Shown here: one piece after another, positions 1 to 64,000 of the stretch
Numbering within the stretch: position 1 is the first letter of the stretch
Layout of the letters: each line of letters starts with the position of its first letter
NCBI GenBank assembly: GCA_963668175.1
Contig: OY764159.1
Span: 2,752,001 to 2,816,000 of the forward strand
Source of the DNA: Syntrophales bacterium
Lineage (GTDB): Bacteria > Desulfobacterota > Syntrophia > Syntrophales > PHBD01
Length of the DNA stretch: 64,000 nt
Direction: 5' to 3'
Program-made: the position numbers and the translations under genes
The notes under the pieces: model-generated
What the model was told of the DNA's origin: nothing
What the model saw: the letters and a program-made list of their open reading frames with translations, nothing else
Databases searched by the model: none

Positions 1-1
1 G

Positions 2-877
2 GCGGAAGGAACCGATCCGGGAACCATCCAACCGGGGAGTCAGGAAAGCCAGGACGGATGGCAAGTCGGCCTTAACGGCAGCAACTGGGGCGAGTTCCTG
101 GGCGACCTCAAGGGCGATCCGGTCTTTAAGCCTTACGAGGGCAAGCCGGTTCAGGAGGTGTTCAAGGGCTACGCCAATGCGGCGAGGATGATCGGCGGCG
201 ACAAGATCGTCGTCCCGGCCGGGAGCCTCGACACGGAAGCGACCTGGAACCAGGTCTGGGACAAGCTCGGCCGGCCGAAGGACCACAGGGGATACCATTT
301 GAAGCTGGAGCAGGGCATCTTTCCCGAGGGAACGCAACTCGATCCCGGGGTGGACGAGGCATATGCGAAGACCTGCCACAGGCTCGGCATCCTGCCGAAG
401 CAGGCCAACGCCCTGTATAACTGGCATGCAAGACTGGTGTCGGATATGCAGGCCCAAAGCGCGGCCCGCGAGGGTTCGGCCTACGACCGCGCCGCCGACG
501 AACTGCGCCGCGAATTGCGGACCGAAGAGAGGTTCCAGACATTCGTCGACAAGAGCAACCGGGTCGTCTCCCGGTATGCCGGATCGCAGGACGCCGCGGA
601 CCGGATCATCGACAAGTACGGCAACGACCCCGACATCATCCGTCTCCTGGGGAATATCGGTGCGTCGCTCGACGAGGACGTCCTGGTGACGGGAGGCCGG
701 CGTTACGCCGACGGCGCCGACCCGCGGGAGAAGCTCCTCGACATCCAGCAGAACAAGGCGAATCCGCTGCACGAGGCCTACTTCAACGCGGGCCATCCGC
801 AGCACCAGTACGCGGTGGACGAGGTCTTCCGGCTCACGCAGCTCGCGCAGGGCGGCAAGGGATGGAGGAAGCCGTGA
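2..877 (+). CDS. Phage capsid scaffolding protein (5' truncated by window edge)
   Basis: Frame of ORF 158..877 is open back to base 2; W..LGRP....Y and HPQH..AV..V motifs typical of podovirus scaffold proteins; lies upstream of capsid. Confidence 0.7.
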   Translation, partial: AEGTDPGTIQPGSQESQDGWQVGLNGSNWGEFLGDLKGDPVFKPYEGKPVQEVFKGYANAARMIGGDKIVVPAGSLDTEATWNQVWDKLGRPKDHRGYHLKLEQGIFPEGTQLDPGVDEAYAKTCHRLGILPKQANALYNWHARLVSDMQAQSAAREGSAYDRAADELRRELRTEERFQTFVDKSNRVVSRYAGSQDAADRIIDKYGNDPDIIRLLGNIGASLDEDVLVTGGRRYADGADPREKLLDIQQNKANPLHEAYFNAGHPQHQYAVDEVFRLTQLAQGGKGWRKP

Positions 878-1035
878 ACTTTTTCGATTTGCAGGAAGAA
901 TCGTGCCGCGTCGTGAGCAGGTTCGGAAAGCCGAACCCCCGGCAGATCACGGAAGAGGAACAGCGCCGGGAGGAAACACTGGCGCGCAGGGAAAACCGCG
1001 GCGGGCAGCCCCCGGAGGGTCCGCCCGGGCCATGA
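874..1035 (+). CDS. Small hypothetical phage protein (53 aa)
   Basis: GTG overlaps the scaffold stop (GTGA); open to TGA at 1033-1035. Confidence 0.35.
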   Translation: MNFFDLQEESCRVVSRFGKPNPRQITEEEQRREETLARRENRGGQPPEGPPGP

Positions 1036-1059
1036 AAGGAAAATGAAACGGTCGGGCAG

Positions 1060-1244
1060 CGCCTTAACAGGCTATGCCCCCCGCATGGGGGGTGTTGAAT
1101 AACTCGCTTTGAACCCCCTATGCAGGGGGCACGCAGGCTGTTCAAAAATGTCCAGATGTAAGGTTTATCCCCTTTAGGGGACGCGCAAAAGACCCCCATG
1201 CGGGGGGCGCGGCCCCCATGCGGGGGGCATGGCCTGATAAGGCG
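1060..1244. repeat. 32-bp imperfect inverted repeat (1060-1091 / 1213-1244) enclosing further CCCCCATGCGGGGGGC-like copies, in the capsid leader
   Basis: Reverse complement of 1060-1091 differs from 1213-1244 at 2 positions; related motif copies at 1114-1130 and 1193-1208. Confidence 0.75.
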
Positions 1245-1345
1245 TCCGTGCTAGGCGAGAAGAAGCTTGAAGAAGCTCGGTGATCCGCAACCGCGGGCAG
1301 TCACGAGGAAAAGTCGAACCATATAACTTTTTGGAGGTGACTGAG

Positions 1346-2212
1346 ATGTCCACACAGATAACCGCTGCCATGGTCGAGCAGTATTCGTCCAATGTGCAGA
1401 TCCTCATGCAGCAGAAGGAAAGCCGCCTGCGGAGCGCCGTCCGCGTGGAGACGGGCGTCGTCGGGCGGAACGCCTTCTTCGATCAACTGAACCAGACGGC
1501 CGCCATCAGACGCACGACGCGCCACGGCGACACGCCTCTCGTCAACACGCCTCATATGCGCAGGCGCGTCACCCTGGCCGACTACGACTGGGCCGACCTC
1601 GTCGACAACATGGACGCGAGGAAAGTCCTGACGGACCCGACGAGCAACTATGCCAAGAACGCGGCCAACGCCATGAACCGGGCCATCGACGACGTCATCA
1701 TCGCCAATGCCTTGGTGACGGCGGCCGGCGGCATCGACGGAAGCACGCCTTACAGTTTCGACACGGCCAACTATCAGATCGCCCACGGCGGTGCGGGACT
1801 GAACCTGAACAAGATCCTCTCGGCCAAGCAGAAACTCGACGCCGCCGAAGTGGACGAAAACGACCGCTTCTTCGTCCTCGGCTCGAAGCAGCTCAACGAT
1901 CTGCTGAACATCAACCAGATCCAGTCCGCCGACTACAACACCGTCAAGGCCCTCGTCCACGGCGATATCGACACGTACCTTGGGTTCAGGTTCATCCGCA
2001 GCGAACGCCTGCAGATACCCACCACCAATGTCTATTCGTGCCTGGCCTTCCAGAAGAATTCGCTCCTCCTGGCCATCGGCCTCGACATCGTGACGGACGT
2101 CGGACCGCGGCGCGACAAGAACATGGCGAACCAGGTCTATCTCGGCATGTCCATCGGCGCAACCCGCATGGACGAAAAGGGCGTAGTCGAAGTCCAGTGC
2201 CAGAACGCTTAA
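1346..2212 (+). CDS. Major capsid protein
   Basis: GGAGG RBS then ATG at 1346; MSTQIT.A.V.QY...V..L.QQK.SRLR start, R..D..II and G..I.T.LGF.FI motifs, GATRMDEKGVVEV end typical of this podovirus capsid family. Confidence 0.9.
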   Translation: MSTQITAAMVEQYSSNVQILMQQKESRLRSAVRVETGVVGRNAFFDQLNQTAAIRRTTRHGDTPLVNTPHMRRRVTLADYDWADLVDNMDARKVLTDPTSNYAKNAANAMNRAIDDVIIANALVTAAGGIDGSTPYSFDTANYQIAHGGAGLNLNKILSAKQKLDAAEVDENDRFFVLGSKQLNDLLNINQIQSADYNTVKALVHGDIDTYLGFRFIRSERLQIPTTNVYSCLAFQKNSLLLAIGLDIVTDVGPRRDKNMANQVYLGMSIGATRMDEKGVVEVQCQNA

Positions 2213-2218
2213 CAACCC

Positions 2219-2243
2219 GCGGGGGAGGGCATTCCCTCCCCGT
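2219..2243 (+). terminator. GC-rich hairpin after capsid gene (terminator or processing site)
   Basis: GGGGAGGG-cattc-CCTCCCC stem; a similar hairpin lies at 2734-2764 after the next gene; no clear U-tract. Confidence 0.4.
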
Positions 2244-2268
2244 GTAATTCCTCAAGGAGGATTAGACC

Positions 2269-2724
2269 ATGGCAACATACAGCGGTTCCAACTACACGAA
2301 ATTCCTGTCCCCAAGTCCTTTTCCCGTGGGAACGAATCCGGGTTACATGGGAGCGGAGTGGGAGGGCAAAGTACGCGCGATCTACGATACATATACCTTC
2401 GCGGGAGAAACGTCCGGATCGTTCGTCAATGTCGGCGTTCTGAGGGCCGGAGAGGTGTACCTCGGCTGCGAGATCGTCAACGCGGCGCTCGGCGCCAGCA
2501 CAACACTTCAGCTCGGTGATCAGGGCTGCACCGGCCTGGCGGCCAACGACGCCCGATACATGGCGGCGCAATCGTCCGTATCCGCCGGGAACATCATTGG
2601 CAAGGACGCATCGTCGGGTTTGGGGTTCAAGGCTCCGGGCGACCTCGTCCTCCAGCTCAAGACGGGCGGCGGTGCCTGTACGGGCCAAGTCCAGATCACC
2701 ATCTGGAAAGTCTGCCCGAATTAA
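2269..2724 (+). CDS. Capsid cement/decoration protein
   Basis: AAGGAGG RBS; 151 aa beta-rich protein directly after the capsid with LG...TL.LGD....RY motif. Confidence 0.65.
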   Translation: MATYSGSNYTKFLSPSPFPVGTNPGYMGAEWEGKVRAIYDTYTFAGETSGSFVNVGVLRAGEVYLGCEIVNAALGASTTLQLGDQGCTGLAANDARYMAAQSSVSAGNIIGKDASSGLGFKAPGDLVLQLKTGGGACTGQVQITIWKVCPN

Positions 2725-2782
2725 TTATCAAACGGCGGGGAGGGGCATAACGGCCCCTCCCCGCATCTCACAGGGGAACGAC

Positions 2783-3346
2783 ATGACGGCAAGTGCGTTG
2801 GATCTTTGCAACAGTGCGCTGACCCTCCTCGGTCAGCCGGCTATCACCTCGCTTACGGCCAATCTCCGGGCGGCGAAGCTCGTGAACCAGCGGTATCCGT
2901 ACTGCATCGACGCGACCCTCCGGGCCTATCCGTGGAACTCCGCCCTGGTGCGCATGACGGTAACGGCGGATGCGACGGCGCCCGTCTTCGGGTACGCCTT
3001 CAGATATCTCCTGCCGACGGAACCTTACTGTCTCCGCGTACTGCGTATGGACGACACCGACTGCGAGTTCAAGGTCGAAGGCCGGTATCTTCTTACGGAT
3101 GTGGGCGGCTGCAAGCTCCTGTATATCGCGAGGATCAGCGTGGGCGGTTTCGACGCCCTGCTGTTCGAGGCCGCGGCGGCAAGGCTCGCCGCGGACATCG
3201 CCTTCCCCCTGACGAACAGCACGTCCATGTCCCAGCAGGCATGGAATGCCTACCAGCAGAAGCTCGTCGAGGCCCAGGACACGGACGCCCAGGAAGGCAC
3301 CTCCGAGGACGTGGGCATGTACGGGTGGATCGATTCGAGGAGATAG
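2783..3346 (+). CDS. Tail tubular protein A (head-tail adaptor)
   Basis: ATG 2783; D.CN.AL..LG...I, YPWN.A, Y.LP.....LRV and EG..LLT motifs; position between capsid module and nozzle. Confidence 0.85.
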   Translation: MTASALDLCNSALTLLGQPAITSLTANLRAAKLVNQRYPYCIDATLRAYPWNSALVRMTVTADATAPVFGYAFRYLLPTEPYCLRVLRMDDTDCEFKVEGRYLLTDVGGCKLLYIARISVGGFDALLFEAAAARLAADIAFPLTNSTSMSQQAWNAYQQKLVEAQDTDAQEGTSEDVGMYGWIDSRR

Positions 3347-3349
3347 GCG

Positions 3350-5800
3350 ATGCGGACATCCCAGGCCATCACATCCTTCAACGCCGGCGAATGGTCGCCG
3401 CAGCTCTACGGCAGATACGACCTGGCGAAGTACCTCAATGCCTGCCGGTACCTGCGAAACTTCATTCCCCGGGTCCACGGCGGCGCGCAAAGGCGGCCGG
3501 GGTGGCGGTATGTCGCAGGGACGAAGTACGACGAGCAGAAATCGCGCCTCATTCCCTTCCAACAGAGCCAGTCCAAGGCGTACGCGCTGGAGTTCGGCGA
3601 CGGTTACATCCGCGTCTTCAAGGACAAGGGGAAGGTGACGGCCGGCGCCGGCGACGATCCCCCTCCCTACGAAGTCTCGTCGCCCTACGGCGTGGACGAC
3701 ATCAGGGGCATCCGCTACATCCAGGACGCGGACATCATGTATCTCTTCCATCCTTCCTACGCCGTGCACCAGATCTCTCGCACCGGCGACGCCTCCTGGA
3801 CGCTCGAGGAAGCGACGTTCACCGACGGTCCCTATCTAGACGAAAACACCGTCGAAGACACCGGAACGAACCTCTGCCCCGACGGGGACATGGAGAACAA
3901 CACTGGTTGGACGTCCGTCGGGACGCCGACGACGCAGGAGAGATCGTCGGACAGATCCTATCACGGGGCATACAACCGGAAATTCGTCGTGGACGCCCTG
4001 GGGGAGGGGATTCAGTCGGGGACATGGACATCGGTCACGGGCACCCTTTACCGACTCCGGTTCCGTGTTTGGACGGCGGCAAAGAACATCGCCTTCACGG
4101 TGCGCAACGGGGCGAACACGGCGGACCTCTTCACGGAGACGTTCTCTTCCGTGGCCGATTCGGAGTGGACGGAGTACGAGCGCTACTACAAGGAGACGGC
4201 GGGAGGAGCAGGGGCTTACGTCAAGTTCGTCAATGCCACGGGCACCTCCGGCACGTTCTATATCGACCACGTCGAGGTCTACGCCATCGATTCGGTGCTG
4301 CTCACGCCGTCGGGCGTCACCGGCACTGTCACCCTCATGGCCACGAGCGAGATATTCGAATCGACCCACGTCGGCTCTCACTGGCGTCTCCGGTGGAACG
4401 AAGACGAGGTGGGATACGTCAAGGTGACGAGCTACAACGCCACGACCTCCGTGAACGCCCTCGTCATGAAGGAGCTGCCGCACACGTCGCCGACGCCGTT
4501 CTGGCGGGAAGGGGCGTGGTCGGACAAACGGGGATTCCCCGCCACCGGGACGTTCTACGAACAGAGGCTGTGCGCGGCCTGCACGTCTTACCAGCCCCAG
4601 ACCATCTGGGGATCGAGAACGACGGCTTACACGGATTTCACGCCGGGCACGGAAGACACGGACGCCTTCACGCACACGATCAAGAGCGACCAGGTCCAGT
4701 ACATCCGCTGGCTGGCGGGGCTTTCGCAACTCATGGTCGGGACGTCGTCCGGGGAATGGCGGCTGGGAGGAGCTTCTTCGAGCGACGCCCTCACGTCGGG
4801 AAACGTCCGGATCCTGCCGCAGTCGCGGTACGGATGCTCGGACCTCCATCCCGTCAACATGGGATTCGCCATCCTCTTCCTCTGCCGGCACGGGGAACCG
4901 ACGAACTACGGCCGGACGCTCCGGGAACTGACCTACCGGCTGGAGTACGACACCTTTATCGGCGCGAACCTCTCGAAGTTCGTCGATCACATCGCCAGGG
5001 ACGGCATCTCGGATATGGCCTTCATGTCGTCCCCCTGGCCGATTCTCTGGGGGATCAGGCTGAACGGGGGCGTCGGCGAACTTGTCGGCATGACGTACGA
5101 AAAGGACGAGGACGTCCTCGGGTGGCACGTCCATCCCACGGCGGGATCGCTGGAGTCGATCTGCGTCATCGCCGGCGCGAAGCAGGACGAGCTCTGGGGC
5201 ATCTTCAAGCACACGATCAACGGCAACACCGTCCGGTACGTCGAGGTCCTGGAGGACTTCGACTGGGGCGACGACCAATCGGACAGCTTCTTTGTCGATT
5301 GCGGGGGAACGTATGCGGGAACGACGACGACGACGATAAGCGGCCTCGAATTCCTGGAAGGGGAGACGGTCAAGGTCCTCGTCAACGGCGCCGTGCATCC
5401 GGAGCGGACGGTTCACCAGGGAGCGATCGGTTTGGATTGGGCGGGCAGCGTCGTCCAGGTCGGTCTTGCCTATACGTCGGACCTCAAGCCCCTGGACCTG
5501 GAGGGCGGCGCGGCGGAAGGGGCGTCGCAGGGCAAGCTCAAGCGTGTCCATTCCCTCGGTATCCGGTTCTACAACACCCTGGGCGGCAGTTACGGACCCG
5601 ACGAGGACAACCTGGAGGAGATCGTCTTCCGGGACACGGCGGACCCGGTCGGCACCGTGGTCCCGCTTTACTCGGGCCTTGTCGAGTACGCCTTCCCGGG
5701 CGGATGGGAATCCGAGTGCGAGGTGATGATAAGGCAGACGGACCCCCTGCCCATGACGGTCCTTTCGATGATCCCGCGATACCGGACGGAGGACAAATGA
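3350..5800 (+). CDS. Tail tubular protein B (nozzle) with an inserted carbohydrate-binding-like domain
   Basis: SFNAGEWSP.L.GR.DL..Y, LEFG..YIR, Q.AD..Y..HP, F...RL, W.S...Y.DF and PLP.TV motifs; 816 aa. Confidence 0.9.
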   Translation: MRTSQAITSFNAGEWSPQLYGRYDLAKYLNACRYLRNFIPRVHGGAQRRPGWRYVAGTKYDEQKSRLIPFQQSQSKAYALEFGDGYIRVFKDKGKVTAGAGDDPPPYEVSSPYGVDDIRGIRYIQDADIMYLFHPSYAVHQISRTGDASWTLEEATFTDGPYLDENTVEDTGTNLCPDGDMENNTGWTSVGTPTTQERSSDRSYHGAYNRKFVVDALGEGIQSGTWTSVTGTLYRLRFRVWTAAKNIAFTVRNGANTADLFTETFSSVADSEWTEYERYYKETAGGAGAYVKFVNATGTSGTFYIDHVEVYAIDSVLLTPSGVTGTVTLMATSEIFESTHVGSHWRLRWNEDEVGYVKVTSYNATTSVNALVMKELPHTSPTPFWREGAWSDKRGFPATGTFYEQRLCAACTSYQPQTIWGSRTTAYTDFTPGTEDTDAFTHTIKSDQVQYIRWLAGLSQLMVGTSSGEWRLGGASSSDALTSGNVRILPQSRYGCSDLHPVNMGFAILFLCRHGEPTNYGRTLRELTYRLEYDTFIGANLSKFVDHIARDGISDMAFMSSPWPILWGIRLNGGVGELVGMTYEKDEDVLGWHVHPTAGSLESICVIAGAKQDELWGIFKHTINGNTVRYVEVLEDFDWGDDQSDSFFVDCGGTYAGTTTTTISGLEFLEGETVKVLVNGAVHPERTVHQGAIGLDWAGSVVQVGLAYTSDLKPLDLEGGAAEGASQGKLKRVHSLGIRFYNTLGGSYGPDEDNLEEIVFRDTADPVGTVVPLYSGLVEYAFPGGWESECEVMIRQTDPLPMTVLSMIPRYRTEDK

Positions 5801-6125
5801 TGCCCGCAGCGAAACGACCGTGGGATGATGGTTTGCGGCGGAGGACGGAAATATTTCTCCCCGGGCGTATGGGAGGCCGTATGCGAGGTGATGACCAACG
5901 GATCGACCTGCTGCCGATGACGGTGTCTGCAACGCGATACCGGACGGAGGACAAATGATGCTCATACCGCGCGACGATATGGGAACACCGGTACACGGGC
6001 GGAACGGCAGGAACATCCTCTTTCCGGTATGGCTGGAGTCCCGGAGAGAGGCGACGATCCGGCGGATAGATACGCTGCCGAGGAGAGTGTCTGCAGCGCA
6101 CTTCGGGACGGAGGATAAATAGATG
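5693..6125 (+). repeat. Three degenerate tandem copies (~160-bp period) of the nozzle gene 3' end
   Basis: CGCGATACCGGACGGAGGACAAATGATGC is exact at 5775-5803 and 5933-5961; a third degenerate copy ends GGACGGAGGATAAATAGATG at 6106-6125. Confidence 0.85.
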
Positions 6126-6494
6126 GCCGATGATTTTGTCGTCAGGCGCGACCTGAATGGTGTTCCCGTCCACGGGTACGATCATAACACCGATCTCGTC
6201 AAGACGCTCCTGTACCTCTGGGACACTTCGAGCCTTTCGCCCGTCCTGGCTACGAATATTCCGGGAACCGGTGCCATCGCCGCAGGCAACGTCGCCCTGA
6301 CGACGCGCGTGGACGACCAGACGGACGCATTCTATATCTATATCGGCAAGGCGGCCATAGGGTCCTCGGAGGACGCGGCGATCTGGCAAATCCAGAGGCT
6401 GCCCAAGAGCGGCATCGTCAAGAGCCTCTACGCCGACCGCAACCAAAATTTCGACAACATCTGGAGCAACAGGAAAAACCTGTCTTATTCGTGA
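6123..6494 (+). CDS. Hypothetical phage protein (tail-associated)
   Basis: RBS GGAGG; YIG.A..G......W.I.R.......YA.....F..IW..R..L.Y motif common in phage structural accessory proteins. Confidence 0.7.
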   Translation: MADDFVVRRDLNGVPVHGYDHNTDLVKTLLYLWDTSSLSPVLATNIPGTGAIAAGNVALTTRVDDQTDAFYIYIGKAAIGSSEDAAIWQIQRLPKSGIVKSLYADRNQNFDNIWSNRKNLSYS

Positions 6495-6501
6495 GGGCGA
6501 T

Positions 6502-6729
6502 TTGGTTATGAGTGACGAGACGATTACTGCAGAATGCATCGGGATGACCCCTTTTGAGGCGACGCTTTTTCTTAAGGAAAAAAGCAGGAGGTTAGATTGT
6601 GGGCTCGATTTGTCCCCTTCCGCGTTTCTTGCTGCGCTCAATTACGGCACATTAGAAGAATTGCAGGCCGAGACTCTGGCGAACTCAGCGAGGCTGGATG
6701 TCGCTCAAGCGGCGGAGGTACCTGAATAA
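6502..6729 (+). CDS. Hypothetical phage protein
   Basis: ORF fills the gap and its stop overlaps the next start. Confidence 0.45.
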   Translation: MVMSDETITAECIGMTPFEATLFLKEKSRRLDCGLDLSPSAFLAALNYGTLEELQAETLANSARLDVAQAAEVPE

Positions 6730-7511
6730 TGGCGACCATTACTGCGCAGGCTAATGGGAATTGGAGTAGCACGAGTACCTGGGACCTGGGTCGTCTTCCC
6801 CAGGCTGGCGACGACGTCAATCTGTCGTCTTATGCTGTCGTATGGGACACCGGCATAACGACAATCCCGGCGACGGGGTCGCTCAATTCTTTGACGGACA
6901 CGACAGGGAAACTTACCTGGAATTCCCCAGATTTCAGCAGTGACTGCGTTTTGAATTGCACAACAATAACGGCTGTCGGTACGTCTTTGATATATCAAAC
7001 CGGCTCCAGTTCTTCGCGTAAGCTCACGATTAACGCTGATGCGTTGTTCGGTGGGTCTACCAATGGGGCAGAAGGTATTCATGCTCATGGGGACTGCACG
7101 TTAGTTCTGTACATAAGACTTGTACAGGGAGGAACAACCACGTCCACAAGAGGCATAATGCTGTGGGGAAACACGACTCTTTATGTGTATGGCTTCCCAG
7201 GAGCACAGGTATGTGGGGACATAACCACATGGCCAGGGGGGGCCGGAGTAGAGAATAACGGTGCGAACCCCAGTTATTTTTATAATTGTACCATTGTTGG
7301 AGGAAACAGGGTGGAGGGAGTTACGCATACTTACAGCGGGAGATCTACCTTCTATAACTGCAATATTATTGACGGATCGTTTCAGGCTATAGGTGGATTC
7401 GCGTCCACTTTTATCTGGGGTCCAAACAATTACTGGAAAATGCGTGACGGAACCCTGTTGTTCATGGGGGGCCGGGACAGGAAACGGAGGGTGACATATG
7501 GCGGTCGCTGA
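6729..7511 (+). CDS. Putative tail spike-like beta-helix protein
   Basis: MATIT....GNWS...TW....P..GDDV N-terminus and NC.I.G beta-helix-like repeats; lower GC. Confidence 0.55.
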   Translation: MATITAQANGNWSSTSTWDLGRLPQAGDDVNLSSYAVVWDTGITTIPATGSLNSLTDTTGKLTWNSPDFSSDCVLNCTTITAVGTSLIYQTGSSSSRKLTINADALFGGSTNGAEGIHAHGDCTLVLYIRLVQGGTTTSTRGIMLWGNTTLYVYGFPGAQVCGDITTWPGGAGVENNGANPSYFYNCTIVGGNRVEGVTHTYSGRSTFYNCNIIDGSFQAIGGFASTFIWGPNNYWKMRDGTLLFMGGRDRKRRVTYGGR

Positions 7512-7995
7512 CGAATTAAGACAGGACTTAACTGCCGACTCCATCAACAAGGCGTTGGCGATTCAATCAAGACAGGTGTCGAGCAGTGACGCCAGGGCGG
7601 GGTCCGTATGGCCGACGGAGAAAAAAACGCCGGCGAAGCCGTCCGCGCATAGATCAAGCTTGGCGGCCGCGGACACCGGAGACATCAGCTCAAGCATGGG
7701 AGGCCTGGGTATTATTTTTGATGTCGGAAACTCTCAATATGTGTCGATGGTCGCGGAGCTTTCCGTCGCGTCCGCCACAGTCCAGATTGCCCTTGCTCTC
7801 TACGACGCAAGCGGAACGCTTATAGGGATAACTGAGGTCGCCAGTTTTATCGCCGACGCCTCCTGGCGCAACGGGGCAAGCGGTCCGTATGTGTCGCCTC
7901 GCTATGTTTTCGACGTGTCGGGCGCGAGCAAGGTGTTAGCGAAGTTAAAGAGCATCAGTTCTGGAAATGTCGGTATATATTTAATATCGCTATGA
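7498..7995 (+). CDS. Hypothetical phage protein
   Basis: Overlapping starts and stops with neighbours; 165 aa. Confidence 0.6.
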   Translation: MAVADELRQDLTADSINKALAIQSRQVSSSDARAGSVWPTEKKTPAKPSAHRSSLAAADTGDISSSMGGLGIIFDVGNSQYVSMVAELSVASATVQIALALYDASGTLIGITEVASFIADASWRNGASGPYVSPRYVFDVSGASKVLAKLKSISSGNVGIYLISL

Positions 7996-8579
7996 TTAGG
8001 CCTTATTTCAACAACTGGTACACGGGGACATACTTTGGTCAACAGACATATAGTTGGGATTGTAGCGGCTTTGGTGGCGATTTTAACGTCTATACAAATT
8101 TGACGCATGCCTGCCCAAGTAGCGGAAGTATCGCCATCGATTCATTGGAGGTATATGTCCTTGCGCCACTTATGATGTCAGTTAAGGTCGCCATATATAC
8201 CGTGGATGGCTCACTGATCGCTGAAAGCACAAGTGCAAAAACTCCTGGTACGTCAATGGCCTGGCTTGCGTGGAGTTCGTCTGAACTGACATGGCATAAC
8301 GGCTATAATTATCTAACGGGCGGAACATATTACAGACTGGCCGTTTTTGTGATGCCTGGGGAAACTTATGTAAGATTTGGAGTGAATACCTGCACGACAG
8401 GGGACATCGCGGGATTAAGCAGTCAGTCCTACTCGTCTATGCCCGATCCGATCCCCGGAGGATTGTCCAATACCAATGCGGGTCTAATGATCCGATGCCG
8501 GGTGTCAGCTGGAGGCGGAGGATTTATAGCAAAGGCGAGGCGTTCAATAAGCCAGAGGGTCGGCGTAAGAGGAGGGTGA
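7992..8579 (+). CDS. Hypothetical phage protein (beta-sandwich, possible receptor-binding module)
   Basis: ATGA coupling; VKVAIY and L..G.YY.LAV motifs; lower GC. Confidence 0.55.
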   Translation: MIRPYFNNWYTGTYFGQQTYSWDCSGFGGDFNVYTNLTHACPSSGSIAIDSLEVYVLAPLMMSVKVAIYTVDGSLIAESTSAKTPGTSMAWLAWSSSELTWHNGYNYLTGGTYYRLAVFVMPGETYVRFGVNTCTTGDIAGLSSQSYSSMPDPIPGGLSNTNAGLMIRCRVSAGGGGFIAKARRSISQRVGVRGG

Positions 8580-8580
8580 A

Positions 8581-9660
8581 ATGTCCAGTTTTCAGGGATT
8601 CTTAAAACAATCAACGGCGAAAAATGTCACCATCTTGATGATAGATTCGTCGGACCATATCACCGGCAAGACCGGCCTGACGCTGACGACTTACCTGTCG
8701 AAGGATTGCAACACCCCTGCCACCATTACGCCGACGGTGACGGAACTTGATGCCATGAACATGAAGGGGGTTTATAAGCTGGCCCTGACGGCCGCCCACA
8801 CGGATACATTAGGAGAATTCAAGCTCATGGTTTCGGCTACGGGAGCGGACCCTGTCGATTATAAATGGCAGGTCTGCTCGTACCTTCCCGGCGAAGCAGC
8901 AACCCTGCAATCGGACCAGGCTGTCAATGTGACGAAGATCGCGGGCGCGACGGTTGATGCTAACACAGCTCAGCTCGGTGTGAACGTCGTGAACTGGAAA
9001 GGTTCGGCGGCTCAGAACATGACAGGGGATGCCTATGCAAGGCTCGGCGCACCGGCGGGGGCGTCCCTCTCTGCCGATATTGCCGCCGTCAATGCAAAGA
9101 CAACGAACCTGCCGGCCTCGCCGGCGGCCGTCGGGTCCGCGATGACTCTGCAAGCCTCCGCAGTTCAGGCCGTCTGGGATGCTTTGACAAGTGCCTTCAC
9201 AACCAGTGGAAGTATAGGCAAACGGCTGTCCGACAATGTCGATGCCCAGATATCGACGAGATCCACCTTCGCCGGCGGCGCCGTATCGAGTGTCACGGGC
9301 AACGTCGGCGGGTCCGTGAACTCCGTTAATAGCCCTGTGACGGTAGGAACAAACAATGACAAGCTGAATTACGGCTTGTCTTCCGCAGCTGTCCAGGCAG
9401 TCTGGGACGCCCTTGCATCGGCCCTGACGACGGCAGGGAGCATCGGCAAGCGCATCGCCGATTACCTGACTGGCGACGCCTATGCGCGCCTCGGTGCGCC
9501 GTCGGGCGCATCCGTAGCGGCCGATATCGCGGCCGTCAAGACCCAGACGGACAAGATGACGTTCGACGCCTCCAACAGGATTGCTTCCAACACCAAGGCC
9601 GTCAACGACGCGACGCTCGCCGGAGCCGGCACTTCCGGGAGCCCCTGGGGGCCCGCATGA
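8581..9660 (+). CDS. Phage tail-associated protein with internal repeats
   Basis: D..TGKTGLT...SK and G.Y...LT...TDTLG motifs; TGDAYARLGAP.GAS..ADIAAV and AVQAVWDAL.SA.TT.GSIGKR each occur twice. Confidence 0.7.
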   Translation: MSSFQGFLKQSTAKNVTILMIDSSDHITGKTGLTLTTYLSKDCNTPATITPTVTELDAMNMKGVYKLALTAAHTDTLGEFKLMVSATGADPVDYKWQVCSYLPGEAATLQSDQAVNVTKIAGATVDANTAQLGVNVVNWKGSAAQNMTGDAYARLGAPAGASLSADIAAVNAKTTNLPASPAAVGSAMTLQASAVQAVWDALTSAFTTSGSIGKRLSDNVDAQISTRSTFAGGAVSSVTGNVGGSVNSVNSPVTVGTNNDKLNYGLSSAAVQAVWDALASALTTAGSIGKRIADYLTGDAYARLGAPSGASVAADIAAVKTQTDKMTFDASNRIASNTKAVNDATLAGAGTSGSPWGPA

Positions 9661-9833
9661 GTATAGGCAATTCCTGGGCGGCGAACAGCTGGACGTCGGC
9701 CGCGTGGGCGGCAAACAGCTGGCAAAACTGGACCGTTGAAGCGTCGACCGCCGGCATGTACCTCATCATCGACGCGGACGGAAACGTCGAAGTCAAATAC
9801 TGCACGAAGGTGAAGCAACTCGGGACGGCATAG
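9657..9833 (+). CDS. Small Trp-rich phage protein (58 aa)
   Basis: ATGA overlap; MSIGNSWAANSWTSAAWAANSWQNW..., stop TAG 9831-9833. Confidence 0.55.
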   Translation: MSIGNSWAANSWTSAAWAANSWQNWTVEASTAGMYLIIDADGNVEVKYCTKVKQLGTA

Positions 9834-9842
9834 GAGGATGAC

Positions 9843-10085
9843 ATGCTCTGGGTAACGATATCGAAGAAATGGCACCAACCGACGATCTACACGAATCTCA
9901 CGCGGGACGACGGGATCGAGCTGTCCTTGCCCGTGGCGGACTTTGTCGAGGCCGTGCGGCGGGAGATCGGCTCGGTGACCTTCACCATGACGGAGGCCCA
10001 GTTCAAAGCAAAGATCGAGGCGGCGCGGGACATCGTGATCGAGGGCATCAAGGAGGAGTCGGTCAAGTGCGTAGGGGTGAATTGA
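9843..10085 (+). CDS. Hypothetical phage protein
   Basis: AGGAGG RBS; 80 aa; coupled to next gene. Confidence 0.65.
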   Translation: MLWVTISKKWHQPTIYTNLTRDDGIELSLPVADFVEAVRREIGSVTFTMTEAQFKAKIEAARDIVIEGIKEESVKCVGVN

Positions 10086-10513
10086 TGGACGCCCATACGA
10101 TTCCCTTCGTTCCGGACCACATCGGCGAACTCAATCTGTCGCCGGATTTTCCGTTCGAGAGCCGGAACCTGGATTTCTTCGTCAAGGCGGGACCGGCCGT
10201 AACACTCGTCGTGGACGGCCGTAAGATCGGCTGCGGCGGCGTGGCCTTTCCCTGGGACGGCATGGGCGAAGCCTGGGCCTGTTTCGATGTGGACGTCGCC
10301 AGGTATCCGCTTTGCGCGTTCAAGCTGTCCCGCAAATTTCTGGACGATGTTTTCATGGCGTGCGGCATGAGGCGGATGCAGGCCATGGTCCGGGCGGACG
10401 CGCCCCGGCACCGCCGGTTCGTCGAGCACCTGGGATTTTCGTTCGAAGGCCTTCTGCAGGCCTTCGACAAGGACGGTAACGATTTCATGATGTATGCGAG
10501 GATCAAACCATGA
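10085..10513 (+). CDS. Phage GNAT-like acetyltransferase (virion-module type)
   Basis: TGATG coupling; GG....W.G.GEAW, RR.QA.V and F.E.LGF..EG motifs. Confidence 0.8.
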   Translation: MDAHTIPFVPDHIGELNLSPDFPFESRNLDFFVKAGPAVTLVVDGRKIGCGGVAFPWDGMGEAWACFDVDVARYPLCAFKLSRKFLDDVFMACGMRRMQAMVRADAPRHRRFVEHLGFSFEGLLQAFDKDGNDFMMYARIKP

Positions 10514-11235
10514 GCGCAAGTTATGCACAGGCCGGGATGGCGCAGTTTTTCACCTCGGCGTCTTCGGCGAATCAGCAGTATACGGACTGGGAGTTGGGGG
10601 AACGCCAGCGGTACGCCTATCAACTCAAGTCACAGCTCTCCTGGCGCGAGGGCGAGATGGAGCAGCTTGCCATCAACGCCGAGAAATACCAGGCGAACGT
10701 CCAGGCGGTCCAGGCTGCGGCGGCGCAAAGCGATGCAGACGCACTGGCCGAGGCGGGACGGATGAAGGCACAGGCCCTCCAGGAAGACACGAACACGAAG
10801 GCGGCCCAGCTTTACGCCCATGCCGCCAAGTTCGGCGCGTTGACAAACAGCGGTTCGACGCTGGAGATCCTGAACGCCTTCGCCGCGAAGCGCGCCCAAA
10901 GCCTGGCGGAACAGAAATGGCAGACGGGCCAGCAGGTCTACGGTAAGAACATCGACGCCTACACAAAAGCGTCTCAGGCGGCGCTCACGCTTTACGACAC
11001 GAAGCTCAGGGAAGGCAACCTGCCCATGTACGCCTACCAGGGCGGGCTTTACATGATGGCCGGAGAGCAGGCGAAGAAAGACGCCACGGCCCGGATCGTC
11101 GCCGATCAGATTGCGGAGCTGGCGAAATCGGCCGAGATCTGGGGCAACGCCGCCGGAGGCGGCGGAAGCGGGGGCGGGGGCAGTATGGGCGGCATGACTT
11201 TTAATTTCGGCGGCAGCGGTGCTCCTAGCCAATAA
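10510..11235 (+). CDS. Internal virion (ejection) protein 1
   Basis: Ala/Gln-rich helical protein with A..A..G....GS.L motif after the GNAT gene, as in podovirus ejection modules. Confidence 0.6.
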   Translation: MSASYAQAGMAQFFTSASSANQQYTDWELGERQRYAYQLKSQLSWREGEMEQLAINAEKYQANVQAVQAAAAQSDADALAEAGRMKAQALQEDTNTKAAQLYAHAAKFGALTNSGSTLEILNAFAAKRAQSLAEQKWQTGQQVYGKNIDAYTKASQAALTLYDTKLREGNLPMYAYQGGLYMMAGEQAKKDATARIVADQIAELAKSAEIWGNAAGGGGSGGGGSMGGMTFNFGGSGAPSQ

Positions 11236-11256
11236 AGAACCATAAGGTGATATATC

Positions 11257-12948
11257 ATGCAGATCGTCATACCTGAAGAATTGACGGGATCGACGGAGTA
11301 TACGGCGGCTTCGCAGATGTCGAGATCCCTCTCCGCGATGGCGGACGTCTTCGCCAAGCAGTCGGCGCAGAGCGCCCAACGGAACCGGCAGCTGGACGAG
11401 ACCGTGGGGGTCATGCAGGACAGCAACAAAATCAACCAGACGTGTAACGATGCGGTCGCGCAATATAAGGGGATGACTTCCTATGAACGGGAACTGCGCG
11501 CGCAAAGCGGGTACGATCCGCTGGAAGACGACGCCAGACAGAAAATCGAGGAGGAGCGGGCAAAAATTACGAACCCGATCAGACTTGCTCTCTTCGATCG
11601 GGCGAGTCAAAGGGCCTTATATCAGGGGAGAGAAAAGGCCGATGCGATTATGACCGGCAAGATGAAGGTGGAGGCGCAGGGCGCATTAGACGCCTCTACG
11701 GAGTATCGGGTCGACTATACTCTTAACGGGTATCAAGAACCGAAAATCCCCTTATCCTCCGATCCCGATGCTCATCTTGAGGCCGTTGCCCGTGACAGAA
11801 GGCAATTCATGGCTAATCAGTATCGCGAACAACAGAGCTATCTGGCCGCAACCGTTGCTGGAGGGATGATCAACCAGGCCGAGGCCAAGGCACGCGACAC
11901 GTTGTTCCTAACGAACGTTGCATCGGGTCTTGCGGCCCAGGGGAGGATGACCGAAGCGGACGACTGGCTTGAAAGTAACCGTAACGCGATGACGCCGCAA
12001 AATTACGACCGTGCATACGCGAAACTTCGGCAGATACGCCAGGATGCGGACGTATCGAATCTCAAGGCGTATCTGAACGACCGTCATGTGATCAATCCGG
12101 TCGATCCCTATAATGCGGACGGAATGGAAACGTCGCCCCTGGAAAGAGCACAAGAAGCCGTTAAAGAGGCGACGTCGCCGGGTTTCGCCGAAGGGTACGG
12201 CCCCGATACGGTGAAGCGTGTGCAAGCAGCCGTGATCGGCCAATACGCCGAGCAGCGCGATCAATATAGGAACAAGCTCCCCGAAGTCCTGGGCGGGTTG
12301 TTGTCGGACGTCATGAACCGCAAGATCACCTCGGAGCAGCTGATGAACGATCATAACTTTCGGTACCTGAATTATCCTGAAAAGACTAATGTCCGCAATT
12401 TTACCGAGGCCGTCCAAAGGGCGGACGCTGCGGAAGCCGTCCAAGAAGGATCTCTGAATATGAAAGAGCGCCAGGAGATCTGGCGGAAGCAACAGAAGGA
12501 TGCGGTGAATAAAGCGGGGGAAATCAGGACCAACATTGCGCGCGGCCTCTATGCGAACCCGGCGGAAATGTTGCCCGAGTATTCCCGGTCGGACAATCCG
12601 CTCATTCTGAAACAATACCCCCAGGCGATGGCGGAATACAAACTTATTCAAGGCAATCGCGATTTGAAGGCGAATCTCGAACGCATCGCAACTGCGGCCG
12701 ACCAGGGCGTGCTCCATGCCGACGGGCCCGATCAAAACATGGCGGCGAGAGGATCGCTGCAGGACGATCTCATGGATATGTATAAGTCCGACAATACATT
12801 CCGCGGCGACAAAATGGAAAAGTGGGTCAAAGAGAAAATTCAGGAGATGGTGAAAAAGGCCGTGGGACAGTTGCTGGACAGGCAATTCCCCCTGATACCG
12901 GTTGTGAAAGCGTCCGAGGAACAGGGCGGCATAAAAGGCGGCGTGTAA
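11257..12948 (+). CDS. Internal virion (ejection) protein 2
   Basis: 563 aa helical protein; position between ejection protein 1 and tail fibre. Confidence 0.6.
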   Translation: MQIVIPEELTGSTEYTAASQMSRSLSAMADVFAKQSAQSAQRNRQLDETVGVMQDSNKINQTCNDAVAQYKGMTSYERELRAQSGYDPLEDDARQKIEEERAKITNPIRLALFDRASQRALYQGREKADAIMTGKMKVEAQGALDASTEYRVDYTLNGYQEPKIPLSSDPDAHLEAVARDRRQFMANQYREQQSYLAATVAGGMINQAEAKARDTLFLTNVASGLAAQGRMTEADDWLESNRNAMTPQNYDRAYAKLRQIRQDADVSNLKAYLNDRHVINPVDPYNADGMETSPLERAQEAVKEATSPGFAEGYGPDTVKRVQAAVIGQYAEQRDQYRNKLPEVLGGLLSDVMNRKITSEQLMNDHNFRYLNYPEKTNVRNFTEAVQRADAAEAVQEGSLNMKERQEIWRKQQKDAVNKAGEIRTNIARGLYANPAEMLPEYSRSDNPLILKQYPQAMAEYKLIQGNRDLKANLERIATAADQGVLHADGPDQNMAARGSLQDDLMDMYKSDNTFRGDKMEKWVKEKIQEMVKKAVGQLLDRQFPLIPVVKASEEQGGIKGGV

Positions 12949-13044
12949 GCATCCTGCGGTTTTTACCGCGCCGCATTGCATGGTCGTACGGATGGCGCAC
13001 AGGAACAAGGCATGGAATCGGCCAATGGCGGACAGGTGAATGAG

Positions 13045-14700
13045 ATGGCATACGAAAGCGAAACAGGATCGATCCCGGAGAGTGCCGACGGATACATGCC
13101 GACGGGACCGCATGACAACCTGAAATATGCTCCTGCGGTTTTTTACACAGAGCCGGGAAAAGACGGTCGGAATGAACCCTCGGGGACCGATGCGTTAACC
13201 GCCTGGTTAAGAAACGCCGTATTTATCCATGGTGTCGATGACAAAATGGAAGAAGTCGCGATGCAAAACGCCGTCGCCTGGTCCAGAATGCTCAACATTC
13301 CCGCCTCCGTCGCCTATGAGTATGGACCGGATATATCGAAGATGATCCGGAGTCGGGCGGATTCAAACAACTTCGTCACGGATTCGGGTATTGCCGACCC
13401 TCGGATCGTTATGGAGGACGAAAGGAAGAAAGACGAAACCGGCCGGTTCTACGGCATGGACGGGATGAATGCGGCCGACGCGATCGCCGGCGGATCGCCT
13501 CCGCAACAACCGGAAGGCAGGAATCCGTTCCGGAATATCTATGAGGCCAAGCGAAGGTCCCGTGCGGAATTGACCTACGAAGAACTTCAGGCGCGCCTGG
13601 CCTCCGACTGGATGCGTGAGGGAATGAGCAAGGAAGCCGCGATGGCCGAGGCATACGGCCATACGTCGGCGCAGACGGAAGCCTACGACCCGTTCACATT
13701 GTTTGCCGGGGGATTGGGCGCAGGCTATCGCCTGGGAAACACGGCGGCGAGCGTGGGCGAGCGGCTGTTCAGGGCGGGCGTGCAGTCGGCCGTCATGACG
13801 GCGGCGGATATCCCGATCAGCGGGATGATCACCCCCGCCATCGAGGAGAAGTATCCCGGCCTGGCCCTTCCGGCGAATCTCATCCTCAGCGTCATATCGG
13901 GCATCTCCATCGAGAAGGGCGCGGAGAAAGGCCTGATCAAGCTACTCGAAAGCAAAGGCATTAAAAACGCCGGGGCGGCAGCCGCGGAGATAAAAGCGGG
14001 TCTTGCCGAAAAGGCCGGAAGCGGGGAATTGGGGACGATGCTCGACAAGGCCATCGAGGCACGCGGCGGTGCGGCGGATAAGATCAGACCGCCGGCAACC
14101 GATATGAATGCGGCCGGTCCCGCCGAAGGCGTCAAGGCGGAAGGGGTGACGAGCAAACCAATTAATGGTTCATTTGTCAAAACAGAGAATCTACCAAAGA
14201 ACACGATCGTTGGAGACGAAAAAGCGATTGGCGCTTTGGTTGACTTCACCCTCGAAGATAAGACGAATGTGAAACGTGCGGTGCGATTTCAAACTGTGAC
14301 GCCTGAAGAGGCGGCAAGTCTCAAAGAACGGACAAGTCTCGAATTGGAAGGATATCATCACACGATAGATAATTATGGGATCAAGCACGTGCTGGAGCAA
14401 CATGGCGATCTGATTTCAGAGGGGCATCGTGGCCAATTGCCGATTGAAAGGAGCGATATCCAGATGATTCCGGAGATTGTCAATAACTATGATTCTGTGA
14501 AGTTGATTCCAAAAGGATCGAAAGGCGATGCTAGTCCTGCATTAGACCTTATAAGATACGAAAAAAGGATTGATGGATCCGTCTATTATGTCGAGGAGAT
14601 TAGGACCGGCCGGAATGAACTGACAACAAAATCCTTATGGAAGACGCGCGCCGCGAAAGATTCCAAGCCTGATGGCTCGAACCCTTTCTCTACGCCCTAA
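13045..14700 (+). CDS. Ejection/polyvalent-type protein with C-terminal PBECR3-like nuclease domain (start uncertain; ORF open from 12976)
   Basis: C-terminus H.ID...IKH....HG....E..RGQ.PI...DI..IP.IV..YD...Y.K..DG..YYVEE.R.....L..KS.W resembles the phage BECR-fold PBECR3 domain. Confidence 0.7.
   Translation: MAYESETGSIPESADGYMPTGPHDNLKYAPAVFYTEPGKDGRNEPSGTDALTAWLRNAVFIHGVDDKMEEVAMQNAVAWSRMLNIPASVAYEYGPDISKMIRSRADSNNFVTDSGIADPRIVMEDERKKDETGRFYGMDGMNAADAIAGGSPPQQPEGRNPFRNIYEAKRRSRAELTYEELQARLASDWMREGMSKEAAMAEAYGHTSAQTEAYDPFTLFAGGLGAGYRLGNTAASVGERLFRAGVQSAVMTAADIPISGMITPAIEEKYPGLALPANLILSVISGISIEKGAEKGLIKLLESKGIKNAGAAAAEIKAGLAEKAGSGELGTMLDKAIEARGGAADKIRPPATDMNAAGPAEGVKAEGVTSKPINGSFVKTENLPKNTIVGDEKAIGALVDFTLEDKTNVKRAVRFQTVTPEEAASLKERTSLELEGYHHTIDNYGIKHVLEQHGDLISEGHRGQLPIERSDIQMIPEIVNNYDSVKLIPKGSKGDASPALDLIRYEKRIDGSVYYVEEIRTGRNELTTKSLWKTRAAKDSKPDGSNPFSTP
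13565..14142 (+). repeat. 578-bp direct repeat, copy 1 (shared core of the two ejection-type genes)
   Basis: Near-identical to 15300-15877; both copies end at GTCAAGGCGGAA, where the sequences diverge. Confidence 0.95.
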
Positions 14701-14733
14701 ACGACGGACGGCAATCCCCATAAGGACGTAATT

Positions 14734-14762
14734 ATTATATCTCCTGCCGTCAAAGATGTCAA
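14734..14762 (-). promoter_or_regulatory. Antisense sigma70-type promoter TTGACA-17-TATAAT
   Basis: + strand ATTATA 14734-14739 and TGTCAA 14757-14762, 17-nt spacer. Confidence 0.7.
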
Positions 14763-14824
14763 GGAGAATGGAGCCGAAGTGAATGAAAATAAGGATTAAA
14801 TTGTGGACTACCAGGCCGCTGTGA

Positions 14825-14925
14825 CACGGCGCCGTGATTGGGGTGGCTGTAAAAGAAAAAAGCGAAGAAGGCAAAGTGTTCCGAACCGTTTACGATTGGG
14901 GCGATGTGAGTAGGAAAGTGAAGAG
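14825..14925 (+). pseudogene. Orphan 3' remnant of the LPD3-like tip
   Basis: Encodes V.VKE..EEGKVFRTVYDW.DVS.KVK, homologous to the end of 15062..16495. Confidence 0.75.
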
Positions 14926-15007
14926 AACCCCCCCGCTGGTTCATCTTCCAGCCAACCGGTTTATGGGGTGGGCGGGGCACCCTGGGGTTTCCCGATTGAC
15001 TGACGAT

Positions 15008-15036
15008 ATTTTACACGAATAATTCGGTGATGTCAA
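15008..15036 (-). promoter_or_regulatory. Antisense sigma70-type promoter TTGACA-17-TAAAAT
   Basis: ATTTTA 15008-15013 and TGTCAA 15031-15036. Confidence 0.6.
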
Positions 15037-15061
15037 GTGATATTAGACGGTTATACGTTAT

Positions 15062-16495
15062 GTGACGACAGATGTGATCCAAGAGAATTTTACGACGGCA
15101 CTGCAAAAAATCCGGCAATCGTGCGAATCGATGCCTAATCACGGAAATAAAAGTATGACCGTGTCAGCCGTAAACCATCTGATGAGATATAATGGCGCCT
15201 CCGTCCCGGGGCTGATCGCCGGCGGATCGTACCCGCCGCAACCACTGGAAGGCAACAATCCGTACCGTAATATCTATGAGGCAAACCGAAGACCCCTGTC
15301 GGAATTGACCTACGAAGAACTTCAGGCGCGCCTGGCCTCCGACTGGATGCGTGAGGGAATGAGCAAGGAAGCCGCGATGGCCGAGGCATACGGCCATACG
15401 TCGGCGCAGACGGAAGCCTACGACCCGTTCACATTGTTTGCCGGGGGATTGGGCGCAGGCTATCGCCTGGGAAATACGGCAGCGAGCGTAGGCGAGCGGC
15501 TGTTCAGGGCGGGCGTGCAGTCGGCCGTCATGACGGCGGCGGATATCCCGATCAGCGGGATGATCACCCCCGCCATCGAGGAGAAGTATCCCGGCCTGGC
15601 CCTTCCGGCGAATCTCATCCTCAGCGTCATATCGGGCGTCTCCATCGAGAAGGGCGCGGAGAAAGGCCTGATCAAGCTACTCGAAAGCAAAGGCATTAAA
15701 AACGCCGGGGCGGCAGCCGCGGAGATAAAAGCGGGTCTTGCCGAAAAGGCCGGAAGCGGGGAATTAGGACCGACGCTCGACAAGGCCATCGAGGCACGCG
15801 GCGGTGCGGGGGAGAAGATCAAACCGCCGGCAACCGATATGAATGCGGCCGGTCCCGCCGAAGGCGTCAAGGCGGAAAGTCAACTCGGCGACAGTGCCGC
15901 ATCTGCCGTGGAGAAAGAAGAAGCCGCCGCGGCCAATGCGTGGGCTGTGGAAAGATCGCCTTCGATCTCCACCGAGAAAATCGACGGCGTCAACGTCATC
16001 CAGAGCAGCAAAGAGAGCAGAATCGGCAGGGCCTACGATATTGTCATGCAATACCTGCCCCGTCCCGTAAAAAATCTCTTCGACGCGAAAACGACGGATG
16101 TCGAAACGGCCATAGAAAAAGGCGAAAAATTCTACCGAGGGGAATTGATGAACGCTCCCGTGAAAGCACCCGCCTTCGACGGCGATAATGTGAATTTCAC
16201 GATGAGTGGATTCCTGCATGTTTCGGCTCAGGATGGACGTGTATTGAAAACGGAAGATATTACAAGACGGATTAACCTTTTGCCGAAAGCGAAGGAGGTT
16301 CTGACAAATACGCCTTGCGTTGATGAAATGAGAATATGGCCCAATGGAGATAGAACATATGGGTTGCTCGGCCGCTTTGATGACGGCTCCGTAATCAGGG
16401 TTGTCGTAAAGGAGACAAAGCAAGAGGGCAAGGTATTCCGAACAGTTTACGATTGGAGCGACGTGAGCGACAAAGTGAAGAAATCAGGAATATGA
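15062..16495 (+). CDS. Paralogous ejection/polyvalent-type protein with C-terminal LPD3-like (BECR-fold) domain (start uncertain)
   Basis: Same core as 13045..14700; distinct tip V..PAF.G..V.FT..G..H.....R......RR..LLP.A..VL...Y.L.G......I.VVV.E......F.TVY. Confidence 0.65.
   Translation: MTTDVIQENFTTALQKIRQSCESMPNHGNKSMTVSAVNHLMRYNGASVPGLIAGGSYPPQPLEGNNPYRNIYEANRRPLSELTYEELQARLASDWMREGMSKEAAMAEAYGHTSAQTEAYDPFTLFAGGLGAGYRLGNTAASVGERLFRAGVQSAVMTAADIPISGMITPAIEEKYPGLALPANLILSVISGVSIEKGAEKGLIKLLESKGIKNAGAAAAEIKAGLAEKAGSGELGPTLDKAIEARGGAGEKIKPPATDMNAAGPAEGVKAESQLGDSAASAVEKEEAAAANAWAVERSPSISTEKIDGVNVIQSSKESRIGRAYDIVMQYLPRPVKNLFDAKTTDVETAIEKGEKFYRGELMNAPVKAPAFDGDNVNFTMSGFLHVSAQDGRVLKTEDITRRINLLPKAKEVLTNTPCVDEMRIWPNGDRTYGLLGRFDDGSVIRVVVKETKQEGKVFRTVYDWSDVSDKVKKSGI
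15300..15877 (+). repeat. 578-bp direct repeat, copy 2
   Basis: Near-identical to 13565-14142. Confidence 0.95.
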
Positions 16496-16581
16496 AGAGA
16501 ACCCCCCCGCTGGTTCATCTTCGAGCCAACCGGTTCATGGGGTGGGCGGGGCACCCTAGGGGATCCCGATTGACTGATTAT

Positions 16582-16610
16582 ATTTTACACGAATAATTCG
16601 GAGATGTCAA
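16582..16610 (-). promoter_or_regulatory. Antisense sigma70-type promoter TTGACA-17-TAAAAT
   Basis: ATTTTA 16582-16587 and TGTCAA 16605-16610. Confidence 0.6.
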
Positions 16611-16700
16611 GTGATATTCGATGGTTATACGTTATATGACGATGGATGCGATTCAAAAGATTTTGATGATGGCACTGCAAGAAATCAAGGAAAATAAAAC

Positions 16701-17000
16701 ATGACCGTATCGGCCGTAAATCATCCGATGAAATGCAACGGCAACGCCGTTCCGTGGCCGATCGCCGGCGGAACGTTTCTGCCGGAGCGGGAAGGCGGGA
16801 ACAGCCCGGTACTCGACCTCATCTCGAAAGAAAGAAGGATTGATGGATCTGTCTATCGCATCGAAAAAGTGAGGGCAGGACGGAACGATCTGATAAAAAA
16901 TCCTTATGGAGGCCGCGCGCCGCGTAAGATTCCAAGCCTGATGGCTAGAACCCTTTCTCGACGCCCGAAGCGACGGACGGCAATCCCCATAAGGACGATC
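16701..17000 (+). pseudogene. Internally deleted third cassette: 5' part like 15155-15230 fused to a decayed PBECR3 3' end
   Basis: MTVSAVNH.M..NG..VP..IAGG matches the 15062 gene; ~16812-16997 aligns with ~14542-14728 (RIDGSVY) with a frameshift. Confidence 0.75.
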
Positions 17001-17002
17001 AT

Positions 17003-17031
17003 ATGGTATCGCCTGCAATAAACGGTGTCAA
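17003..17031 (-). promoter_or_regulatory. Antisense sigma70-type promoter TTGACA-17-TACCAT
   Basis: ATGGTA 17003-17008 and TGTCAA 17026-17031. Confidence 0.45.
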
Positions 17032-17102
17032 GCCGAAGGGACCCTGCCCGCGTCGCAGGACGACGCAAAAAATAGATTAGAACGATACGAACAGGAGAGT
17101 AA

Positions 17103-19145
17103 ATGACAGTAGAGACCACAGACAATCGCATTTCCCATGTCGGCGACGGATCGACGATCCAGTTCGCCTTTCCCTTCGGCATTTTCGGCACGGACGATAT
17201 CGTCGTCTATCTGGCAACGGCGGGAGGTTCGAAGGTTCTGCAACAAAGGGGCGTCGACTACGACGTAACCCTTACGAACCCGGACGACCTGCCGTCGCCC
17301 GGCGTGATCACGTTCTGCCAGCTACCGGCGCCTGTGCCGCCGACTCCGCAACAGACCGTGAAGATCGTAAGGACGCTCCCCTACACGCAGGAGATCGAAA
17401 TCACGAACGGCGGGCCGATGCCGGCCGCATCCCTGAACGAAGCCTTCGACCGGGCCGTGATCCTCATGCAGCAGCTCCAGGACCAGCTACGCCAGGCGAC
17501 CATGTCGCTGGGCGAGATCGTGGCTTCGGACTTCTTCAAGCTCCTGGCGGTTTCCGGTAATGCAACGGCCGCAAGGGCGCTCCTTCAAGCCCAGCAACTG
17601 AACAATAACCTGACGGCCCTCTCGGGCCTAAGCGGCGCGGCGAACCTGCTTCCGTACTTCACCGGGACGGGAACGATGACGACGACTCCCCTGTCGTCCT
17701 TCGCCCGTGGCCTTCTTGACGACCAAAGCCCCGCGGCAGCCAGAACAACCCTTCAAGTCGACAATTCCGGAGGCGTGACCTGGAAGCAGCTCGCGTCCGG
17801 GACGGATTTTCAGACGACCTGCCCCACGGCCTCGACCATTACGATGAGCAGCGACCAGACGGCAAACATCAAATTCGGGACGCTCATCAAAGTCAAGATA
17901 AGCGGCGGGTATTATGTGGGCCAGTGCGTGACATGCACGGCCGTTCTCCTCACGGTGTCGGGGGTGGCCCTCAGCACGGGGAGCAACGCTCTACAGGAAC
18001 TCTACTACACGTCGTTTTCGGACATGGAGAGGGACATCCAGCAGGTCACGAAAAGATATTACGCGGCCGACGGTTCCGGGGTCGACACCGTAACGGCGAC
18101 ATTGGACCCGCCTCCTCCGGCCCTGGTGGACAAGATGCATTGCCGGATCGTGGCGGCCGGTAAGAATACGGGGGCGATGACATTCGAGCCCAACGCCCTT
18201 GGGCGGAAAGACATTGTCAAGCTGAACAATGTTCCGATGGCGGAGGGCGACATACCCGGCCAGTATTTCGTCATGGACCTGCAATACAGTTCCGCCCTGG
18301 ATAAATGGGTCATCCTGAACGCCGGCGTTCCCAATGGCGTGATCTCCCAGTCGAAACTTAAGACATCAAGTGAGACTGCCGGTACATTGTCCATCATTTC
18401 GGGCGGCACGGTTGAAAGTAGCTATACGCTGCCGGGGGGCGAGTATGGGTTCATGCCATCGTTTCGTTGTTGGACGAATGAATCCGGGAGATGGCCGGTG
18501 AATTTATATTCGGGGCTTCTTCAGGATTATGACGGCTACACTCTCGGAAATACAAACAAGAACGTGATATACATGAAATTCACCGGCGGTACGATTGCGG
18601 GAACGAGCTGGTTCCAGTGCAACCAAAGATATGTGACGTCCTCCGGCGAAGTTCCCTGGTTCTTTGCCCTTCGCGACAAAACAACAAAGTTCGTCAAGGC
18701 GGCAGTCTTTTCGCTCGATCATCCATGCTTCGGCAACGGCGGCAAGCCTGCTCTCGTTCCTCATCCCTTCCAGACGCCGAAAGACGACGAGGAAATTATC
18801 GTCGTTCACCCGACACCCGAGCAAATAGCTGCGGCGGAGGATTACTCCGTCCGGGGCGATGACGAAGCGGACTATTCTGTGTTGAGATCCCTCCTTGAAT
18901 TGTACGATATTGACGAAGACTCCAAACCGTCCTGGCCGGATGTTCCCGTCACCGTAGGCATCACAAAAGTATTGAGTCCGCAGGGGCGCATGGTCAAGGC
19001 CAATGCGGATAATTTAAAGGCGGTCCCCGAAAACACTCCTATCGAGGTTATAAAGAAGGTCATCCCGCAGACTGAAGGTTTGATCTGCAGGGCCTTCAAG
19101 GCGAAGGAAACGAAAACCGCCAAGGAGGACGCCGTCCATGGATGA
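17103..19145 (+). CDS. Tail fibre protein
   Basis: T7 gp17-like anchor MTV......GDGST..F.FPF.I....DI.V...DY.V...V.I.R..P.TQ...DR.....Q; LPYFTG......LS.FAR.LLDD shaft repeat. Confidence 0.85.
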   Translation: MTVETTDNRISHVGDGSTIQFAFPFGIFGTDDIVVYLATAGGSKVLQQRGVDYDVTLTNPDDLPSPGVITFCQLPAPVPPTPQQTVKIVRTLPYTQEIEITNGGPMPAASLNEAFDRAVILMQQLQDQLRQATMSLGEIVASDFFKLLAVSGNATAARALLQAQQLNNNLTALSGLSGAANLLPYFTGTGTMTTTPLSSFARGLLDDQSPAAARTTLQVDNSGGVTWKQLASGTDFQTTCPTASTITMSSDQTANIKFGTLIKVKISGGYYVGQCVTCTAVLLTVSGVALSTGSNALQELYYTSFSDMERDIQQVTKRYYAADGSGVDTVTATLDPPPPALVDKMHCRIVAAGKNTGAMTFEPNALGRKDIVKLNNVPMAEGDIPGQYFVMDLQYSSALDKWVILNAGVPNGVISQSKLKTSSETAGTLSIISGGTVESSYTLPGGEYGFMPSFRCWTNESGRWPVNLYSGLLQDYDGYTLGNTNKNVIYMKFTGGTIAGTSWFQCNQRYVTSSGEVPWFFALRDKTTKFVKAAVFSLDHPCFGNGGKPALVPHPFQTPKDDEEIIVVHPTPEQIAAAEDYSVRGDDEADYSVLRSLLELYDIDEDSKPSWPDVPVTVGITKVLSPQGRMVKANADNLKAVPENTPIEVIKKVIPQTEGLICRAFKAKETKTAKEDAVHG

Positions 19146-19449
19146 GATCAAGGTAACCTGGAACCTCGTGCTGTCGGGCCTGATGTTCCCCCTGCTCATT
19201 TACATGGTCAATAAGTTGGGGAAGGACGCGGCGGCCCGGAGCGCCGAGATGAAGAACCAGATCGCCGAGGTGACCGCGTGCGTCAACAAGATCAAGGTGG
19301 CCATGGCGGGCAAGCTGGACCGCGAGGAACACGACAACCGGTGCGAGGAAAGACTGAACGACCTCTGGGACCGCGTCCATTTCCATAGCCACAAGGGGCT
19401 CAAGGACGAAGAGGGAGAAGTCGTCATCACCGCAGGAGGGAGAAGATAA
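19138..19449 (+). CDS. Membrane-anchored coiled-coil protein of the lysis cassette (holin-like)
   Basis: One N-terminal TM helix plus coiled coil, directly before the endolysin. Confidence 0.55.
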   Translation: MDEIKVTWNLVLSGLMFPLLIYMVNKLGKDAAARSAEMKNQIAEVTACVNKIKVAMAGKLDREEHDNRCEERLNDLWDRVHFHSHKGLKDEEGEVVITAGGRR

Positions 19450-19889
19450 TGAGACCGAGGAAAAAGAAAACGGCGGAAGCCGCCGCCGAAGGCATGAGGC
19501 CCGTCAACGGGCTGGTTGTCCACTGTTCCGCAACGCCGAACGGCAAGGAATACCACGCCGCCGACATCGACCGCTGGCACAAGGCGCGGGGCTGGAACGG
19601 CATCGGCTATCATTTCGTGGTCGCCCTCGACGGCTCCGTCGAGGCGGGCCGGCCGGTGGAAGAGATCGGCGCCCACGTCGAAGGCCACAACCAGGACAGC
19701 ATAGGCATCTGCCTCATCGGGACGGACGAGTTCAATTCGCTGCAGCATGTGGCCCTGGCGCGGCTGCTGGCCGATCTCAAGAAACGGTTTCCGGCCGCCG
19801 ACATATGCGGCCACCGGGATTTCCCCGATGTCCAAAAACTGTGTCCCGGCTTCGACGTCAGGACGTGGTGCAGGGATTACGGCCTATGA
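19449..19889 (+). CDS. Endolysin, N-acetylmuramoyl-L-alanine amidase (T7 lysozyme-like)
   Basis: VHCSAT, WH..RGW..IGYH, GAHV.GHN..SIGICL.G, GHRD and K.CP.FDV motifs. Confidence 0.92.
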   Translation: MRPRKKKTAEAAAEGMRPVNGLVVHCSATPNGKEYHAADIDRWHKARGWNGIGYHFVVALDGSVEAGRPVEEIGAHVEGHNQDSIGICLIGTDEFNSLQHVALARLLADLKKRFPAADICGHRDFPDVQKLCPGFDVRTWCRDYGL

Positions 19890-20437
19890 TCGACCGTTAC
19901 GACGAATGCAGAGACCGCATGCGCACGGGCGACATTCTGCTCTGGCACAGCAATTCGCTCCTCGGCGCGCTGATCCGGATGAAGACGGGCGGCGACGAGA
20001 ACCACGCCTCCATGATCATCCGCCTCCAGGAGTACGAGGGCAGGGAGCAGCGGCGGTACCACACGGAGGCCATGGAAAACGGCGTCTGCCCGAACCTCCT
20101 GTCCGTCCGGGTGAAGGGCTTCGACGGCAGGGTCTGGTGGCTGCCGCTGAAAGAAGAATACGAAGGGAGGCGCGCCGAGATCGGCGCCAGGCTGACGGAG
20201 GTCTGGGGCAGGCCCTACGACTACGGCTCGCTCTTCTGGCAGATCGTCGGGAAGGTCTCCGTCGAGACGCGGCGGATGTTCTGCTCGGAGGTCATCGACT
20301 ACGCCATGGGGCACACGGGCGAAGCGGCCAACCCCCACGAGCTTTTGAGCCGGGGATACCATAAGGACCAAATCCTGATCTGGGAGAACATGGTCCCTGC
20401 AACTTACAACATTCCAAAGGGGACATCGGAGGTGTGA
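19886..20437 (+). CDS. Permuted papain-like NlpC/P60 (YiiX/YaeF-like) protein
   Basis: GDILL...H.....EA.....G.PYDY....FCSE.I order with His before Cys. Confidence 0.7.
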   Translation: MIDRYDECRDRMRTGDILLWHSNSLLGALIRMKTGGDENHASMIIRLQEYEGREQRRYHTEAMENGVCPNLLSVRVKGFDGRVWWLPLKEEYEGRRAEIGARLTEVWGRPYDYGSLFWQIVGKVSVETRRMFCSEVIDYAMGHTGEAANPHELLSRGYHKDQILIWENMVPATYNIPKGTSEV

Positions 20438-20438
20438 A

Positions 20439-20852
20439 ATGAAAAAGAAGATTCTGCTGCTGGTTTCGGCGCTCCTTGTCCTTGCGGGATGCGCCGGCAT
20501 CCAGGTATCGACGACGCCGTCTGCGGACGTATCGATTGCCTACAAACACGGCAGGGCCATCGGGGCCGGTCTGGCCCTGGCGTATCCGGACCAGGTCGCG
20601 GCCGCGCTGCCCTACGTCCGGGGGCTTTACGCCGTGGCGAAGGACGGCACGATCACGGACGCCCAGGTGGCGAAGGCCCTGGCCCTGGTAGCGGAGAAGC
20701 TCGGCGGGAACGCCGCGCTCAAGGCGTCCATCGCCGTCGTGACGTCGGAAATCGGCCTTACGGTCAAAACGGGGACAGTGAACCCGAATCTCGTCGACGC
20801 CCTGCAGGGGGCCATCGACGGGATCTCCGCCTTCAAGGAGGTCAAGACATGA
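20439..20852 (+). CDS. Phage lipoprotein (possible spanin-like)
   Basis: MKKK signal with LAGC lipobox, within the lysis cassette. Confidence 0.65.
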   Translation: MKKKILLLVSALLVLAGCAGIQVSTTPSADVSIAYKHGRAIGAGLALAYPDQVAAALPYVRGLYAVAKDGTITDAQVAKALALVAEKLGGNAALKASIAVVTSEIGLTVKTGTVNPNLVDALQGAIDGISAFKEVKT

Positions 20853-21025
20853 AGAACTGGAAAACGACGCTGGCGGGCTGTGTCTCCGCCGCCATCTATG
20901 CCGTCATCGCCGCCGTGCAGGCGGGAAGGATCGACCCGAAGGACCTGGCCGTCGCCGGGGGGCTTGCGGCCCTCGGCATCCTGGCGAAGGACCTGAACGT
21001 CACGGGAGGTTCCGTATCCCAGTAA
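20849..21025 (+). CDS. Small two-TM holin-like protein
   Basis: MKNWKTTLAG...LG..AKD.NVTGG pattern of small phage holins; AGGAGG RBS, ATGA overlap. Confidence 0.7.
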   Translation: MKNWKTTLAGCVSAAIYAVIAAVQAGRIDPKDLAVAGGLAALGILAKDLNVTGGSVSQ

Positions 21026-21262
21026 ACCGGACACTGTAACTGCATCATCGATAGCCGCCCCTCCCGCACCGACGGGAACGGGGGCATGTCGGGGGCGTCC
21101 CGCCGGAAGCCGGAAACGGGCGGCGGAACGATACGGGGAGCTTTGCGCCCCGCCCTGGGACAAAAGAAGAAAACCTGCAACCAATGGAGCCCGCCGGGAA
21201 TCCGGCCTTAACCCACCAAACCGTTCGCTCCGATGGAGACGATAGAGTCAAGGGAGGATGTC

Positions 21263-21757
21263 ATGAAGAAGACGGCAATAGGCATTGCGATACTGTTAAC
21301 CTTTATCACGGCCGGTGTGTGCATGGCGCAGGGACAAGTCACGGTCGGCGCGCCGCAGCAGATCCTTGTGGACCAGTCGAGCTGCGCGGGACACGCCGCG
21401 GACAATATCAAAAAGACGATCACGATCAGTTGGAGGGGGGATTTGGCCGACGGGACGATTCCCGCGACGCCGATCCCGAGCACGGGCGTCCTGGGCTGGT
21501 ATCTCTATACGGTCGAGACCGTTCCGGGAAGCACGGCGCCTACCAGCGGATACGGCATCACGATCAAGAACAGCCACGGCATCGACCTGATGGACGGAAA
21601 CCTGGCGAACCGCAGCGCGTCGGCGGCGCAGCTGGTGAACGCGGGGGCGGGCGCATTCGGGTATCCCCTCGTCATGGGCGACCTGACCTTCGCGATCACG
21701 GGAAACTCTGTGCAGAACAGCACGGGGACCGTCATCTTAACCTTTTTGCCCGAATGA
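21263..21757 (+). CDS. Secreted hypothetical protein
   Basis: GGAGG RBS; Sec signal peptide MKKTAIG...CMA. Confidence 0.7.
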   Translation: MKKTAIGIAILLTFITAGVCMAQGQVTVGAPQQILVDQSSCAGHAADNIKKTITISWRGDLADGTIPATPIPSTGVLGWYLYTVETVPGSTAPTSGYGITIKNSHGIDLMDGNLANRSASAAQLVNAGAGAFGYPLVMGDLTFAITGNSVQNSTGTVILTFLPE

Positions 21758-21769
21758 CGGAGGTGCGCC

Positions 21770-22861
21770 ATGAAAAAAAGAATCTCGATCTGTCTGGCTT
21801 TGATTATCATGTTCGCGGCGACGGCTTACGCCCTGCCGCCGCTTCCCCGCGAGGCCTCCGGAACGGACAGCCGCCTGACGAGCTGTTCCGCCTCCGGCAT
21901 GGGCCCCCTCTGGGACGGCACCATCTTTGCCTGCACGTCCGGCACCGGCTTCGGGTATTATAACGCAGGCGTCCTCAGTTACCTGACCGGCGCATCGGCC
22001 CGTTCGGCGATGGGGCTTGCCATCGGCACGGACGTCCAGGCCTATTCGGCCAATCTCGCAACCTACGCGGCTATCGCGCCCTCGGCGAACGTCCAGACGC
22101 TATTGGGCTCCGCGAATTATGCGGCGTTCAGGACATCGCTGGGAGTCGTTCCGGGAACAGACGTCCAGGCTTACAGTTCGCTCCTGAATGCGCTTTCCGG
22201 CCTCACGCCCGACGCGGGCAAACCCATCGTCGGCAACGGCTCGACCTTCGTCATGGCCGCAAACGCCCTGACGACAGATAACGCCACAGCCAATCACTTG
22301 CTCAAGAAAGACGGTTCCGGCTATGTGGCGAACGCGACGGCGGGGACGGACTATCCCGGCCTTACGTCCTCGAACACGTTTACCGGCGCAAACCAGATCG
22401 GCGATACGTCGAGCAACAATCTCCAGAAGGTCATCCTGAAGAAAGCCACATCCATGGCAAACGGCGACTGGCAGGGGACGGCCATCCTCGGCACGGCCGG
22501 TGAAGCCCTCAGCCAGGGCGATGTTGTCTACAAGAAATACAACAACTCGGCCTGGAAATATTACAAATACAACGCGGGCGGGACCGATAAGCTGATCATC
22601 CCCTCCGGAATCGCGACGGCCGCGATTGCATCGGGATCGGACGGCGTCATTCTGGTTCAAGGCGTCATGCGCTACGATTCGTGGTCCTCGTTGTCCTACA
22701 CTGCCGATGCCGCCGTGACCGTTTATGCTTCCACGACCGCCGGTGCCCCCGCGACGACTGTGCCTGCGAATTCCGGCAATGAGGTCGTCGTTGTCGGCGT
22801 CCTGGTCGGTACAAACACCATCGAAACGATGTTCGGCGCCACCTGGGTGGAGGTGAAATGA
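21770..22861 (+). CDS. Secreted protein with tail-fibre-like repeats and a cement-like C-terminus
   Basis: Signal peptide (AYA); GLAIGTDVQAY and G..PGTDVQAY repeats; AGE.LS.GDVVY...GIA..AIA.G..G.IL..G motif. Confidence 0.65.
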   Translation: MKKRISICLALIIMFAATAYALPPLPREASGTDSRLTSCSASGMGPLWDGTIFACTSGTGFGYYNAGVLSYLTGASARSAMGLAIGTDVQAYSANLATYAAIAPSANVQTLLGSANYAAFRTSLGVVPGTDVQAYSSLLNALSGLTPDAGKPIVGNGSTFVMAANALTTDNATANHLLKKDGSGYVANATAGTDYPGLTSSNTFTGANQIGDTSSNNLQKVILKKATSMANGDWQGTAILGTAGEALSQGDVVYKKYNNSAWKYYKYNAGGTDKLIIPSGIATAAIASGSDGVILVQGVMRYDSWSSLSYTADAAVTVYASTTAGAPATTVPANSGNEVVVVGVLVGTNTIETMFGATWVEVK

Positions 22862-23652
22862 TGAAACGCCTTATTCCATTCATCGCCGCCCTGCTGATCC
22901 TCTGCGGATCGGCCTATGCCGAGACGCAGAAGGTCACCGGCATCGATCAGCCGCAGCAGGCCATGGGCATGCCCTGGTTCACCGGCACCCAGACGGTCGG
23001 CAAGGTCAGCGGCCAGACGGCTTCGACGGCCTCTGAATGCGGCACGTATGAATTACTCTGTGAAAATTTTGAAAACGTCGGAACGCCTACGGGATGGTTA
23101 GGGTTGGTTAATAGCTATGATTTTGTAAACACCACGGCCCCTTTGCGCGGTTCAAAGTCACTTAAATTAATATGCGGTAATTCGTGTTCTGTGCTCGGTT
23201 CTGTTCAGGCCCCGTCTTTCACGGCCCAAAATACCGTTTACGGACACTTCATGGTTCAGTTTAACGGATCCACCGTATATGGATCACCCGATATCGTAGC
23301 TGTTTACAATTCAACAACTCTCCTTGCTCATGCCTGGTTGAATTATGACAACACTATAGGGATAAGACACGGGTTGGGTACACCTGCCTATACACCGGCT
23401 ATAAATTTTGGGACAACGTATCATTTCTATTGGAAGTATTCAAAGGGGACGGGGAGCAATGGCATATTGCAGATATGGCTTGGAACGTCAAAGGATAGAG
23501 CATCGGCCACGCTGACGGCATCCTGTCCGGACGGTACAGCCACGGCGCAAGCCGATAATATTAGGCACACCTACGGAGGTGGGGACGCGACATGTTTCAC
23601 TTACATAGACCAGGATTACATTTCAGCGACAGAATTTACGACGGTGCCGTGA
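22858..23652 (+). CDS. Secreted lectin/beta-sandwich-like hypothetical protein
   Basis: Signal peptide (AYA); CE.FE....W and G.LQIW motifs; lower-GC 3' part. Confidence 0.6.
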   Translation: MMKRLIPFIAALLILCGSAYAETQKVTGIDQPQQAMGMPWFTGTQTVGKVSGQTASTASECGTYELLCENFENVGTPTGWLGLVNSYDFVNTTAPLRGSKSLKLICGNSCSVLGSVQAPSFTAQNTVYGHFMVQFNGSTVYGSPDIVAVYNSTTLLAHAWLNYDNTIGIRHGLGTPAYTPAINFGTTYHFYWKYSKGTGSNGILQIWLGTSKDRASATLTASCPDGTATAQADNIRHTYGGGDATCFTYIDQDYISATEFTTVP

Positions 23653-25133
23653 TGAAAAAAATAATATTCATAATTGCCTTTGTCTTGCTTCCGTCGCTGG
23701 TCTTTGCCGATGTAACCGTTACGCAGAGCGGGACCAAGACGCATGGAAGTCTGCAAACTATATCCATATCCGGGGGGTCTTTCGGGACAGGTCCAACGAA
23801 GTCAAATATAAACTGGCTCCAAGATACTATCGAATCATGCTCGAATGGAAATACCCTTTCGTCTTATGGCGAAACGGGGGCCGGTAAATGCGTCATGCCG
23901 TCAGGGTGGACAGCTTGCACAGAGGGTGGAGAATGTGTCAGGCCGACCATCACGACAACCTCGCCGGTCGGCGGGGTTTACACAAAGAGTATCCATGCTT
24001 ATGTATCGGGGGGTAGTGTTCACAATTCAAGTTGGTATCACTCTCAGGCTGGCAGCGATCAATTGTTAGCCTTTTTTAAGGTCCGGGTAGCTATTGCCGG
24101 GGCGTCGGACAACGTCGAATGGAAACTGTTTAGAGCGTCCAAGGACATATCATGGGCTGCCGATGTCGGCACCTATATGACATCATGTGTCGGGCTGCTC
24201 GGTACGATTACAACAGTACCCTGTGGTTCACCATATGTTGCTGCCTATAATTATTGCGGCTCAGTCGGGGACGGATATGGATTCAAGGTCAAGCAAGACG
24301 GCGTTACGCAGGGAACGCCGCGAGCCTGTTACTGTAATTCCAGTGGATGCTCGACATCAGACGAACCCCATACAACATTCGGCGACGGGACGGCCTATAT
24401 AACAACGTCCTCCGATTGGTATACATTCATCGTTCAGTCAAAAGAATCTGCTTCCGGATCGCTTGATGGGGCAATAACAATATGGGTCCAGCGGGGAACC
24501 GGACACCCGGTTAAGTTCTTTGACGCGAACGCCACCATGACGCGACACGACGCCTCTCAATGGGTAGCGTTCATGGCACAAAACTATTTTAACAGCATCA
24601 CTACTGCCTACATAGATTGGGCCTCTCTCTATGTCCAGTGGGGAAGTTGGGCGCGAGTAGAATTGGTGGACGGCACGTCAGACGCTACAATCACCCACAC
24701 GGAAATTCAGAACCTTAGCGATGCTTCTGCGAGTTGGTCTACGAGCCAAATACAGGTGCCTTTAAATCGCGGTGCCATCGCCGCAGACGCTACAAATCTT
24801 CGCTTCCGTGTCACCCTTGCCGATGGCACTCAATATAATTCTGATTCCTTTAATTTGGGAACTATTCAATACAATCTCAACGTCACCAATGCTGGCCACG
24901 GCACGGTGACGAGTTCACCTTCGGGCATTAACTGCGGAACGGCGTGTTCGGCGAGTTTCGATTCGGGAACGGCTGTCACGCTCACGGCAACTCCGGATAG
25001 CGGATATGGCGTGACTTGGTCAGGCGATTGCGATTCGACGGGGCATGTGACGATGAGCGCAGCCAAAACGTGTACGGCGACGTTCTCTCCGCTACCGGTA
25101 CAGTACCTGCCCTGGGTCGCGACGCAACAGTGA
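23652..25133 (+). CDS. Secreted protein with C-terminal InlB B-repeat-like domain
   Basis: Signal peptide MKKIIF...VFA; G.GTVTSSP.GI.CG..CSA.F..GT.VTLTATP..G....WSG.C......V.M.....CTATF. Confidence 0.75.
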   Translation: MKKIIFIIAFVLLPSLVFADVTVTQSGTKTHGSLQTISISGGSFGTGPTKSNINWLQDTIESCSNGNTLSSYGETGAGKCVMPSGWTACTEGGECVRPTITTTSPVGGVYTKSIHAYVSGGSVHNSSWYHSQAGSDQLLAFFKVRVAIAGASDNVEWKLFRASKDISWAADVGTYMTSCVGLLGTITTVPCGSPYVAAYNYCGSVGDGYGFKVKQDGVTQGTPRACYCNSSGCSTSDEPHTTFGDGTAYITTSSDWYTFIVQSKESASGSLDGAITIWVQRGTGHPVKFFDANATMTRHDASQWVAFMAQNYFNSITTAYIDWASLYVQWGSWARVELVDGTSDATITHTEIQNLSDASASWSTSQIQVPLNRGAIAADATNLRFRVTLADGTQYNSDSFNLGTIQYNLNVTNAGHGTVTSSPSGINCGTACSASFDSGTAVTLTATPDSGYGVTWSGDCDSTGHVTMSAAKTCTATFSPLPVQYLPWVATQQ

Positions 25134-25309
25134 GGGGAGGGACGTGCAGTCCGGTAATGAAACGCCTCCGGCCTTTATGTGAAAGGCCGGAGGCCCGTGC
25201 ATGCCTGCCGACGTGTGTCGCGCCCATAGATGTCGGCTTGGCGACGGATTCGGGGCCGGGGAAGCGCAAATGGCAGTCGCAAAAATCCGACGCTCGTTTG
25301 AGAACGGAT

Positions 25310-25771
25310 TCAGGGCTGCTGCGGTTTCTTCATGAACCCGTAGTTCATGGCCCCTGTCTGGAAGTAGAACTTCCATTCGCCGGAGGGCATCTTCGTGAAG
25401 ATCTTGCAGATGCGGCCCTTCCAGTGGTTGTCCTTCCCGGTTGCCTTGTGCCGCCAGAGGGTGTCGATGTCGACGACGGCGAAGGCGCCGTCCTCTTCCG
25501 GCGCGATCTCGATGCGCACCGTCCGGCGGACGTTGTGGACGAGTTCGTGGGTGTCGAAAAGCTCCTGCCAGCCCTGCCGCCATTTCTCACGGTCGAAGCG
25601 GCCCACGACGAAGACCCAGTCGACGGGGTCGTGGGCGTCGGAAGTCGGCGGCCACGGCCAGACCATATCCGGATGGATCATGGACAGGAAAGGCTCCGGA
25701 TTTTTGGTATTCCAGCCCTCCGTCTCCAGGTCGACGAGGGCCTGGATCTCTTTGACGACCATTTCTCTCAT
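25310..25771 (-). CDS. SnoaL-like/NTF2 family protein
   Basis: W...N.E.FLS.IHPD.VW, GAFAVVD.DT.W and C-terminal WK motifs; GGGAG RBS. Confidence 0.7.
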   Translation of the reverse strand: MREMVVKEIQALVDLETEGWNTKNPEPFLSMIHPDMVWPWPPTSDAHDPVDWVFVVGRFDREKWRQGWQELFDTHELVHNVRRTVRIEIAPEEDGAFAVVDIDTLWRHKATGKDNHWKGRICKIFTKMPSGEWKFYFQTGAMNYGFMKKPQQP

Positions 25772-25972
25772 GCAATACTCCCGATATTCCGGTTGCTGCG
25801 GCCACATTCCCGGCGGTATCCCCGCGCCGCAGCGTGACGGGTTCGACGACGGCCATATCGCGACGCCGTATGACGGGCGCGACGCACGGCATGGTTCCCG
25901 CCGCCCATGGACGTCTTGACGGGCCGCGTTTCGAGGGAAATGTCATAAGCGCCGGGCGAAGGCGGCCTGCCG

Positions 25973-26539
25973 CTAATCGATGTGAACGCCTATGGAGAAG
26001 GCCTTGCCGATGTTCATCCCGAGGGCGTAGTAATGGCCGTTTTCCGGGGCGTAGATGACGGGCCGCGCCTTTTCGATATCCGGCTCGCCGTCGGACATGA
26101 TGGCTTCGTCCGCCTTGATGTCGAGGATCTCGCCGATGAACTGGGTGTGCATCCCGAGTTCGATGGTGTGCGTCAGGCGGCATTCCAGGATCAGGGGGAA
26201 TTCCTCGATATAGGGCGCATCGACGAGGTCGCTCTTCACGGGCGTGAGGCGCGTGTCGGCGAACTTGTCCTTCTTCTTCCCCGAGGCGATGCCGAAATAA
26301 TCCACTTCCTTGACATACTTCTCGGACGGCACGTTGGCCGTGAAAGCCTTTCTCTCCACGATGCTGCCGTATGTGTATCGCGACTTCCTGACGGACACGG
26401 CCAGGCAGGGCGGTTTCGAACAGCAGATGCCGGCCCAGGCGGCTGTCATGACATTGGCCTTGCCGTTCTTGTCGTACGTGCCGATGACCAGCGCCGGTGT
26501 GGGGTAGATGATGGTTCGGGGTCCCAGCGATGCTTTCAT
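25973..26539 (-). CDS. Flavin reductase family protein (flavoredoxin-like)
   Basis: YPTP..V.GTY....N.MTAAW.G...PP, P.I.E.P..LEC and HTQF.GEI motifs. Confidence 0.9.
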   Translation of the reverse strand: MKASLGPRTIIYPTPALVIGTYDKNGKANVMTAAWAGICCSKPPCLAVSVRKSRYTYGSIVERKAFTANVPSEKYVKEVDYFGIASGKKKDKFADTRLTPVKSDLVDAPYIEEFPLILECRLTHTIELGMHTQFIGEILDIKADEAIMSDGEPDIEKARPVIYAPENGHYYALGMNIGKAFSIGVHID

Positions 26540-26663
26540 GAATCTTTCCTCCTATGCGTTCTGTAACGGCGATAGATGGCCGATCGCTCATGTCCGCTGC
26601 AACGGGGCAGGGCGGGGCGGTCGGCGCCGTTATGATTTTCTTCTGTCTCGGCGCTGAAAAAGG

Positions 26664-27107
26664 TCAGCGCCCGGGATATCCTTTCTTCCTGTATCGTTGC
26701 AGTTCGGCGGCAAACCAGGCCGCGCTCTCGACCGGCTCTCCCCCGCCGCATTTCACGAGATAGGGCCTGCCGCTGATGCTGCTTCCCGTGGCCGCCCGTT
26801 CGATGAACGATTCCGCGGAGGTGACGAGGCCCCGCTCCAGGAGGTAGCGGTATTTCCTGTCCAGGTGAACGGAGGCTGCTTTGCTCTCGTGCCAATCGCC
26901 GTTCCGCTGGAAGGAGCACGCCGAGCCCTGCAGATAGGCGAAGAGATGCGTAATCTCCCGCTTCGCCGCTTCGCCGGGAACTTCCGCCGCTGCCGCAGCG
27001 GGCACGATGAGAAGCACCGCAACCAGAAGCCATGCCGGCGCCGATGGCCGACAACCCCGCCGTCTCCGTCCCGGACGGGAGATGAAACCGAATGTCCTTA
27101 TCCGCAT
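26664..27107 (-). CDS. DUF5329/YfeK-like exported protein
   Basis: EI.HL.....S.C.F.RNG......A..HL..KY...AE.FI...AT.SS.SG.PY.V.C motif. Confidence 0.8.
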   Translation of the reverse strand: MRIRTFGFISRPGRRRRGCRPSAPAWLLVAVLLIVPAAAAAEVPGEAAKREITHLFAYLQGSACSFQRNGDWHESKAASVHLDRKYRYLLERGLVTSAESFIERAATGSSISGRPYLVKCGGGEPVESAAWFAAELQRYRKKGYPGR

Positions 27108-27116
27108 CGCTTGGCC

Positions 27117-27302
27117 TCAGCCGACATATCCCTTGATCGCCTTGACGATCGTGTCCGTAAAAAGAAACACCAGGGCGGCGTAGAGGCCCAGGATCACGAA
27201 AAACTCGAGATCGGTGATCTTGGGGAACTGCTTCTTTATCAAATAAAGAACGATGCAGCCGACGATAAAGGCGACGGCCGGCACGACAGGCAATGCATCC
27301 AT
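27117..27302 (-). CDS. Small membrane protein
   Basis: GGAGG RBS, two hydrophobic segments. Confidence 0.6.
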   Translation of the reverse strand: MDALPVVPAVAFIVGCIVLYLIKKQFPKITDLEFFVILGLYAALVFLFTDTIVKAIKGYVG

Positions 27303-27438
27303 CCTCCCTCTCCTTTCCCGCCGGGGGCTTTTCGCTTTCCCGGCTTCGATGCAATGGACGATCCGCTATATTCACAAGGCCCGGACCGGTGCGTCAATCC
27401 TGACAGGTGCAGGGACGCAGCCGGAAAAGGCCGTGTTG

Positions 27439-27804
27439 TCAATTGTTCCGCCCGTTGTCGGCCCGATAACGGGCCTCCAGCTTGCGGACGAACCTCACGG
27501 TCAGGAGCATCGTGACAAGCTGCGGCGCCACCGGCGTGGCGGCGACAGCCTTGAAAAAGACCAGCGGCGACAGATCGGGCGCGGCGTAGAGAAAGAGCAT
27601 GGATACGGCGGTGACGATGCCGGCGGCGAAAAGGCCCCGTCCGAAAAAAGCGTTGGCCTCGTACCACATGCGGTCGTCGCGGAGCGTCGCCTTGCTGCGG
27701 AATCCGTAGATCCGGTTGCGCGGCACCTTGCGGAGCATGAGCGGCACGGCGAGAACCGCCATCAGAACCGAACAGCCGAGGATCGTTAAAAGACCGTCGA
27801 TCAT
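27439..27804 (-). CDS. SdpI family membrane protein
   Basis: N..YGFR...TL.D...W..AN.F.G motif, three TM segments. Confidence 0.85.
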   Translation of the reverse strand: MIDGLLTILGCSVLMAVLAVPLMLRKVPRNRIYGFRSKATLRDDRMWYEANAFFGRGLFAAGIVTAVSMLFLYAAPDLSPLVFFKAVAATPVAPQLVTMLLTVRFVRKLEARYRADNGRNN

Positions 27805-27998
27805 GCAATCTCCCCTTGCGAACAGCGTAGGCGAAAGCGAGGTGCCGCCCCGATGGTTCCCGTGTACTTTAAACTGTCACGATTATAGGTTTTCGAAAGT
27901 TCGCTGTCAACAACGAGATGAAAACGCGCAAAATAAAACGCGATGGGGATCGAAGCCGCAGCCCGAGAATTTCAATAGAACATTCCAATGGAATCCCA

Positions 27999-28838
27999 TT
28001 AATGTCTGAATCCTGTCTGACGGGCTTGCCTCTCGTTATCCCGCACGACAGCGGGCGACATCCAAAATACCGTGTCCCATGAAAGCGGATCAGGATCCTT
28101 CTGAAGATCCATGATCAGAAGGGCGCCCGTATCCATTCGCCATACCGCAAGACGGTCCGTTTCTTTGTTCATGTCTCCGCTCCGGCTTCTTTTTATCATG
28201 TTTTTTATGCGGTACAGCGTATCGCGGAAGTCGCCCCTAGACGCATACGCGCTGGGCGCCCCATAGGCGGAATGGACATATTGAACGAGCTCGTCGTGGT
28301 GCCACGGCGGCACATCGAGCCTCACATAGGTTAAGACGCCGTCTCTGAACCAGAAGATTACCGTCAGGGCAGGCATATGGTTCCATTCCAGAAGTTCGTC
28401 GGCGCAAAAAGAGTCGCCGAACGGCCCCCGTTCTTTGCGGCAGAACCAGTTCAATTTGAACTCCCTTCTTGCGCTCTCGATGCTGATAGGTTCGAGTTTA
28501 TTGAAGTCCAAGAGCAGTTGGTCTTCGGCCTGAAAAAAATGCAGACGGTAGACACGGCCATATTCCGAATCCCAAATCCTGTAAAAGATCAAGGTGCCTG
28601 CAAAAATGAACAGGACCGGCAAGATCAGTTTCATGAAATGAAATTTTCTCATCGATGCCGGATCACACGCAGGTGTTTTCTCCGGGGTTTCATCTTTTCC
28701 ATGTGACTTGAACTTTAAAATATCGGACAGAAATTTAGAAGGGTCGACGCCGGACCCTCCGATTGAGACCATGACTTCGTAAAAGACAAAGGCCAGGATG
28801 AAAACGATGATGATGAAGACGATCAATAGGTCTGTCAT
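27999..28838 (-). CDS. Hypothetical membrane-anchored protein
   Basis: 279 aa ORF with two hydrophobic segments. Confidence 0.6.
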   Translation of the reverse strand: MTDLLIVFIIIVFILAFVFYEVMVSIGGSGVDPSKFLSDILKFKSHGKDETPEKTPACDPASMRKFHFMKLILPVLFIFAGTLIFYRIWDSEYGRVYRLHFFQAEDQLLLDFNKLEPISIESARREFKLNWFCRKERGPFGDSFCADELLEWNHMPALTVIFWFRDGVLTYVRLDVPPWHHDELVQYVHSAYGAPSAYASRGDFRDTLYRIKNMIKRSRSGDMNKETDRLAVWRMDTGALLIMDLQKDPDPLSWDTVFWMSPAVVRDNERQARQTGFRH

Positions 28839-29168
28839 GTCATATTCGGTTCTGCCCTAAAGATAACGCCGCAGGTTCCGGTTCTTGCCTGTTCCTCCGC
28901 CGCGATGATCGCCGCGGGTGCATAAACGGCGCGCCGGGGCGCCTCGCATTCGATCCAAAACCGCGCAATTATAGGTTGCGAGAGCTGCTCTGTCAACGAC
29001 GATATGCGGCACATATTGCGGAAGGGCGAAATATAACATCGGGAGGCATGCCCGGTGCGTGTGTCCAGAGCTGTGCCTGGCGGGAAAAACGCTTTTTAAG
29101 GTATGTGATTAAAAGGTGCGAGAGTCTTTGCGTCCGATCGGGAAATTCAGACCGGACCGATGATCCGG

Positions 29169-29194
29169 AGGGGGCGGTCAGGACCGCCCCCTTT
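29169..29194. terminator. Rho-independent terminator-like hairpin downstream of the MCP gene
   Basis: AGGGGGCGGTC-AG-GACCGCCCCCT stem. Confidence 0.6.
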
Positions 29195-29211
29195 GTCCCG
29201 GGAACAGGATT

Positions 29212-31146
29212 TCAGAAATTTTTGAATCCTTCGTCGTCTTCAAAAGGGATGACCTTCTCGGCCGGTGGACGGCTGCCGCCTTTGGAGGCCTTCGGGTAGT
29301 TGCCTTTTTTCAAGAAAGAGACGGCCTTCCTGGCGACAGGTCTCTCCTCGTGCATTTCGATCTGTTTCATGTCTCCGGACCGGCCCCCGTTTTTCTCGTC
29401 GCCGCTGATGATGGTCTTGAGACCGACGATATTGCCCCGCATCATTTCGGCCTGGGCGTTGGTCTCCTCCGCGGCGCTGGCCAGTTCCTCCGCGTTGGCG
29501 GCGCTCTGCTGGACCACCTTGTCCATCTCGACGACCGCCTTGTTCACCTGGTTGATGCCTTCCGCCTGCTCCGTCGACGCCGCGGATATCTCGCTGACCA
29601 GTTCGGCCACCTTCACCGATTTCTCGGCGACTTCCGCGAAATCCCTGTTGGTCGTGTTGACAAGATCCGTCCCGTCCTTGATCTTCTTGACGGTCCCTTC
29701 GATCAGGCCCGCCGTGTTCTTGGCGGCCTCGGCCGCGCGGATGGCCAGGTTCCTCACCTCGTCGGCGACGACGGCGAAACCCGCCCCGGCTTCCCCGGCC
29801 CTCGCCGCTTCAACCGCGGCGTTCAGGGCCAGGAGGTTCGTCTGGAAGGCGATCTCGTCGATCGTCTTGATGATCTTCGATGTCTCCATGCTGGCGGTGG
29901 TTATCTCTTCCATCGACCTGGTCAGGCTTTTCATGGACTCGTTCGCCCGTATGACGACCTGCTTGGTCTCGGTCATCATGCCGTTGGCCTCCATGGCGTT
30001 GTCGGCGTTCCGGCGGGTCATGGACGACATCTCTTCCAGCGACGAGGATGTCTCTTCGATCGCGGCCGCCTGTTCGGTCGCACCCTCCGCCATGGACTGG
30101 CTGGCCGTCGAGACTTCCGTCGAGGCGGTGGCGATCTGCCGGGCCCCTTCGGTCAGTTCCCCGACGATCCGCGTGATGGGCCCGCTGATGCTCCGGGCGA
30201 AGAAGAGAACCGCCGCGACCGTCAGCGCCAGGAACACGACGCCGATGATGATGATAAAATTACGGATGGCCACGGCGTCTGCCAGGAATTCCTGCGAATC
30301 CTGGGTCATGAAGACCTTCCATCCGGTACCCTCGACGGACGCATAACCCGCCACCTTGGAAACGCCCTTGAAGACATACTCCTCGACGCCTTCTTTGCCG
30401 GACAGGGCCTTCGCCATGAAGTCCCGCATGCCCTCCTGTTGGGACAGGTTCATATCGAGGATGAATTCCTTCTTCGGATGGGCGATGACGAGGCCGTTCT
30501 TGTCCGTCATAAAGACATAACCCGTTTTGCCGATCTTGACGCTGCCGAGCCTTTCGGTCAGGAAATCGATCTTCAATACCAAGGCGACGATGCCGACAAA
30601 TTCACCCGATGCCGTCAGAACGGGGCTGGAAATGCCGACAACCGGGTTGCCGGTCGCTTTCGATTTGACGGGTGAGCCGATCACGCTGGCCTTTCCCGCC
30701 TTGGCCTCTTTGAAATAATCCCGTTCGGCTATGTTGATTCCCTTGTATTTGCCGCCGACGCCGTCGGCAACGACGCTGCCGTCCCTGTCTATCACGAGGA
30801 TAACCTCGTAATCCTTCCCGATTTTCTTCATCACGGCCGCCAGTTCGTTGCTGACGCGGGCCAACTCGCCGGCCGCCGCTTCCGCGCCGCCGGCCGCCGC
30901 TTTTGCCTCGGCGTTGACGACGTCGTCACGCACGGCGAGGCCCAAGACGATCTTCGCCTCTTCCGCCAGAACGAGCTGTACCATCCCCGACAAGTCCCTG
31001 GCGATGTTCTGCGCCTGGTTTTTAGCTGAATCGCCGAGGGCATTCGACGAACGGATTGCGGCAAAAACGCCCACAATCAGAAGGGGAATCAAGACGGCAA
31101 GAACCCCTCCCACCAGCAACTTGAAACCCAACGATCTCTTTTTCAT
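29212..31146 (-). CDS. Methyl-accepting chemotaxis protein with Cache sensor
   Basis: [40 protein letters not shown]; two TM helices flanking a dCache domain; C-terminal F.NF tether. Confidence 0.97.
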
Positions 31147-32144
31147 AACCACCTCTCTATCCTTTTCTTCGTATAATGCCGCCGCGGATACCCGCTCTCA
31201 TCGCTCATGCCCGGTGCCCGGTCCATATCCGGAAGGATATACGCCATGCCGTTCGGTACGGCCGTGCCCCGGATGCAATCCGTATCCGCCTTGTCGCCGG
31301 ATTTGCGCGATCCCCGATGGCATTGCCGGAAACATCCGCGCTTCCGACAACGATATCCGGACCTTAAATACGATGTAATGCGCTTACCGTGCCAGAAGAC
31401 GCGGGGAAGATGCGGCGGACGCCCTGCCGACCCCGAACATATTATGAGAATGATACGGCATTAGAAGGGTCGTTTCGTCCCGGCATCCGCCGAGATGCCG
31501 GTCAGGCCTAAGAATAGCGAATAATGCCGTATAATCGAATGGATGATAATGCTGTGCGCCGTATTCGCCATGCCTGGACGGCCTGAAGGGTCTGAAAAAG
31601 AAAGAGAAATGCAATACTATACCATGGCAATATCCTTATATTATGCCCGGCTGCCGGAAATGAAGATTTGTTATGAAAAATCGGGGGAATATTCTACGAT
31701 TCGAAATTCTCTTTCCGTGAAGAGGGCGAGACAGGCGAAGGACGACGCGATGGGTAGGTTTTCATGAGAAATAAATAATATGATATAGTCATACAAACGA
31801 CTGCAAATATGCATTTCTAACGATCCGTGTATGCCTGGAGGATGAATCGAACCGTCCAATTTGCCGGAATCAGTCCGGAAATTCAGACATGGGTAAGGAT
31901 CGCAGGGCACGGGCGATCGACGGTGAATTTCAATGCCGGCGGAAAATAGCGGTTCGGAGCCGATTGACGAGATGGTAGAATCGTGCTCCTGTTCCGGGTG
32001 TGCGGTGTTTTGGGAACCGTTCCGCCGGCCGCTGTCTTCAACCTCTTTATTGTTGCAAGAGGGACGCTTTTTTTCTATAATGATACCGTATGTAAAACCT
32101 TCGGATACGAAGGCTGACGAAAAACGACCCTGTGAGGAAATCCC

Positions 32145-33824
32145 TTGAAAAAACTTGCCGTTGTCCTGTCCGGTTTTCTCCTGGTTTTCCTGTGTGCGGT
32201 CTTGTCGCCGGTCGAAGCGAAGGCCGCCGGACCTTCGGCGCGCGGTGACACGATTCAACTGACGGTCGGCGAAGGCGATTGCCTCTTCAATATCTGCAAG
32301 AAATACATGGATGGCAGCAACCGCTGGCAGGAGATCGCCCGGATCAACCGCCTGGCCGATCCCCATATGATTCATCCCGGCACGAAACTGACTGTTCCCG
32401 TCTCGTTCCTGAAAAGGACGCCCCTGAAGGGCCGGGTAACGTTCGTCCTGGGCGACGCGAAGGCGCAGGCCGAAGGCCGGGGCGACTGGGTTCCCCTGAA
32501 ATCGGGCGACGAAGTCTCCCAGAACAGCAACATCAGGACCGGCGAAGACAGCGCCCTGGAGATCGCCTTCTCCGACGGCAGCATCTTCGTGCTCAAGGCC
32601 GATACGGAGATCGGCATCAGGCAGGCGGAGCAGGCCCTGGGCTCCTATTTCTTCCGCGACCTGTATCTCAAGGTCGGTCGCGTCATATCACGCATCAAGG
32701 AGGCGACGGGCGCCTCCTCGCGCTACAAGGTCCGCACGCCTTCGGCCATCGCCTCCGTGAGGGGTACGGAATTCCGGGTCGCCGTGGACGGGGAGGAAAA
32801 GACGCTGACGGAGGTCGTGGAAAGGACCGTGACCGTCGAAGCCGCGCGCAAAAGCGTCGATGTGGCCCGGGGGGAGGGGACCGTTGTCGAGCAGGGCAAG
32901 CCGCCGCTGCCGCCCCGGAAACTCCTGCCGCCGCCCGCACCTTCCGATTTGAAGCCCGTCTATAATACGGCGCCGGTCGTCCGTTTCGCGGCCGTGGACG
33001 GCGCGGGGGCATACCGGGTTGCCGTGGCCGCCGACAGGGACGGGAAGAATCCGCTCCGCGAGAAGATCGTCAAGGCGGGCGAGCCGTTCACAGCGGCCAA
33101 TCTCGCCGACGGCTCCTACTTCCTCTTTGTGCAGAGCATCGACGAAGCGGGCCTGGAAGGCCTGTCCTCCGAGGCCTATCCGTTCCGGGTCCGGCTGAAT
33201 CCGCTGCCGCCCATCACGCAGACGCCGCAGGACGGCGCGAAGACCAAGGGGGCCTCGCAGGAATTCCGGTGGCTCACCGTCGGCGACGCCGTCCGGTACC
33301 ATGTGCAGGTCGCTTCCGACCGAGGATTTTCAAACGTGGTCCTCGACAGGTCCGGTGTCTCCGGTACGGCCTTCCGCACTTCCGCCCTGGAGTACAGGGC
33401 CTACTATTTCCGCATCGCCTCCATCGCCGACGACGGCTATCAGGGGGCATGGTCCGATCCGCTGGGCTTCGCCCTGACGCCGCTCCCGCCGACGCCCTCC
33501 ATGGACCGGCCGGCCGTCGCGAAGGACGAAATCAATCTGCGGTCGCGAAGCATCGGCGAGGGGTTCGCCTACCGGTTCCAGGTGGCGAAGGATGCGGGGT
33601 TTAAGGAGATCGTCGAGGACCGCAGGACGGACAGGCCCGAGATGACCATGAAGCGGCCGAAGGAGACAGGGACGTACTACGTGAGGATCGCGGGCATCGA
33701 CCGCGACGGAGACGCGGGCGAATATTCGCCGCCGCAGAGCTTCGCCGTCGAGGATAGATTTCCCTACGAATGGCTCGGCGGTTCCGTCCTGGGTTCCGTC
33801 CTGCTCATTATTCTTCTGCATTAA
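32145..33824 (+). CDS. LysM-FecR-fibronectin III envelope protein
   Basis: Signal peptide, LysM (IA.IN.L.DP..I.PG..L.VP), FecR TPSA.A.VRGT.FRV, FN3-like repeats, C-terminal anchor. Confidence 0.88.
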   Translation: MKKLAVVLSGFLLVFLCAVLSPVEAKAAGPSARGDTIQLTVGEGDCLFNICKKYMDGSNRWQEIARINRLADPHMIHPGTKLTVPVSFLKRTPLKGRVTFVLGDAKAQAEGRGDWVPLKSGDEVSQNSNIRTGEDSALEIAFSDGSIFVLKADTEIGIRQAEQALGSYFFRDLYLKVGRVISRIKEATGASSRYKVRTPSAIASVRGTEFRVAVDGEEKTLTEVVERTVTVEAARKSVDVARGEGTVVEQGKPPLPPRKLLPPPAPSDLKPVYNTAPVVRFAAVDGAGAYRVAVAADRDGKNPLREKIVKAGEPFTAANLADGSYFLFVQSIDEAGLEGLSSEAYPFRVRLNPLPPITQTPQDGAKTKGASQEFRWLTVGDAVRYHVQVASDRGFSNVVLDRSGVSGTAFRTSALEYRAYYFRIASIADDGYQGAWSDPLGFALTPLPPTPSMDRPAVAKDEINLRSRSIGEGFAYRFQVAKDAGFKEIVEDRRTDRPEMTMKRPKETGTYYVRIAGIDRDGDAGEYSPPQSFAVEDRFPYEWLGGSVLGSVLLIILLH

Positions 33825-33938
33825 CGGGCTTCTGCATCAGCCGGCGGCGGACCGGCGAAAGCGCCGAACGCGTCCCGATGCGGGCCGTTCGACGTGCCGC
33901 CGGGAACGTGAATCCCGATTGACTGCGATAGGACCTCC

Positions 33939-36206
33939 ATGAAGAAGATCGTCATCCCCCTCGTCTCCCTCGCGGTCCTTTTCCTGATCGAATATCTCGG
34001 GTTCCTGAACGGCGTGAACGGCTATTTCTACGATCTCTCCTTCCGCCTCAGGGGGCCCCGGACGCCGCCCGCGGGCATCGTCGTCGTCGCCGTGGACGAG
34101 AAGACGATGGCGGAGCTGGGCCGCTGGCCCATCGCCAGGCGGCATTACACGACGCTTCTGGAAAGGACGAAAGACGCGGCGGCCGTGGGGTTCGACATCG
34201 TCATGGCCGAGCCCTCCCCGGACGACGCGGGCCTCGCCGCGGCCATCGCCGGGCACGGAAACGCCGTCCTTCCCATCGTCATCGAGGAGGACATGACCGC
34301 CGTCTACCCCTCCCGGGTCCTTGCCTCCGCCCGCACGGGCCACGTCCACATCGAGCGGGGCCTCGACGGCATCGCCCGGGAAGTATACCACACCCTCTAT
34401 TTCGGCGGAAAGACGCTGCCGTCCTTTTCGTCCGTCGTTCTCGAAACGGCTTCCAAATCGCCGTTTGCAAGGGAGAAACTTGCGACGGGAGGCGGCGCGC
34501 CCGCCGATATCGTCCAGGGCGATGCGATGACGATCCATTTCTACGGCGGCCCGGGAACGTTTGCGAGGGTTTCCTTCCTGGACGTCGTGAAAGGCGCGTA
34601 TCCGCCGGATTATTTCCGGAAGAAGATCGTTCTCGTCGGCATTACGGCCCTGGGACTCGTCGACAGCGTCATGACGCCCTTTTCGGAAACGAGGCTGGGG
34701 ACGGCGGGCGTGGAGGTCCAGGCGAATATCCTCGCGAATCTCCTTGAGGGGAACGCCGTCCGTATCGTTCCCCTGGCCGTACGCTTTCCGGCGGGCGCGC
34801 TCCTGGCCGTAATCCTCTATGTCTTCTTTTTCAGGACCACGGAAGGAAAGGGAGCCCTTGTCCTCGTCGCCGCCCTCGGCCTCGGTTCCCTGGCCGTCTT
34901 CCTCGTCTTTTCGCTCGGGCAGGCGTGGTTCGCCCCCGCCGGCTCCCTGGCGGCCGTGGTCGTCCTCTTTGCGTCGGCCTATGTCGTCAAGCTGAGCGAA
35001 GCGGCCGCAAGCCTCGGCGCGACTTACAAGGCCATCGGGCCGCACCTGCGCAACCGTCCGGCGGAAAGCGGCGGCAACCCCGTCGCCGGCGGACTCGCCG
35101 GCATCGTGACGCCCCGGGGCATCCAGGCGCAAGCGTCGCTTCTCGCCGACATCACCCACGAGCTCATCTTCGAGAAGGAGCTGTCGGACCGCATTCTTTT
35201 GAGCGACGTCTTCGGCGTGGCGGTCTTCGACGGGGAGGGGAGGGCGGTCATGGCAAGCACGGACGTCCGCCGGATCTGCGGCGAGAATGGCGTATCCCTC
35301 GAAAGCCGGGACCGGTTCGCCGCGGGGCTTTCGCCCTTCGTGCTGGAAAAGGCAGGCGAAGGGCCTCCCTTCGAACGGTGGCTCGCGATGCCGTCCGTCA
35401 CCGTCTCGCTGGAAAGGCCCGACAAGCGGTTTCTGAAACTCGACGTTTCGCGGCTGCCCATCGGAAAGACGGACTACGCCCTCTTCATCCTCTCCGACAT
35501 CACGAAGATCAAGGAAGTGGAAATCCTGAAGGGGCAGATCGTGTCGATCGTCTCCCACGAGATGAAGACGCCCATGTTCAATATCCTGGGATTCAGCGAG
35601 ATCATGGCCCGGGACCTCGACGGGGAGATGGGCCGGTACGCGGCCATCGTCAAGGAGGAATCGGAGCGGCTCACGAAGTTCGTCAACACGTTTCTCGACA
35701 TCAACAGGATCGAGGAAGGGCGGCAGCGGATCGTGCGGACCGACGCGGACCTCGCGGGCCTCGTCCGCGATGTGGCCGCCAAAATGGAGCCGCTGGCCCG
35801 AAAGCGGGACATCCGCATCGTCGTGGAGGCCCCCGCCGCCGTAAGGACCGTCCCGCTGGACCGCGACCTGACGGCGCAGGCCGTCCTGAATCTCGCGGAA
35901 AACGCCGTGAAGTACAGCCCGGCCGGAAGGGCCGTCGCGATCAGGGTTACGGAGGATGCGGAATCCGTCGCCTTGGAAATCGCCGACGAGGGATACGGCA
36001 TCAGGGAAAAGGACCTGGAGCGCATCTTCGAGAAGTTTTACCGGGCCGACCCCGGGGCGCCGGAGAACATCAAGGGATCGGGTTTGGGGCTCACGTTCGT
36101 GAAGGAGGCGACGGAAGCGCAGGGCGGCAGGGTCGAGGCGAAGAGCGTTTTCGGCCGGGGTTCGTCCTTTACGATCCGTTTCCCGGCAAAGAAAAGCGCC
36201 CCCTGA
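33939..36206 (+). CDS. CHASE2-domain sensor histidine kinase
   Basis: IVVVA.DE.T...LGRWP..R CHASE2; SHE.KTP H-box, N..NAVKYS, G.GLGL. Confidence 0.95.
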   Translation: MKKIVIPLVSLAVLFLIEYLGFLNGVNGYFYDLSFRLRGPRTPPAGIVVVAVDEKTMAELGRWPIARRHYTTLLERTKDAAAVGFDIVMAEPSPDDAGLAAAIAGHGNAVLPIVIEEDMTAVYPSRVLASARTGHVHIERGLDGIAREVYHTLYFGGKTLPSFSSVVLETASKSPFAREKLATGGGAPADIVQGDAMTIHFYGGPGTFARVSFLDVVKGAYPPDYFRKKIVLVGITALGLVDSVMTPFSETRLGTAGVEVQANILANLLEGNAVRIVPLAVRFPAGALLAVILYVFFFRTTEGKGALVLVAALGLGSLAVFLVFSLGQAWFAPAGSLAAVVVLFASAYVVKLSEAAASLGATYKAIGPHLRNRPAESGGNPVAGGLAGIVTPRGIQAQASLLADITHELIFEKELSDRILLSDVFGVAVFDGEGRAVMASTDVRRICGENGVSLESRDRFAAGLSPFVLEKAGEGPPFERWLAMPSVTVSLERPDKRFLKLDVSRLPIGKTDYALFILSDITKIKEVEILKGQIVSIVSHEMKTPMFNILGFSEIMARDLDGEMGRYAAIVKEESERLTKFVNTFLDINRIEEGRQRIVRTDADLAGLVRDVAAKMEPLARKRDIRIVVEAPAAVRTVPLDRDLTAQAVLNLAENAVKYSPAGRAVAIRVTEDAESVALEIADEGYGIREKDLERIFEKFYRADPGAPENIKGSGLGLTFVKEATEAQGGRVEAKSVFGRGSSFTIRFPAKKSAP

Positions 36207-36276
36207 CGGCAGGCGAGAGAGCCTCCCGCCGGAAGACGCACGGCCGCGTGCGGGCCTGCGACGACGCGGGACGCGT

Positions 36277-38271
36277 TCAGTCCAGGGCCTTCCTGATGAC
36301 CCTGGCGAGGTCCTTCTTGTAGATGGGCTTCATGATGAACTGCCGGACGCCCAGGGCCTTCGCCTGATCCTCCGAGATCATGTCGCTGTATCCCGTGCAG
36401 AGAATGACGGGGATGTCCGAGCGTATTTTCAGCATCTCCTTCGCCAGGTTGTCCCCCCGGATATTGGGCATGGTCATGTCGGTGATGACGAGATCGAACT
36501 CGTCCGGCCGGGCCCTGAAGAGTTCCAGCGCTTCATCGCTGTTCTTTCTCGCCGTGACCCGGTAGCCAAGCGACGAGAGCCTCGCCGTCTCCACTTCCAG
36601 GATGAATTCCTCGTCGTCGATAAAGAGGATGTGCTCGTGGCCGCCGGGGATCGATTCCGGCGCCTCTTCCTTTGCGCGTTCCGCGGATTCGATGACGGGC
36701 AGCAGGACGTTGAATACCGTGCCCTTGCCGACGTCGCTCGCGACGTCGATGGCGCCGCCGTGATCCCTGACGATCCCGTACACGACGGAAAGCCCCAGTC
36801 CGGTGCCCTCGCGCGGCCCCTTCGTCGTGAAGAAGGGGTCGAAGATCCGGTCGATCGTGTCCGGCGCGATGCCGTGGCCCGTGTCGCCGACCGTCAGCCG
36901 GACATAGTCGCAGTCGGGGAGATCGGGCAGGCGGGGCCCGGCCGGCCCGCTCTTCTCCCGGGTCAGCCTGATCTCCAGCGTGCCCCCTTTATCCCTCATG
37001 GCATGGGCCGCATTCGTGCAGAGATTCATCAGGACCTGCTCGATCTGCGTGGGATCGGCCATGATCAGGGACGACTTGTCCGCCATGTCCTGGGCGATCC
37101 TGATCGTCGAGGGGAGGAACGTCTTGATCATCTTGACGGCATCCCTGACGACGGCCGCCGCGACGATCGGCTTGCGTCTGTTCTCCTTCTTGCGGCTGAA
37201 GACGAGGACCTGGCTGACGACGTCCTTGGCGCGCTGGCTCGCGTGCAGGGCCTGGTCGACGTAATACCTCAGGTCGTCGGGATGCGTTTCGAGCTGGGCG
37301 AGTTCCATGTACCCGATCATGGCCCCCAGGATGTTGTTGAACTCGTGGGCGATGCCTCCGGCCAGCGTGCCGATCGCCTCAAGTTTCTGGGCCTTCTGCA
37401 GCATCTCGTTGGCCTGCTTCAGGTCGGCGGTGCGCTCCCGGACCAGCTCTTCCAGGTTGTTCCGGTAGTCGAGAAGGGCTTTTTCCGTGCGGACCTTTTC
37501 GGTGATGTCGTTGATGAGAAGAATGACCGTGTCGGGGTCGCCCTGAAACGGCAGTTTCTTCATGGACAGGAGGCTTTCCGGGGCGTGTATCGTCTCGATC
37601 CGGTCGATGCCGGTTGTTCCGCCGGGGCCTGCGGCGATGAGCGATTCCACCCGGGACGCGCCCTCGCCTTCGAAAAGCTCCGCCAGCGGGAGGGTCAGAA
37701 GCTGGTCCTGCGTCCTGCCCAGTATGCGCGCGGCGGCGGCGTTGGCATAGACGATCCGGCCGCAGTACAGTTCGACAAGCCCTTCGAGCAGGCTCTCCAG
37801 CATGGCCTGCAGGTGGCTGTTCTTGCCGAGGAGTTCCTTGGTGATCTGCCGGGGAATGACCGTGTCGATGCCGATGATCTCCGGCTTCGTTTCATGAGGG
37901 CCGCGGTTGTTCACATCGTTCAGGAAGGAAAGGATATGACGTTCCGTATCCAGGAAGGAGCCCTTGGCGATGAACGCATCGGCGCCGACGGCGGCAGGAT
38001 CGAAACTGAGTTCGGATGCCGCGGCGGACATGAGCACGATGTGCGAATCCCTGAGATGACCCATCTTGCGGATGATCCGGCAGAGTTTGTCGCCGTTGAG
38101 ATTCGGGAGGAAGTAGTCGCAGAAGATGAAGTCGGGGGTGTAGTCGGCCAGCGTCTGGATGGCCGCCACGCCGTTTGCGCAGGAAACGATGTCATAGCCC
38201 GCGTCGCGCAGGCTCTTTGCCAGGAATGTGCTGAGATGGTCGTTGTCGTCGATAAGGAGTATTTTTTTCAT
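36277..38271 (-). CDS. Hybrid histidine kinase (REC-PAS-HisKA-HATPase-REC)
   Basis: [17 protein letters not shown]...GTGLGL; receiver domains at both ends. Confidence 0.95.
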
Positions 38272-38946
38272 AGTGGTCGGCCCTTTAGGGTGAACGGTCG
38301 ATATTGCAAATAAAAGAAGCGCAAGGGGCAAGATTGCGGGCAATCTGATTTACTATCCGAAATTACCATAAGCGGCTCTGAATTTCAGCTTCTTTTTATA
38401 CCGGGGGACGGGACCGGGCGGCGGTCCGTGCAACGCACTCTCTTCATGATGAAAAAATCCGGCCTCCGCGCGCCATAGGATAAACGCCTATGGTTGCCGC
38501 GCGTTCATTCTTACTAAAAATCCATCCTTTACCGCTGTTCAAAATCGGACGAACGACGATTGTTAAACACGGCCGCCTGAATTACATTAGAATCGAAAGA
38601 AGAAGAAAGGCGGCATGCGAAAAGATGTTGGCAGCAGAGATGGTCGGTGTCAGGACCGGAGAAAGAATCGAGTTCAATCCCCAGAAGAACGTCCTGGGGA
38701 AGGTCGTGGGCCGTCCGTGGTCGCCCCCCCGTCAGATAGGCGATAAATGCAGAACCGGAAGGGTCATAGGGACCATCTGAAGACCGGAAGGAGTGCCGAA
38801 ATGATTCACGGGAAAAAGACGGAAAAGAAGACGGAAAGAAAGGAAAGAGGAGAGAAGCTCGAACCCCGCAAACGCGGCGGGATATGGATCGACCCGATGT
38901 GCTTCCCGTACCTCTAAAAAAATAAAAGCCCGAAGGGAGAAGAGCC

Positions 38947-39045
38947 ATGAAAAAGACGACAGTGAAGAAGACCGAAAAGACCATCGAGAAAAAGAGGATT
39001 AACAAAGGCTGGATCGACCCCACCTGCACGCCGATGGAACTGTAA
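38947..39045 (+). CDS. Small Lys-rich peptide (32 aa) MKKTTVKKTEKTIEKKRINKGWIDPTCTPMEL
   Basis: GGGAG RBS; own terminator at 39100-39136. Confidence 0.5.
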   Translation: MKKTTVKKTEKTIEKKRINKGWIDPTCTPMEL

Positions 39046-39099
39046 CGGCAGGCGGAACCCGGCAGAGACGTTAACCCGTTTTTGAACCGTTTCACGGAG

Positions 39100-39136
39100 A
39101 AGGGGCGTTCGGAAGGTACCGAACGCCCCTTTTTTG
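39100..39136 (+). terminator. Rho-independent terminator
   Basis: AAGGGGCGTTCGG-aaggta-CCGAACGCCCCTTTTTT. Confidence 0.8.
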
Positions 39137-39282
39137 TCTGTTGAGATCTTCCTCCAGCCCGACGGAACCGTCTCGTGCGGAATCGGGGAAGCAACGGAAC
39201 GGCGGGACATCCGTGGGGCGGATTCATGAAAAAAGACAGGCCGGAGGTATCCATAACAGGCGGCGCGGGAACGCCCGGCATG

Positions 39283-39310
39283 AAAAAAACCGGGGCTCGT
39301 CGCCCCGGTT
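39283..39310 (-). terminator. Rho-independent terminator of 39344..39643
   Basis: A-tract then CCGGGGC-tcgtc-GCCCCGG on the + strand. Confidence 0.65.
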
Positions 39311-39343
39311 CGGTTAAGATTGATGTCGCAGGGATCGGGGGCA

Positions 39344-39643
39344 TCAGGCGAGGCCGATCAGTTTAAGCGCCTCTTTCGCTTCCAGCCACACGCGGACGGA
39401 GTACGTAAATCCCGGGACGCCGATATAATTCGACATCCGCGTAATGATATAATCCATCGCTTCCGCCGTCTTCGCCCGGTCGCATTCGAAGAGATTGATC
39501 GACCTGACGCCGGCGCCGACTTCGCTGTCCAGGAACGGACCCTTGATCGTCAAAAAAGGCGGGAGGGGCGGCAGCTCCAGCAGGCGCTTGCCGACTTCCT
39601 TCGCGCTTTCCAGGGGATATGACGATGCGGCGATAATGACCAT
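39344..39643 (-). CDS. Conserved hypothetical protein (99 aa)
   Basis: AAGGAGG RBS; EA.EALK.IGL C-terminus. Confidence 0.75.
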   Translation of the reverse strand: MVIIAASSYPLESAKEVGKRLLELPPLPPFLTIKGPFLDSEVGAGVRSINLFECDRAKTAEAMDYIITRMSNYIGVPGFTYSVRVWLEAKEALKLIGLA

Positions 39644-39886
39644 GTTGCGCCTCCTTTCTTAAAAGAGGTTACCGCAGGGCTGTTTCGCACGAAGCGATAT
39701 CCTTTAAGCCTCCGAAAAGGCGACACGCCGTCCCGGAGGCCCGGCGGCGGTAATTTCCATGGATGCGTCTTCATGAGGTTTGACCTCCTACGGCGGATGC
39801 GCCGCTTGCCTTTCCTGCACAGGCATGCCGGCGACGGGTTCCATTCCGGAAAACGGCGGCCGACATCCATCGCGGGAGACGCGCCG

Positions 39887-42817
39887 TCACGGTGTCCTGT
39901 CCAACTCTTTCCTGACGGCCAGTCCGATGCGCTCCTTGATGTAGGGTTTCCTGACGAACGTGCCCGCGCCCAGCGACTGCGCCATCTTGACCCGATCCGT
40001 CTCGGCGAATCCGCTGACGATGATGGCCCTCTGTCCGGGCCTGATTTCCGATATTTGCCTATAGGTCTCGAAGCCGTCGATCCCGCCGTCCATGATCATG
40101 TCCAGAACGATCAGATCGGCTTCTTTCGACTTCAGGTATTCCACGGCCTCTTCGCCGCTCGGCACCGTGTCGACGCTGTAACGGAGCCGGGTCAGGATGC
40201 TTTCGGCGAGTTCTCTCTGGGCCTTCATGTCGTCCACGACGAGAATCTTTTCGCCGCGTCCCGTATAGTCGGCTTCCGGCACGGCGATATCCTCCTCTTC
40301 GTCCGCTTCCTGGGTTACCGGGAAATAGAGGCGGAATGTCGTGCCTTTGTCCTTTACGCTTGCGACGTCGATGTAGCCGTCGTGGTCCTTCACGGTCCCC
40401 CAGACCACGGAGAGCCCCAGTCCCGTTCCGCTCCGGCCCATCGTCTTCTTCGTGTAGAACGGCTCGAAAATGTGTTTCATGTCGTCGTCCGCTATGCCTT
40501 CGCCGCTGTCGGAGACGGCGAGGACCACGTAATCCCCTTCCCGCATTTCTTCGTAGCCGTTGACCTGCCGGTCCAGATACCGGTTCTCCGTCCGGATGAG
40601 GACCTCGCCGCCCGACGTCATGGCCTCGGCCGCATTAAGGACAAGATTCATCAGGGTCTTCGCGATATGGACCTGCGAGCCCCTGATCCTCAGGAGTCCG
40701 TTTTCCTGTTCCGTTCTCACCCTCACGTTCGGATGCAGGGACATCATTTTGAAGTGCTCCGGCGAGGCGAGGTATTCCAGTATCGTCTTGTTGAGATTGA
40801 TCACCGTCGTCGTCTGCACGCCGCGGCGCGCCAGGGTGAGCAGGTCCTGGACGATGGTCGCGGCCCGCTCGCCGCCGGCCGTGATGTTACGGGCGTCCGT
40901 CCGCCGCGGATCGGATTCGTCCAGTTTGTCGTGGAGAAGCTCCGCGTATCCGACAAGAATCCCGAGGGCATTGTTCAGGTCGTGGGCGACGCCTCCGGCC
41001 AGGATCCCCAGGGCCTCCATCTTTTCCGCCCTTTGCAGTCGATCCTGCAGGGCGATGCGCTCTTCCTCGCCGCGCTTCCTTGCGGTAATGTCCGTGAGCA
41101 TGGCGAAAGACCCGGCAAAGCGCCCCCGATCGTCGTGAACGGCCTTCGCAGAGAGTTGCGTCCATAACGCGGAACCGTCCTTCCGGCGGAAACGGCGTTC
41201 GTAGACCTCATCCTTGCCCTCGTGACGCTCCTTCATAAGCCGTTCGTGAGAAGGCAGATCGTCGGGAAAGAAGAACTCCTCGACCGGCCTGCCGAGCATC
41301 TCTTCCTGTTCGTAACCCAGAATATCGGCCATGGCCCGATTGACGTACGTGGTCCGGTGACCGGCGTCTATCGCCCATATGCCTTCGGTTGCCGTGTCGA
41401 TCAGGAGCCGGTATTTCTCCTCGCTCTTCCGCAGGGCCTCCTCCGCCTCCCTGCGTTCGGTGATATTGCGGACGAAAATGAAGCACTGGTCGCCCGACGG
41501 CAGGTAATTGACCATGACTTCGGCGTCGATGATGCGGCCGCTCTTCGTGCGATGACGCGTCACGAAGGCGGCATGGCCTTCCTTGCGGATGTCCCGTATA
41601 ATGCATTTCATTTCTTCGGGAGAAATCTGCACCTCGACATCCCTGACGCTGAGGGTCAGCATTTCCTCGCGGGTATAGCCCAGCATGAGGCAGGCGGACT
41701 CGTTGACATCGACGAAACGTCCTGTTTCCGCGTCGACGATCCAGAAACCGTCCTGCGCCGTCTTCAGGATCAACGCCAGCCTGTCAAGCTCCAGATTGAG
41801 CCTCTTCTCGCTTTCCTTCAGGACCTCTTCCGTCGCCTGCCTCTGGAGCAGCTCCCTGCTCAGATCGTCGGTTTTTTCCCGGACCTTCCTCGCGAGGGAC
41901 CGGTTCCACGCATAAATGGCGATGGATAAGAGGATAATGGCAATCAGGAGAAGAACGATGACAGTCATGACGGCTTTGGTCGCGAAGGGAATGCTCCGGT
42001 CGACGCGGACCCAGCGGCGGTAGATTTCCTCGCGCTCGGCGGGGCTTACGGCGGACAATCCCTTCTCCAGTATCCCGTTGATCATCGGCCGGTCTTTGCG
42101 GGACGCGAAACTGAGGTCGTAGGCGAAGCCGCTCTCGCCCGCTATGCGGAGATTGGTGATCTTGTACCTGTCGATGATGTAAGAGGCGCTGGCAGTGTCG
42201 GCGACGATGGCGTCGACCTCGCTGAACGAGAGCATCTTGAGGCCGTCGACTTCGTCGTCCACGGGAACGAGATGAAGCCCCGGGTATTTTTCCCGGAGAT
42301 AGGCTTCTACGGCGTACCCCTTGCCCACGGCCACGCGGTATCCTGTGAGCTTTTCGGGCGAGAGCGTTTCCGAGATCTCCTTCTTGACGATGATGACGGC
42401 GGGCACGGAAATATACGGGGAAGTGAAGTTCAGGTATTTCGAACGGTCCTCGTTCTTCATGAGGGAGGTGACGACGTCGGCCTGTCCACGCTGCACTTTC
42501 TTGAGGGCCTCGGCCAGGTTCTCCCCCTTTTCCATGACGAACGTTATGCCGAGCTTCTTCTCGATAAGGCGGAGATAATTCACGGATATGCCTTGCGGCT
42601 TTCCGTCGTCGCCGACGAAGATGAAAGGGGCGTAGTTGCGTTCCGGTATCACCCGGATGACGGGGTGCTCAGTGAGCCACGCCCGTTCGCCGGCGTTCAG
42701 GATATCCGCGTCGCTTTGCGCGGCGGCGTACTGCGGCGTCAGCACAACGGCCGCCATCGCGGACAGGAGGAGCCATATCCGAACCAGTCTATGGATAGAA
42801 CTTGCGAATCCGTTCAT
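39887..42817 (-). CDS. Hybrid sensor kinase (periplasmic binding domain-PAS-PAS-HisKA-HATPase-REC)
   Basis: L...E.AWL..HP.I PBPb start, PAS motifs, LAGGVAHDLNN, PFYTKK..G.SGTGLGL, C-terminal receiver. Confidence 0.95.
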   Translation of the reverse strand: MNGFASSIHRLVRIWLLLSAMAAVVLTPQYAAAQSDADILNAGERAWLTEHPVIRVIPERNYAPFIFVGDDGKPQGISVNYLRLIEKKLGITFVMEKGENLAEALKKVQRGQADVVTSLMKNEDRSKYLNFTSPYISVPAVIIVKKEISETLSPEKLTGYRVAVGKGYAVEAYLREKYPGLHLVPVDDEVDGLKMLSFSEVDAIVADTASASYIIDRYKITNLRIAGESGFAYDLSFASRKDRPMINGILEKGLSAVSPAEREEIYRRWVRVDRSIPFATKAVMTVIVLLLIAIILLSIAIYAWNRSLARKVREKTDDLSRELLQRQATEEVLKESEKRLNLELDRLALILKTAQDGFWIVDAETGRFVDVNESACLMLGYTREEMLTLSVRDVEVQISPEEMKCIIRDIRKEGHAAFVTRHRTKSGRIIDAEVMVNYLPSGDQCFIFVRNITERREAEEALRKSEEKYRLLIDTATEGIWAIDAGHRTTYVNRAMADILGYEQEEMLGRPVEEFFFPDDLPSHERLMKERHEGKDEVYERRFRRKDGSALWTQLSAKAVHDDRGRFAGSFAMLTDITARKRGEEERIALQDRLQRAEKMEALGILAGGVAHDLNNALGILVGYAELLHDKLDESDPRRTDARNITAGGERAATIVQDLLTLARRGVQTTTVINLNKTILEYLASPEHFKMMSLHPNVRVRTEQENGLLRIRGSQVHIAKTLMNLVLNAAEAMTSGGEVLIRTENRYLDRQVNGYEEMREGDYVVLAVSDSGEGIADDDMKHIFEPFYTKKTMGRSGTGLGLSVVWGTVKDHDGYIDVASVKDKGTTFRLYFPVTQEADEEEDIAVPEADYTGRGEKILVVDDMKAQRELAESILTRLRYSVDTVPSGEEAVEYLKSKEADLIVLDMIMDGGIDGFETYRQISEIRPGQRAIIVSGFAETDRVKMAQSLGAGTFVRKPYIKERIGLAVRKELDRTP

Positions 42818-43517
42818 CGGTCGTTCAATGCCCGTTGCAGGTATGAGTGCCTTACCCGGAAAGGGGAATATCCGTGAGAATGTCCGGGGGGAACGCGAAG
42901 AGTGGCTGAGAAGACTGCAGGAGGAAGAGATGAGGCTTTCTTTCAATCCGGAGATGTTCTGTAACGTAATCCAACGGCGTGTCTCTTTCTGTATAGCCGT
43001 TCATACCGGTATTATCGCAGCGGCGGTGCCCGATTACATCTCTTGGACATCCCGCTTTCCTCATATTTTACCATAGAGGAATACTGGATTCTATATTTAT
43101 TTGAGAAGCTTATTGAATGACTGCCGAAAATGGGGGCCGCAACGAACGGTCGCCGGGTGTGGGCGGATGTCCGCGCCGGCCGCCGAACGGTCGCCAGACG
43201 CCGGGGCGGTTTCTGAGGGTGCTAATTACATTTGAATAATCAGGATATTAGACTGAACTCCCGTTTGCGCGACGCAAGGTAAAAGAAACCCCGGAATCCC
43301 CCATCCAATGCGGCTTTCCCGGCCTTGCCTCTCCGTTGCCATGCCTGTAAAGCGATTGGCCGGCCGCTTTCAAACAAATATTTAAACGCCTTTGAACGTT
43401 TTGTTTAAAAAACGGTGAAAAAAAGGGTGCGAAACGCAGATCGCGCCGGAGAGGCAATCGAATATACCATAATTAATACGGCATGTTGTATGCGTGCACT
43501 AGGCGCACGGATTACTT

Positions 43518-43533
43518 TGGCACGCCTTTTGAA
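43518..43533 (+). promoter_or_regulatory. Putative sigma54 promoter (-24/-12)
   Basis: TGGCACG-cctt-TTGAA versus consensus TGGCACG-N4-TTGCW. Confidence 0.5.
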
Positions 43534-43596
43534 AGAGTAAAAGTCAAAAGAGAAAAAAAGCCCAAAGGGCTATAAACCTAAAGGAGGATACAGATC

Positions 43597-43872
43597 ATGA
43601 AAAAGAGAATTCAAACCTTGTTGGTTTCGGTGTTCGTCGTCCTGACAACGGCTACTTTCGGTTACGCGGAATTTTCCGCCACGGGCGCGGGGAGCTTCCC
43701 CTTCTTCCAGCTCGGATGCCTCATCGTCGGCGGCATGACGATCATCTCCCTCAAACACAAATATGAAAAAATGTACACCAACGAAGCGGTCGGCGCCTTC
43801 GCCCTGTACGCGGTCCTCGTCGCCCTCTTCACGAACCCCGTCATCGACGCCCTGAAGAACCTGGTTGGTTGA
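43597..43872 (+). CDS. Small membrane protein
   Basis: AAGGAGG RBS; signal-like N-terminus plus two TM segments. Confidence 0.75.
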   Translation: MKKRIQTLLVSVFVVLTTATFGYAEFSATGAGSFPFFQLGCLIVGGMTIISLKHKYEKMYTNEAVGAFALYAVLVALFTNPVIDALKNLVG

Positions 43873-43909
43873 TTGAAATCATCATACGGATGGAAAGGAG
43901 GATACGGCC

Positions 43910-44146
43910 ATGGCAGCAACGACTCTGAATCATAAAACGATAGGCGACCTGAAAAAAGTCCTGTCGGTCAGCGCGTGGGGATTCTCGATCGTGATCGTCT
44001 CCTTCCTGTTCCTCTACGTCGGCCTGAAGCTGGACGAATGGCTGGGGACGGCCCCGAACTTCATGTTCGGCCTCTTCTTCCTGGCCCTGGTCACAACGGT
44101 CGGCCGCCTCTACCAGGAGGCCTGGCACCACCGCAAGACGATGTAG
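43910..44146 (+). CDS. AtpZ/AtpI (ATPase gene 1) family membrane protein
   Basis: G..LD.WLGT.P.F motif between two TM helices; AAGGAGG RBS. Confidence 0.8.
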   Translation: MAATTLNHKTIGDLKKVLSVSAWGFSIVIVSFLFLYVGLKLDEWLGTAPNFMFGLFFLALVTTVGRLYQEAWHHRKTM

Positions 44147-44191
44147 CAGGGATCATCCGGACGCGGATTAATAGAATCTGTGTTCCCCTTT

Positions 44192-44234
44192 AAAAGCCCC
44201 CTTAAACCCGCAACCGGGTGAGGGGGCTTTTTTT
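44192..44234 (+). terminator. Rho-independent terminator
   Basis: AAAAGCCCCCT ... AGGGGGCTTTTTT. Confidence 0.8.
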
Positions 44235-44449
44235 ATCCTATAATCTTTCCTGCCCGCTGTTCCCGTCCGCTGCCGATTCATGACGAGCGCATGGTTCGGC
44301 CCCGGCGTCCGCATTGGAAGTTCCGAAAACCTCCGATCACAATCAAAACTTAAAAAACGAAAAGCGAGGGAAGAAAATCGTAATACATGGTCATTTAGTT
44401 ACGGTCCGAATATATAAGCAAGTAATTACCATATTATGCTATATAAAGA

Positions 44450-44478
44450 TTGACAATATAACTATTATCCTCTATAAT
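44450..44478 (+). promoter_or_regulatory. Consensus sigma70 promoter of the toxin/immunity array
   Basis: TTGACA 44450-44455, 17 nt, TATAAT 44473-44478. Confidence 0.8.
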
Positions 44479-44593
44479 ATCGGTACGATAAAACACCTGA
44501 GCAAAATAGCAGGAAAGGCGTTCGGAACGATTCGTGTGATGAAGAGAGACGCAAGTTGAGGGAAAGGGTTCGGTCAGCGAAAGGCGATAAACG

Positions 44594-45148
44594 ATGAATT
44601 CTAAATTGAAGCGGCTGTTTGCATGGAAAAATCGAATTCTTAAGGGTTTCACGCTCTGGCCGACCATTGTGGTGCTATTGTATTTTTTAGAGAGGTGGGT
44701 TTTTTATTATCACGACTATGATTTTTTATTATTTGTCATATTTCTGTTCATATTTCCGGCAGTCTGTTTTATTTGTGCGCTGGTGTTGCTCGTAGTGAGA
44801 AAACCAAAGTCATCTTTATCCTTTCTTACACCCGCGTTGCTTGTGGTCTTTATGTTTTCTTCGTGGGGCGATCCTGTCAGAGATAATTACTACGCTTCAC
44901 GCCACTATGTTGAATTCCAAATCCAGAAAAGATTCTATTTCCCGGAGATGAACGAACCCGATAAGCTGCCCCCTTACAAAGAATGGCCTCTTAACAAGGC
45001 ACGGAGAACTTCAGAGTATACCATCATCTATAATTTGAAAGACTCTGTCGACGAAATAGAAAGACATAAGAAGTACATCAAGAATGGCTGCGGCTACAAT
45101 GTGACTGGAGTCGGCAAACACTTTTATATGCTGGCAGAATGTAAATAG
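44594..45148 (+). CDS. Putative immunity protein 1a (membrane-anchored)
   Basis: 184 aa, AT-rich, N-terminal TM segments plus soluble tail; paralog of 45285..45862. Confidence 0.65.
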   Translation: MNSKLKRLFAWKNRILKGFTLWPTIVVLLYFLERWVFYYHDYDFLLFVIFLFIFPAVCFICALVLLVVRKPKSSLSFLTPALLVVFMFSSWGDPVRDNYYASRHYVEFQIQKRFYFPEMNEPDKLPPYKEWPLNKARRTSEYTIIYNLKDSVDEIERHKKYIKNGCGYNVTGVGKHFYMLAECK

Positions 45149-45176
45149 AATGACAGAATAAAAGGAGGGCTGGAAG

Positions 45177-45281
45177 ATGGGACGGTACGGAACAGATCAT
45201 TTCTTTGTTAAAGATGAAGACAAAAAGGAAGTTGCGGCAAAGTATCTTAAAGACGCAAATGCACTCTGCGAAAGGCGATAA
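45177..45281 (+). pseudogene. 5' remnant of an effector-1 paralog
   Basis: MGRYGTDHFFVKDEDKKEVAAKYLKDAN is nearly identical to the start of 45894; similarity ends at 45261. Confidence 0.85.
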
Positions 45282-45284
45282 ACG

Positions 45285-45862
45285 ATGACTTCTAAATTGA
45301 GGCGTCTGTTTGCATGGAAAAATCGAATTCTTAAGGGTTTCACGCTTTGGCCGACCATCGTGATGTTGTCGTTTCTCTTGGAAGAGTGGGTATTTTATTA
45401 TCGCGACATTTATGATATCGGAATTCCTTTAGTCGTTATATTGGTGTTAATATTCCCGGCAGTCTGTTTTATTTGGGCGCTGGTTTTGCTCGGAAGAAAA
45501 AAAAACCGAAGTCGTCTTTATCCTTTCTTACCCCGGCATTGCCTCTGGTCTTTTTTTTATTTTCTCCATGGAGTGATCCTGTCAGAGATATTTTCTCCGA
45601 TTCGCGCCACTATGTTGAATTCCAAATCCAGAAAAGCTTTTATTTCCCGGAAATGAACGAACCCGATAAGCTGCCTCCCTACAAAGAATGGCTTATCAAA
45701 GAGCGTCATAATGTCTCTACGTATTCAATCGTTTACGATTCAAATGACTCCCTGAATGAGAGAGAAAAGAAAAAAGCAGAATTGCATGGCCCTCAACAAT
45801 GGGGTTACAGCATAAAGAAAGTTGGCAAACACTTCTACATGCTGCATGAATTTTATTATTAA
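45285..45862 (+). pseudogene. Putative immunity protein 1b, frameshifted at an A9 tract
   Basis: ORFs 45285..45656 and 45473..45862 together align with 44594..45148; frame switch at the A-run 45497-45505. Confidence 0.8.
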
Positions 45863-45893
45863 AACTGTTTTAAATTAGAAGGAGGGCTGGAAG

Positions 45894-47174
45894 ATGGGTA
45901 GGTACGGAACAGATCATTTCTTTGTTAAAGATGCAAACAAAAAGGACGTTGCGGCAAAGTATCTTAAAGACGCAAATGGAGACTATATTATGAACCGTTC
46001 AACCGGGCGGCCGTATGTCGTCCCGGCCGATTTTAATTTGGACGCAGTGATTGCAAAATACGAAGTCGATCCTCGGACGCTTCCCGATCTGGAAACAAGT
46101 ATGCAAGCACGCGGGGCGTCTTATGCAAAATTGTATGAGAATTTTCAACGCGGGCGGCCGGACGACTTGCAGAGATCCTATAATGGGAAAGTTGACGCCA
46201 CTTGGGTCAAGGACTTTCAGCCGGCAGCCAGCTACGTGTTCGGCGCGGCATGCGCCGCAGCAGGCTTACCCTTGTGGCAATGCAAAGCGGGCGGGGGGGG
46301 CTATAATCTTGGAACGAAAATCTTTGGAGATGGCCCCAAGAATAAAACGTCCGGCGAATTTGGCAACAATCCGGACAATGTTCAACACATCGAACAGGGC
46401 TACCGCAGTCAAACGTCTCCAGATGCTCCAAAGACGACCGGGAAATATGTTCCGGTGGAGGGGGGCGGCATCGATGCGGCGGTCAAAGCCGGGATCTATG
46501 CAGTCGAACCGGGCAATGTCCTTGGCGATATCGCAGCCAAATTTCATACCACCGTTCAAAAAATCATGGAGGCGAATCCCGATATCAAGAATCCGGATTC
46601 GATCCGCCCCGGACAGCGAATCGTATTGCCGAAAGACGACCCCTCCGGCCCCGCCGACAACAAGAAGGACCCCGATCCCGACCGGCAGGGCGCGACAGAC
46701 AAGGGAACGATCAATTCGCAACATAGCCAAAGCATCATCCATGATGGCGGGTTCACACAGATCGCCTCAAGCGCCGGCCCGGATGTTAGCGATAACACCG
46801 CTGCTTCCGCTCCTGCCGATGATGCGCCGGCGGGCTTTCCCGATGCTCCGTTGCGGCATGCGCTGGATGCGCTGGGCGTGAAGCCCCGCGATGTGCAATT
46901 CACCCCGGCGGAGGCGGACGATGAGAAAGAGACGCCGGACTCTTTCGACATCAGAGATAACGACACAGCGGAAAAAATCGGCTCTTATGCGGGAACCCCC
47001 ACCGGCTGCGAAATGACCGTGGGCGACAGGAAGGTCGTAATGGACCGGATGAGCGGTAATGACATTCACCTGCAAACGTATGCCAAAAACGACGATGGAG
47101 ATTTTGAACTCGTTGGGACAACGCGAATCGGCGACAACGACGGGATTACCGTGAGAAGGCCTTTTGCCGCATAG
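45894..47174 (+). CDS. Effector 1: Ntox44-like domain + LysM + conserved C-terminal domain
   Basis: F..G...D.QR....F...A.Y.FG....AAG.P......GG.Y...N...I..GY toxin-like motif; LysM YAVEPG..L..IA.KF......NP.I.NP..I.PGQ.I.LP; CTD 46848-47174. Confidence 0.7.
   Translation: MGRYGTDHFFVKDANKKDVAAKYLKDANGDYIMNRSTGRPYVVPADFNLDAVIAKYEVDPRTLPDLETSMQARGASYAKLYENFQRGRPDDLQRSYNGKVDATWVKDFQPAASYVFGAACAAAGLPLWQCKAGGGGYNLGTKIFGDGPKNKTSGEFGNNPDNVQHIEQGYRSQTSPDAPKTTGKYVPVEGGGIDAAVKAGIYAVEPGNVLGDIAAKFHTTVQKIMEANPDIKNPDSIRPGQRIVLPKDDPSGPADNKKDPDPDRQGATDKGTINSQHSQSIIHDGGFTQIASSAGPDVSDNTAASAPADDAPAGFPDAPLRHALDALGVKPRDVQFTPAEADDEKETPDSFDIRDNDTAEKIGSYAGTPTGCEMTVGDRKVVMDRMSGNDIHLQTYAKNDDGDFELVGTTRIGDNDGITVRRPFAA
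46848..47174 (+). repeat. Conserved C-terminal domain, copy 1 of 5
   Basis: PLRHA..ALG...EKIGS...TPTGCEMT.GDRKVVMD..SG.D..L.TYAKND.G...L.G.TRIGDNDG.T.RRPF. Confidence 0.95.
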
Positions 47175-47333
47175 TGCCGCGTCGTCCGGCGGACGCCGCC
47201 GGGCGGCGCACGGCAACGCCATGGCCGGTTAGCGGTTTTCCCCATTTGGGATACCCGGACGGCGGATGAAAGGAACCCGGGCCGGAAAAAAAGTGACGAG
47301 AGCGTGCAGGATACTAACTTTCGGAGGTGGAAG

Positions 47334-48179
47334 ATGGGACGTTTGAGGATGCCGGCCATATGCGCAGTAGCGCTTTTCATGACGATGTTGTTGTATTCGA
47401 CGGCGTCGGCCGCAGGCACCGACGTCGTTTACGTTGCGAAAGACATCGAATACGTCGGGAAAAAGACGTTACCTCTGCAGGAGGTCTTCGGCACGCCGGA
47501 GCCGTGGCATGTTACGGTCCAGGAAGATAAGGATATCGACGAATGGGATTACTTCATGGATCCCAAGGCCACGGACAGACCGGCGCGAATATGTTTCTGG
47601 GCCGATCCGGATAAGAAAGATCGGAAATGCGAAATTGCTGCGTTGAAATTATGCTTTCGTACCCCAAAGGGTCTCTCGTGCGAACCCACCTATACGTTCC
47701 AGTTTTTTGAGGACATGAAAGTTATCGATCTGAAAAAGGCCGGAAAGCCCCGCCAGGGCATTCTCTTTACCATAGTAAATAGAGGATATCACCTTAGCTG
47801 GGCGAGGCATCGACATCTCACCCTTTTCTCCATATGGGTTTACGACGAGAAAAAAGAAGCTTTCAAGAGAGCCCTTGAAGTCGCGCTCACGGAGCAGGGA
47901 GAGTTTAAATACGAGTTTCCCCCCTCCGCCAAGCTGGATGGCATCGCCGTCGGCGCCGACTTCTTTTGGGACATGAGCGATCCTGATGAGCATCGTTATG
48001 GTAAGCATTGGTATATCATCGAAATTTACAGATTGATGGGGAAGGGAATCTACAAATGGATCGGCGCGTATAGGACAGACAAAAAATACCAGAGTATGGC
48101 CGATAGCGAAGACAGTGTTATTGAACAGGAACTTGGCATCATCAGGAAGGTTGTAAGGAAAAAAGCAAAACAGAAATAG
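47334..48179 (+). CDS. Putative immunity protein 2 (exported)
   Basis: Sec signal peptide (ASA); ends 9 nt before effector 2. Confidence 0.65.
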   Translation: MGRLRMPAICAVALFMTMLLYSTASAAGTDVVYVAKDIEYVGKKTLPLQEVFGTPEPWHVTVQEDKDIDEWDYFMDPKATDRPARICFWADPDKKDRKCEIAALKLCFRTPKGLSCEPTYTFQFFEDMKVIDLKKAGKPRQGILFTIVNRGYHLSWARHRHLTLFSIWVYDEKKEAFKRALEVALTEQGEFKYEFPPSAKLDGIAVGADFFWDMSDPDEHRYGKHWYIIEIYRLMGKGIYKWIGAYRTDKKYQSMADSEDSVIEQELGIIRKVVRKKAKQK

Positions 48180-48188
48180 GAGTGAGAA

Positions 48189-49355
48189 ATGACAAGCAGC
48201 GAGTTCAAGCCGAGCAAATTCAAGGCAGAGGGAATTGAGGGGAACAGTATTGCAACATACTATGACTATGAGAACGGAACGAAACTGGAGATAAAGGGCG
48301 CGGTTCCTGCGGTGCGCTTTAATAACCCGGGCAATATCGCCTGCAATGATCTCAACGATAAGACGGGAAGATGGGTTTCAAGTCAGGGAGCGATCGGTTG
48401 CGCGCAAGGCCGGGCCGTCTTCCCGGACGTCGAGACGGGTTCTCAAGCGATGAGGAACAACCTTGAACGTAAATTTGGGGATTATACGGTTCGCGACATG
48501 CTCTTCGGCGAATACGAATACAACTATGGTCCCGATAAAGTGACACCCGTCAGCATCAAGAAAACGATCAGAGCCGGATACTGCCCCGAGTGGTACCCGG
48601 ACAAGAAGGGAGTCCTTCGGCGTCAGGATACGGAGTCTTACGCGCGGCTTCTCGAAAAGGGTTCCGATGCCAAGGAGACCGACGACCTCAAATCGTAGCC
48701 TATCAACGAACTCGGCAGCAAAATATTCGAGAAGGTTATTCAGAAGATGAAGACGCACGAAGGCTTCTTCAGCCCGCGTAATCAGGGAACGAAAACGTTT
48801 TACGAAAAAGATGGAAAAGTCATCAAACTGAACGAACTGGATAAGAATCTTCGGGAGGGCATTACTCCGGAAAAACCGACCATGATAGCGTATGCCAACG
48901 GCGTGCATACCGATGCGCCCGACGCGGGGAAGACTCTTGAGAATGTTGAAGCAGGATTATCTGGAAAACTGTTGCCCGCAAATATCGACACGGATGGAAC
49001 GGCCGGTTTGCTCGACGCCCCGAATGCTCCGTTGCGGCACGCGATGGCTGCTCTGGGATTGAAGCCCGAAGAAGTGCATATAACCCCGGCGGAGGCGGAC
49101 GATGAGAAGGAGACATCGGAATCCCTCGAGATCAGAGATAACGACACAGCGGAAAAAATCGGCTCTTATGCGGGAACCCCCACCGGTTGCGAAATGACCG
49201 CAGGCGACAGGAAGGTCGTGATGGACCGGATAAGCGGCAGCGACGTCAGCCTGCAAACATACGCCAAAAACGACGAAGGAGAATATGAACTCCTGGGGAC
49301 GACACGAATCGGCGACAACGACGGGGTGACCCTGCGACGGCCGTTTCCGGGATAG
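48189..49355 (+). pseudogene. Effector 2: NNPGN lysozyme-like domain + conserved C-terminal domain, interrupted by an in-frame TAG
   Basis: ORFs 48189..48698 and 48747..49355 share a frame and are separated only by TAG 48696-48698; RFNNPGNI...AVFP..E.G..A...L...Y.P...Y motif. Confidence 0.8.
49029..49355 (+). repeat. Conserved C-terminal domain, copy 2
   Basis: Same motif; high nucleotide identity to copies 1 and 3. Confidence 0.95.
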
Positions 49356-49554
49356 TGTTGTGATACAGGCGAATGAAGAGGAGGAAAAAATGGGGCCTGA
49401 AGAGGGAGACAAGACTCAAGAACGCATGAATGGTGAACCAAGGGAAAAAGAAGTCCCCAAAAGGGTTCTTCTAATGTGGAGACTGCTGTTGTTTGCTATC
49501 CTTGCTCTATTGTCATTACTCATGATTCAGATCTTTTATCGGTTCTGGTGTGTA

Positions 49555-49770
49555 TCGATGATACCAACGATAGAGCGACATGACGGGCGATATAGCGGCA
49601 ATCCATGTGAATATGCTAGAGACGTCGGATCACGGACATCGCTTGTATGAAAATTAAGGCACGTATCCAGACGGCTTTAAGGAGTGATCACTTTTATCGA
49701 CAAATCGATCTGCAGTGGTTCGCTATGATGTGCAAAGGATAATACATTTTTCGGGTCAAGCAACAATGGT
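49555..49770 (+). pseudogene. Decayed 3' remnant of an immunity-3 paralog
   Basis: GATGATACCAA..ATAGAGCG and CAAATCGATCTGCAGTGGTTC..TATG.TGTG blocks also occur at the 3' end of 50133..50789. Confidence 0.65.
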
Positions 49771-49842
49771 GCATGGGCATGCGTAATCCCGGTCATTGAT
49801 ATTCAGTGTATTGAAGAGAAGATTTAGGAAAGAGTGTAGAAA

Positions 49843-50073
49843 ATGAGTGGAGAGAAACAGACTACCATATGGGAACCAAAAACCTTTGATTGCATCAGAC
49901 AGAACAGTTCTATTTTTAAATCCGTTGCAGAACGGATAGGAATCCCCCCGGAAGCCCTCGCCGGCGCCATGGCAAGAGAGAATAACGCCTATAACCATCA
50001 TAGAGGCCGGGAAATATTCATGGACATATGGGCCTTAAAGTGTGTTCCGAACGTGGCGGCGTCATTTATTTAG
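49843..50073 (+). pseudogene. 5' remnant of an effector-3 paralog
   Basis: WEPKT.DCIRQNSSIFKSVA.R.GI..EALAGAMA.ENN.Y shared with 50877..52454; truncated at 76 aa. Confidence 0.85.
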
Positions 50074-50132
50074 GTTGCGGCAAGGGAGATTCACGGTAGG
50101 AGAAATCATAAAATCTCAGGGATGCCGAAATA

Positions 50133-50789
50133 ATGAAAATGAAGAAATCGCTGAAAGTTGTTCTGCTTTCGATAATAGGGGTCCTTTGGCTGGTCATCGT
50201 GTTGCTGTTGGCGCTTGTGACCGCCGTGGCCGATCATGAGATTGATCTTTACGCATTGTTAAGACCGCTCCCCAGCGATGACGAGATGATCGCGAATTTC
50301 TATGACAATAAGGATGACTTTGAGAAACTTGTCCAAATTTACTACACAGATCCGTCGAATCGATTTTATGGGTCTAAGGCGATGTCTACGCCGGAAGTGA
50401 AAGCCGTCATGAGGCGCGCAAAGGTCTATGGCATAGCAGGCGATGGGGATTTTTGGGTGCCTCCCGACCCTTACAATGAAGAGGCGCGCGATCGGAGTTT
50501 TCGTTCAGGTGAATTAGAAAGGCATCGTGACGGTATCGACTTTCATTACAAACATAAGCGCGTAACAGTCGGAATTGAGAAGTTCGACGATCTGCATAAA
50601 TATTACTATTACGCACCGATGATACCAAAAATAGAGCGCTACCCCGGCGAGCCGTACGATGTATTATTGACGCCTACTCATCATCATCGATTGTATAAAA
50701 GCCTGGACAGGTGGCCTGCCGATCTCCTCCCGCCCGATTGCGTTTACCGGCAAATCGATCTGCAGTGGTTCATTATGGTGTGTCGATAA
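50133..50789 (+). CDS. Putative immunity protein 3 (N-terminal membrane anchor)
   Basis: One TM helix, PSD.EMIA.F......FE.LV start and I...W C-terminal motif; directly upstream of effector 3. Confidence 0.65.
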   Translation: MKMKKSLKVVLLSIIGVLWLVIVLLLALVTAVADHEIDLYALLRPLPSDDEMIANFYDNKDDFEKLVQIYYTDPSNRFYGSKAMSTPEVKAVMRRAKVYGIAGDGDFWVPPDPYNEEARDRSFRSGELERHRDGIDFHYKHKRVTVGIEKFDDLHKYYYYAPMIPKIERYPGEPYDVLLTPTHHHRLYKSLDRWPADLLPPDCVYRQIDLQWFIMVCR

Positions 50790-50876
50790 TAATATTTTCA
50801 GAGCGTGCAACAATGGTTCACGGACATTTGTAAGATAAATTATGACGAAGCGAATTGGATGAAGGAGTTTGGAAAA

Positions 50877-52454
50877 ATGGCCGAAAATGAGAAGTATACC
50901 AAATGGGAACCGAAAACCATGGATTGCATCAGACAAAACAGTTCCATCTTTAAATCCGTTGCCGCCCGGATGGGAATCTCCGCGGAAGCCCTCGCCGGCG
51001 CCATGGCGAAAGAGAACAACCAATACCAACTCAATACAGCGGTGGAAGTATTCAAGGACAGATGGGCTTTAGGAACGATATCCGGTGAAATAGTCGACCA
51101 TGCTCAATGGTCGGCCCAATATGACGCGGTGAAGAAGTCGAACTGGATAGATAACGCAGACAGATTAAGAAAGATAAGAAACCCCATATTGGTTGACCTC
51201 GGCCCTTTCAACCTTCAGGGTGCAACCGCCATCCGGGCCTTGATTAGATATATCCAAGCCAATCCCCATTCGGATCCTTTTGATCTGAAACAGTATCAGG
51301 GAGACTATGCAAAATTCCTGTCCACCATAGCAGGTCCCGATGCGGCGCCGTGGAATACTCTGAACGCCGAAGAGAGCGTAAGGGTGAATGCAATCGTCTG
51401 GGGCATGCAGATAAAACAAGCCCAGGACTGGTTCGAAAAGAAGAAACGGGGCGACGAGCGGTTCGCTAAACTTTGGGACGGGAAGCCGCAGAAGGAAAAA
51501 GACGCATTCTACGCGCAGTGGTGCTTTTTCGGACCTCGAAAAATGGAAGAGAGGTTCGTGGATAATATTAACGACAGCAAGCATCGTGGGACATACAAAC
51601 CGGAACTCGGTGAAGGCGGTTCGGACGTTCATAAGAATGCGGGGGCTATCGGGATCGCGATGGACAATTTCGGCTACGCGGCTGAAGGCCAGAATTCAGA
51701 CTCGGAAAAGACGGCATCCGCCGCCGGCGCTCCCGCCTCCCCATCCAACGCACGTATTACATATAACACCGACGGCACGGTCACCGTCAACAAGGGCGGC
51801 ACGCTCTGGGAAATCTGCGAAGAGCAGAGGAAAAAGGGCAATCCGATCACCCCCGACGATTTGAGGTTGAAAAACAAGAACATCGAGGATGTGGACGATA
51901 CGAGGATTCCCGTCGGCACGAAATTGGTCATTCCCAGACGCCAAGAAGCTGACTCCGCCATTAGCACTGGCGACAAATCTAACGCCGCTGACTATCAGGG
52001 CCATCGTGAAGATCGTAGAAATCTTTTCGGCGGCAGCGATTCAAGCCGCGGAGATATTTACAATACGATTGAAAATGAAGATGACAATCCCCGGGTCATC
52101 TCTAGTGACCCTTCCGTCAGTTCTCCATTGCAGCACGTAATGGATGCGCTGGGAGTGGCGTCCAAAGATGTGCATTTAATCCCGGACGGGGACAATGAAA
52201 ATCCAATGCCGGGGTCCTACAGCATTATGGATAAGAGTACATCGAAAGAAATCGGTTCTTGTTTGATGACTACGACCGGTTGCGAAATGACCGCAGGCGA
52301 CAGGAAGGTCGTGATGGATAAGATAAGCGGCAACGACGTCAGCCTGCAAACATACGCCAAAAACGACGAAGGAGAATATGAACTCCTGGGGACGACACGA
52401 ATCGGCGACAACGACGGGATTACCGTGAGAAGGCCTTTTGCAGGGCTAGCCTGA
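50877..52454 (+). CDS. Effector 3: lysozyme-like domain + LysM-like domain + conserved C-terminal domain
   Basis: AAGGAG RBS and ATG 50877; A...GI..EALAGA.A.E ... D.GP.N motif; V.KG.TLW.I.....L...N.......IPVG.KLVIP; CTD 52125-52454. Confidence 0.7.
   Translation: MAENEKYTKWEPKTMDCIRQNSSIFKSVAARMGISAEALAGAMAKENNQYQLNTAVEVFKDRWALGTISGEIVDHAQWSAQYDAVKKSNWIDNADRLRKIRNPILVDLGPFNLQGATAIRALIRYIQANPHSDPFDLKQYQGDYAKFLSTIAGPDAAPWNTLNAEESVRVNAIVWGMQIKQAQDWFEKKKRGDERFAKLWDGKPQKEKDAFYAQWCFFGPRKMEERFVDNINDSKHRGTYKPELGEGGSDVHKNAGAIGIAMDNFGYAAEGQNSDSEKTASAAGAPASPSNARITYNTDGTVTVNKGGTLWEICEEQRKKGNPITPDDLRLKNKNIEDVDDTRIPVGTKLVIPRRQEADSAISTGDKSNAADYQGHREDRRNLFGGSDSSRGDIYNTIENEDDNPRVISSDPSVSSPLQHVMDALGVASKDVHLIPDGDNENPMPGSYSIMDKSTSKEIGSCLMTTTGCEMTAGDRKVVMDKISGNDVSLQTYAKNDEGEYELLGTTRIGDNDGITVRRPFAGLA
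52125..52454 (+). repeat. Conserved C-terminal domain, copy 3
   Basis: Same motif; followed by a 44-bp block (52449-52492) identical to 55369-55412. Confidence 0.95.
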
Positions 52455-52764
52455 TGCCGGGACAGGCACAGGCCGTCTCAATATTCGCCGCGGCTCAGAA
52501 AGAATGCTCGGTTCAAAGGGATATGTGAAAATGAAAAGCAAGGTATCTCCGCATCGCATTCTTTTGTCTGTAAAGGGCAAATGACCTCATTGTTTTGGCC
52601 CCTGGGGGCTTACCAAAGTTTTTGGAACACCCGCGACGATGGTATTTTACCGAATCAATAATTTACCCCGATACGAGTCGAATTGATGGAAAAATGAATA
52701 TGGGAGGAGCAACGAGAGATTTTTTTATTCGTTGATCAAGCGGGAAGGCATAGGAGGGAAAAAA

Positions 52765-54258
52765 TTGAAAACGAAAGCGATCTTGATAGTGCTGATCTGT
52801 ATTGCCGCCTGCGCCGGCTATCAACAACCTGCCAGGGCATCCGGGGACGCCGCCGTTACATGCCGGAGCGCCAAGGAGTGCGTCGATCGGGGAATTCGCA
52901 AATTCAATGAACGGCAGTACGACTCGGCCATCGCCTATTATACGCGGGCCATCGCGCTTGATCCCGAATATGCCGCCGCGTACGATCGCCGCGCGAATGC
53001 CCATGCCCTCAAACAGGACTATCGCAGCGCCATTGCCGATTATACCGAGGCCATTAGAATCGATCCCGGGTTTGCCGAGGCCTACCATGGGCGCGGGCTT
53101 GCCTACGCGAAAACAGGGGATAGCGACCTCGCCATTGCCGATTACACGGCGGCCATCGACCGCAAGTGGCGGGATGTCGTTCAGTCCTACTATTATCGCG
53201 GCAATGCCTATTATAATGTGGGGAAGAACGATCTCGCCGTTCGCGATTACGATGAAGTCCTTCGCATCGATCCTAAAGCTGCCAACGCCTGCTTCAATCG
53301 CGGCCTTGCATACAAGAGGATGGGGGACGACGCCAGGGCCGCTGCGGATTTCGACAGGGTGATCGCCCTCGATCCGAAACACGCGGAGGCGTACTATTGG
53401 CGCGGCGCTATCTTTCAGAAAAGAAAGGATTACGACCGTGCCGTCGCCGATTTCAGCCAGGCCCTTGCCGTCAATCCGCAGCACGCCAAAGCCCGTCTCG
53501 TCCGGGGGAATGCCTATGCCGAAAAAGGAGACTATAACACCGCCATTGCCGATTATACCCAGGTCATTCTGATGAATCCCGCTTTTGCAGATGCAAGTCT
53601 TAACCGCGGACGCGTTTACATGGAAACCGGGGACGATGCCAGGGCCGTTGCCGATTTCACAAGGATGATCACCCTCGACCCGAAGCACGCGGAGGCGCAC
53701 TATTTGCGCGGACGTATCTATCAGAAAAGAAAGGATTACGACCGTGCCATCGCCGATTTCAGCCAGACCATCGCCTTCAATCCGCAGCACGCGAAAGCCC
53801 GGCTCGCCAGGGGGAATGCCTATGCCGAAAAAGGCGACTATAACAACGCTATCGCGGATTATACCGAGGTCATCCGGATGAATCTTCCGGATAAGTACAA
53901 GGTGGGGGTTATCGTTAATCGCGGCCTTGCATACGAGAAAATGGGGGACGATGCCGGGGCCATTGCCGAGTTCACGAGCGCCATCGCCCTCGATCCGGAA
54001 AATGCGGCCCCATACTATGCCCGCGGGCGCAGCTATCTTAAAATATGGGATTTCGACCGCGCCTTTACGGATTTCAATAAGGCCATTGCCGTCAATCCAC
54101 AGTATCGGGAAGCTTACATGGCCCGCGGCGCTTCCCTCCTGGGGAAGGGGAAATGTGCCGAGGCATGGCGGGACGTGAGGCACGCAGAAGGACTGGGCGA
54201 GATACCAAATCCAAACTTCTATAAGTTCCTCAACGAAAAATGCCCGCCGCAACAGTAG
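52765..54258 (+). CDS. Exported TPR-repeat protein (putative immunity/partner of effector 4)
   Basis: AGGAGG RBS and TTG start; signal peptide; 34-aa AY..RG.AY...G....AIADY..AI..DP repeats. Confidence 0.9.
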   Translation: MKTKAILIVLICIAACAGYQQPARASGDAAVTCRSAKECVDRGIRKFNERQYDSAIAYYTRAIALDPEYAAAYDRRANAHALKQDYRSAIADYTEAIRIDPGFAEAYHGRGLAYAKTGDSDLAIADYTAAIDRKWRDVVQSYYYRGNAYYNVGKNDLAVRDYDEVLRIDPKAANACFNRGLAYKRMGDDARAAADFDRVIALDPKHAEAYYWRGAIFQKRKDYDRAVADFSQALAVNPQHAKARLVRGNAYAEKGDYNTAIADYTQVILMNPAFADASLNRGRVYMETGDDARAVADFTRMITLDPKHAEAHYLRGRIYQKRKDYDRAIADFSQTIAFNPQHAKARLARGNAYAEKGDYNNAIADYTEVIRMNLPDKYKVGVIVNRGLAYEKMGDDAGAIAEFTSAIALDPENAAPYYARGRSYLKIWDFDRAFTDFNKAIAVNPQYREAYMARGASLLGKGKCAEAWRDVRHAEGLGEIPNPNFYKFLNEKCPPQQ

Positions 54259-54516
54259 CTCTTTTTAGGCGATGACGGAAAATCGGTTCAGAGGATCGTG
54301 AACGAAACCCGATTGCAACGATGGCAGAGAATGAAGAACGGGTACGATGAAATCGTCATCGGCAATCTCAAGCGGGGAGAAATCGGTACAGGGATTGCCA
54401 GTCAAGAAGCGTCTTGCGCGTTTGGGACAATGACGACGACCTGTCCATTGCCCAAAAGAATTTGAGAGAAAAAGCATTATCTTTCACGGAAGAACAGAGA
54501 CCGGAGGGTTCGAAGA

Positions 54517-55374
54517 ATGGCAGCAGAAAACAAGAAGAACGATAATGAAAAGACGTTAAAAAAGGGATTTGAAATATTTAATTTTGTGAAAGATATCGCA
54601 AGCAAGACCGGTGACATCCTTGCGACCGGAAATTCCACCGTAAAATTAATCAAAATGGGAGTGGACGGTTCAATGACGGTACTACAGAGTATTCCAAAGT
54701 CGCTACTGGAAGGAGAATTAGTTCCTATTGGCCTTGTAAAAGAACTTGGCACATGGGGTGCTTCCTCCGCAGTCGGCGAGACGATCATTGTAACGGCGGG
54801 CGGTTTGGCATCCGCCGGAGCAGCGACCATTTTAGGGGCGGCAACGCTGACCGCAGCGGCAGGCGCGCTATACGGTGCTTTATGGCAAAAGGTGTATGAG
54901 CATTCGAAGGAGAACCCTATATGGGAAGGCGCGCCCGAGATGAAATACGACGGTATGTATCTGCATGATCCCTCCAAATCCGGAAACGAGATACCAAATG
55001 AAGATGCCATTATGAAGAACTATTCCCTGAACGATCCCGGCAAGCCATTGAAGCATGCATTGACCGCGCTGGGATTGAAACCCGACGAGGTGCATCTAGC
55101 TCCGGCGGCGAGCAATGGGAATTCGACGTCGGAAGCCCTCGCTATAAGGGATAAGGACACATCGGAAAAAATAGGCTCCTGCGTGATGACGCCTGGCGGC
55201 TGCGAAATGACCGCGGGCGACAGGAAGGTCGTGATGGACCGGATAAGCGGCAGCGACATTCATCTGGAAACGTATGCCAAAAACGACGATGGAAAATATA
55301 AACTCCTGGGGCAGACAAGAATCGGCGACAACGACGGGATCACCGTGAGAAGGCCGTTTACGGGGCTCGCCTGA
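54517..55374 (+). CDS. Effector 4: glycine/alanine-zipper hydrophobic domain + conserved C-terminal domain
   Basis: GGLASAGAATILGAATLTAAAGALYGAL segment; CTD 55045-55374. Confidence 0.7.
   Translation: MAAENKKNDNEKTLKKGFEIFNFVKDIASKTGDILATGNSTVKLIKMGVDGSMTVLQSIPKSLLEGELVPIGLVKELGTWGASSAVGETIIVTAGGLASAGAATILGAATLTAAAGALYGALWQKVYEHSKENPIWEGAPEMKYDGMYLHDPSKSGNEIPNEDAIMKNYSLNDPGKPLKHALTALGLKPDEVHLAPAASNGNSTSEALAIRDKDTSEKIGSCVMTPGGCEMTAGDRKVVMDRISGSDIHLETYAKNDDGKYKLLGQTRIGDNDGITVRRPFTGLA
55045..55374 (+). repeat. Conserved C-terminal domain, copy 4
   Basis: Same motif. Confidence 0.95.
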
Positions 55375-55604
55375 TGCCGGGACAGGCACAGGCCGTCTCA
55401 ATATTCGCCGCGACACTGCATGAAAATTCGGTTCATGGAGGATGAAACGTGAAGCAGCCGTTTCCCGAATTCGGGGTACCGCATCCCCTCGTACAGGATG
55501 CGGTACGTAATGATCTATTGTTTCTTCTCATAGTGTTGGGAATTCCGGGAATTCGCGCAGTCGGAATGCTATGCTGGCATTTCAGGATACGGGGAGGCAC
55601 GTCA

Positions 55605-56507
55605 ATGCCGGCTTTTAAACCGTTTACATGGATTGCGGTTCTCATCGTCATCGCGGTTATTCCCGCGCCTGGATTTGCCGCGCCGCATATCGTTCCGCTT
55701 GACTCCGTGTTCAAAGTGACAGAGGTGCCCTACGAAGGCGGCGAATTAATGATGCCCGGCAAGGATAGCAGCGGCAAAAAGAACGGCGATGGGGAGGAAT
55801 CCTTTTCTCCCGGCTGGAAGAAGCTCTTTCTTAGCGTACCGGGCAGCAAGCGATCATACTTGTTGGACGGAACATGCGTCCATTATGATCGGAACGCAAT
55901 CGACCTCGGCGACGGGCGCATCGTTATGGCGTGCCAATCGGGAGGCAACCATTGCTGCAGCACATACGTGAGCCTGCTGAAGGACAGTAAAAAAGGCACG
56001 CTGAAGGTCGCCGGTTCGAGAACGATCATTCATCCCGAGCTGGGCATAGACAAAGAAAGCATCGGGCCTGTCGATTCCCGGGGAAACCTGAGCATCGAAG
56101 TTCACGGATTTACCGATCGATACGACGACGATATCGAAAAAGCGAGCCACGAACCTTCTTTCATCTATTACATCAAGATCCTTAAGACCGGCCATGTGGC
56201 CGTCGACAGGGACGTTAAAGCGTACGAGAACATCATCGCGAAGCTCAAAACATCGTTGTCGAAATCGTACGATTTCGAGATGTATGTGCAGCTTGTCTTT
56301 TATAACCGTCTTCTCGATCTGAAACTTTCCGAAAACGCCTATCTGAGCAAAGCCTCGGCGTCCGAAAAAGGCGTTGCCGCCCGCGGCGTCAAGTGGATAT
56401 TTGAAGAAATGCCGTTTCTCAGGATTATCAACGACGATGATGGTTTTGCTCTGAAGCCGACCGCCCCGATCTCAGGCCATGACGCTGTTCAAAAAAAGAA
56501 ACGCTGA
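55605..56507 (+). CDS. Exported hypothetical protein (possible orphan immunity protein)
   Basis: GGAGG RBS and ATG 55605; signal peptide (GFA); SGG.HCC motif; no effector downstream. Confidence 0.65.
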   Translation: MPAFKPFTWIAVLIVIAVIPAPGFAAPHIVPLDSVFKVTEVPYEGGELMMPGKDSSGKKNGDGEESFSPGWKKLFLSVPGSKRSYLLDGTCVHYDRNAIDLGDGRIVMACQSGGNHCCSTYVSLLKDSKKGTLKVAGSRTIIHPELGIDKESIGPVDSRGNLSIEVHGFTDRYDDDIEKASHEPSFIYYIKILKTGHVAVDRDVKAYENIIAKLKTSLSKSYDFEMYVQLVFYNRLLDLKLSENAYLSKASASEKGVAARGVKWIFEEMPFLRIINDDDGFALKPTAPISGHDAVQKKKR

Positions 56508-56791
56508 ACAGTGAGGGCATTCGCCCTGCATGGACAATTTAGACCATTTGCGCGGACACGACGGCCCGGGAAAGGGCAGGGCTGGTAGCGTTCCAAGGCA
56601 AAGAGCAAACAACGCCGACTGCGCCCGCAATGCCTTTCTGACGGGCGTTACGATAGATTGAGGAATGCCGGCCGGGAGAGTCGGAAAATCCGCCGCCATT
56701 TAATCGGCCGGCCGATCCCTACCCAAAAGCCGGTGCAATTGACATGCTGAAATCGATCCTTACATTAAGGGTAAGGGGAAGGAGGTGCGTT

Positions 56792-57301
56792 ATGATCGAT
56801 TCAGCGAATGCCATCTCCACGAATCCGGTTTTAGCCGCGATCGCCGCAAACGCCCTGCAAATACGAGCGATTGCCGATCTCCCTCCAACTTACAGTGCGC
56901 AGTTTTCGGATACGGTGACTGTTTCCCGGGCGGCAACCGATTTGGCCGATGCCCTGAAGACTCAAAATACCGACGATTTTGCCCGGCAATTGGCGAACGC
57001 TGCCGATCAGGCGGCAGCGGGAACAACTGCGACGCAGGATCAGGTGCAGGCGAACGATCGACTTTCTCTGGACACGGCTGAGCAATTTCTGGATACGGTG
57101 GCGGCTGAAGACGTTTTGGCAAACGACCTCCAGGCGCAGAAAGACAGGGATTATGCCCAACTGTTGGCGGATATTGCGAATCTGACGGCAACGGAAACGG
57201 TCGCGACCCAAAATATGGAGATCGACAGCGCCGCTTATTCCATGGCGTCGGCGAACAGATACCGGCAGAGAAGGGTCTCTCTGAAGGACCTGAAAATCTA
57301 A
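56792..57301 (+). CDS. Hypothetical Ala/Asp/Gln-rich protein
   Basis: GGAGG RBS; possible TTGACA-16-TACATT promoter at 56739-56766; DTVTVS.AA motif and internal repeat. Confidence 0.6.
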   Translation: MIDSANAISTNPVLAAIAANALQIRAIADLPPTYSAQFSDTVTVSRAATDLADALKTQNTDDFARQLANAADQAAAGTTATQDQVQANDRLSLDTAEQFLDTVAAEDVLANDLQAQKDRDYAQLLADIANLTATETVATQNMEIDSAAYSMASANRYRQRRVSLKDLKI

Positions 57302-57614
57302 AACGTGTGCCCCGCTTGTTAGGAAATTCGGGCAAAGGGGAGAACGCTGTGCCCGTTTCGTCTCATTCCGTATATCCTTCCCGTAGCTATTACTTCGATA
57401 TCTAACGGATATCCGCGACAACCGGTTCGTGAATCCGGATCTGCATGGGAAATCCGACGGCAGGAACGGCCGCGCAAGACGGCCGGAAATAGGACGGCAA
57501 CGATGATCGCGGCAAGGGACGGCAGACCGGCATTGCAAAGTGCGGCAGGAAGGGCAGGGCGACGGGGAATCGGTAAAACGGTGTTGCGTTCGGGGAAAGC
57601 CCGGCATGACGGGT

Positions 57615-57648
57615 AAAAAAAGAGGCCGGGGGTTTAGCCCCGGCCTCG
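57615..57648 (-). terminator. Rho-independent terminator of the flavocytochrome gene
   Basis: A-tract then GAGGCCGGGG-gtttag-CCCCGGCCTC. Confidence 0.8.
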
Positions 57649-57673
57649 ATGCAGCATAAGTTAGGTTAAAGGA

Positions 57674-59230
57674 TCAGGCTTTCTCTTTGGCTGCGTTCGT
57701 TCCGGCGATGCGGCCGAAGACGATGGCATCCGGCGTTGCGTTGCTGCCCAGGCGGTTCGATCCGTGGACGCCGCCCACGACTTCGCCCGCCGCGTAGAAG
57801 CGCGGAATGGGCTTGCCCCAGATGTCGATGACCTGGGCCTGCTCGTTGATCCTCAGGCCGCCCATGCAGTGATGCACGGCGGGCCACTGGGGCAGCGCGT
57901 AGAACGGGCCTTCGACAATGGGTATCATCTTGTTCGTGATGGGCTTGTTGAAATCGGGGTCCTTGCCGTCGGCAAGGTACTGGTTGTGTTTCTTGATCGT
58001 CTCCTCGAACGCATCGGTGGGTATGCCGATCTTGCCCGCCAGCTCCTTCAGGGAATCGGCCTTGACGAAGCGGCCGTTATCCAGGCCCCTCTTCAGCTCT
58101 TCCGGCGTGCCGAGCAGCGGCGCGATTTTCTCGCAGAAGATGGAGTACGTCGGCTTCGAGCCCGTGGCGATGGCGGCGCGCGAGCAGACGTCGCGGCGCT
58201 CCAGCTCGCTCACATAGCGCTTCCCGTTCCTCGCGACATAGACGATCCCGGCGCCGGGGCCCCGGAAGGGGAACACGGCCGACGAATCGAGGATGCCGGT
58301 TTCCGGCTCCGCGAAGGGATAGAGCTGGATGAAGGCGAGCTGCAGGGAATCGGCGCCGATGGCCTGGGCGAAACGGATCGTCTCGCCGGTCGCGCCCTTG
58401 TGGTTCGTGCAGTTGACCGAAGGCGTGACGCTCGGGTTGAAATCCTGCCGCATTTTGATGTCCTGGCCGAATCCGCCCGATGCATAGACCAGGGCGTACT
58501 TGACCTTGATGTTGGATTTCCTGCTTCTCGTGGCCACTTCCACACCGAGGACCGGGCCTTCGACATCCTTTCGCCAGACCCAGTTCACCGTGGTTCCCAG
58601 CCTGATCTTCGTGCCGCTCGCCTCCGCCATTTTCTTCAGGGCTTCGGTGAAACCGCGGCCTACGCCGTCAACGCATGTCCGGGCGCGGTATGCCGTGTGC
58701 CCGCCCGCGCGGCTTGCGTTCTCACGCATCTTGAGGCCGCCCTGATCGATCATCCAGTTCAGGGTGTCGGGTGCGCCTTCGACCATGATCTTCACCAGGG
58801 CGGGGATGTTGTAGTAGTCGCCGCCCTTGAGGGTGTCTTCGAAATGCTGTTTCGTGCTGTCCTCGCCGAGGTTCAGCTTCTGGCGGATATGGAATTTGTC
58901 GTCGGACGACGCGTATTCGCCGCCGTTGATGATCGAGTTGCCGCCGTAGGTAGGCATCTTTTCGAGGATGACGACTTTCCGTCCCCGTGACGCCGCTTCC
59001 GCCGCGGCCGCGAGGCCCGCGAAACCGGAACCGATGACGAGCACGTCCACCTCTTCATCCCATTTCGCGGGGAGCTTCCTGATCGCGGCACCCGCCGTTC
59101 CCGGCATGGCCATGTTCAGGGCCAGGCCTCCGCCCGCCGCCATGGCGCCCAGGGCGACTGCCCCTTTCAGAATCGAACGGCGGTTTACGCCTTTTCCTTC
59201 GAGTATTTCTTTCTTTTCTTCCTTCTTCAT
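57674..59230 (-). CDS. Tat-exported flavocytochrome c flavin subunit (fumarate/urocanate reductase family)
   Basis: NRRSILK twin-arginine signal; DV.VIGSG.AGL.AA; HH.MGG..I; AAGEV.GGVHG.NRLG. Confidence 0.93.
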   Translation of the reverse strand: MKKEEKKEILEGKGVNRRSILKGAVALGAMAAGGGLALNMAMPGTAGAAIRKLPAKWDEEVDVLVIGSGFAGLAAAAEAASRGRKVVILEKMPTYGGNSIINGGEYASSDDKFHIRQKLNLGEDSTKQHFEDTLKGGDYYNIPALVKIMVEGAPDTLNWMIDQGGLKMRENASRAGGHTAYRARTCVDGVGRGFTEALKKMAEASGTKIRLGTTVNWVWRKDVEGPVLGVEVATRSRKSNIKVKYALVYASGGFGQDIKMRQDFNPSVTPSVNCTNHKGATGETIRFAQAIGADSLQLAFIQLYPFAEPETGILDSSAVFPFRGPGAGIVYVARNGKRYVSELERRDVCSRAAIATGSKPTYSIFCEKIAPLLGTPEELKRGLDNGRFVKADSLKELAGKIGIPTDAFEETIKKHNQYLADGKDPDFNKPITNKMIPIVEGPFYALPQWPAVHHCMGGLRINEQAQVIDIWGKPIPRFYAAGEVVGGVHGSNRLGSNATPDAIVFGRIAGTNAAKEKA

Positions 59231-59956
59231 GCAAACCTCCTGCCTTTCAATCGATGTTGGTGGTGAATGATCCCGCCTGCGCGGCGGTAAGTCTAATCCG
59301 TTGGTGAACCATTCTGATTGCCGGGGTATCTCCTTTCGTTGACGATGATTGCTTCAATGCTTGCGCGATTGATCCATCCGTCGCTCCGTCTGCGGTCCCC
59401 TCATGAAACAGCCACCCGCTATTCACCACCACCGCAAAGAGGTTCTTTGCTGCCGATGCCCCTTTGAAAACGTCCCCGCGCGGATGCCCCTAACATCCCC
59501 GCGGCCCTGAAATGATCTCACGGGTAAAAAAGCGGTCCCGGAAAACACAAAACCCCGCCTCTGGAAAGAGAGACGGGGTTTCGAATATTCCTGCATAACG
59601 CGCTTTCGTAAAGACGGTTCTGGAGCCGGTTAACGATGTCCACTTTAATGCCTTTTCTGACATATTAAAGCAAAATGCACAAAATTGCCAAGACAATTTT
59701 TCGCCCCCTGCCGGCGTGACCGGCGAAAAAGAGCGATCCATTTTCCGGCCGGTTCGTTACAATTGCCGATCATACGGGACTTTCGAAGGCGGGTACGGCC
59801 AAGGCCGGACGTAACCGGTTATCCGGGAAACCGCGAAAACGTCCGGTTCCATCTATCGCTTCAAAAACAGAAATGCTGGAATATTGTAATGCAAGATGAT
59901 TCTTCTGCAATTCCCTTAATATCAGTATGTTATGATTATATTATACCATATTCTTA

Positions 59957-59985
59957 TTGACATCTATAGGAAAATATATTATAAT
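59957..59985 (+). promoter_or_regulatory. Consensus sigma70 promoter of the fifth immunity/effector pair
   Basis: TTGACA 59957-59962, 17 nt, TATAAT 59980-59985. Confidence 0.8.
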
Positions 59986-60055
59986 TTCGGCATGATAACA
60001 CAGAGCGGCCGGACAGGACAGAAGGCGTTCGGACCGTTGGCTGTCTAAAAGGGGG

Positions 60056-61168
60056 ATGCACAAGATGAACGGAAGAAATACAGGGGCGAACAGGATTATA
60101 CCAATCATTTTGATCGTATGGGTATGCATCGCTGTGTCCGCAGGCGACGCAGGATCAACCGACAGCTATTTCCCTTGCCCCGTTTATGTCAACGCAGGTC
60201 TCAAGGGCAAGCTCCGTCACGTGAAAAAATGGGGTTATATGGACATCCATGAAAAGATCGTCATCAAGCCGCGTTTTAAGGAAGCGTGGAGTTTCAGCGA
60301 AGGGCTGGCCCATGCGATGAATGCCAGATATAAATACGGCTTCATCGATCTTAAGGGGAATTGGGCCGTCAAGCCGCAATTCGACAACGTGAGAAGTTTC
60401 CGTGAGGGCATGGCGGCGGTTTCAATCAAAAGGAAATATGGGTTTGTCGATAAAACGGGCCGGCTCGTCGTCCCGCTTGTCTATGATAACGCTATGGACT
60501 TCCGCGAAGGCCTGGCCCTAGTTGCGGACAACGACAAATGGGGTTTTGTAGATAAAACGGGCCGGGTGGTCGTCCCGCTCATATACGACGAACATGTCTC
60601 GTGCTTCCGCGAAGGTCTGGCCTGTTTTAAGGAAAACAAGAAATACGGTTTCATGGATAAAAAAGGGCAGGTTGTCATTCCGGCGCAGTTCGACAGGGTC
60701 TTGTATGGCTTCAGCGAAGGCCTGGCAGGCGTTCAGATTAACGGGAAATGGGGTTTCATCGACCGCTTCGGCCGGATCGTCATCGAGCCGAAATTCGACA
60801 GGGCCGGGAGGACGGTCATGTTCCGGGAAGGGCTTGCCGCCGTGAAAATCGACGGCAAGTGCGGCTTCATCGACAAGACGGGAGCTATCCGGATCAAGCC
60901 CGATTACAGTTATGCGTTCGACTTTTCCGAGGGGTTCGCGACGGTGACTTTTGATGATGGTACGGACGCTTATATCGACAAATCGGGAAACATCGTCATC
61001 AGGATTGAGGAAAATAAGGGGACTGCATATTGGGAAGGCGATTTCCGCAAAGAAGGCGTAGCGAAAATATGTTTTAACGATTCCAAATATTCGGCAGAGG
61101 ATTGCGGATTCATCAATCGTCAGGGGATATTTGTCATTCAACCTAAATACAATTCCATTCATAATTAA
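60056..61168 (+). CDS. Exported WG-repeat protein (putative immunity protein 5)
   Basis: Signal peptide; repeated F.EGLA.V....K(W/Y)GF.DK.G..VI.P.(F/Y)D units. Confidence 0.9.
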   Translation: MHKMNGRNTGANRIIPIILIVWVCIAVSAGDAGSTDSYFPCPVYVNAGLKGKLRHVKKWGYMDIHEKIVIKPRFKEAWSFSEGLAHAMNARYKYGFIDLKGNWAVKPQFDNVRSFREGMAAVSIKRKYGFVDKTGRLVVPLVYDNAMDFREGLALVADNDKWGFVDKTGRVVVPLIYDEHVSCFREGLACFKENKKYGFMDKKGQVVIPAQFDRVLYGFSEGLAGVQINGKWGFIDRFGRIVIEPKFDRAGRTVMFREGLAAVKIDGKCGFIDKTGAIRIKPDYSYAFDFSEGFATVTFDDGTDAYIDKSGNIVIRIEENKGTAYWEGDFRKEGVAKICFNDSKYSAEDCGFINRQGIFVIQPKYNSIHN

Positions 61169-61192
61169 TTTCTTTGACCAAGGAGGAATAGA

Positions 61193-62419
61193 ATGGCGGG
61201 AACAATTTACAGCAATTTGCAGACCCAAAAACAGAAAGACTGGTACCGTGGCATTGCTCTATTCGGAGACAAGAAAGAAATACCGCTGGATGTGATCAAT
61301 GCCGTGCTCCTGCTCGGGAATCTCGAATCTCGCGGTTTTAGACCGGAGGCGGAGAGCGGTACCGGGGCTTCGGGACTGTTTCAGTATATGGAAGGAAGGT
61401 GGACGGACATCACAGACAAAAATAAAAAGAATAAATTGTATTACGATACTTACAACCAAATGATCGATTGGGGATACAATCCAGCGAGACGCGAGAGGGA
61501 GAATCCGGCCGATCAGGTAATCGTCGTATACGCGGAGGTAGCGAGTTATACGAAGGAATTCAATTCAGCGACTAAACCCCGTGGAAAACGCAACTCGGAT
61601 TATAAGAATGCGTGGAACGCTTACGATAAGGCATGTAAAGGATTGGGGAAGGACTGCCCCACCGATCCCTATGAGAGATACATCCTGTTTGTCCAGGCGG
61701 CTCACCACGGACCGAGCAATATTCAGGAAGTGATAACCGGCTGGAAAAAGCAAATACTACCCAATATCAAGGACAATTTAGAATTTCTGAAATCGAAACG
61801 CAAAGAATGGAACCTGAAGGTCTCCCAGGACGATACGGAGGCTGAAACCGACAAGGTTGCCGAGGCGGCAGAACGGGATTCCGGGCGGACAGCGTCGGCT
61901 GCGCAACCGGACGATGCGTATTCGACCGAAGACAGGAAGAGAAAAGACCTCGCTGCGGGAGACGACGCCGAAGCTGAAACGGCGAGAAGAGGCGACGATG
62001 CGGGCGACCGGGATACCGACGATTCCATGAACAGACAGGGCGGCGTTCCCGCGACGGCCGCGAACGGTTCGTCCGTGGGCATTCCCGATGCTCCATGGCG
62101 GCACGCGATGGACGCGCTCGGAGTAACGTCCAGTGAGATACATTTAACCCCAGCGGATAACAGGAATTTAACGTCGGACTCCTTCGAGATCAGAGATAAC
62201 GACTCATCGGAAAAGATCGGTTCTTGTATGATGACTCCCACCGGCTGCGAAATGACAGCGGGCGACAGGAAGGTCGTGATGGATAAGATAAGCGGCAACG
62301 ACGTCAGCGTGGAAACATACGCCCAAAACGACGATGGAGAATATGAACTCCTGGGGACGACAAGAATCGGCGACAACGACGGCATAACGGTGAGAAGGCT
62401 GTGGACGGGGTTTGCGTGA
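61193..62419 (+). CDS. Effector 5: SLT/lysozyme-like domain + conserved C-terminal domain
   Basis: AAGGAGG RBS; ES..F.P.A....GA.GLFQ transglycosylase motif, AHHGP; CTD 62093-62419. Confidence 0.75.
   Translation: MAGTIYSNLQTQKQKDWYRGIALFGDKKEIPLDVINAVLLLGNLESRGFRPEAESGTGASGLFQYMEGRWTDITDKNKKNKLYYDTYNQMIDWGYNPARRERENPADQVIVVYAEVASYTKEFNSATKPRGKRNSDYKNAWNAYDKACKGLGKDCPTDPYERYILFVQAAHHGPSNIQEVITGWKKQILPNIKDNLEFLKSKRKEWNLKVSQDDTEAETDKVAEAAERDSGRTASAAQPDDAYSTEDRKRKDLAAGDDAEAETARRGDDAGDRDTDDSMNRQGGVPATAANGSSVGIPDAPWRHAMDALGVTSSEIHLTPADNRNLTSDSFEIRDNDSSEKIGSCMMTPTGCEMTAGDRKVVMDKISGNDVSVETYAQNDDGEYELLGTTRIGDNDGITVRRLWTGFA
62093..62419 (+). repeat. Conserved C-terminal domain, copy 5
   Basis: Same motif, ending VRRLWTGFA. 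Confidence 0.95.
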
Positions 62420-62615
62420 TGCAGGGGAGGGCTGATTCTCCGGAGATTGCTTCTGAAAGGAAGAGCAGGAGTCCCTTCACTGGGATTCGATCATGGCCTG
62501 TTCCCGGGAATGACAGATGAGACCGGCACGCATTATTGCGACGCGGCTTCCGGGGCCTGAGGCAGGAAACGATTACGCAAGGATATTTCCATGACGCGGA
62601 GAATGCGGGACAGGG

Positions 62616-62849
62616 TTACGATTTTCGCACGAAATCCGAACAACTGTGTACCGGCAGGAGATACCGATCACGGTGCCTGCAGATGCCGCCGTCGCCGCGA
62701 CTGTCGCCCCTCACGGAACTGAGGCTGCCGATACCCGTGAAATACGCTTCCAGCATAACCGGATCGTTATTGAAATGAGCGCAGTTTCCGCAGCATTGCG
62801 AATCCGGCTTTTCCTTTGCACCATGAGTCGTACGGCGAAAAATGTTCAT
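62616..62849 (-). CDS. Small Cys-motif protein
   Basis: C..C.HF ... G.C ... C..F spacing suggests a metal or FeS site; start uncertain. Confidence 0.5.
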   Translation of the reverse strand: MNIFRRTTHGAKEKPDSQCCGNCAHFNNDPVMLEAYFTGIGSLSSVRGDSRGDGGICRHRDRYLLPVHSCSDFVRKS

Positions 62850-63281
62850 GAGTATCGTTGTCCGATAACTTTCCGGAAGGCGAAAATCACGCCTTTCTTC
62901 ATGATTCATGTGCGTATCCTTGCCCGGCTCCGGCCGTTTGTGAGGCAAGGAAATAATCATGGAAGGACCTTGCCGGCGCGCACGGGCGGGACTTCCCGTA
63001 CCGCTGTCGTCCGCATCATCCCGTAATCGTTCGATGGCCGGAACGGACGAATGCCCGGCGGCGGCTTCCCCGCACCGATGCCGCTGGTGATGAGGCATCG
63101 ACGCCGATTCGCATTCACCCTGCATCCGACGCCGGAACGGGCCAAAGGATCGCCCCTCGCGGGAAGGCGGCGGATAGGCATGGCCGCCTTTTCCGCATTT
63201 CGGAATAGCAGGGCAGGGCCGTTTCGCCGGTCTCGCCCATCGTGCCCGTCCCGCGGCGGGAAAGGGCATTGCTTGCCCGAC

Positions 63282-64000
63282 TCATTGCGGCAAGGGCGCG
63301 ACGGATATGCGGGCGTCGGCCACGTAGCAGCCCTGGCCGGCTTCCATCACCATGATGGGATTCAGGTCCATCTCCCGTATTTCCTGGATGTCTTCGATCA
63401 GGGCCGAAATTCTGAGCAGCAGGTCCTTGACGGCGGCGATATCCGAAGGGGGGGCGCCTCTCCAGCCGTCCAGGATCTTACGCGCCTTGAAGGTATGGAT
63501 CATCTCCTCCGCATCGACGTCCGTCAGGGGATGTATCCTGAAATTGACGTCTTTAAAGAGTTCCGCATAGATGCCGCCGAGTCCGAACATCATGATGGGG
63601 CCCAGATTCCTGTCCTGCGTCACGCCGACGATCAGTTCCACGCCGCCCGACAGCATTTTCTGGACGGTGACGCCCTGCATTTCGTCGCTTCTGGATAGTT
63701 TAGCGACGTTCTCGCCGATCCGGCGATAGGCGTCCGCTACTTCGTCCGCCGATTTCAAATTCAGCATGACGCCGCCGACGTCGGTCTTATGGGTGATGGT
63801 GGGGGAGAAGAGCTTCACGGCCACAGGATAGCCGATGCGGTCGGCGGTTTCCGCGGCTTCTTCCGCCGTCCGGGCGATCCTGGAGGAAGCGGAACGGATG
63901 CCGTAGGCCGCGAAAAGATCGGATATGTCGTCGGAGTTCAGCCATACGGGCCCGTCGTGGCTTTTCGCCAGCGCCTTTTGAATAATGCCTGCGGCCGACT
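63282..64000 (-). CDS. Acetate/acyl-CoA ligase (ADP-forming) ATP-grasp C-terminal part (5' end outside window)
   Basis: HKTDVGGV.L.L, E.IVG...D...GP..MFG.GG...E...DV and E.DLNP.......DARI motifs. Confidence 0.9.
   Translation of the reverse strand, partial: SAAGIIQKALAKSHDGPVWLNSDDISDLFAAYGIRSASSRIARTAEEAAETADRIGYPVAVKLFSPTITHKTDVGGVMLNLKSADEVADAYRRIGENVAKLSRSDEMQGVTVQKMLSGGVELIVGVTQDRNLGPIMMFGLGGIYAELFKDVNFRIHPLTDVDAEEMIHTFKARKILDGWRGAPPSDIAAVKDLLLRISALIEDIQEIREMDLNPIMVMEAGQGCYVADARISVAPLPQ

Follow-up and report, generated by a model that had tools for sequence, protein, structure and literature searches.

The OOP RNA of phage lambda is a short structured countertranscript. It has its own promoter within a phage operon, is complementary to the cII coding sequence at its 3' end, and ends in a stem and a U run. 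In type I toxin-antitoxin pairs, which are often found in prophages, a constitutive antisense RNA lies opposite a harmful gene; the two genes converge and their 3' ends overlap. The pairs txpA/RatA and bsrG/SR4 are prophage examples with such a 3' overlap. In type III systems, such as ToxIN, an RNA neutralises an endoribonuclease; this RNA consists of tandem repeats, is encoded upstream of the toxin on the same strand, and is cut by the toxin. The polymorphic toxins CdiA and Rhs have a constant front and exchangeable C-terminal tips, with leftover tips downstream and a protein immunity gene behind each tip. SymE/SymR is described as a type I pair with a cis-antisense RNA in the accessible part of PMC1891008, and the MuF toxins of temperate phages as polymorphic toxins in that of PMC5576092. 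According to the available portion of Iyer et al. 2017 (PMC5512222), the polyvalent proteins show strong mosaicism and are presumed to be cleaved into separate units, and the PBECR domains are predicted RNases. In the same portion, the terms 'antisense', 'small RNA', 'promoter' and 'immunity protein' have 0 occurrences each, and an RNA gene in the linker is not described. Nothing on the antisense RNA design considered below (A and B types) was found in the literature searched.

The locus belongs to a Syntrophales bacterium (contig OY764159.1, positions 2,752,001 to 2,816,000; this whole stretch of 64,000 nucleotides is called the window, and all coordinates refer to it). Gene A (13012–14700, plus strand, 562 aa) is flanked by an internal-virion-protein-like gene and a tail fibre gene. 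It starts with a unique N-terminal part, continues with the hydrophobic middle part S, which it shares with gene B, and ends in the PBECR3 tip. Gene B (15155–16495, plus strand, 446 aa) is composed of a short N2 start, the shared part S, and the LPD3-like tip B. Part S is 94% identical between the two genes, and the tips differ. Two leftover tips are present. Remnant B' (14826–14924, plus strand) is the last part of the tip-B domain, and its stop codon has been lost via a 17-nt deletion. Remnant A' (16701–17021, plus strand) is an N2 start fused to the end of the tip-A domain, with a frameshift from a 1-nt deletion. The tail fibre gene (17103–19145, plus strand), with 17 PHROG tail and tail-fibre families, is the downstream bound of the cassette array.

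The initial annotation described the tips as nucleases. This is shown only for tip A, whose Pfam profile match to PBECR3 (PF18812), at about 14302–14664, reaches 74.2 bits (cut-off 30, E 1e-20). Tip B scores 13.8 bits for LPD3 (PF18798), which stays under the cut-off of 27 (E 0.067). The nearest clusters of tip B in the ESM Atlas are LPD3 clusters (0.86), which is a lead only, and its AlphaFold2 model is too poor to use (pLDDT 47). As PBECR3 and LPD3-like modules, the tips correspond to those of the PBECR/LPD polyvalent proteins in the available text of PMC5512222; their genes lie among virion genes, and the proteins are presumably injected. The layout is that of polymorphic toxins: a constant front, variable C-terminal tips, and the leftover tips B' and A'. 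Unlike in polymorphic toxins, no protein immunity gene was found with Pfam and PADLOC. None of the nine mechanical ORFs between and opposite the tips reaches a Pfam cut-off, and 0 of 7 proteins match PADLOC. As far as tested, therefore, there is indeed no protein immunity gene in sight.

Four minus-strand sites of the form TTGACA-17-TAnnnT had been reported in this array, and all of them are found in the sequence. The A-type site (14762–14734) is TTGACA-17-TATAAT with a predicted start at ~14727. The B'-type site (15036–15008) and the B-type site (16610–16582) are both TTGACA-17-TAAAAT, with predicted starts at ~15001 and ~16575. The A'-type site (17031–17003) is TTGACA-17-TACCAT with a predicted start at ~16996. 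In this order, they match 12, 11, 11, and 10 of the 12 positions of the sigma-70 hexamers, with 17-nt spacers throughout. Each site lies just behind an intact or remnant tip and points back to it, as had been stated. In a consensus scan of 9000–22000, they are the four best of 13 sites, while shuffled sequences contain 5.5 ± 2.3 sites. The window contains eight matches to the exact pattern TTGACA-N17-TANNNT where 0.16 would be expected, a number not attained in any of 100 shuffles. The other four matches in the window each precede a same-strand ORF by 71–130 nt. Genome-wide, the pattern has 161 matches, 118 of which are outside the ORFs of a crude ORF map. Among these 118, 79 are within 300 nt upstream of an ORF start; the matches inside ORFs are 25 sense and 18 antisense. 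This placement relative to the crude ORF map indicates that the pattern mostly marks real promoters in this organism.

There are only two independent elements among the four sites, the A type and the B type, each present twice. The two A copies (14628–14775 and 16897–17044) are 84% alike, and the two B copies (B', 14912–15112, and B, 16486–16686) are 89% alike. The claim that the remnants preserve exactly the tip end plus the promoter is nearly right: the homology of A' spans ~14544 to ~14775 and ends ~10 nt past the -35 hexamer.

The spacers of the A type and the B type had been regarded as unrelated. This is not the case. As the alignments indicate, both elements are relics of one conserved linker, which in phage polyvalent proteins lies behind modules of the PBECR3 and LPD3-like kinds. 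Behind gene A, the relic of this inter-domain linker (14701–14796, plus strand) continues in frame past the TAA stop codon and reads TTDGNPHKDVIIISPAVKDVKENG... The TAA corresponds to a Glu codon in all four homologues, whose alignment continues in frame beyond it, and remnant A' has GAA where gene A has TAA. The relatives of the tip proteins are mosaics of 850–3299 aa. At the peptide level, the hexamers fall on a pattern of the linker in which a hydrophobic pair is followed, after six residues, by V-K/N. Of 12 tip-B homologues for which only the protein is known, 9 show it as well. The 17-nt geometry common to the A and B types is thus explained by their origin from one linker. Part of the conservation of the hexamers could act on the protein, since they overlap the peptide pattern.

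When PBECR3 loci are surveyed for the same downstream motif, the A-type site is kept at the same place. A minus-strand promoter-like site lies 125–155 nt after the E..GR motif of PBECR3 in 10 of 11 loci, against a background of 0.093 per stretch, the stretch of +125 to +155 having been chosen after seeing the data and the anchors of L019–L021 having been set by eye. Examples are TTGACA-17-TATATT with TG in L013, TTGACT-17-GATAAT in L014, and TTGCCA-17-TATATT in L016; the new locus L143 has TTGACA-17-TAAGTT. In Rhizobium phage RHph_N28_2 (L020), the site TTGATG-17-TATATT is located behind the stop codon, and the element falls between genes. L015 and L022 are without a -35 hexamer. At the sequence level, the A-type RNA element is shared by phages of several bacterial phyla.

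The Ile codon under the -10 hexamer is the rare ATA in six of eight loci (P about 3e-4 given the local codon usage). When synonymous codons are shuffled, the combined P is 9e-6, a value driven by L016 because ATA is absent from the usage sample of this locus; the other single-locus values are weak (P 0.02–0.34). Such a choice of codons suggests that selection acts on the DNA as such. The hexamers are also intact in DNA that is no longer translated, that is, in the gene A relic, A', B, and B'.

The predicted A-type antisense RNA (14625–14727, minus strand) is ~100 nt long and would consist of a closing stem around two hairpins, followed by a U-rich tail. It would overlap ~75 nt of the coding end of tip A (14625–14700), corresponding to the last ~25 codons. 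The predicted A'-type antisense RNA (16894–16996, minus strand) is 93% identical to the A copy. The folding energies are -45.3 kcal/mol for A (z -4.1) and -50.5 kcal/mol for A' (z -4.8). The consensus fold of eight sequences from seven loci contains 20 pairs, 11 of which show compensatory changes. In it, 91.9% of the cells are paired, compared with 79.5 ± 1.8 in shuffles, and 0 of 500 shuffles reach this value; here the structure was derived from the same alignment that was used for counting pairs, and the alignment includes two paralogues and one sequence obtained with a DNA pattern that spans part of the fold. In the window, the outer stem is formed by TCCTTATGG/CCATAAGGA; its counterparts are TCGCTGTGG/CCACAGCGA in L014 and ATGTGGAAGA/TCTTCCACAT in L016. 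Read on the minus strand, the stems contain 30 G.U cells and one A.C cell. The consensus energy of the minus strand (-14.4) is below that of the plus strand (-4.2), and each of the eight sequences likewise has its lower energy on the minus strand. The z-scores favour the plus strand in L018, L022, and L143. At the 3' end, the closing stem is followed by AUUUUGUUGU or AUUUUUUAU. The terminator scanner is silent here because the loop is long, and the U run is poor in L014, L015, and L022.

The model R1 was built from the A-type structure. It scores 91 bits for the A copy and 89.8 bits for the A' copy, which are its only matches in the whole genome of the window. It also found L143, which was unused in building, on the expected strand and at the expected place (43.7 bits, E 8e-11). 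L013, L019, and L021 are undetected by R1, and L020 scores only 8.9 bits (E 4.5). The last loose DNA pattern has at least 114 matches, and none of the 80 loci returned matches R1. The distant solo PBECR-like genes L144–L146 have no clear element. In the search for DNA of relatives, the patterns P0001 and P0002 and the alignment A1 have no match in viral contigs, and P0001 has none in metagenome contigs. The match L023 was obtained by chance with the DNA pattern that also gave the true locus L022, and was dropped. In Rfam, 12500–17500 on both strands gives a single chance match to a snoRNA at E up to 5 (20.5 bits against a gathering cut-off of 40).

The linker could be kept for reasons other than an RNA. 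It might be maintained for the protein as a module processing site, or as a DNA joint for shuffling, and the hexamers and the hairpin would then be incidental, with no functional RNA. The positions of the hexamers are conserved positions of the linker, and the A-type site lies in former coding sequence, as this explanation expects. It also agrees with the mosaic and presumably cut nature of polyvalent proteins in the available text of PMC5512222, and with the locus itself, which is a cassette mosaic, other tips being present in the same sample. However, the compensatory changes alter the peptide of one arm, from PHKD to PQRI to LPHD, and the excess of G.U over A.C on the minus strand and the rare ATA codon also argue against an incidental origin. 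The best hexamers (12 and 11 of 12) are exactly those in untranslated DNA, and the pattern mostly marks promoters in this genome. We consider this explanation unlikely.

The four sites are read here as promoters of small antisense RNA genes. These genes would lie in the linker downstream of the effector modules that phages inject as parts of polyvalent or ejection proteins. The probability of this reading is put at roughly 0.55. In the case of the A type, the comparison among loci speaks for a genuine antisense RNA gene, and the RNA is probably a built-in regulator of the tip. Transcription, the RNA ends, and the regulatory action are what we infer beyond this. On this reading, the cassettes of the prophage were each cut off just behind the module, so that the linker and the RNA gene are now untranslated DNA behind the tips. 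The sigma-70 RNA polymerase of the host would start at the four predicted positions, and RNAs of roughly 75–100 nt would run back over the 3' end of the tip coding sequence. Most likely, such an RNA would pair with the tip mRNA and lower or time its expression, as in lambda OOP or a 3'-overlapping type I antitoxin RNA. A harmful RNase tip, for example, may thereby be kept off during lysogeny. The remnants would each serve as a second source of the same RNA.

Similar to OOP, the predicted A RNA is short and structured, has its own promoter-like site, and would be antisense to the 3' end of a coding sequence. OOP targets the regulator gene cII and belongs to one phage group, whereas the predicted RNA gene here lies in, or is a relic of, the linker behind effector modules, in phages of several phyla. 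Similar to type I pairs, the predicted RNA is opposite to the tip gene, and the two would converge with a 3' overlap. Typically, a type I toxin is a small membrane-active peptide that has a small gene to itself and whose synthesis is repressed by the RNA, whereas here a predicted RNase module ends a virion protein of 446–562 aa.

The RNA could instead act on the protein. As an antitoxin or a decoy, it would bind the RNase tip or be its preferred substrate and neutralise it in the producer, and the remnants would be orphan RNA immunity against the tips of related phages. The lack of a protein immunity candidate in the Pfam and PADLOC searches is in line with this, as are the co-occurrence of the RNA with the module across phyla and the prediction of PBECR domains as RNases in the accessible part of PMC5512222. 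The RNA body is also the best-kept part of both remnants. Between A and A', 95 of 102 positions of the RNA body are identical, and 56 of 81 in the adjoining tip remnant. Between B' and B, the identity is 80 of 87 in the RNA body versus 66 of 86 beside it (92% in the core and 77–82% in the flanks). The higher identity of the RNA bodies could also stem from gene conversion. Cis-antisense action is nevertheless the simpler reading, as the RNA is fully complementary to the mRNA of its own tip. The -10 hexamer of A' is weakened to TACCAT, and PBECR modules of injected proteins may need no immunity. Nor is the type III arrangement seen: there are no tandem repeat families in 12500–17500, and the element is antisense and downstream of the toxin-like module, so that a type III repeat antitoxin was set aside. 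Neutralisation of the tip protein by the RNA is quite improbable.

The B type is less clear. The predicted transcripts of B' (14915–15001, minus strand) and B (16489–16575, minus strand) have terminator-like hairpins at 14942–14925 and 16516–16499, the latter abutting the stop codon of tip B. The scanner called a hairpin with a T-rich tail here. The folds are no better than shuffles (z -0.2 for B' and -0.8 for B), and conserved secondary structure on the antisense strand was found for the A type only. The predicted B RNA reaches only the region of the stop codon, unless the weak terminator is read through. The DNA relatives of the B type number one (L024), with a weak site of 7/12. The B-type DNA pattern has 0 matches in viral contigs. 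Two matches to it in metagenome contigs, L010 and L011, are a near-identical promoter before an HTH (XRE-like) gene and not homologous loci. Tip B has no match by tblastn among phages and plasmids, and none besides the one in the window among 400 further genomes of the phylum; P0007 has no match among plasmids. The initial annotation proposed that each tip is controlled by a cis-encoded small RNA. For the A type, the RNA gene is supported by the conserved site, the ATA codon, the covariation, and the remnant identity. For the B type, the case is weaker: the hexamers are kept, and there is no supported fold.

A plus-strand promoter-like site, TTGACT-16-AATAAT (14996–15023, 10/12), overlaps the B'-type site, and its twin is at 16570–16597. 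In both copies, it is aimed at the N2 start ~125 nt away. The B-type element alone could accordingly be a promoter or operator of the next cassette gene (N2-S-tip), with the minus-strand match as a by-product of a partly symmetrical AT-rich region, and the insignificant fold of the B type would fit this. In a variant contig, however, the plus-strand -10 hexamer is altered at 15018 and 15019; the minus-strand hexamers of B' are unchanged there, while 6 of 17 spacer positions differ. The minus-strand site is also the stronger one (11/12), and the B-type element goes back to the linker from which the A type derives. A role as the promoter of the next gene is distinctly doubtful.

Action of the hairpin in the plus-strand mRNA, as a processing, stabiliser, or pause site at the module boundary with an irrelevant minus-strand promoter, is most improbable, since against the plus-strand folds that beat shuffles in several loci (z -3.8 in L014 and -3.9 in L016) and the better plus-strand score of L143 stand the weaker plus-strand consensus energy, the 30 cells that become C.A mismatches on that strand, and the conserved -10 and -35 hexamers, which would be left unexplained.

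Several other candidates were rejected. A small protein from the minus-strand RNA does not fit, as the 28-aa ORF of A/A' shrinks to 6–13 aa in L014, L016, and L017. No tRNA was found that would make this a tRNA-like site. For a diversity-generating retroelement, there is no reverse transcriptase among the genes scanned, and for an integron attC site, there are no core sites; in both cases, the stem lies inside coding sequence in relatives. A pilE-like G-quadruplex recombination signal was set aside because the G runs are codons of the linker motif GVG(K/G)AP and the G-rich strand is the template of the predicted RNA.

Going beyond the reading of the sites as antisense promoters, it can be speculated that each polyvalent effector module travels with an antisense RNA gene in its linker as a mobile cassette of toxin and RNA antidote. 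Module and RNA would shuffle together, and lysogens would retain decayed tips for their still active RNA, which could be a spare off-switch or confer immunity to the injected tips of related phages. We regard this extension as rather unlikely. In this prophage, the elements are untranslated DNA and can be mutated without touching any protein, which makes the reading of the sites as RNA genes open to a direct test.

RNase-like modules are part of the polyvalent proteins that phages inject. If the RNAs are made, a conserved small RNA gene lying backwards in a coding linker would represent a new class of phage regulatory RNA. It would offer a possible answer to how these modules are tolerated by the producer or the lysogen without a protein immunity gene, and the retention of decayed tips would be explained.

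The prophage occupies the first ~25 kb of the window, and every gene is on the plus strand. The genes include capsid (PF19821), tail protein (phrog_376), an internal-virion-protein-like gene, tail fibre (17103–19145, plus strand, in the prophage gene scan) and amidase. The cassette array separates the internal-protein genes from the tail fibre. Gene A (13012–14700, plus strand) begins with a unique part, continues with the hydrophobic middle part S that it shares with gene B, and ends in a PBECR3 tip (tip A, 74 bits). By sequence comparison, gene B (15155–16495, plus strand) has part S between a short N2 start and tip B. Remnant B', between genes A and B, corresponds to the terminal portion of a tip-B domain, and remnant A', downstream of gene B, is a frameshifted fusion of the N2 start to the terminal portion of tip A. 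Tip B is only LPD3-like, since its Pfam score of 13.8 bits is under the cut-off and its ESM Atlas value of 0.86 to LPD3 clusters is a lead only. It has 40 representative relatives, many within proteins of 1000–3299 aa. The copies of part S (13482–14150 and 15214–15890) share 94% identity over 300 nt. Part S is predicted to encode glycine-rich hydrophobic stretches, as expected for a membrane-inserting ejection protein.

A short reading frame is seen ahead of the N2 start in two copies (15062–15154 and 16636–16704), distinguished by a 28-nt deletion. The first starts at GTG 15062 and is fused in frame to gene B. The second is separate and encodes 22 aa, and its TGA overlaps the ATG of the N2 start.

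The initial annotation reported four minus-strand promoter-like sites behind the tips, and all of them were found: TTGACA-17-TATAAT at A (14762..14734), TTGACA-17-TAAAAT at both B' (15036..15008) and B (16610..16582), and TTGACA-17-TACCAT at A' (17031..17003), as read from the sequence. They are the top four among 13 promoter-like sites in 9000–22000 (shuffles: 5.5 +/- 2.3). The exact pattern TTGACA-17-TAnnnT occurs 8 times in the window versus 0.16 expected, and the remaining four matches are each 71–130 nt upstream of a same-strand ORF. The whole 4.57-Mb genome contains 161 matches. Classed against a crude 3733-ORF map, which takes in 88% of the DNA, 118 of them are outside ORFs (79 of these at most 300 nt upstream of an ORF start), and 25 sense and 18 antisense matches are inside. 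The 118 matches outside ORFs indicate that the pattern is mostly a real promoter signal in this organism. Only two elements are independent: the likeness is 84% between A and A' and 89% between B' and B.

The TAA of gene A (14698–14700) corresponds to Glu in all four relatives of tip A (P0005–P0008), and the alignment to these proteins continues in frame through the following 32 codons (14701–14796), TTDGNPHKDVIIISPAVKDVKENG... Remnant A' has GAA at the position of this TAA. The Glu and the in-frame alignment indicate that the A-type site is within the relic of a linker following PBECR3 in larger polyvalent proteins. Gene A looks recently truncated from a longer multi-module protein. The A-type -10 is over two codons (I-I), and the -35 is six codons on, over the V-K codons and the last base of the preceding codon. 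Relatives of tip B carry a similar linker, ...LPESS..GVGKAPS..NI-x6-V[K/N], with V-[K/N] six residues past the hydrophobic pair in 9 of 12. The B-type spacer is a frameshifted relic of it (HGVGGAP*, then D(Y)ILHE*FGDVK* in another frame), and shares a 17-mer at 16/17 positions with its sole DNA relative, L024. The A-type and B-type spacers were originally considered unrelated. The alignments to homologues and the 17-mer of L024 contradict this: both derive from related linkers, and thus there was no convergence on the 17-nt spacing.

Four G tracts, GGGGTGGGCGGGGCACCCT(A)GGGG, are present on the plus strand at 14966–14988 and 16540–16563. The run is ~13 nt from the predicted B-type start (15001 or 16575) and corresponds to codons of the linker motif GVG(K/G)AP. 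It is 16/17 identical to the distant L024, which is unusually high for 41% protein identity.

The initial annotation also proposed a survey of PBECR/LPD3 genes for the same downstream motif. A minus-strand promoter-like site is seen at a like position, 125–155 nt past the PBECR3 E..GR motif, in 10 of 11 loci (background 0.093 per stretch), where the stretch was picked after the data were seen, three anchors were placed by eye, and the loci are kin. The minus-strand sites are TTGACA-17-TATATT with TG in a genome of the same order (L013), TTGACT-17-GATAAT in an IMG/VR contig (L014), TTGCCA-17-TATATT in a Desulfopila MAG (L016), TTGCTC-17-TATAGT in a Methylococcales MAG (L017), TTGCTT-16-TATATT with TG in a proteobacterial MAG (L018), TTGAAA-16-TACTAT in Burkholderia phage phiE131 (L019), and TTGATG-17-TATATT in Rhizobium phage RHph_N28_2 (L020). 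L015 has TATACT preceded by TG without a -35, and L022 has TAGAAT only. The residues over the -35 vary by locus (V-K, G-K, S-N, A-T), and the bases CAA are constant. The rare Ile codon ATA is beneath the -10 in 6 of 8 loci (P about 3e-4, from local usage with pseudocounts). Synonymous-codon shuffles gave single-locus P values of 0.02–0.34, and below 5e-5 for L016, which dominates the combined P of 9e-6. In L020, the element is behind the stop codon, in an intergenic stretch.

From its predicted start (~14727 at A and 16996 at A'), the A-type minus strand is predicted to fold into a closing stem enclosing two hairpins, followed by a U-rich tail. A folds at -45.3 kcal/mol (z -4.1) and A' at -50.5 (z -4.8), against -28.1 and -33.8 on the plus strand. 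The outer stem varies on both sides: TCCTTATGG/CCATAAGGA in the window, TCGCTGTGG/CCACAGCGA in L014, ATGTGGAAGA/TCTTCCACAT in L016, and GTGGCGG/CCGCCAC in L015. Between loci, the stem changes are accompanied by changes in the peptide encoded on one arm. In an alignment of 8 sequences from 7 loci, including a paralogue and one pattern-fetched sequence, RNAalifold gave 20 pairs, 11 with compensatory changes. Paired cells reach 91.9%, versus 79.5 +/- 1.8 in shuffles (0/500 reach 91.9%) and 28–53% with slid partners, figures flattered because the structure was counted on the alignment it was derived from. Thirty cells are G.U on the minus strand, equivalent to C.A on the plus strand, and the reverse is seen in only 1 cell. 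The minus strand gives a consensus energy of -14.4 and the plus strand one of -4.2; without the paralogue and the pattern-fetched sequence, the values are -13.8 and -0.3. The minus strand has the lower energy in all 8 sequences; by z-score it is favoured in 5, with one tie and the plus strand favoured in 2.

As a prospective check, a covariance-type model, R1, was built from the A-type alignment before 400 further genomes of the phylum were searched with PF18812. The search gave one new strong match, L143. R1 matches it at full length, on the expected strand and at the expected place (43.7 bits, E 8e-11), and TTGACA-17-TAAGTT is also at the expected place. The fold of L143 itself is no better than shuffles. 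R1 did not match the distant loci L013, L019 and L021 and gave only 8.9 bits for L020, and the solo PBECR-like genes L144–L146 have no clear element.

Both B-type copies retain the hexamers. A variant contig of run X3 has 14 listed differences in 14963–15039, none in the 12 hexamer positions and 6 in the 17-nt spacer, and alters the -10 of an overlapping plus-strand promoter-like site. Since the hexamers would be spared by chance about 1 time in 7 (an estimate), this contig is at most compatible with selection. In both copies, a hairpin resembling a terminator, with a T-rich tail, is ~60 nt downstream of the site, and L024 has a hairpin and a seven-U run at the corresponding place. The folds of the window copies and L024 are no better than shuffles, and the L024 site matches the promoter consensus at only 7/12.

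Two unrelated metagenome contigs, L010 (1497–1525, minus) and L011 (1223–1251, plus), contain a promoter with ends nearly identical to the B type, TTGACATCC...CGTGTAAAAT. A GAGGAGG ribosome site and an HTH (XRE-like) gene follow 13 nt after it, so a B-type-like sequence occupies a classical promoter position elsewhere. Variant cassettes at 15771–16660 are found in contigs of runs X1 and X3, from the sample holding this genome. In one, part S is followed by 832 different letters in place of the 543 of tip B, and the sequence then rejoins the window at the last 75 nt of the tip and the B-type spacer. A further one is a diverged form of tip B. These cassettes suggest that the tips are polymorphic in the population.

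Between A and A', the predicted RNA body is identical at 95/102 positions, the adjoining tip remnant at 56/81, the promoter stretch at 23/35 (-35: 6/6; -10: 4/6), and the sequence beyond the -35 at 17/38. Between B' and B, the values are 80/87 for the body, 32/35 for the promoter, 66/86 for the tip remnant, and 66/84 for the N2 start. The frameshift of A' is at the edge of the RNA body, and thus its best-kept part has ceased to be translated in frame. This fits selection on an RNA unit, and also a gene-conversion tract.

A small protein from the minus strand was rejected because its small ORF is not conserved, and a type III-like antitoxin because there are no tandem repeats of that kind. The elements match no Rfam family, and the tRNA search found none. 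The ORFs between and opposite the tips have no match at the Pfam cut-off or in PADLOC, in agreement with the original remark that no protein immunity gene is near the tips. The word "antisense" is absent from the available portion of the BECR preprint (10.64898/2026.08.28.747851), and "antisense", "small RNA", "promoter" and "immunity protein" from that of Iyer et al. 2017 (PMC5512222). Literature on antisense RNA, prophage, internal virion protein and nuclease gave nothing on such an RNA among the best matches listed.

An RNA antidote directed at the tip protein, with the remnants as orphan immunity, is possible but unsupported. On the best reading, each element is a gene for a small antisense RNA, carried in the linker that follows an effector module of an injected phage protein; here these genes would be stranded, in DNA that is not translated, behind both intact and decayed tips. 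The cis-encoded small RNA originally proposed for every tip is, as a candidate gene, well supported by comparison for the A type (conserved site, covarying minus-strand fold, and L143); for the B type it is plausible, with its fold unsupported. We infer that the predicted RNAs are transcribed and functional, and their most likely action would be to control the tip by an antisense mechanism like that of OOP or of type I systems.

In RHph_N28_2 (record 7320–7826), PBECR3 stands alone as a gene of 119 aa, flanked by the portal and major head genes. Behind its stop codon, an in-frame relic of the same linker (LTPEA...SI) can be read, and the minus-strand site is intergenic. As an isolated phage, RHph_N28_2 is a cultured system where the predicted RNA could be sought.

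Follow-up and report, generated by a model that had tools for sequence, protein, structure and literature searches.

In Xanthomonas, X-Tfe/X-Tfi pairs combine peptidoglycan-hydrolase N-termini with a C-terminal recognition domain, and the gene for X-Tfi, the immunity protein with a signal peptide or lipobox, is in most cases located upstream and co-transcribed (PMC8740702, PMC6536674). The recognition domain, XVIPCD, packs two helices against a sheet of three strands and ends in an unstructured tail rich in Gln (PMC8740702, PMC6536674). The classical polymorphic toxins (Rhs, CDI, LXG, MafB) join a constant trafficking part to many unrelated toxin modules, with specific immunity genes adjoining and with decayed or orphan modules beside intact ones (Zhang et al. 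2012, PMC3482391).

The locus analyzed here lies in a stretch of 64,000 nt (the window) from a Syntrophales-like host, and it resembles both systems. It shares with the X-Tfe variable N-termini of putatively periplasm-acting types (lysozyme-like, SLT and peptidoglycan-binding domains), effectors without a Sec signal, several pairs per genome, upstream (putative) immunity and a constant C-terminal domain (CTD) of ~110–120 aa. The layout of variable N-terminus, linker, constant CTD and envelope-targeted upstream gene thus bears out the parallel to Xanthomonas T4SS effectors that had been drawn from the sequence alone. With the classical polymorphic toxins it shares the features listed above, and one module is related to their Ntox44; however, the polarity is reversed compared with these toxins (PMC3482391), with the putative toxin N-terminal, the constant part C-terminal and the putative immunity gene upstream, and the orphan remnants are 5′ ends together with the upstream partner.

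The CTD and the five effector genes

When one CTD was used as the query in a tblastn search of the whole window, the domain (~108 aa) was found at the end of exactly five ORFs, and the next-best match had an E value of 5.2.

45894..47174, forward strand: effector 1, 426 aa; Ntox44-related N-terminus, LysM at residues 202–246, acidic linker, CTD at residues 319–426
48189..49355, forward strand: effector 2; domain with an RFNNPGNI motif (residues 1–169), in-frame TAG, linker, CTD at 49029–49352
50877..52454, forward strand: effector 3, 525 aa counted from the ATG at 50877; first ~300 aa unassigned, LysM at the Pfam cut-off, linker, CTD at 52125–52451
54517..55374, forward strand: effector 4, 285 aa; Gly/Ala-rich hydrophobic stretch at about residues 79–125, CTD at 55045–55371
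61193..62419, forward strand: effector 5, 408 aa; SLT-like N-terminus (sub-threshold), acidic linker, CTD at 62093–62416
46848–47171, 49029–49352, 52125–52451, 55045–55371 and 62093–62416, forward strand: CTD copies, tblastn E 1e-71 to 5e-44

The sequence-only reading had claimed that the five ORFs share only their last ~108 aa. The five tblastn matches and the unrelated N-termini agree with this: in an all-versus-all BLASTP of the five full-length effectors, every match with E<0.3 fell within the CTD or the adjoining linker, and the four remaining matches were short (E 0.36–0.70). Also as claimed before, the effectors lack a signal peptide, as no hydrophobic segment was present in the first 50 residues of any of the five.

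Among the five window copies, 47 of the 108 CTD columns are invariant, including Cys, Glu and several Asp. Identity to the first copy is 64–78% in the other four, and purifying selection was found in all ten pairs (dN/dS 0.25–0.62, dS 0.34–0.78). The AlphaFold2 model (pLDDT 80) comprises eight strands and one short helix, and it yielded no significant Foldseek match. No matches were obtained in Pfam, NCBIfam, PHROGs, PADLOC or PDB sequences, and neither these libraries nor Foldseek revealed similarity to any enzyme family or fold or to a solved receptor-binding domain. The CTD, the NNPGN domain of effector 2 and the N-terminus of 50877 were likewise absent from 50,697 phage records searched with tblastn. 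The domain remained unassigned in all of these libraries, as had been stated, with no known family among its matches. The 108-residue CTD is a previously undescribed domain. Low-complexity linkers had been described in front of it, and indeed the 60 aa before each CTD are 67–90% small, polar or charged, with a net charge of –4 to –8.

The family is very rare, with 14 clusters among 1.84 billion representatives. The compiled set contains 30 proteins in all, and the CTD forms the extreme C-terminus of every one of them, so that it is always C-terminal. The 24 members with enough N-terminal sequence for classification fall into eight unrelated classes, which include SLT, NlpC/P60, Ntox44-like and glycine-rich ones, often together with LysM. 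Outside the window, SLT (P0002, 30.8 bits; P0009, 30.4 bits; cut-off 21.3) and NlpC/P60 (P0003, 33.2 bits; cut-off 23) passed the Pfam thresholds, confirming the fusion to diverse N-termini. LysM-plus-linker modules are common to different N-terminal classes, i.e., they are shuffled.

The labels originally given to the N-termini in the window did not fare uniformly, and for three of the five modules nothing was assigned above threshold. Effector 1 had no direct Pfam match to Ntox44; however, its residues 76–138 are 48% identical to P0035, inside the Pfam Ntox44 match of that protein, and the Ntox44-like label holds by transitive homology only. The SLT score of 61193 was 15.8 bits versus a cut-off of 21.3. 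No confirming match was obtained for the NNPGN lysozyme-like label of 48189 in domain, structure and phage-record searches, or for the lysozyme-like label of 50877, whose N-terminal ~300 aa are without a family. The glycine zipper proposed for 54517 has the Gly/Ala-rich composition as its sole basis. LysM had been noted in two effectors; it is clear in 45894 (47.4 bits), whereas the 20.9 bits of 50877 are exactly at the Pfam cut-off. In addition, 48189 is not the one uninterrupted gene that had been assumed, because an in-frame TAG at 48696–48698 breaks it; the CTD-bearing ORF as written is 48747–49355. The homolog P0004 has K at the TAG position. Probably either effector 2 is a pseudogene or a split gene, or the TAG is a sequencing error.

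The CTD differs from XVIPCD: its model has one short helix and eight strands and ends the protein, and the last 30 residues contain only 0–2 Gln in 30 of 30 family members, in contrast to the two helices, three-stranded sheet and Gln-rich tail. Because fold and tail differ, the CTD is not an XVIPCD family member, consistent with the earlier remark that XVIPCD motifs are not visible. The host here is also Syntrophales-like instead of belonging to the Xanthomonadales, Burkholderiales or Neisseriales. Nevertheless, by analogy, the best reading is that the CTD proteins would work like the Xanthomonas XVIPCD effectors. T9SS cargo also carries a beta-rich folded C-terminal sorting domain (about 80–110 aa) on diverse enzymes, requires an N-terminal Sec signal and belongs to Bacteroidota hosts. 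The CTD resembles it as a folded beta-rich C-terminal domain on diverse putative enzymes, but the five effectors have no signal-peptide-like N-terminus, the host is Syntrophales-like, and no Pfam or NCBIfam match was found.

Partner genes, remnants and the low-GC island

A hydrophobic N-terminal segment is present in all five upstream neighbours of the effectors, and in four of the five pairs the distance from partner stop to effector start is 9–87 nt.

44450..44478, forward strand: putative sigma-70-like promoter, 12/12 consensus match, at the left margin of the low-GC island, preceding the first partner
44594..45148, forward strand: partner copy 1 (putative immunity), 184 aa, intact; hydrophobic segments at residues 36–75
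45177..45263, forward strand: effector remnant, first 29 codons of a 45894-like gene, 86% aa identity
45285..45862, forward strand: partner copy 2, directly upstream of 45894; frames 45285–45656 and 45473–45862
47334..48179, forward strand: effector 2 partner, 281 aa; signal-peptide-like N-terminus, stop 10 nt before the effector start
49610..50046, forward strand: degenerate duplicate of the effector 3 unit; 3′ remnant of a 50133-like partner (49610–49736) plus effector remnant
50133..50789, forward strand: effector 3 partner, 218 aa; TM anchor or signal peptide at residues 9–27
52732..54258, forward strand: effector 4 candidate partner with TPR repeats; possible lipobox-like N-terminus, judged by eye; 259 nt upstream
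55605..56507, forward strand: alternative or orphan partner downstream of effector 4; signal-peptide-like N-terminus, 300 aa from an internal ATG
59957..59985, forward strand: second putative sigma-70-like promoter, 12/12 consensus match, upstream of the WG-repeat partner
60056..61168, forward strand: effector 5 partner, 370 aa; signal-peptide-like N-terminus, seven WG beta repeats (PF14903), stop 24 nt before the effector

The claim of an envelope-targeted partner before each effector stood for the hydrophobic N-termini, but the partner of 45894 is frameshifted and that of 54517 is 259 nt away. For 54517 the assignment is ambiguous between the TPR protein upstream and the signal-peptide-like protein downstream. 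That the partners are mutually unrelated was confirmed with tblastn (no match at E<=1e-3), apart from the duplicates 44594 and 45285. In the alignment of the 47334 partner family, several Cys are invariant (C87, C99 and C116), and homologs of this partner and of effector 48189 were found on contigs that are both 3791 nt long.

A tandem duplication of ~700 nt (44574–45261 matching 45265–45978) includes the effector remnant at 45177..45263. Partner copy 1 is an orphan, because only this remnant comes after it; copy 2 is frameshifted at an A9 run (45497–45505), and 44594–45148 is its intact paralogue. The remnant of the effector 3 unit contains the 5′ end of a 50877-like effector (49840–50046, 69 codons, 62% aa identity). 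In each of these two decayed tandem duplicates, partner and effector 5′ end were kept together. The stop codon in one effector and the frameshift in one partner indicate that part of the island may be decaying.

The island (~18 kb) has a G+C content of 0.40–0.59, compared with about 0.56–0.63 in the flanks. Of the 40 neighbourhoods of the flavoprotein gene compared in related genomes, none encodes an island protein, and the island is not core genome. No secretion-apparatus genes, VirB/VirD4 genes included, were seen within the 64-kb window, which counts against a delivery role of the CTD. A podovirus-like element at 1–25 kb of the window contains a capsid gene (PF19821, 265 bits), tail-fibre genes, a gene for a PBECR3 nuclease protein and a match to an internal-virion-protein family; ~20 kb of chemotaxis and two-component genes lie between it and the island.

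Weighing the explanations

We give about an even chance to the reading that the genes are effector-immunity pairs with the CTD as a Sec-independent delivery handle. The known C-terminal export signals are mostly short or in part disordered, and a folded acidic beta domain is unlike them, which counts against this reading. Its main rival, which we regard as rather unlikely, treats the proteins as bacteriocins of the colicin or pesticin type whose domain order is reversed and which are released, e.g., by lysis, rather than through a dedicated secretion machine. The CTD and the disordered linker would then be a receptor-binding/translocation module by which the killing domain at the N-terminus crosses the outer membrane of closely related bacteria, and the upstream periplasmic proteins would be immunity proteins. 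Bacteriocins of this type are modular, have no signal peptide and combine a common uptake module (receptor and translocation domains in colicins) with different killing domains, and immunity to the muramidase-type ones is periplasmic. Effectors without signal peptides, envelope-exposed partners, periplasm-acting modules and one common folded domain with an unstructured linker would all be accounted for; the narrow distribution would suit a strain-level receptor, and apparatus genes are absent from the window. However, known colicin-like bacteriocins have N-terminal uptake modules, a C-terminal killing domain and downstream immunity, the opposite of the order seen here; nothing in the island was recognised as a lysis gene, and the CTD has neither sequence nor fold similarity to them and resembles no solved receptor-binding domain.

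It is less probable still that the proteins are not weapons but enzymes for wall remodelling, either the cell's own or of phage origin (autolysins or lysis cassettes), with the CTD as an envelope-/wall-anchoring or regulatory domain and the partners as regulators or holin-/spanin-like helpers. SLT, NlpC/P60 and LysM modules are typical of autolysins and endolysins, the LysM regions match endolysins in PHROG, the nearest ESM Atlas neighbours of the NNPGN domain are unnamed clusters of phage proteins (score 0.96), and a prophage lies in the same window. Yet the family also has Ntox44-related and Gly-rich membrane modules, which are not wall enzymes, the partners, at 218–508 aa and either globular or built of repeats (TPR, WG), are too large for holins, and the phage records lacked the three regions searched. 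The clustering of five diverse pairs in a low-GC island with decayed duplicates, absent from relatives, also speaks against this possibility. We consider it highly improbable that the CTD loads cargo into a phage-derived particle delivering effectors to other cells, be it the podovirus-like element or a contractile injection system elsewhere. The virion genes and the PBECR3 nuclease protein 20 kb upstream would suit such a particle, and virion-internal proteins with SLT domains are known from podoviruses; but the chemotaxis and two-component genes separate the prophage from the island, nothing resembling the CTD was found in the prophage part or in phage records, and periplasmic immunity partners are unexpected for virion proteins. 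Hardly credible at all is a CTD that is itself toxic or catalytic, with the N-termini as targeting domains. Its 47 invariant columns make it the most conserved part, but one toxin would need one immunity protein, whereas each N-terminal class has an unrelated partner. Furthermore, partner and N-terminal end stay together in the duplication units, known hydrolase and toxin domains are located in the N-termini of family members, and the CTD matched no enzyme family or fold.

According to the preferred reading of effector-immunity pairs with a delivery handle, the ~18-kb island would encode a small antibacterial family with a "reversed" polymorphic-toxin polarity. What the sequences themselves show is the architecture, its conservation, the terminal position of the CTD, the shuffling of modules, the rarity and the lack of a known family; that the proteins are toxic, that the partners confer immunity and that the CTD serves delivery is what we infer. 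Each effector would consist of a variable N-terminal module attacking the cell envelope, a disordered acidic linker and the constant, acidic, beta-rich 108-aa CTD. The modules may be peptidoglycan-hydrolase-like, Ntox44-related or Gly-rich and membrane-inserting, often with an added peptidoglycan-binding LysM domain. The upstream gene product would be periplasm-exposed and specific to the adjoining N-terminal module, and it is likely the cognate immunity protein shielding the producer's own envelope. The CTD would be the common handle that lets a single export or delivery machine, with its genes elsewhere, recognise and deliver the effectors, which have no Sec signal. The five genes thus look like members of a new and rare family of bacterial weapons.

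The C-terminal domain and its distribution

Five genes encoding the shared C-terminal domain (CTD) were recovered from the ORF listing by translation.

CTD-bearing effector genes of the window, all on the plus strand
45894-47174, plus strand, effector 1
48189-49355, plus strand, effector 2
50877-52454, plus strand, effector 3
54517-55374, plus strand, effector 4
61193-62419, plus strand, effector 5

The sequence-only reading had claimed that these proteins are alike only in their last ~108 residues, and tblastn, alignment and all-against-all BLASTP all agreed with it. A tblastn search with one CTD copy detected exactly five copies in the whole window (E 1e-71 to 5e-44) and no sixth, the next match having an E-value of only 5.2. 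The alignment of the last ~108 residues contained 47 invariant columns, and the other four copies were 64–78% identical to the first. BLASTP with the five full effectors revealed no common sequence beyond the CTD and the linker ahead of it. The 60 residues preceding the CTD are acidic, with 67–90% small, polar or charged residues. The CTD is acidic as well (pI 4.5 in four window copies, 6.4 in one), and no tail follows it in the window effectors. For all ten CTD pairs, dN/dS was 0.25–0.62 at a dS of 0.34–0.78, showing that the CTD is a selected protein domain and not a recent DNA repeat.

The claim of five effector genes at the locus held for the five CTD copies, but effector 2 (48189) is interrupted by an in-frame TAG at 48696-48698, which splits it between the toxin module and the linker plus CTD. 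Homologs of this effector have K (P0004) or T (P0017, P0021) at this position, suggesting a simple nonsense change, and decoding of the TAG as pyrrolysine was rejected on the same grounds. Effector 2 could be a pseudogene, a split gene or the product of a sequencing error.

The CTD had been described as unassigned, and indeed it matched no model of Pfam, NCBIfam, PHROGs or PADLOC and no PDB sequence. The family turned out to be small. Among 1.84 billion representative proteins, a profile search gave only 14 convincing clusters, and a word-indexed search of 5.8 billion clusters gave 19 CTD proteins, including four from the window. One of these 19, P0025, is a sixth paralogue, which is encoded on the window's own contig of 4,567,304 nt, outside the window, so that the family is not confined to the island, the ~18-kb region of lower G+C that holds the pairs. 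P0025 has 456 aa with Ntox44-like and LysM modules and shares 56% identity with the effector 1 N-terminus. A scan of 185,579 GTDB species genomes with the CTD profile yielded 46 pattern matches, none of which was confirmed, and tblastn with the CTD had no match in 50,697 phage records or 72,556 plasmid records.

Together with a third search, the profile and word-indexed searches led to a compiled set of 30 CTD proteins. P0015 and P0016, the weakest profile matches (E about 1e-5), were left out; they have 1485 and 2646 aa with 8 and 11 short matching stretches, respectively. The question of whether the CTD is always C-terminal could be answered in the affirmative for the compiled set, as it forms the protein end in 30 of 30 cases, with at most one residue beyond it. 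Three of the 30 are CTD-only fragments of 53–104 aa.

The AlphaFold2 model of the CTD, calculated from 26 sequences (mean pLDDT 79.9, pTM 0.69), predicts one short helix (residues 2–8) followed by eight beta strands. Neither PDB nor BFVD contained a Foldseek match to this model at E<=0.001; the lowest E-value in PDB was 0.055. The top TM-score among the matches listed was 0.46/0.49 for 4r8o (DUF3836), all best scores were below 0.5, and 4r8o was not accepted as the same fold. No PAAR- or transthyretin-like structure was among the matches listed, and a T6SS adaptor fold of this kind was rejected. The ESM Atlas had no usable match to the CTD.

N-terminal modules and upstream partner genes

For the classification of the N-termini, the CTD and the preceding 100 residues were removed, after which 24 of the 30 proteins retained at least 50 residues. 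These 24 fell into eight unrelated BLAST classes, and thus the CTD is fused to diverse N-termini, a point that the sequence-only reading had left to be checked. LysM is present in several family members (Pfam), and LysM-plus-linker modules recur across different N-terminal classes, suggesting that recombination has shuffled them. NlpC/P60 was found above the Pfam cut-off in P0003.

The assignments of individual N-termini did not yield uniform results. LysM (PF01476; cut-off 20.9 bits), which had been noted in two effectors, was clear in 45894 (47.4 bits) and exactly at the cut-off in 50877 (50805/50877, 20.9 bits). An SLT domain (PF01464; gathering cut-off 21.3 bits) had been proposed for 61193, but the match reached only 15.8 bits (E 0.01) and covered only residues 42–78; outside the window, the cut-off was passed by P0002 (30.8 bits) and P0009 (30.4 bits), which fall in another BLAST class than 61193. 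The proposed Ntox44 likeness of 45894 found no direct match to the Pfam model (PF15607; cut-off 24 bits) even at E<=10, but residues 76–138 are 48% identical over 63 residues (E 1e-13) to residues 72–134 of P0035, a stretch that falls inside the Ntox44 match of P0035 itself (30.4 bits). P0035 is named in one source as polymorphic toxin type 44, and it is labelled as a protein of a Pseudomonadota MAG. PMC3482391 counts Ntox44 among the all-alpha toxin domains. The relatives of the effector 1 N-terminus, P0033–P0037, have an N-terminal Ntox44-like module followed by Pro/Ser-rich tails of 150–400 residues and lack the CTD. In this branch of Ntox44, the module may normally sit at the N-terminus, perhaps with a different signal at the C-terminus.

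A lysozyme-like nature had been suggested for the NNPGN module of 48189 and for the N-terminus of 50877, and neither assignment found support. The NNPGN module had no match in Pfam, PDB or phage records, the literature search for the motif returned nothing relevant, and the AF2 model, built from only 4 sequences, was unusable (pLDDT 39.5). Only unnamed phage clusters of the ESM Atlas (0.96) stood out; named families reached 0.76. Likewise, nothing in Pfam, PDB or phage records matched the N-terminal 300 residues of 50877. The glycine zipper proposed for 54517 corresponds to a Gly/Ala-rich hydrophobic stretch, but no family was matched.

The sequence-only reading had further stated that the effectors lack signal peptides, whereas the upstream neighbours carry a signal peptide or a TM anchor, and that these five partners are mutually unrelated. 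Both statements agreed with the results. An N-terminal hydrophobic segment was absent from all five effectors and present in all five upstream neighbours, one of which is frameshifted and another of which lies 259 nt from its effector. In four of the five pairs, 9–87 nt separate the stop of the upstream partner from the start of the effector. The partners showed no mutual relationship; TPR repeats occur in one and WG repeats in another, and the others had no family match. The partners are candidate immunity proteins on the strength of position and localisation alone.

All five effectors are preceded by a partner, as had been claimed, but two cases are qualified. The partner of 54517 is ambiguous, and the partner just upstream of 45894 (45285-45862) is frameshifted at an A9 run (45497-45505), which might reflect decay, a sequencing error or slipped-strand switching; its duplicate at 44594-45148 is intact. 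Two decayed tandem duplications were found, 44574-45261 with 45265-45978 and 49686-50037 with 50736-51071. In each decayed duplicate, the first effector codons are kept alongside the partner or the partner's 3′ end, showing that partner and N-terminal module travel as one unit. Partner 47334 belongs to a family of six in which several cysteines are invariant, a pattern expected of proteins outside the cytoplasm. One 47334 homolog and one homolog of its effector are found on contigs of 3791 nt each; this one match among five database homologs is weak evidence for a conserved linkage.

The island and its surroundings

The G+C content of the island is 0.40–0.59 versus about 0.56–0.63 in the flanks. 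Two perfect sites of the sigma-70 type, which are consensus matches only, precede the first partner and the WG partner. The island's flavoprotein gene shares 85% identity with one in a Syntrophales MAG, and most of its other relatives come from Syntrophales and other Desulfobacterota; this single gene is the basis of the taxonomic placement. None of 40 related flavoprotein loci encoded island proteins. Between the island and the flavoprotein gene there is a 185-aa ORF without family match (56744-57301), a possible gene, with a 10-of-12 promoter-like site (56739-56766) by its start. Rfam and tRNA scans of the window found nothing.

A podovirus-like prophage structural module, including several large ORFs without family, occupies positions 1-25130.

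Features of the prophage region and of the stretch between prophage and island
158-874, prohead protease-like gene
1280-2209, major capsid gene (PF19821, 265 bits)
9869-10510, protein with an internal-virion-protein family match
12976-14697, 574-aa protein with a C-terminal PBECR3 nuclease domain
17103-19142 and 21770-22858, tail and tail-fibre genes
23592-25130, protein with an InlB B-repeat
25095-28838, minus strand, four ORFs in a row without family match on the right-hand margin of the prophage region
27442-27804, minus strand, SdpI-family membrane protein in the same stretch
32145-36203, 559-aa LysM-FecR protein (weak Ig-like match), then a CHASE2 histidine kinase

Elsewhere, SdpI is annotated as a protein for immunity to, and signalling of, a cannibalism toxin. 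The LysM-FecR protein and the histidine kinase may be an envelope-sensing pair.

Comparison with known systems and significance

The simplest account of these genes would be a set of effector-immunity pairs, in which the N-terminal module would damage the envelope of a competitor, the envelope-exposed upstream protein would protect the producer, and the constant CTD would be the part recognised for Sec-independent delivery. According to PMC8740702 and PMC6536674, the X-Tfe/X-Tfi pairs of the bacteria-killing T4SS of Xanthomonas work in the same way, with an envelope-damaging effector, upstream immunity and a constant C-terminal recognition domain, the XVIPCD.

The parallel with the XVIPCD effectors that had been drawn extends to the layout, but not to the domain. 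The XVIPCD is a ~120-aa C-terminal domain on diverse N-termini, comparable to the terminal ~108-aa CTD with its eight classes, and the upstream X-Tfi genes, with signal peptide or lipobox, resemble the putative immunity genes with their hydrophobic segments. In contrast, the XVIPCD as described in PMC8740702 (PDB 7MU9) packs a pair of antiparallel helices against a three-stranded sheet and ends in an unstructured Gln-rich tail, whereas the CTD is predicted to be nearly all-beta and has 0–2 Gln in the last 30 residues in all 30 proteins. 7MU9 was not among the Foldseek matches listed for the CTD model. Judged by predicted fold and by tail, the CTD is not an XVIPCD. The XVIPCD binds the all-alpha domain of VirD4 in genomes with an X-T4SS; no secretion-apparatus genes, including VirB/VirD4, were found within the 64-kb window.

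Classical polymorphic toxins (Zhang et al. 2012) also recombine a constant region with unrelated toxin modules next to a putative immunity gene, but their trafficking part is N-terminal and the toxin C-terminal, the reverse of the arrangement in all 30 CTD proteins. No literature description of such an architecture was found for this lineage. T9SS cargo combines an N-terminal Sec signal with a C-terminal sorting domain; unlike such cargo, the five effectors all lack a hydrophobic segment at the N-terminus, and the CTD has no NCBIfam or Pfam match.

The main rival explanation is that the effectors are colicin- or pesticin-like proteins and that the CTD is an uptake module, and the same facts fit this view. 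Colicin-like bacteriocins have the order translocation, receptor and killing domain, a lysis gene, and immunity downstream. In the island, the domain order is reversed, the partner precedes the effector gene, and matches to lysis-protein families were absent. Less likely is that the proteins are autolysins or parts of a lysis cassette, and the same grade applies to phage cargo. It is also less likely that the CTD is itself the toxin. Returning to the effector-immunity pairs, we consider its most far-reaching version improbable, namely that the CTD is a putative folded, acidic, all-beta recognition domain of an undescribed delivery route, by which syntrophic Desulfobacterota (Syntrophales) would export Sec-independent envelope-attacking effectors, that it is unrelated to XVIPCD/VirD4 and to T9SS, T1SS and T6SS marker domains, and that it represents the first interbacterial weapon defined in the lineage.

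The kind of system, diverse effectors with a common C-terminal handle and upstream immunity genes, is already known. The significance is limited by rarity, with 14 clusters among 1.84 billion representatives, and the functional roles are putative. The lineage consists of obligately syntrophic anaerobes, in which interbacterial antagonism is essentially unexplored, and a full-text literature search found no paper on a Syntrophales secretion system with effector and immunity. If the reading as effector-immunity pairs is right, the CTD would offer a new sequence marker by which antibacterial effectors and the associated immunity genes could be found, would be for this lineage what XVIPCD, MIX or LXG were for theirs, and could serve as bait for the machine that exports these effectors. 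With it, at least four candidate toxin modules and five candidate immunity families come into view, all of them unassigned. Its main interest lies in the access it may give to the delivery system and to new toxin and immunity families in Syntrophales.

Follow-up and report, generated by a model that had tools for sequence, protein, structure and literature searches.

A C-terminal domain shared by nine toxin-like proteins of a Syntrophales bacterium, probably a new export tag

New antibacterial effectors are best found through their delivery domains, which also help to show how a secretion machine chooses its cargo. In excerpts of the sources on the Xanthomonadales X-T4SS effectors (X-Tfe/X-Tfi; PF20410; PMC8740702, PMC6759196), an upstream envelope immunity gene accompanies an effector that has an N-terminal toxin (often a peptidoglycan hydrolase), no signal peptide and a common domain, about 110-120 aa long, at the C-terminus; their warheads are held in common with RTX proteins. 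The RTX type I proteins (FrpD/FrpC type; Ralstonia QIK21120; R. etli Mim1 pRetMIM1f) show the same gene order, with the partner upstream, as well as C-terminal targeting. Type VI cargo effectors (MIX, FIX, RIX, PIX, WHIX), as far as excerpts of PMC12135965 describe them, form orphan polymorphic pairs marked by one non-structural domain, and polymorphic toxin systems (PMC3482391), considered here together with Ntox44 (PF15607), place a variable toxin on a constant trafficking module, with adjacent immunity genes and leftover cassettes. Each of these layouts has a likeness in the locus described below, which lies in a 64,000-nucleotide stretch of a Syntrophales genome (the window, at its full length) and comprises the following features.

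44594..45148, + strand: partner 1a, 184 aa, two or three TM segments by hydropathy and a soluble C-terminal part
45177..45263, + strand: remnant of the effector-1 start, 29 codons, 86% identical
45285..45862, + strand: partner 1b, paralog of 1a, frameshifted in an A-run near 45500, directly before effector 1
45894..47174, + strand: effector 1, 426 aa, diverged Ntox44-like part (about 1-180), LysM (202-246), acidic linker, shared domain
46836-47171, + strand: shared C-terminal domain, copy 1 (effector 1), by alignment
47334..48179, + strand: partner 2, 281 aa, signal-peptide-like N-terminus, no family
48189..49355, + strand: effector 2, NNPGN-type N-terminus and shared domain, broken by a TAG at 48696-48698
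49017-49352, + strand: shared domain, copy in effector 2
49390..50046, + strand: decayed extra pair, a truncated TM-anchored ORF and a fragment of the effector-3 N-terminus (49840-50046, 62% identical)
50133..50789, + strand: partner 3, 218 aa, N-terminal TM anchor, no family
50877..52454, + strand: effector 3, 525 aa, helical N-terminus of no family, LysM, linker, shared domain
52116-52451, + strand: shared domain, copy in effector 3
52765..54258, + strand: TPR protein, signal-peptide-like N-terminus, upstream of effector 4 (259-bp gap)
54517..55374, + strand: effector 4, 285 aa, Gly/Ala-rich hydrophobic segment near residue 90, shared domain
55036-55371, + strand: shared domain, copy in effector 4
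55605..56507, + strand: signal-peptide-like ORF, 300 aa, no family
60056..61168, + strand: partner 5, 370 aa, signal-peptide-like N-terminus and 8 WG repeats
61193..62419, + strand: effector 5, 408 aa, SLT/lysozyme-like N-terminus, acidic linker, shared domain
62081-62416, + strand: shared domain, copy in effector 5

Effector 5 lies 5 kb away from the others, behind two unrelated genes. A prophage-like region with lysis-type genes is found in the same window.

The shared domain and its distribution

The first-pass annotation of the window had proposed that five genes resemble one another just in a C-terminal domain with a common motif, and this is borne out by the alignment of the five copies over about 110 aa (58-79% identical), while the N-terminal parts of the five effectors have nothing in common (best E 0.093). 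The count of five holds for the window; the complete genome (G000) carries nine copies at three sites, four of them outside the window. Gene 48189 had been read as a single open reading frame, which the in-frame TAG contradicts. Identity to the first window copy is 63-77% (58-69% with flanks), and tblastn recovers the copies at E values no higher than 1e-42, where background matches lie at E>0.07. The domain closes the protein in all 29 of the 29 carriers, with 0-3 residues between its end and the C-terminus. Furthermore, it is maintained by purifying selection, as illustrated by dN/dS values below 1 in all 28 pairs from eight genome copies (median 0.36; 0.21 in the last 60 columns of the alignment). 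At the DNA level the copies are 75-90% alike and appear homogenised, with the similarity mostly ending at the stop codon.

The domain was said to be unassigned, and the searches agree: no family match was obtained in Pfam, NCBIfam, PHROGs, PDB or the ESM Atlas, the PDB sequence search returned 0 matches, and Foldseek searches of PDB and BFVD with the structure model gave no match at E<=0.001. The model comprises one helix and eight strands (pLDDT 77); its best VIA match is 3msw (Z 6.4, rmsd 2.8, 85 aligned) and phage spike chains score Z 4.7-4.8, which is the level expected of common sheets. Derivation from a spike prism was considered and rejected, there being no profile match to the two spike-like proteins of the type VI cluster described below. 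The ~110-aa domain of these nine toxin-like proteins is probably a new, undescribed export tag.

Its known carriers are the one genome and about twenty metagenomic proteins. No copy was found in any other genome searched: a first scan of a genome collection gave 0 of 72 candidates, the only match of a further scan was a kinase of another phylum and was rejected, and viral contigs gave 0 of 60. Two putative carriers, P0030 and P0031, were rejected as repeat proteins. The family is thus very narrow and confined to one small lineage.

Toxin-like N-termini and their upstream partners

The expectation that the domain would be fused to diverse toxin-type N-termini is matched by about nine classes, including SLT, NlpC/P60, Ntox44-like, NNPGN and glycine-rich ones, and class does not cluster on the shared-domain tree (20 changes versus a shuffled mean of 19.5). 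The Ntox44-like, NNPGN and SLT-like assignments made earlier are supported, although none of the five window effectors itself passes a toxin-family cut-off: SLT is above the Pfam cut-off in two genome effectors, NlpC/P60 in P0015, and Ntox44 in P0036, a homolog of effector 1. Effector 5 gives an SLT match under the cut-off (E 0.035) and an endolysin match (E 5e-4), and keeps the ES, GLFQY and HH motifs. LysM, which had been noted in two effectors, was located in 45894 and 50877. Effector 4 has homologs in P0014 and P0027; effector 3 is poorly modeled (pLDDT 44). The lysozyme-like reading of 50877 and the pore-former reading of 54517 are tentative resemblances. Effector 2 has uninterrupted homologs (P0004, P0010, P0016, P0023), and its TAG recurs in short-read contigs from two runs of one sample, which may be the source of the window; read-through by pyrrolysine was rejected, such a tRNA being absent among the 50 tRNAs. 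Against a toxin role stand the lack of the canonical Ntox44 DxK and GNxxxG residues in effector 1, the N-termini of effectors 3 and 4, which match no family, and the broken state of two of the nine effectors.

Homologs of the effector-1 N-terminal domain (31-37% identical) head RTX proteins beside HlyB/HlyD, and a distant effector-3 homolog adjoins an RTX-activating acyltransferase gene, in each setting with a small membrane gene upstream; these recurrences in type I/RTX contexts therefore mark both domains as mobile warheads. The R. etli match was not accepted as the Re78 type VI locus, since it adjoins HlyB/HlyD. Searches of plasmids or phages with effectors 2, 4 and 5, the two SLT effectors and partner 2 gave no match.

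Each of the nine domain-bearing genes of the genome sits behind a likely immunity gene. By peak 12-residue Kyte-Doolittle hydropathy, a heuristic for signal peptides and TM segments, the window partners have a hydrophobic N-terminal or TM stretch (2.7-3.5), whereas the effectors peak at 0.8-1.3, in keeping with their reported lack of a signal peptide; 61193 reaches 2.15 through an internal helix near residues 30-42. The claim of an envelope-targeted gene upstream of every effector thus stands for the hydrophobic partners, but the one directly before 45894 is frameshifted and that of effector 4 is ambiguous. For effector 4, the TPR protein is an uncertain candidate, and the ORF at 55605..56507 could be either an orphan partner or its real partner. 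The five partners are mutually unrelated by sequence comparison, as had been noted, and partner family tracks toxin class, in line with class-specific envelope genes. Partner 1a is 64% identical to the gene preceding the second Ntox44-like effector (G000 2142921) and may be a spare or cross-protecting immunity-like gene for that class; WG genes also precede effector-5-related effectors at G000 2819877 and in L019. A homolog of one partner family is located in Rahnella just before a PAAR gene that adjoins an ImcF gene. The predicted complex of effector 5 (residues 1-211) with its WG partner scored 0.28 against a mark of 0.32, the controls not having been folded.

Variable toxin domains sit on one constant module, recognisable toxin domains appear, by profile match, in family members and a homolog, and class-specific adjacent partners are accompanied by spares and remnants, with the partner of effector 4 ambiguous. 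The diversity of the N-termini, the class-blind domain tree and the class-tied partners therefore lend good support to toxin-immunity pairs with a common tag, and we consider it likely that toxicity, immunity and the tag role hold jointly. The pairs would be antibacterial and of the polymorphic kind, toxin first and tag last. The effector would be a cytoplasmic product with no signal peptide, its parts strung like beads: first a toxic domain of 130-290 aa, in most cases a cell-wall hydrolase or membrane-active helices, then in some cases LysM, followed by an acidic linker and finally the shared domain. This domain would serve as the address label for one export machine, and any toxin recombining onto it would therefore join the arsenal; the partner, in the envelope of the producer, would neutralise its own toxin class on delivery by a sister cell.

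Candidate routes of export

The likeliest machine would be the Francisella-like type VI system encoded at G000 156-184 kb, with the shared domain docking on its tube, hub or short spike. The cluster contains TssB, C, E, F, G, J, K, L and M, an IglI-type TssA, ClpB/V, a short VgrG and PAAR; the genes at the Hcp and hub positions match no family and are assigned by position. Export through it is favored because it is the only injection machine found in the closed genome, and this assignment by elimination is tentative, somewhat short of an even chance. A search of the genome for a phage or eCIS sheath had no match. The cluster is far from the effectors, and its last gene (635 aa) lacks the shared domain. 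Furthermore, no upstream sequence or promoter common to the arrays and the cluster was found. Among 200 further genomes of the order, 36 have a TssC match; in eight of them the cluster is of the same type (TssC identity 84-93%; two single-contig), and none of these eight carries the shared domain, in a co-occurrence comparison that includes just one domain-bearing genome. An SLT search of nine genomes with type VI clusters gave, among the matches listed, only strong ones of apparent housekeeping type and one fragment. C-terminal tags are, moreover, typical of type I and IV systems.

The best surviving alternative, though unlikely, is that the same toxins and immunity proteins are released by lysis or in vesicles, like bacteriocins, and that the shared domain binds a receptor or crosses the outer membrane of relatives. 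The arrays are linked to no machine, a one-lineage domain is expected of a kin-specific receptor binder, the single exposed beta-sheet of the model could add to a barrel protein, and the prophage-like region would offer lysis-type genes. However, no lysis gene or SOS-type layout is seen at the three sites, and in colicin-type proteins the uptake domain usually lies at the N-terminus or in the centre.

Distinctly improbable is that the domain addresses the coupling protein of a type IV system whose genes were lost recently or lie on a plasmid missing from the assembly, the chromosomal pairs being orphans. The layout is that of the X-Tfes in the excerpts of PMC8740702, RTX and T4SS carriers share warheads (PMC6759196), and two effectors and two partners are broken. 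Yet seven effectors are intact, with purifying selection on the shared domain, and VirD4/TraG/TrwB, VirB4 and VirB10 (PF02534, PF12696, PF10412, PF19044, PF03743) gave 0 matches where positive controls matched, in an inventory covering a 100% complete single contig, outside which plasmids would fall. The parallel to the Xanthomonas effectors drawn by the first-pass annotation thus holds for the layout alone. Its remark that XVIPCD motifs are not visible is upheld: PF20410 has no match at E<=0.1 in the window effectors (the whole-genome search was also blank, with controls silent in the same search), and instead of a Gln tail one Gln occurs in the last 40 residues in six of six sequences checked. 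No XVIPCD chain appears in the fold-search lists, an absence that does not exclude an XVIPCD fold.

Less probable still is that the shared domain stands in for the RTX block as the signal of an atypical ABC/type I exporter, or that the flagellar export gate is used. Effector-1 homologs do head RTX proteins, type I signals are C-terminal and uncleaved, and FlhA is present; but HlyD stays under the cut-off (best 51 bits versus 209), the best HlyB-like match sits among lipid A genes and looks like MsbA, no ORF of the genome has RTX repeats, and flagellar export signals are N-terminal. A non-weapon origin, as a recombination cassette that was amplified recently or as a module by which wall-remodelling enzymes of the cell anchor themselves, would fit the homogenised copies and a toxin role deduced from sequence, but is very improbable given dN/dS well under 1, similarity that mostly ends at the stop codon, effectors with no signal peptide for reaching the own wall, Ntox44-like and glycine-rich heads that are not housekeeping, and duplicated class-specific partners with toxin remnants.

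Comparison with known systems

The shared domain already points to several toxin and immunity families without assignment. If the type VI route is correct, it would be a C-terminal type VI tag, in an arrangement opposite to the one usual among type VI cargo effectors, and the Francisella-like subtype, called exclusive to Francisella in a 2023 review (PMC10433429), would fight bacteria in an anaerobe and possess an antibacterial arsenal outside Francisella. The full proposition, a universal C-terminal loading tag for such a system in a free-living anaerobe with warheads from type I/RTX proteins, is possible but rather doubtful. Should the domain belong to a different route, it would be the marker of a new path for export or uptake.

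Compared with the X-Tfes, the shared domain lacks the XVIPCD sequence match and the Gln-rich tail, its model shows one helix with eight strands where XVIPCD has two helices and three strands, and VirD4/VirB genes were not found in the Syntrophales genome. The homology of effector 1 (31-37%) ties it to the RTX type I proteins, from which the present effectors differ in having no RTX repeats, in a genome without an HlyB/HlyD pair, and in size (285-525 versus 1700-2000 aa). Like type VI cargo effectors, the pairs occur in a genome with a type VI cluster; the delivery domains described in the excerpts of PMC12135965 are N-terminal (WHIX can be flanked), whereas the present one is strictly C-terminal, and the cluster is Francisella-like, with a short VgrG and IglE/IglI-like parts. 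In contrast to other polymorphic toxin systems, the order is reversed, with the toxin first and immunity upstream, and the Ntox44-like member has a membrane partner and no canonical motif. What is new in the system is the tag; the polymorphic toxins that bear it are of a known kind.

A selected C-terminal domain of narrow distribution

The window spans genome positions 2752001-2816000. Its genes 45894, 48189, 50877, 54517 and 61193 (effectors 1 to 5, named by start position; all + strand) share a terminal domain of about 110 amino acids, close to the 108 or so of the first-pass annotation, and their N-termini are, as it also stated, mutually unrelated (best E between N-terminal parts 0.093). 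Within the closed 4.57-Mb host genome (completeness 100% by markers), tblastn finds nine copies of the domain, every other match having E>0.07:

Window, + strand: five copies, effectors 1 to 5
2143522-2153093 (genome): three copies, second array
2819877-2821208 (genome): one copy, split in two by a ~180-bp insertion

The insertion (C1:2820840-2821030) has inverted ends and resembles a miniature inverted-repeat element; in another class, P0032 stops at a similar point. Gene 50877 starts at the ATG at 50877, on the basis of its homolog P0018. Gene 48189 carries an in-frame TAG (48696-48698), and a single sample, perhaps the source, shows the same letters in contigs from two runs. Pyrrolysine read-through was rejected, as the 50 tRNAs found include none for pyrrolysine; with four homologs uninterrupted as well, the gene is broken in this strain.

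No match to the domain exists in Pfam, NCBIfam, PHROGs, PDB sequences or the ESM Atlas, and literature searches, largely without subscription journals, gave no account of such a domain (which, being unnamed, is not searchable by name) or of effectors in this order. A word-based search returned 22 matches among 242 candidates, and searching 1.84 billion representatives by profile returned 16, 14 of them real; the other two, repeat proteins, were discarded. The domain is always C-terminal, the match ending 0-3 residues from the terminus in 29/29 carriers (P0001-P0029, several from this genome and three of them fragments). Searches of further genomes from the family (8), the order (200) and the phylum (400), in overlapping samples, did not find it, nor did a search of viral contigs; a genome collection gave one match, which was false, and a metagenome collection two short contigs. 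The AlphaFold2 model from eight copies (pLDDT 77) pairs a helix at 4-13 with a meander of eight strands, and fold searches gave it no convincing match.

Pairwise comparison of the eight genome copies that are not split puts dN/dS under 1 in 28/28 pairs, which are not independent (median 0.36); the value is 0.21 for the last 60 columns of the domain. Furthermore, similarity mostly stops at the stop codon. The shared domain is a selected protein domain rather than a translated DNA repeat; it is real and undescribed, and is the defining feature of a small family of polymorphic effectors.

In the surroundings of the arrays, a prophage-like block (window 1-25000; capsid-like, tail-like and amidase-like genes, by eye) lies about 20 kb before the window array. 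Between effector 5 and the main array are an Ala/Asp/Gln-rich ORF without family (56744-57301) and a Tat-signal flavocytochrome-type oxidoreductase (57674-59230), both unrelated to the toxin system. An XRE-type HTH gene and a MerR/excisionase-like gene flank the second array (C1:2140691-2154243), which contains a duplicated AT-rich 147-bp leader and short hairpin repeats of GTCCCCCGCATGGGGGA type. Several PEP-CTERM-like exported proteins (by eye) are scattered near this array and elsewhere (C1:2157742-2160483, 2111124, 2133320, 3096758).

Candidate warheads and their upstream partners

BLAST grouping and Pfam place the N-terminal parts in nine classes (labels our own), in line with the proposed fusion to diverse toxins:

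SLT: three types
NlpC/P60
Ntox44-like
NNPGN
Glycine-rich with LysM
Effector-3 type
Effector-4 type

SLT exceeds the Pfam cut-off in the genome's effectors at 2146594 and 2151897, and NlpC/P60 in P0015. The resemblances claimed earlier fared unequally: SLT persists in effector 5 as a weak match (E 0.035), beside an endolysin match (E 5e-4) and family-wide conservation of ES, GLFQY and HH motifs; the Ntox44 likeness of effector 1 stands through P0036 (35% identity), itself over the Ntox44 threshold (30.4 bits, cut-off 24); and effector 4 shows only a Gly/Ala-rich hydrophobic segment. The effector 2 class has a feature score of 0.95 to clusters including 'structural protein P5 family', and the one distant homolog of effector 3 lies near an RTX-activating acyltransferase gene. 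The N-terminal domain of effector 1 also matches the head of an RTX protein of 1754 aa, and 32 plasmid records. Among these, the match in Ralstonia heads an RTX protein of 1947 aa, and that in R. etli is an RTX gene split by an IS, preceded by HlyB, HlyD and a small membrane gene. P0035-P0038 have related Ntox44-like heads followed by long Pro/Ser-rich tails without family, possibly another carrier type for this warhead. The Ntox44 motifs include DxK and GNxxxG (PMC3482391). Effector 1 has neither and its partner is a membrane protein, which makes action on the envelope more probable than the RNase role predicted for Ntox44.

Mapped on a 28-copy domain tree (built without four fragments, a truncated protein, both metagenome loci and the split copy), toxin class needs 20 changes, versus 19.5 for shuffled labels, and the shared domain of effector 1 is 88% identical to that of an SLT effector versus 78% to that of its own paralog, indicating that toxin and tag have been freely reshuffled or homogenised.

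Partner family, in turn, tracks toxin class. A TM family lies upstream of both Ntox44-like effectors, and WG-repeat genes lie upstream of both SLT-c effectors and of a third in locus L019, while the SLT-a effector has two partners, mutually 81% identical. The partner families show no relationship to one another, as first described; their envelope targeting holds by hydropathy heuristic, which finds hydrophobic N-termini or TM segments in the upstream genes and none in the effectors. For effector 4 the candidates are a TPR gene 259 bp upstream and an orphan ORF at 55605. Toxin remnants occur at window 45177 and 49840. In Rahnella, a homolog of the SLT-a partner lies directly 5' of a PAAR gene, with an ImcF gene nearby; a second homolog, in Hymenobacter, has no such setting. 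A 269-bp upstream region with a TTGACA-type promoter (window 59790-60055 and C1:2818274-2818542) is 85% identical between the two WG-SLT pairs, so that pair and promoter moved together.

Proposed mechanism and export route

Domain, position, selection, shuffling, pairing and the machine inventory are the observed basis of a joint reading that we consider probable: effectors would be made in the cytoplasm, one export machine would recognise the shared domain as a tag, delivery would be to the envelope of neighbouring cells, and the upstream partner would protect the producer.

The only contact weapon found in the genome is a type VI cluster, which was for this reason chosen as the route:

C1:156457-183562: type VI cluster, Francisella-like by gene features

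TssB, TssC, TssE and TssK exceed cut-off, with weaker matches to TssF, TssG, TssL, TssM and TssJ/IglE; also present are an IglI-family TssA, ClpB/V, PAAR, a DUF3540-like gene, a short VgrG (173 aa; weak Francisella-type match), a separate 541-aa gene at hub position, weak IglH/IglJ matches and an Hcp-position gene without family. Extra genes encode an adenylation-like protein, a radical SAM protein, an anti-sigma pair and a methyltransferase. Of 200 other genomes of the order, 8 have this cluster type. Against this route, the effector genes are not linked to the cluster, no upstream sequence is common to both, the domain has no similarity to the spike-like genes, and it is missing from those eight genomes. 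Type VI delivery, the likeliest of the routes considered, is a tentative assignment, somewhat short of an even chance.

Release of the effectors, with the domain as a receptor binder, is unlikely. Slightly less probable still is a tag for a missing T4SS, the system named first in the first-pass annotation, as coupling proteins, VirB4 and VirB10 have no family match in the closed genome (a plasmid would fall outside the assembly), while positive controls matched in every machine family search. An atypical type I or flagellar route is doubtful: FlhA is present, but RTX repeats are absent from the genome and no HlyD exceeds cut-off. Phage or eCIS sheaths have no family match, and the one secretin belongs to a pilMNOPQ operon, with PilB/PilT-type ATPases. 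That there is no weapon at all is improbable.

Comparison with known systems

The parallel drawn earlier with X-Tfe/XVIPCD effectors survives as a proposed way of working and fails as membership; PMC8740702 defines that system by a Gln-rich tail, a two-helix three-strand core and VirD4 binding. T6SS-ii is termed exclusive to Francisella in PMC10433429; the likeness of the present cluster to it is one of gene features. Type VI cargo is described as having an N-terminal delivery domain and a C-terminal toxin (PMC12135965). Finally, one T4SS effector is reported to share its head with RTX proteins and one VgrG (PMC6759196), and this is the same swapping as that seen in the shared-domain effectors.
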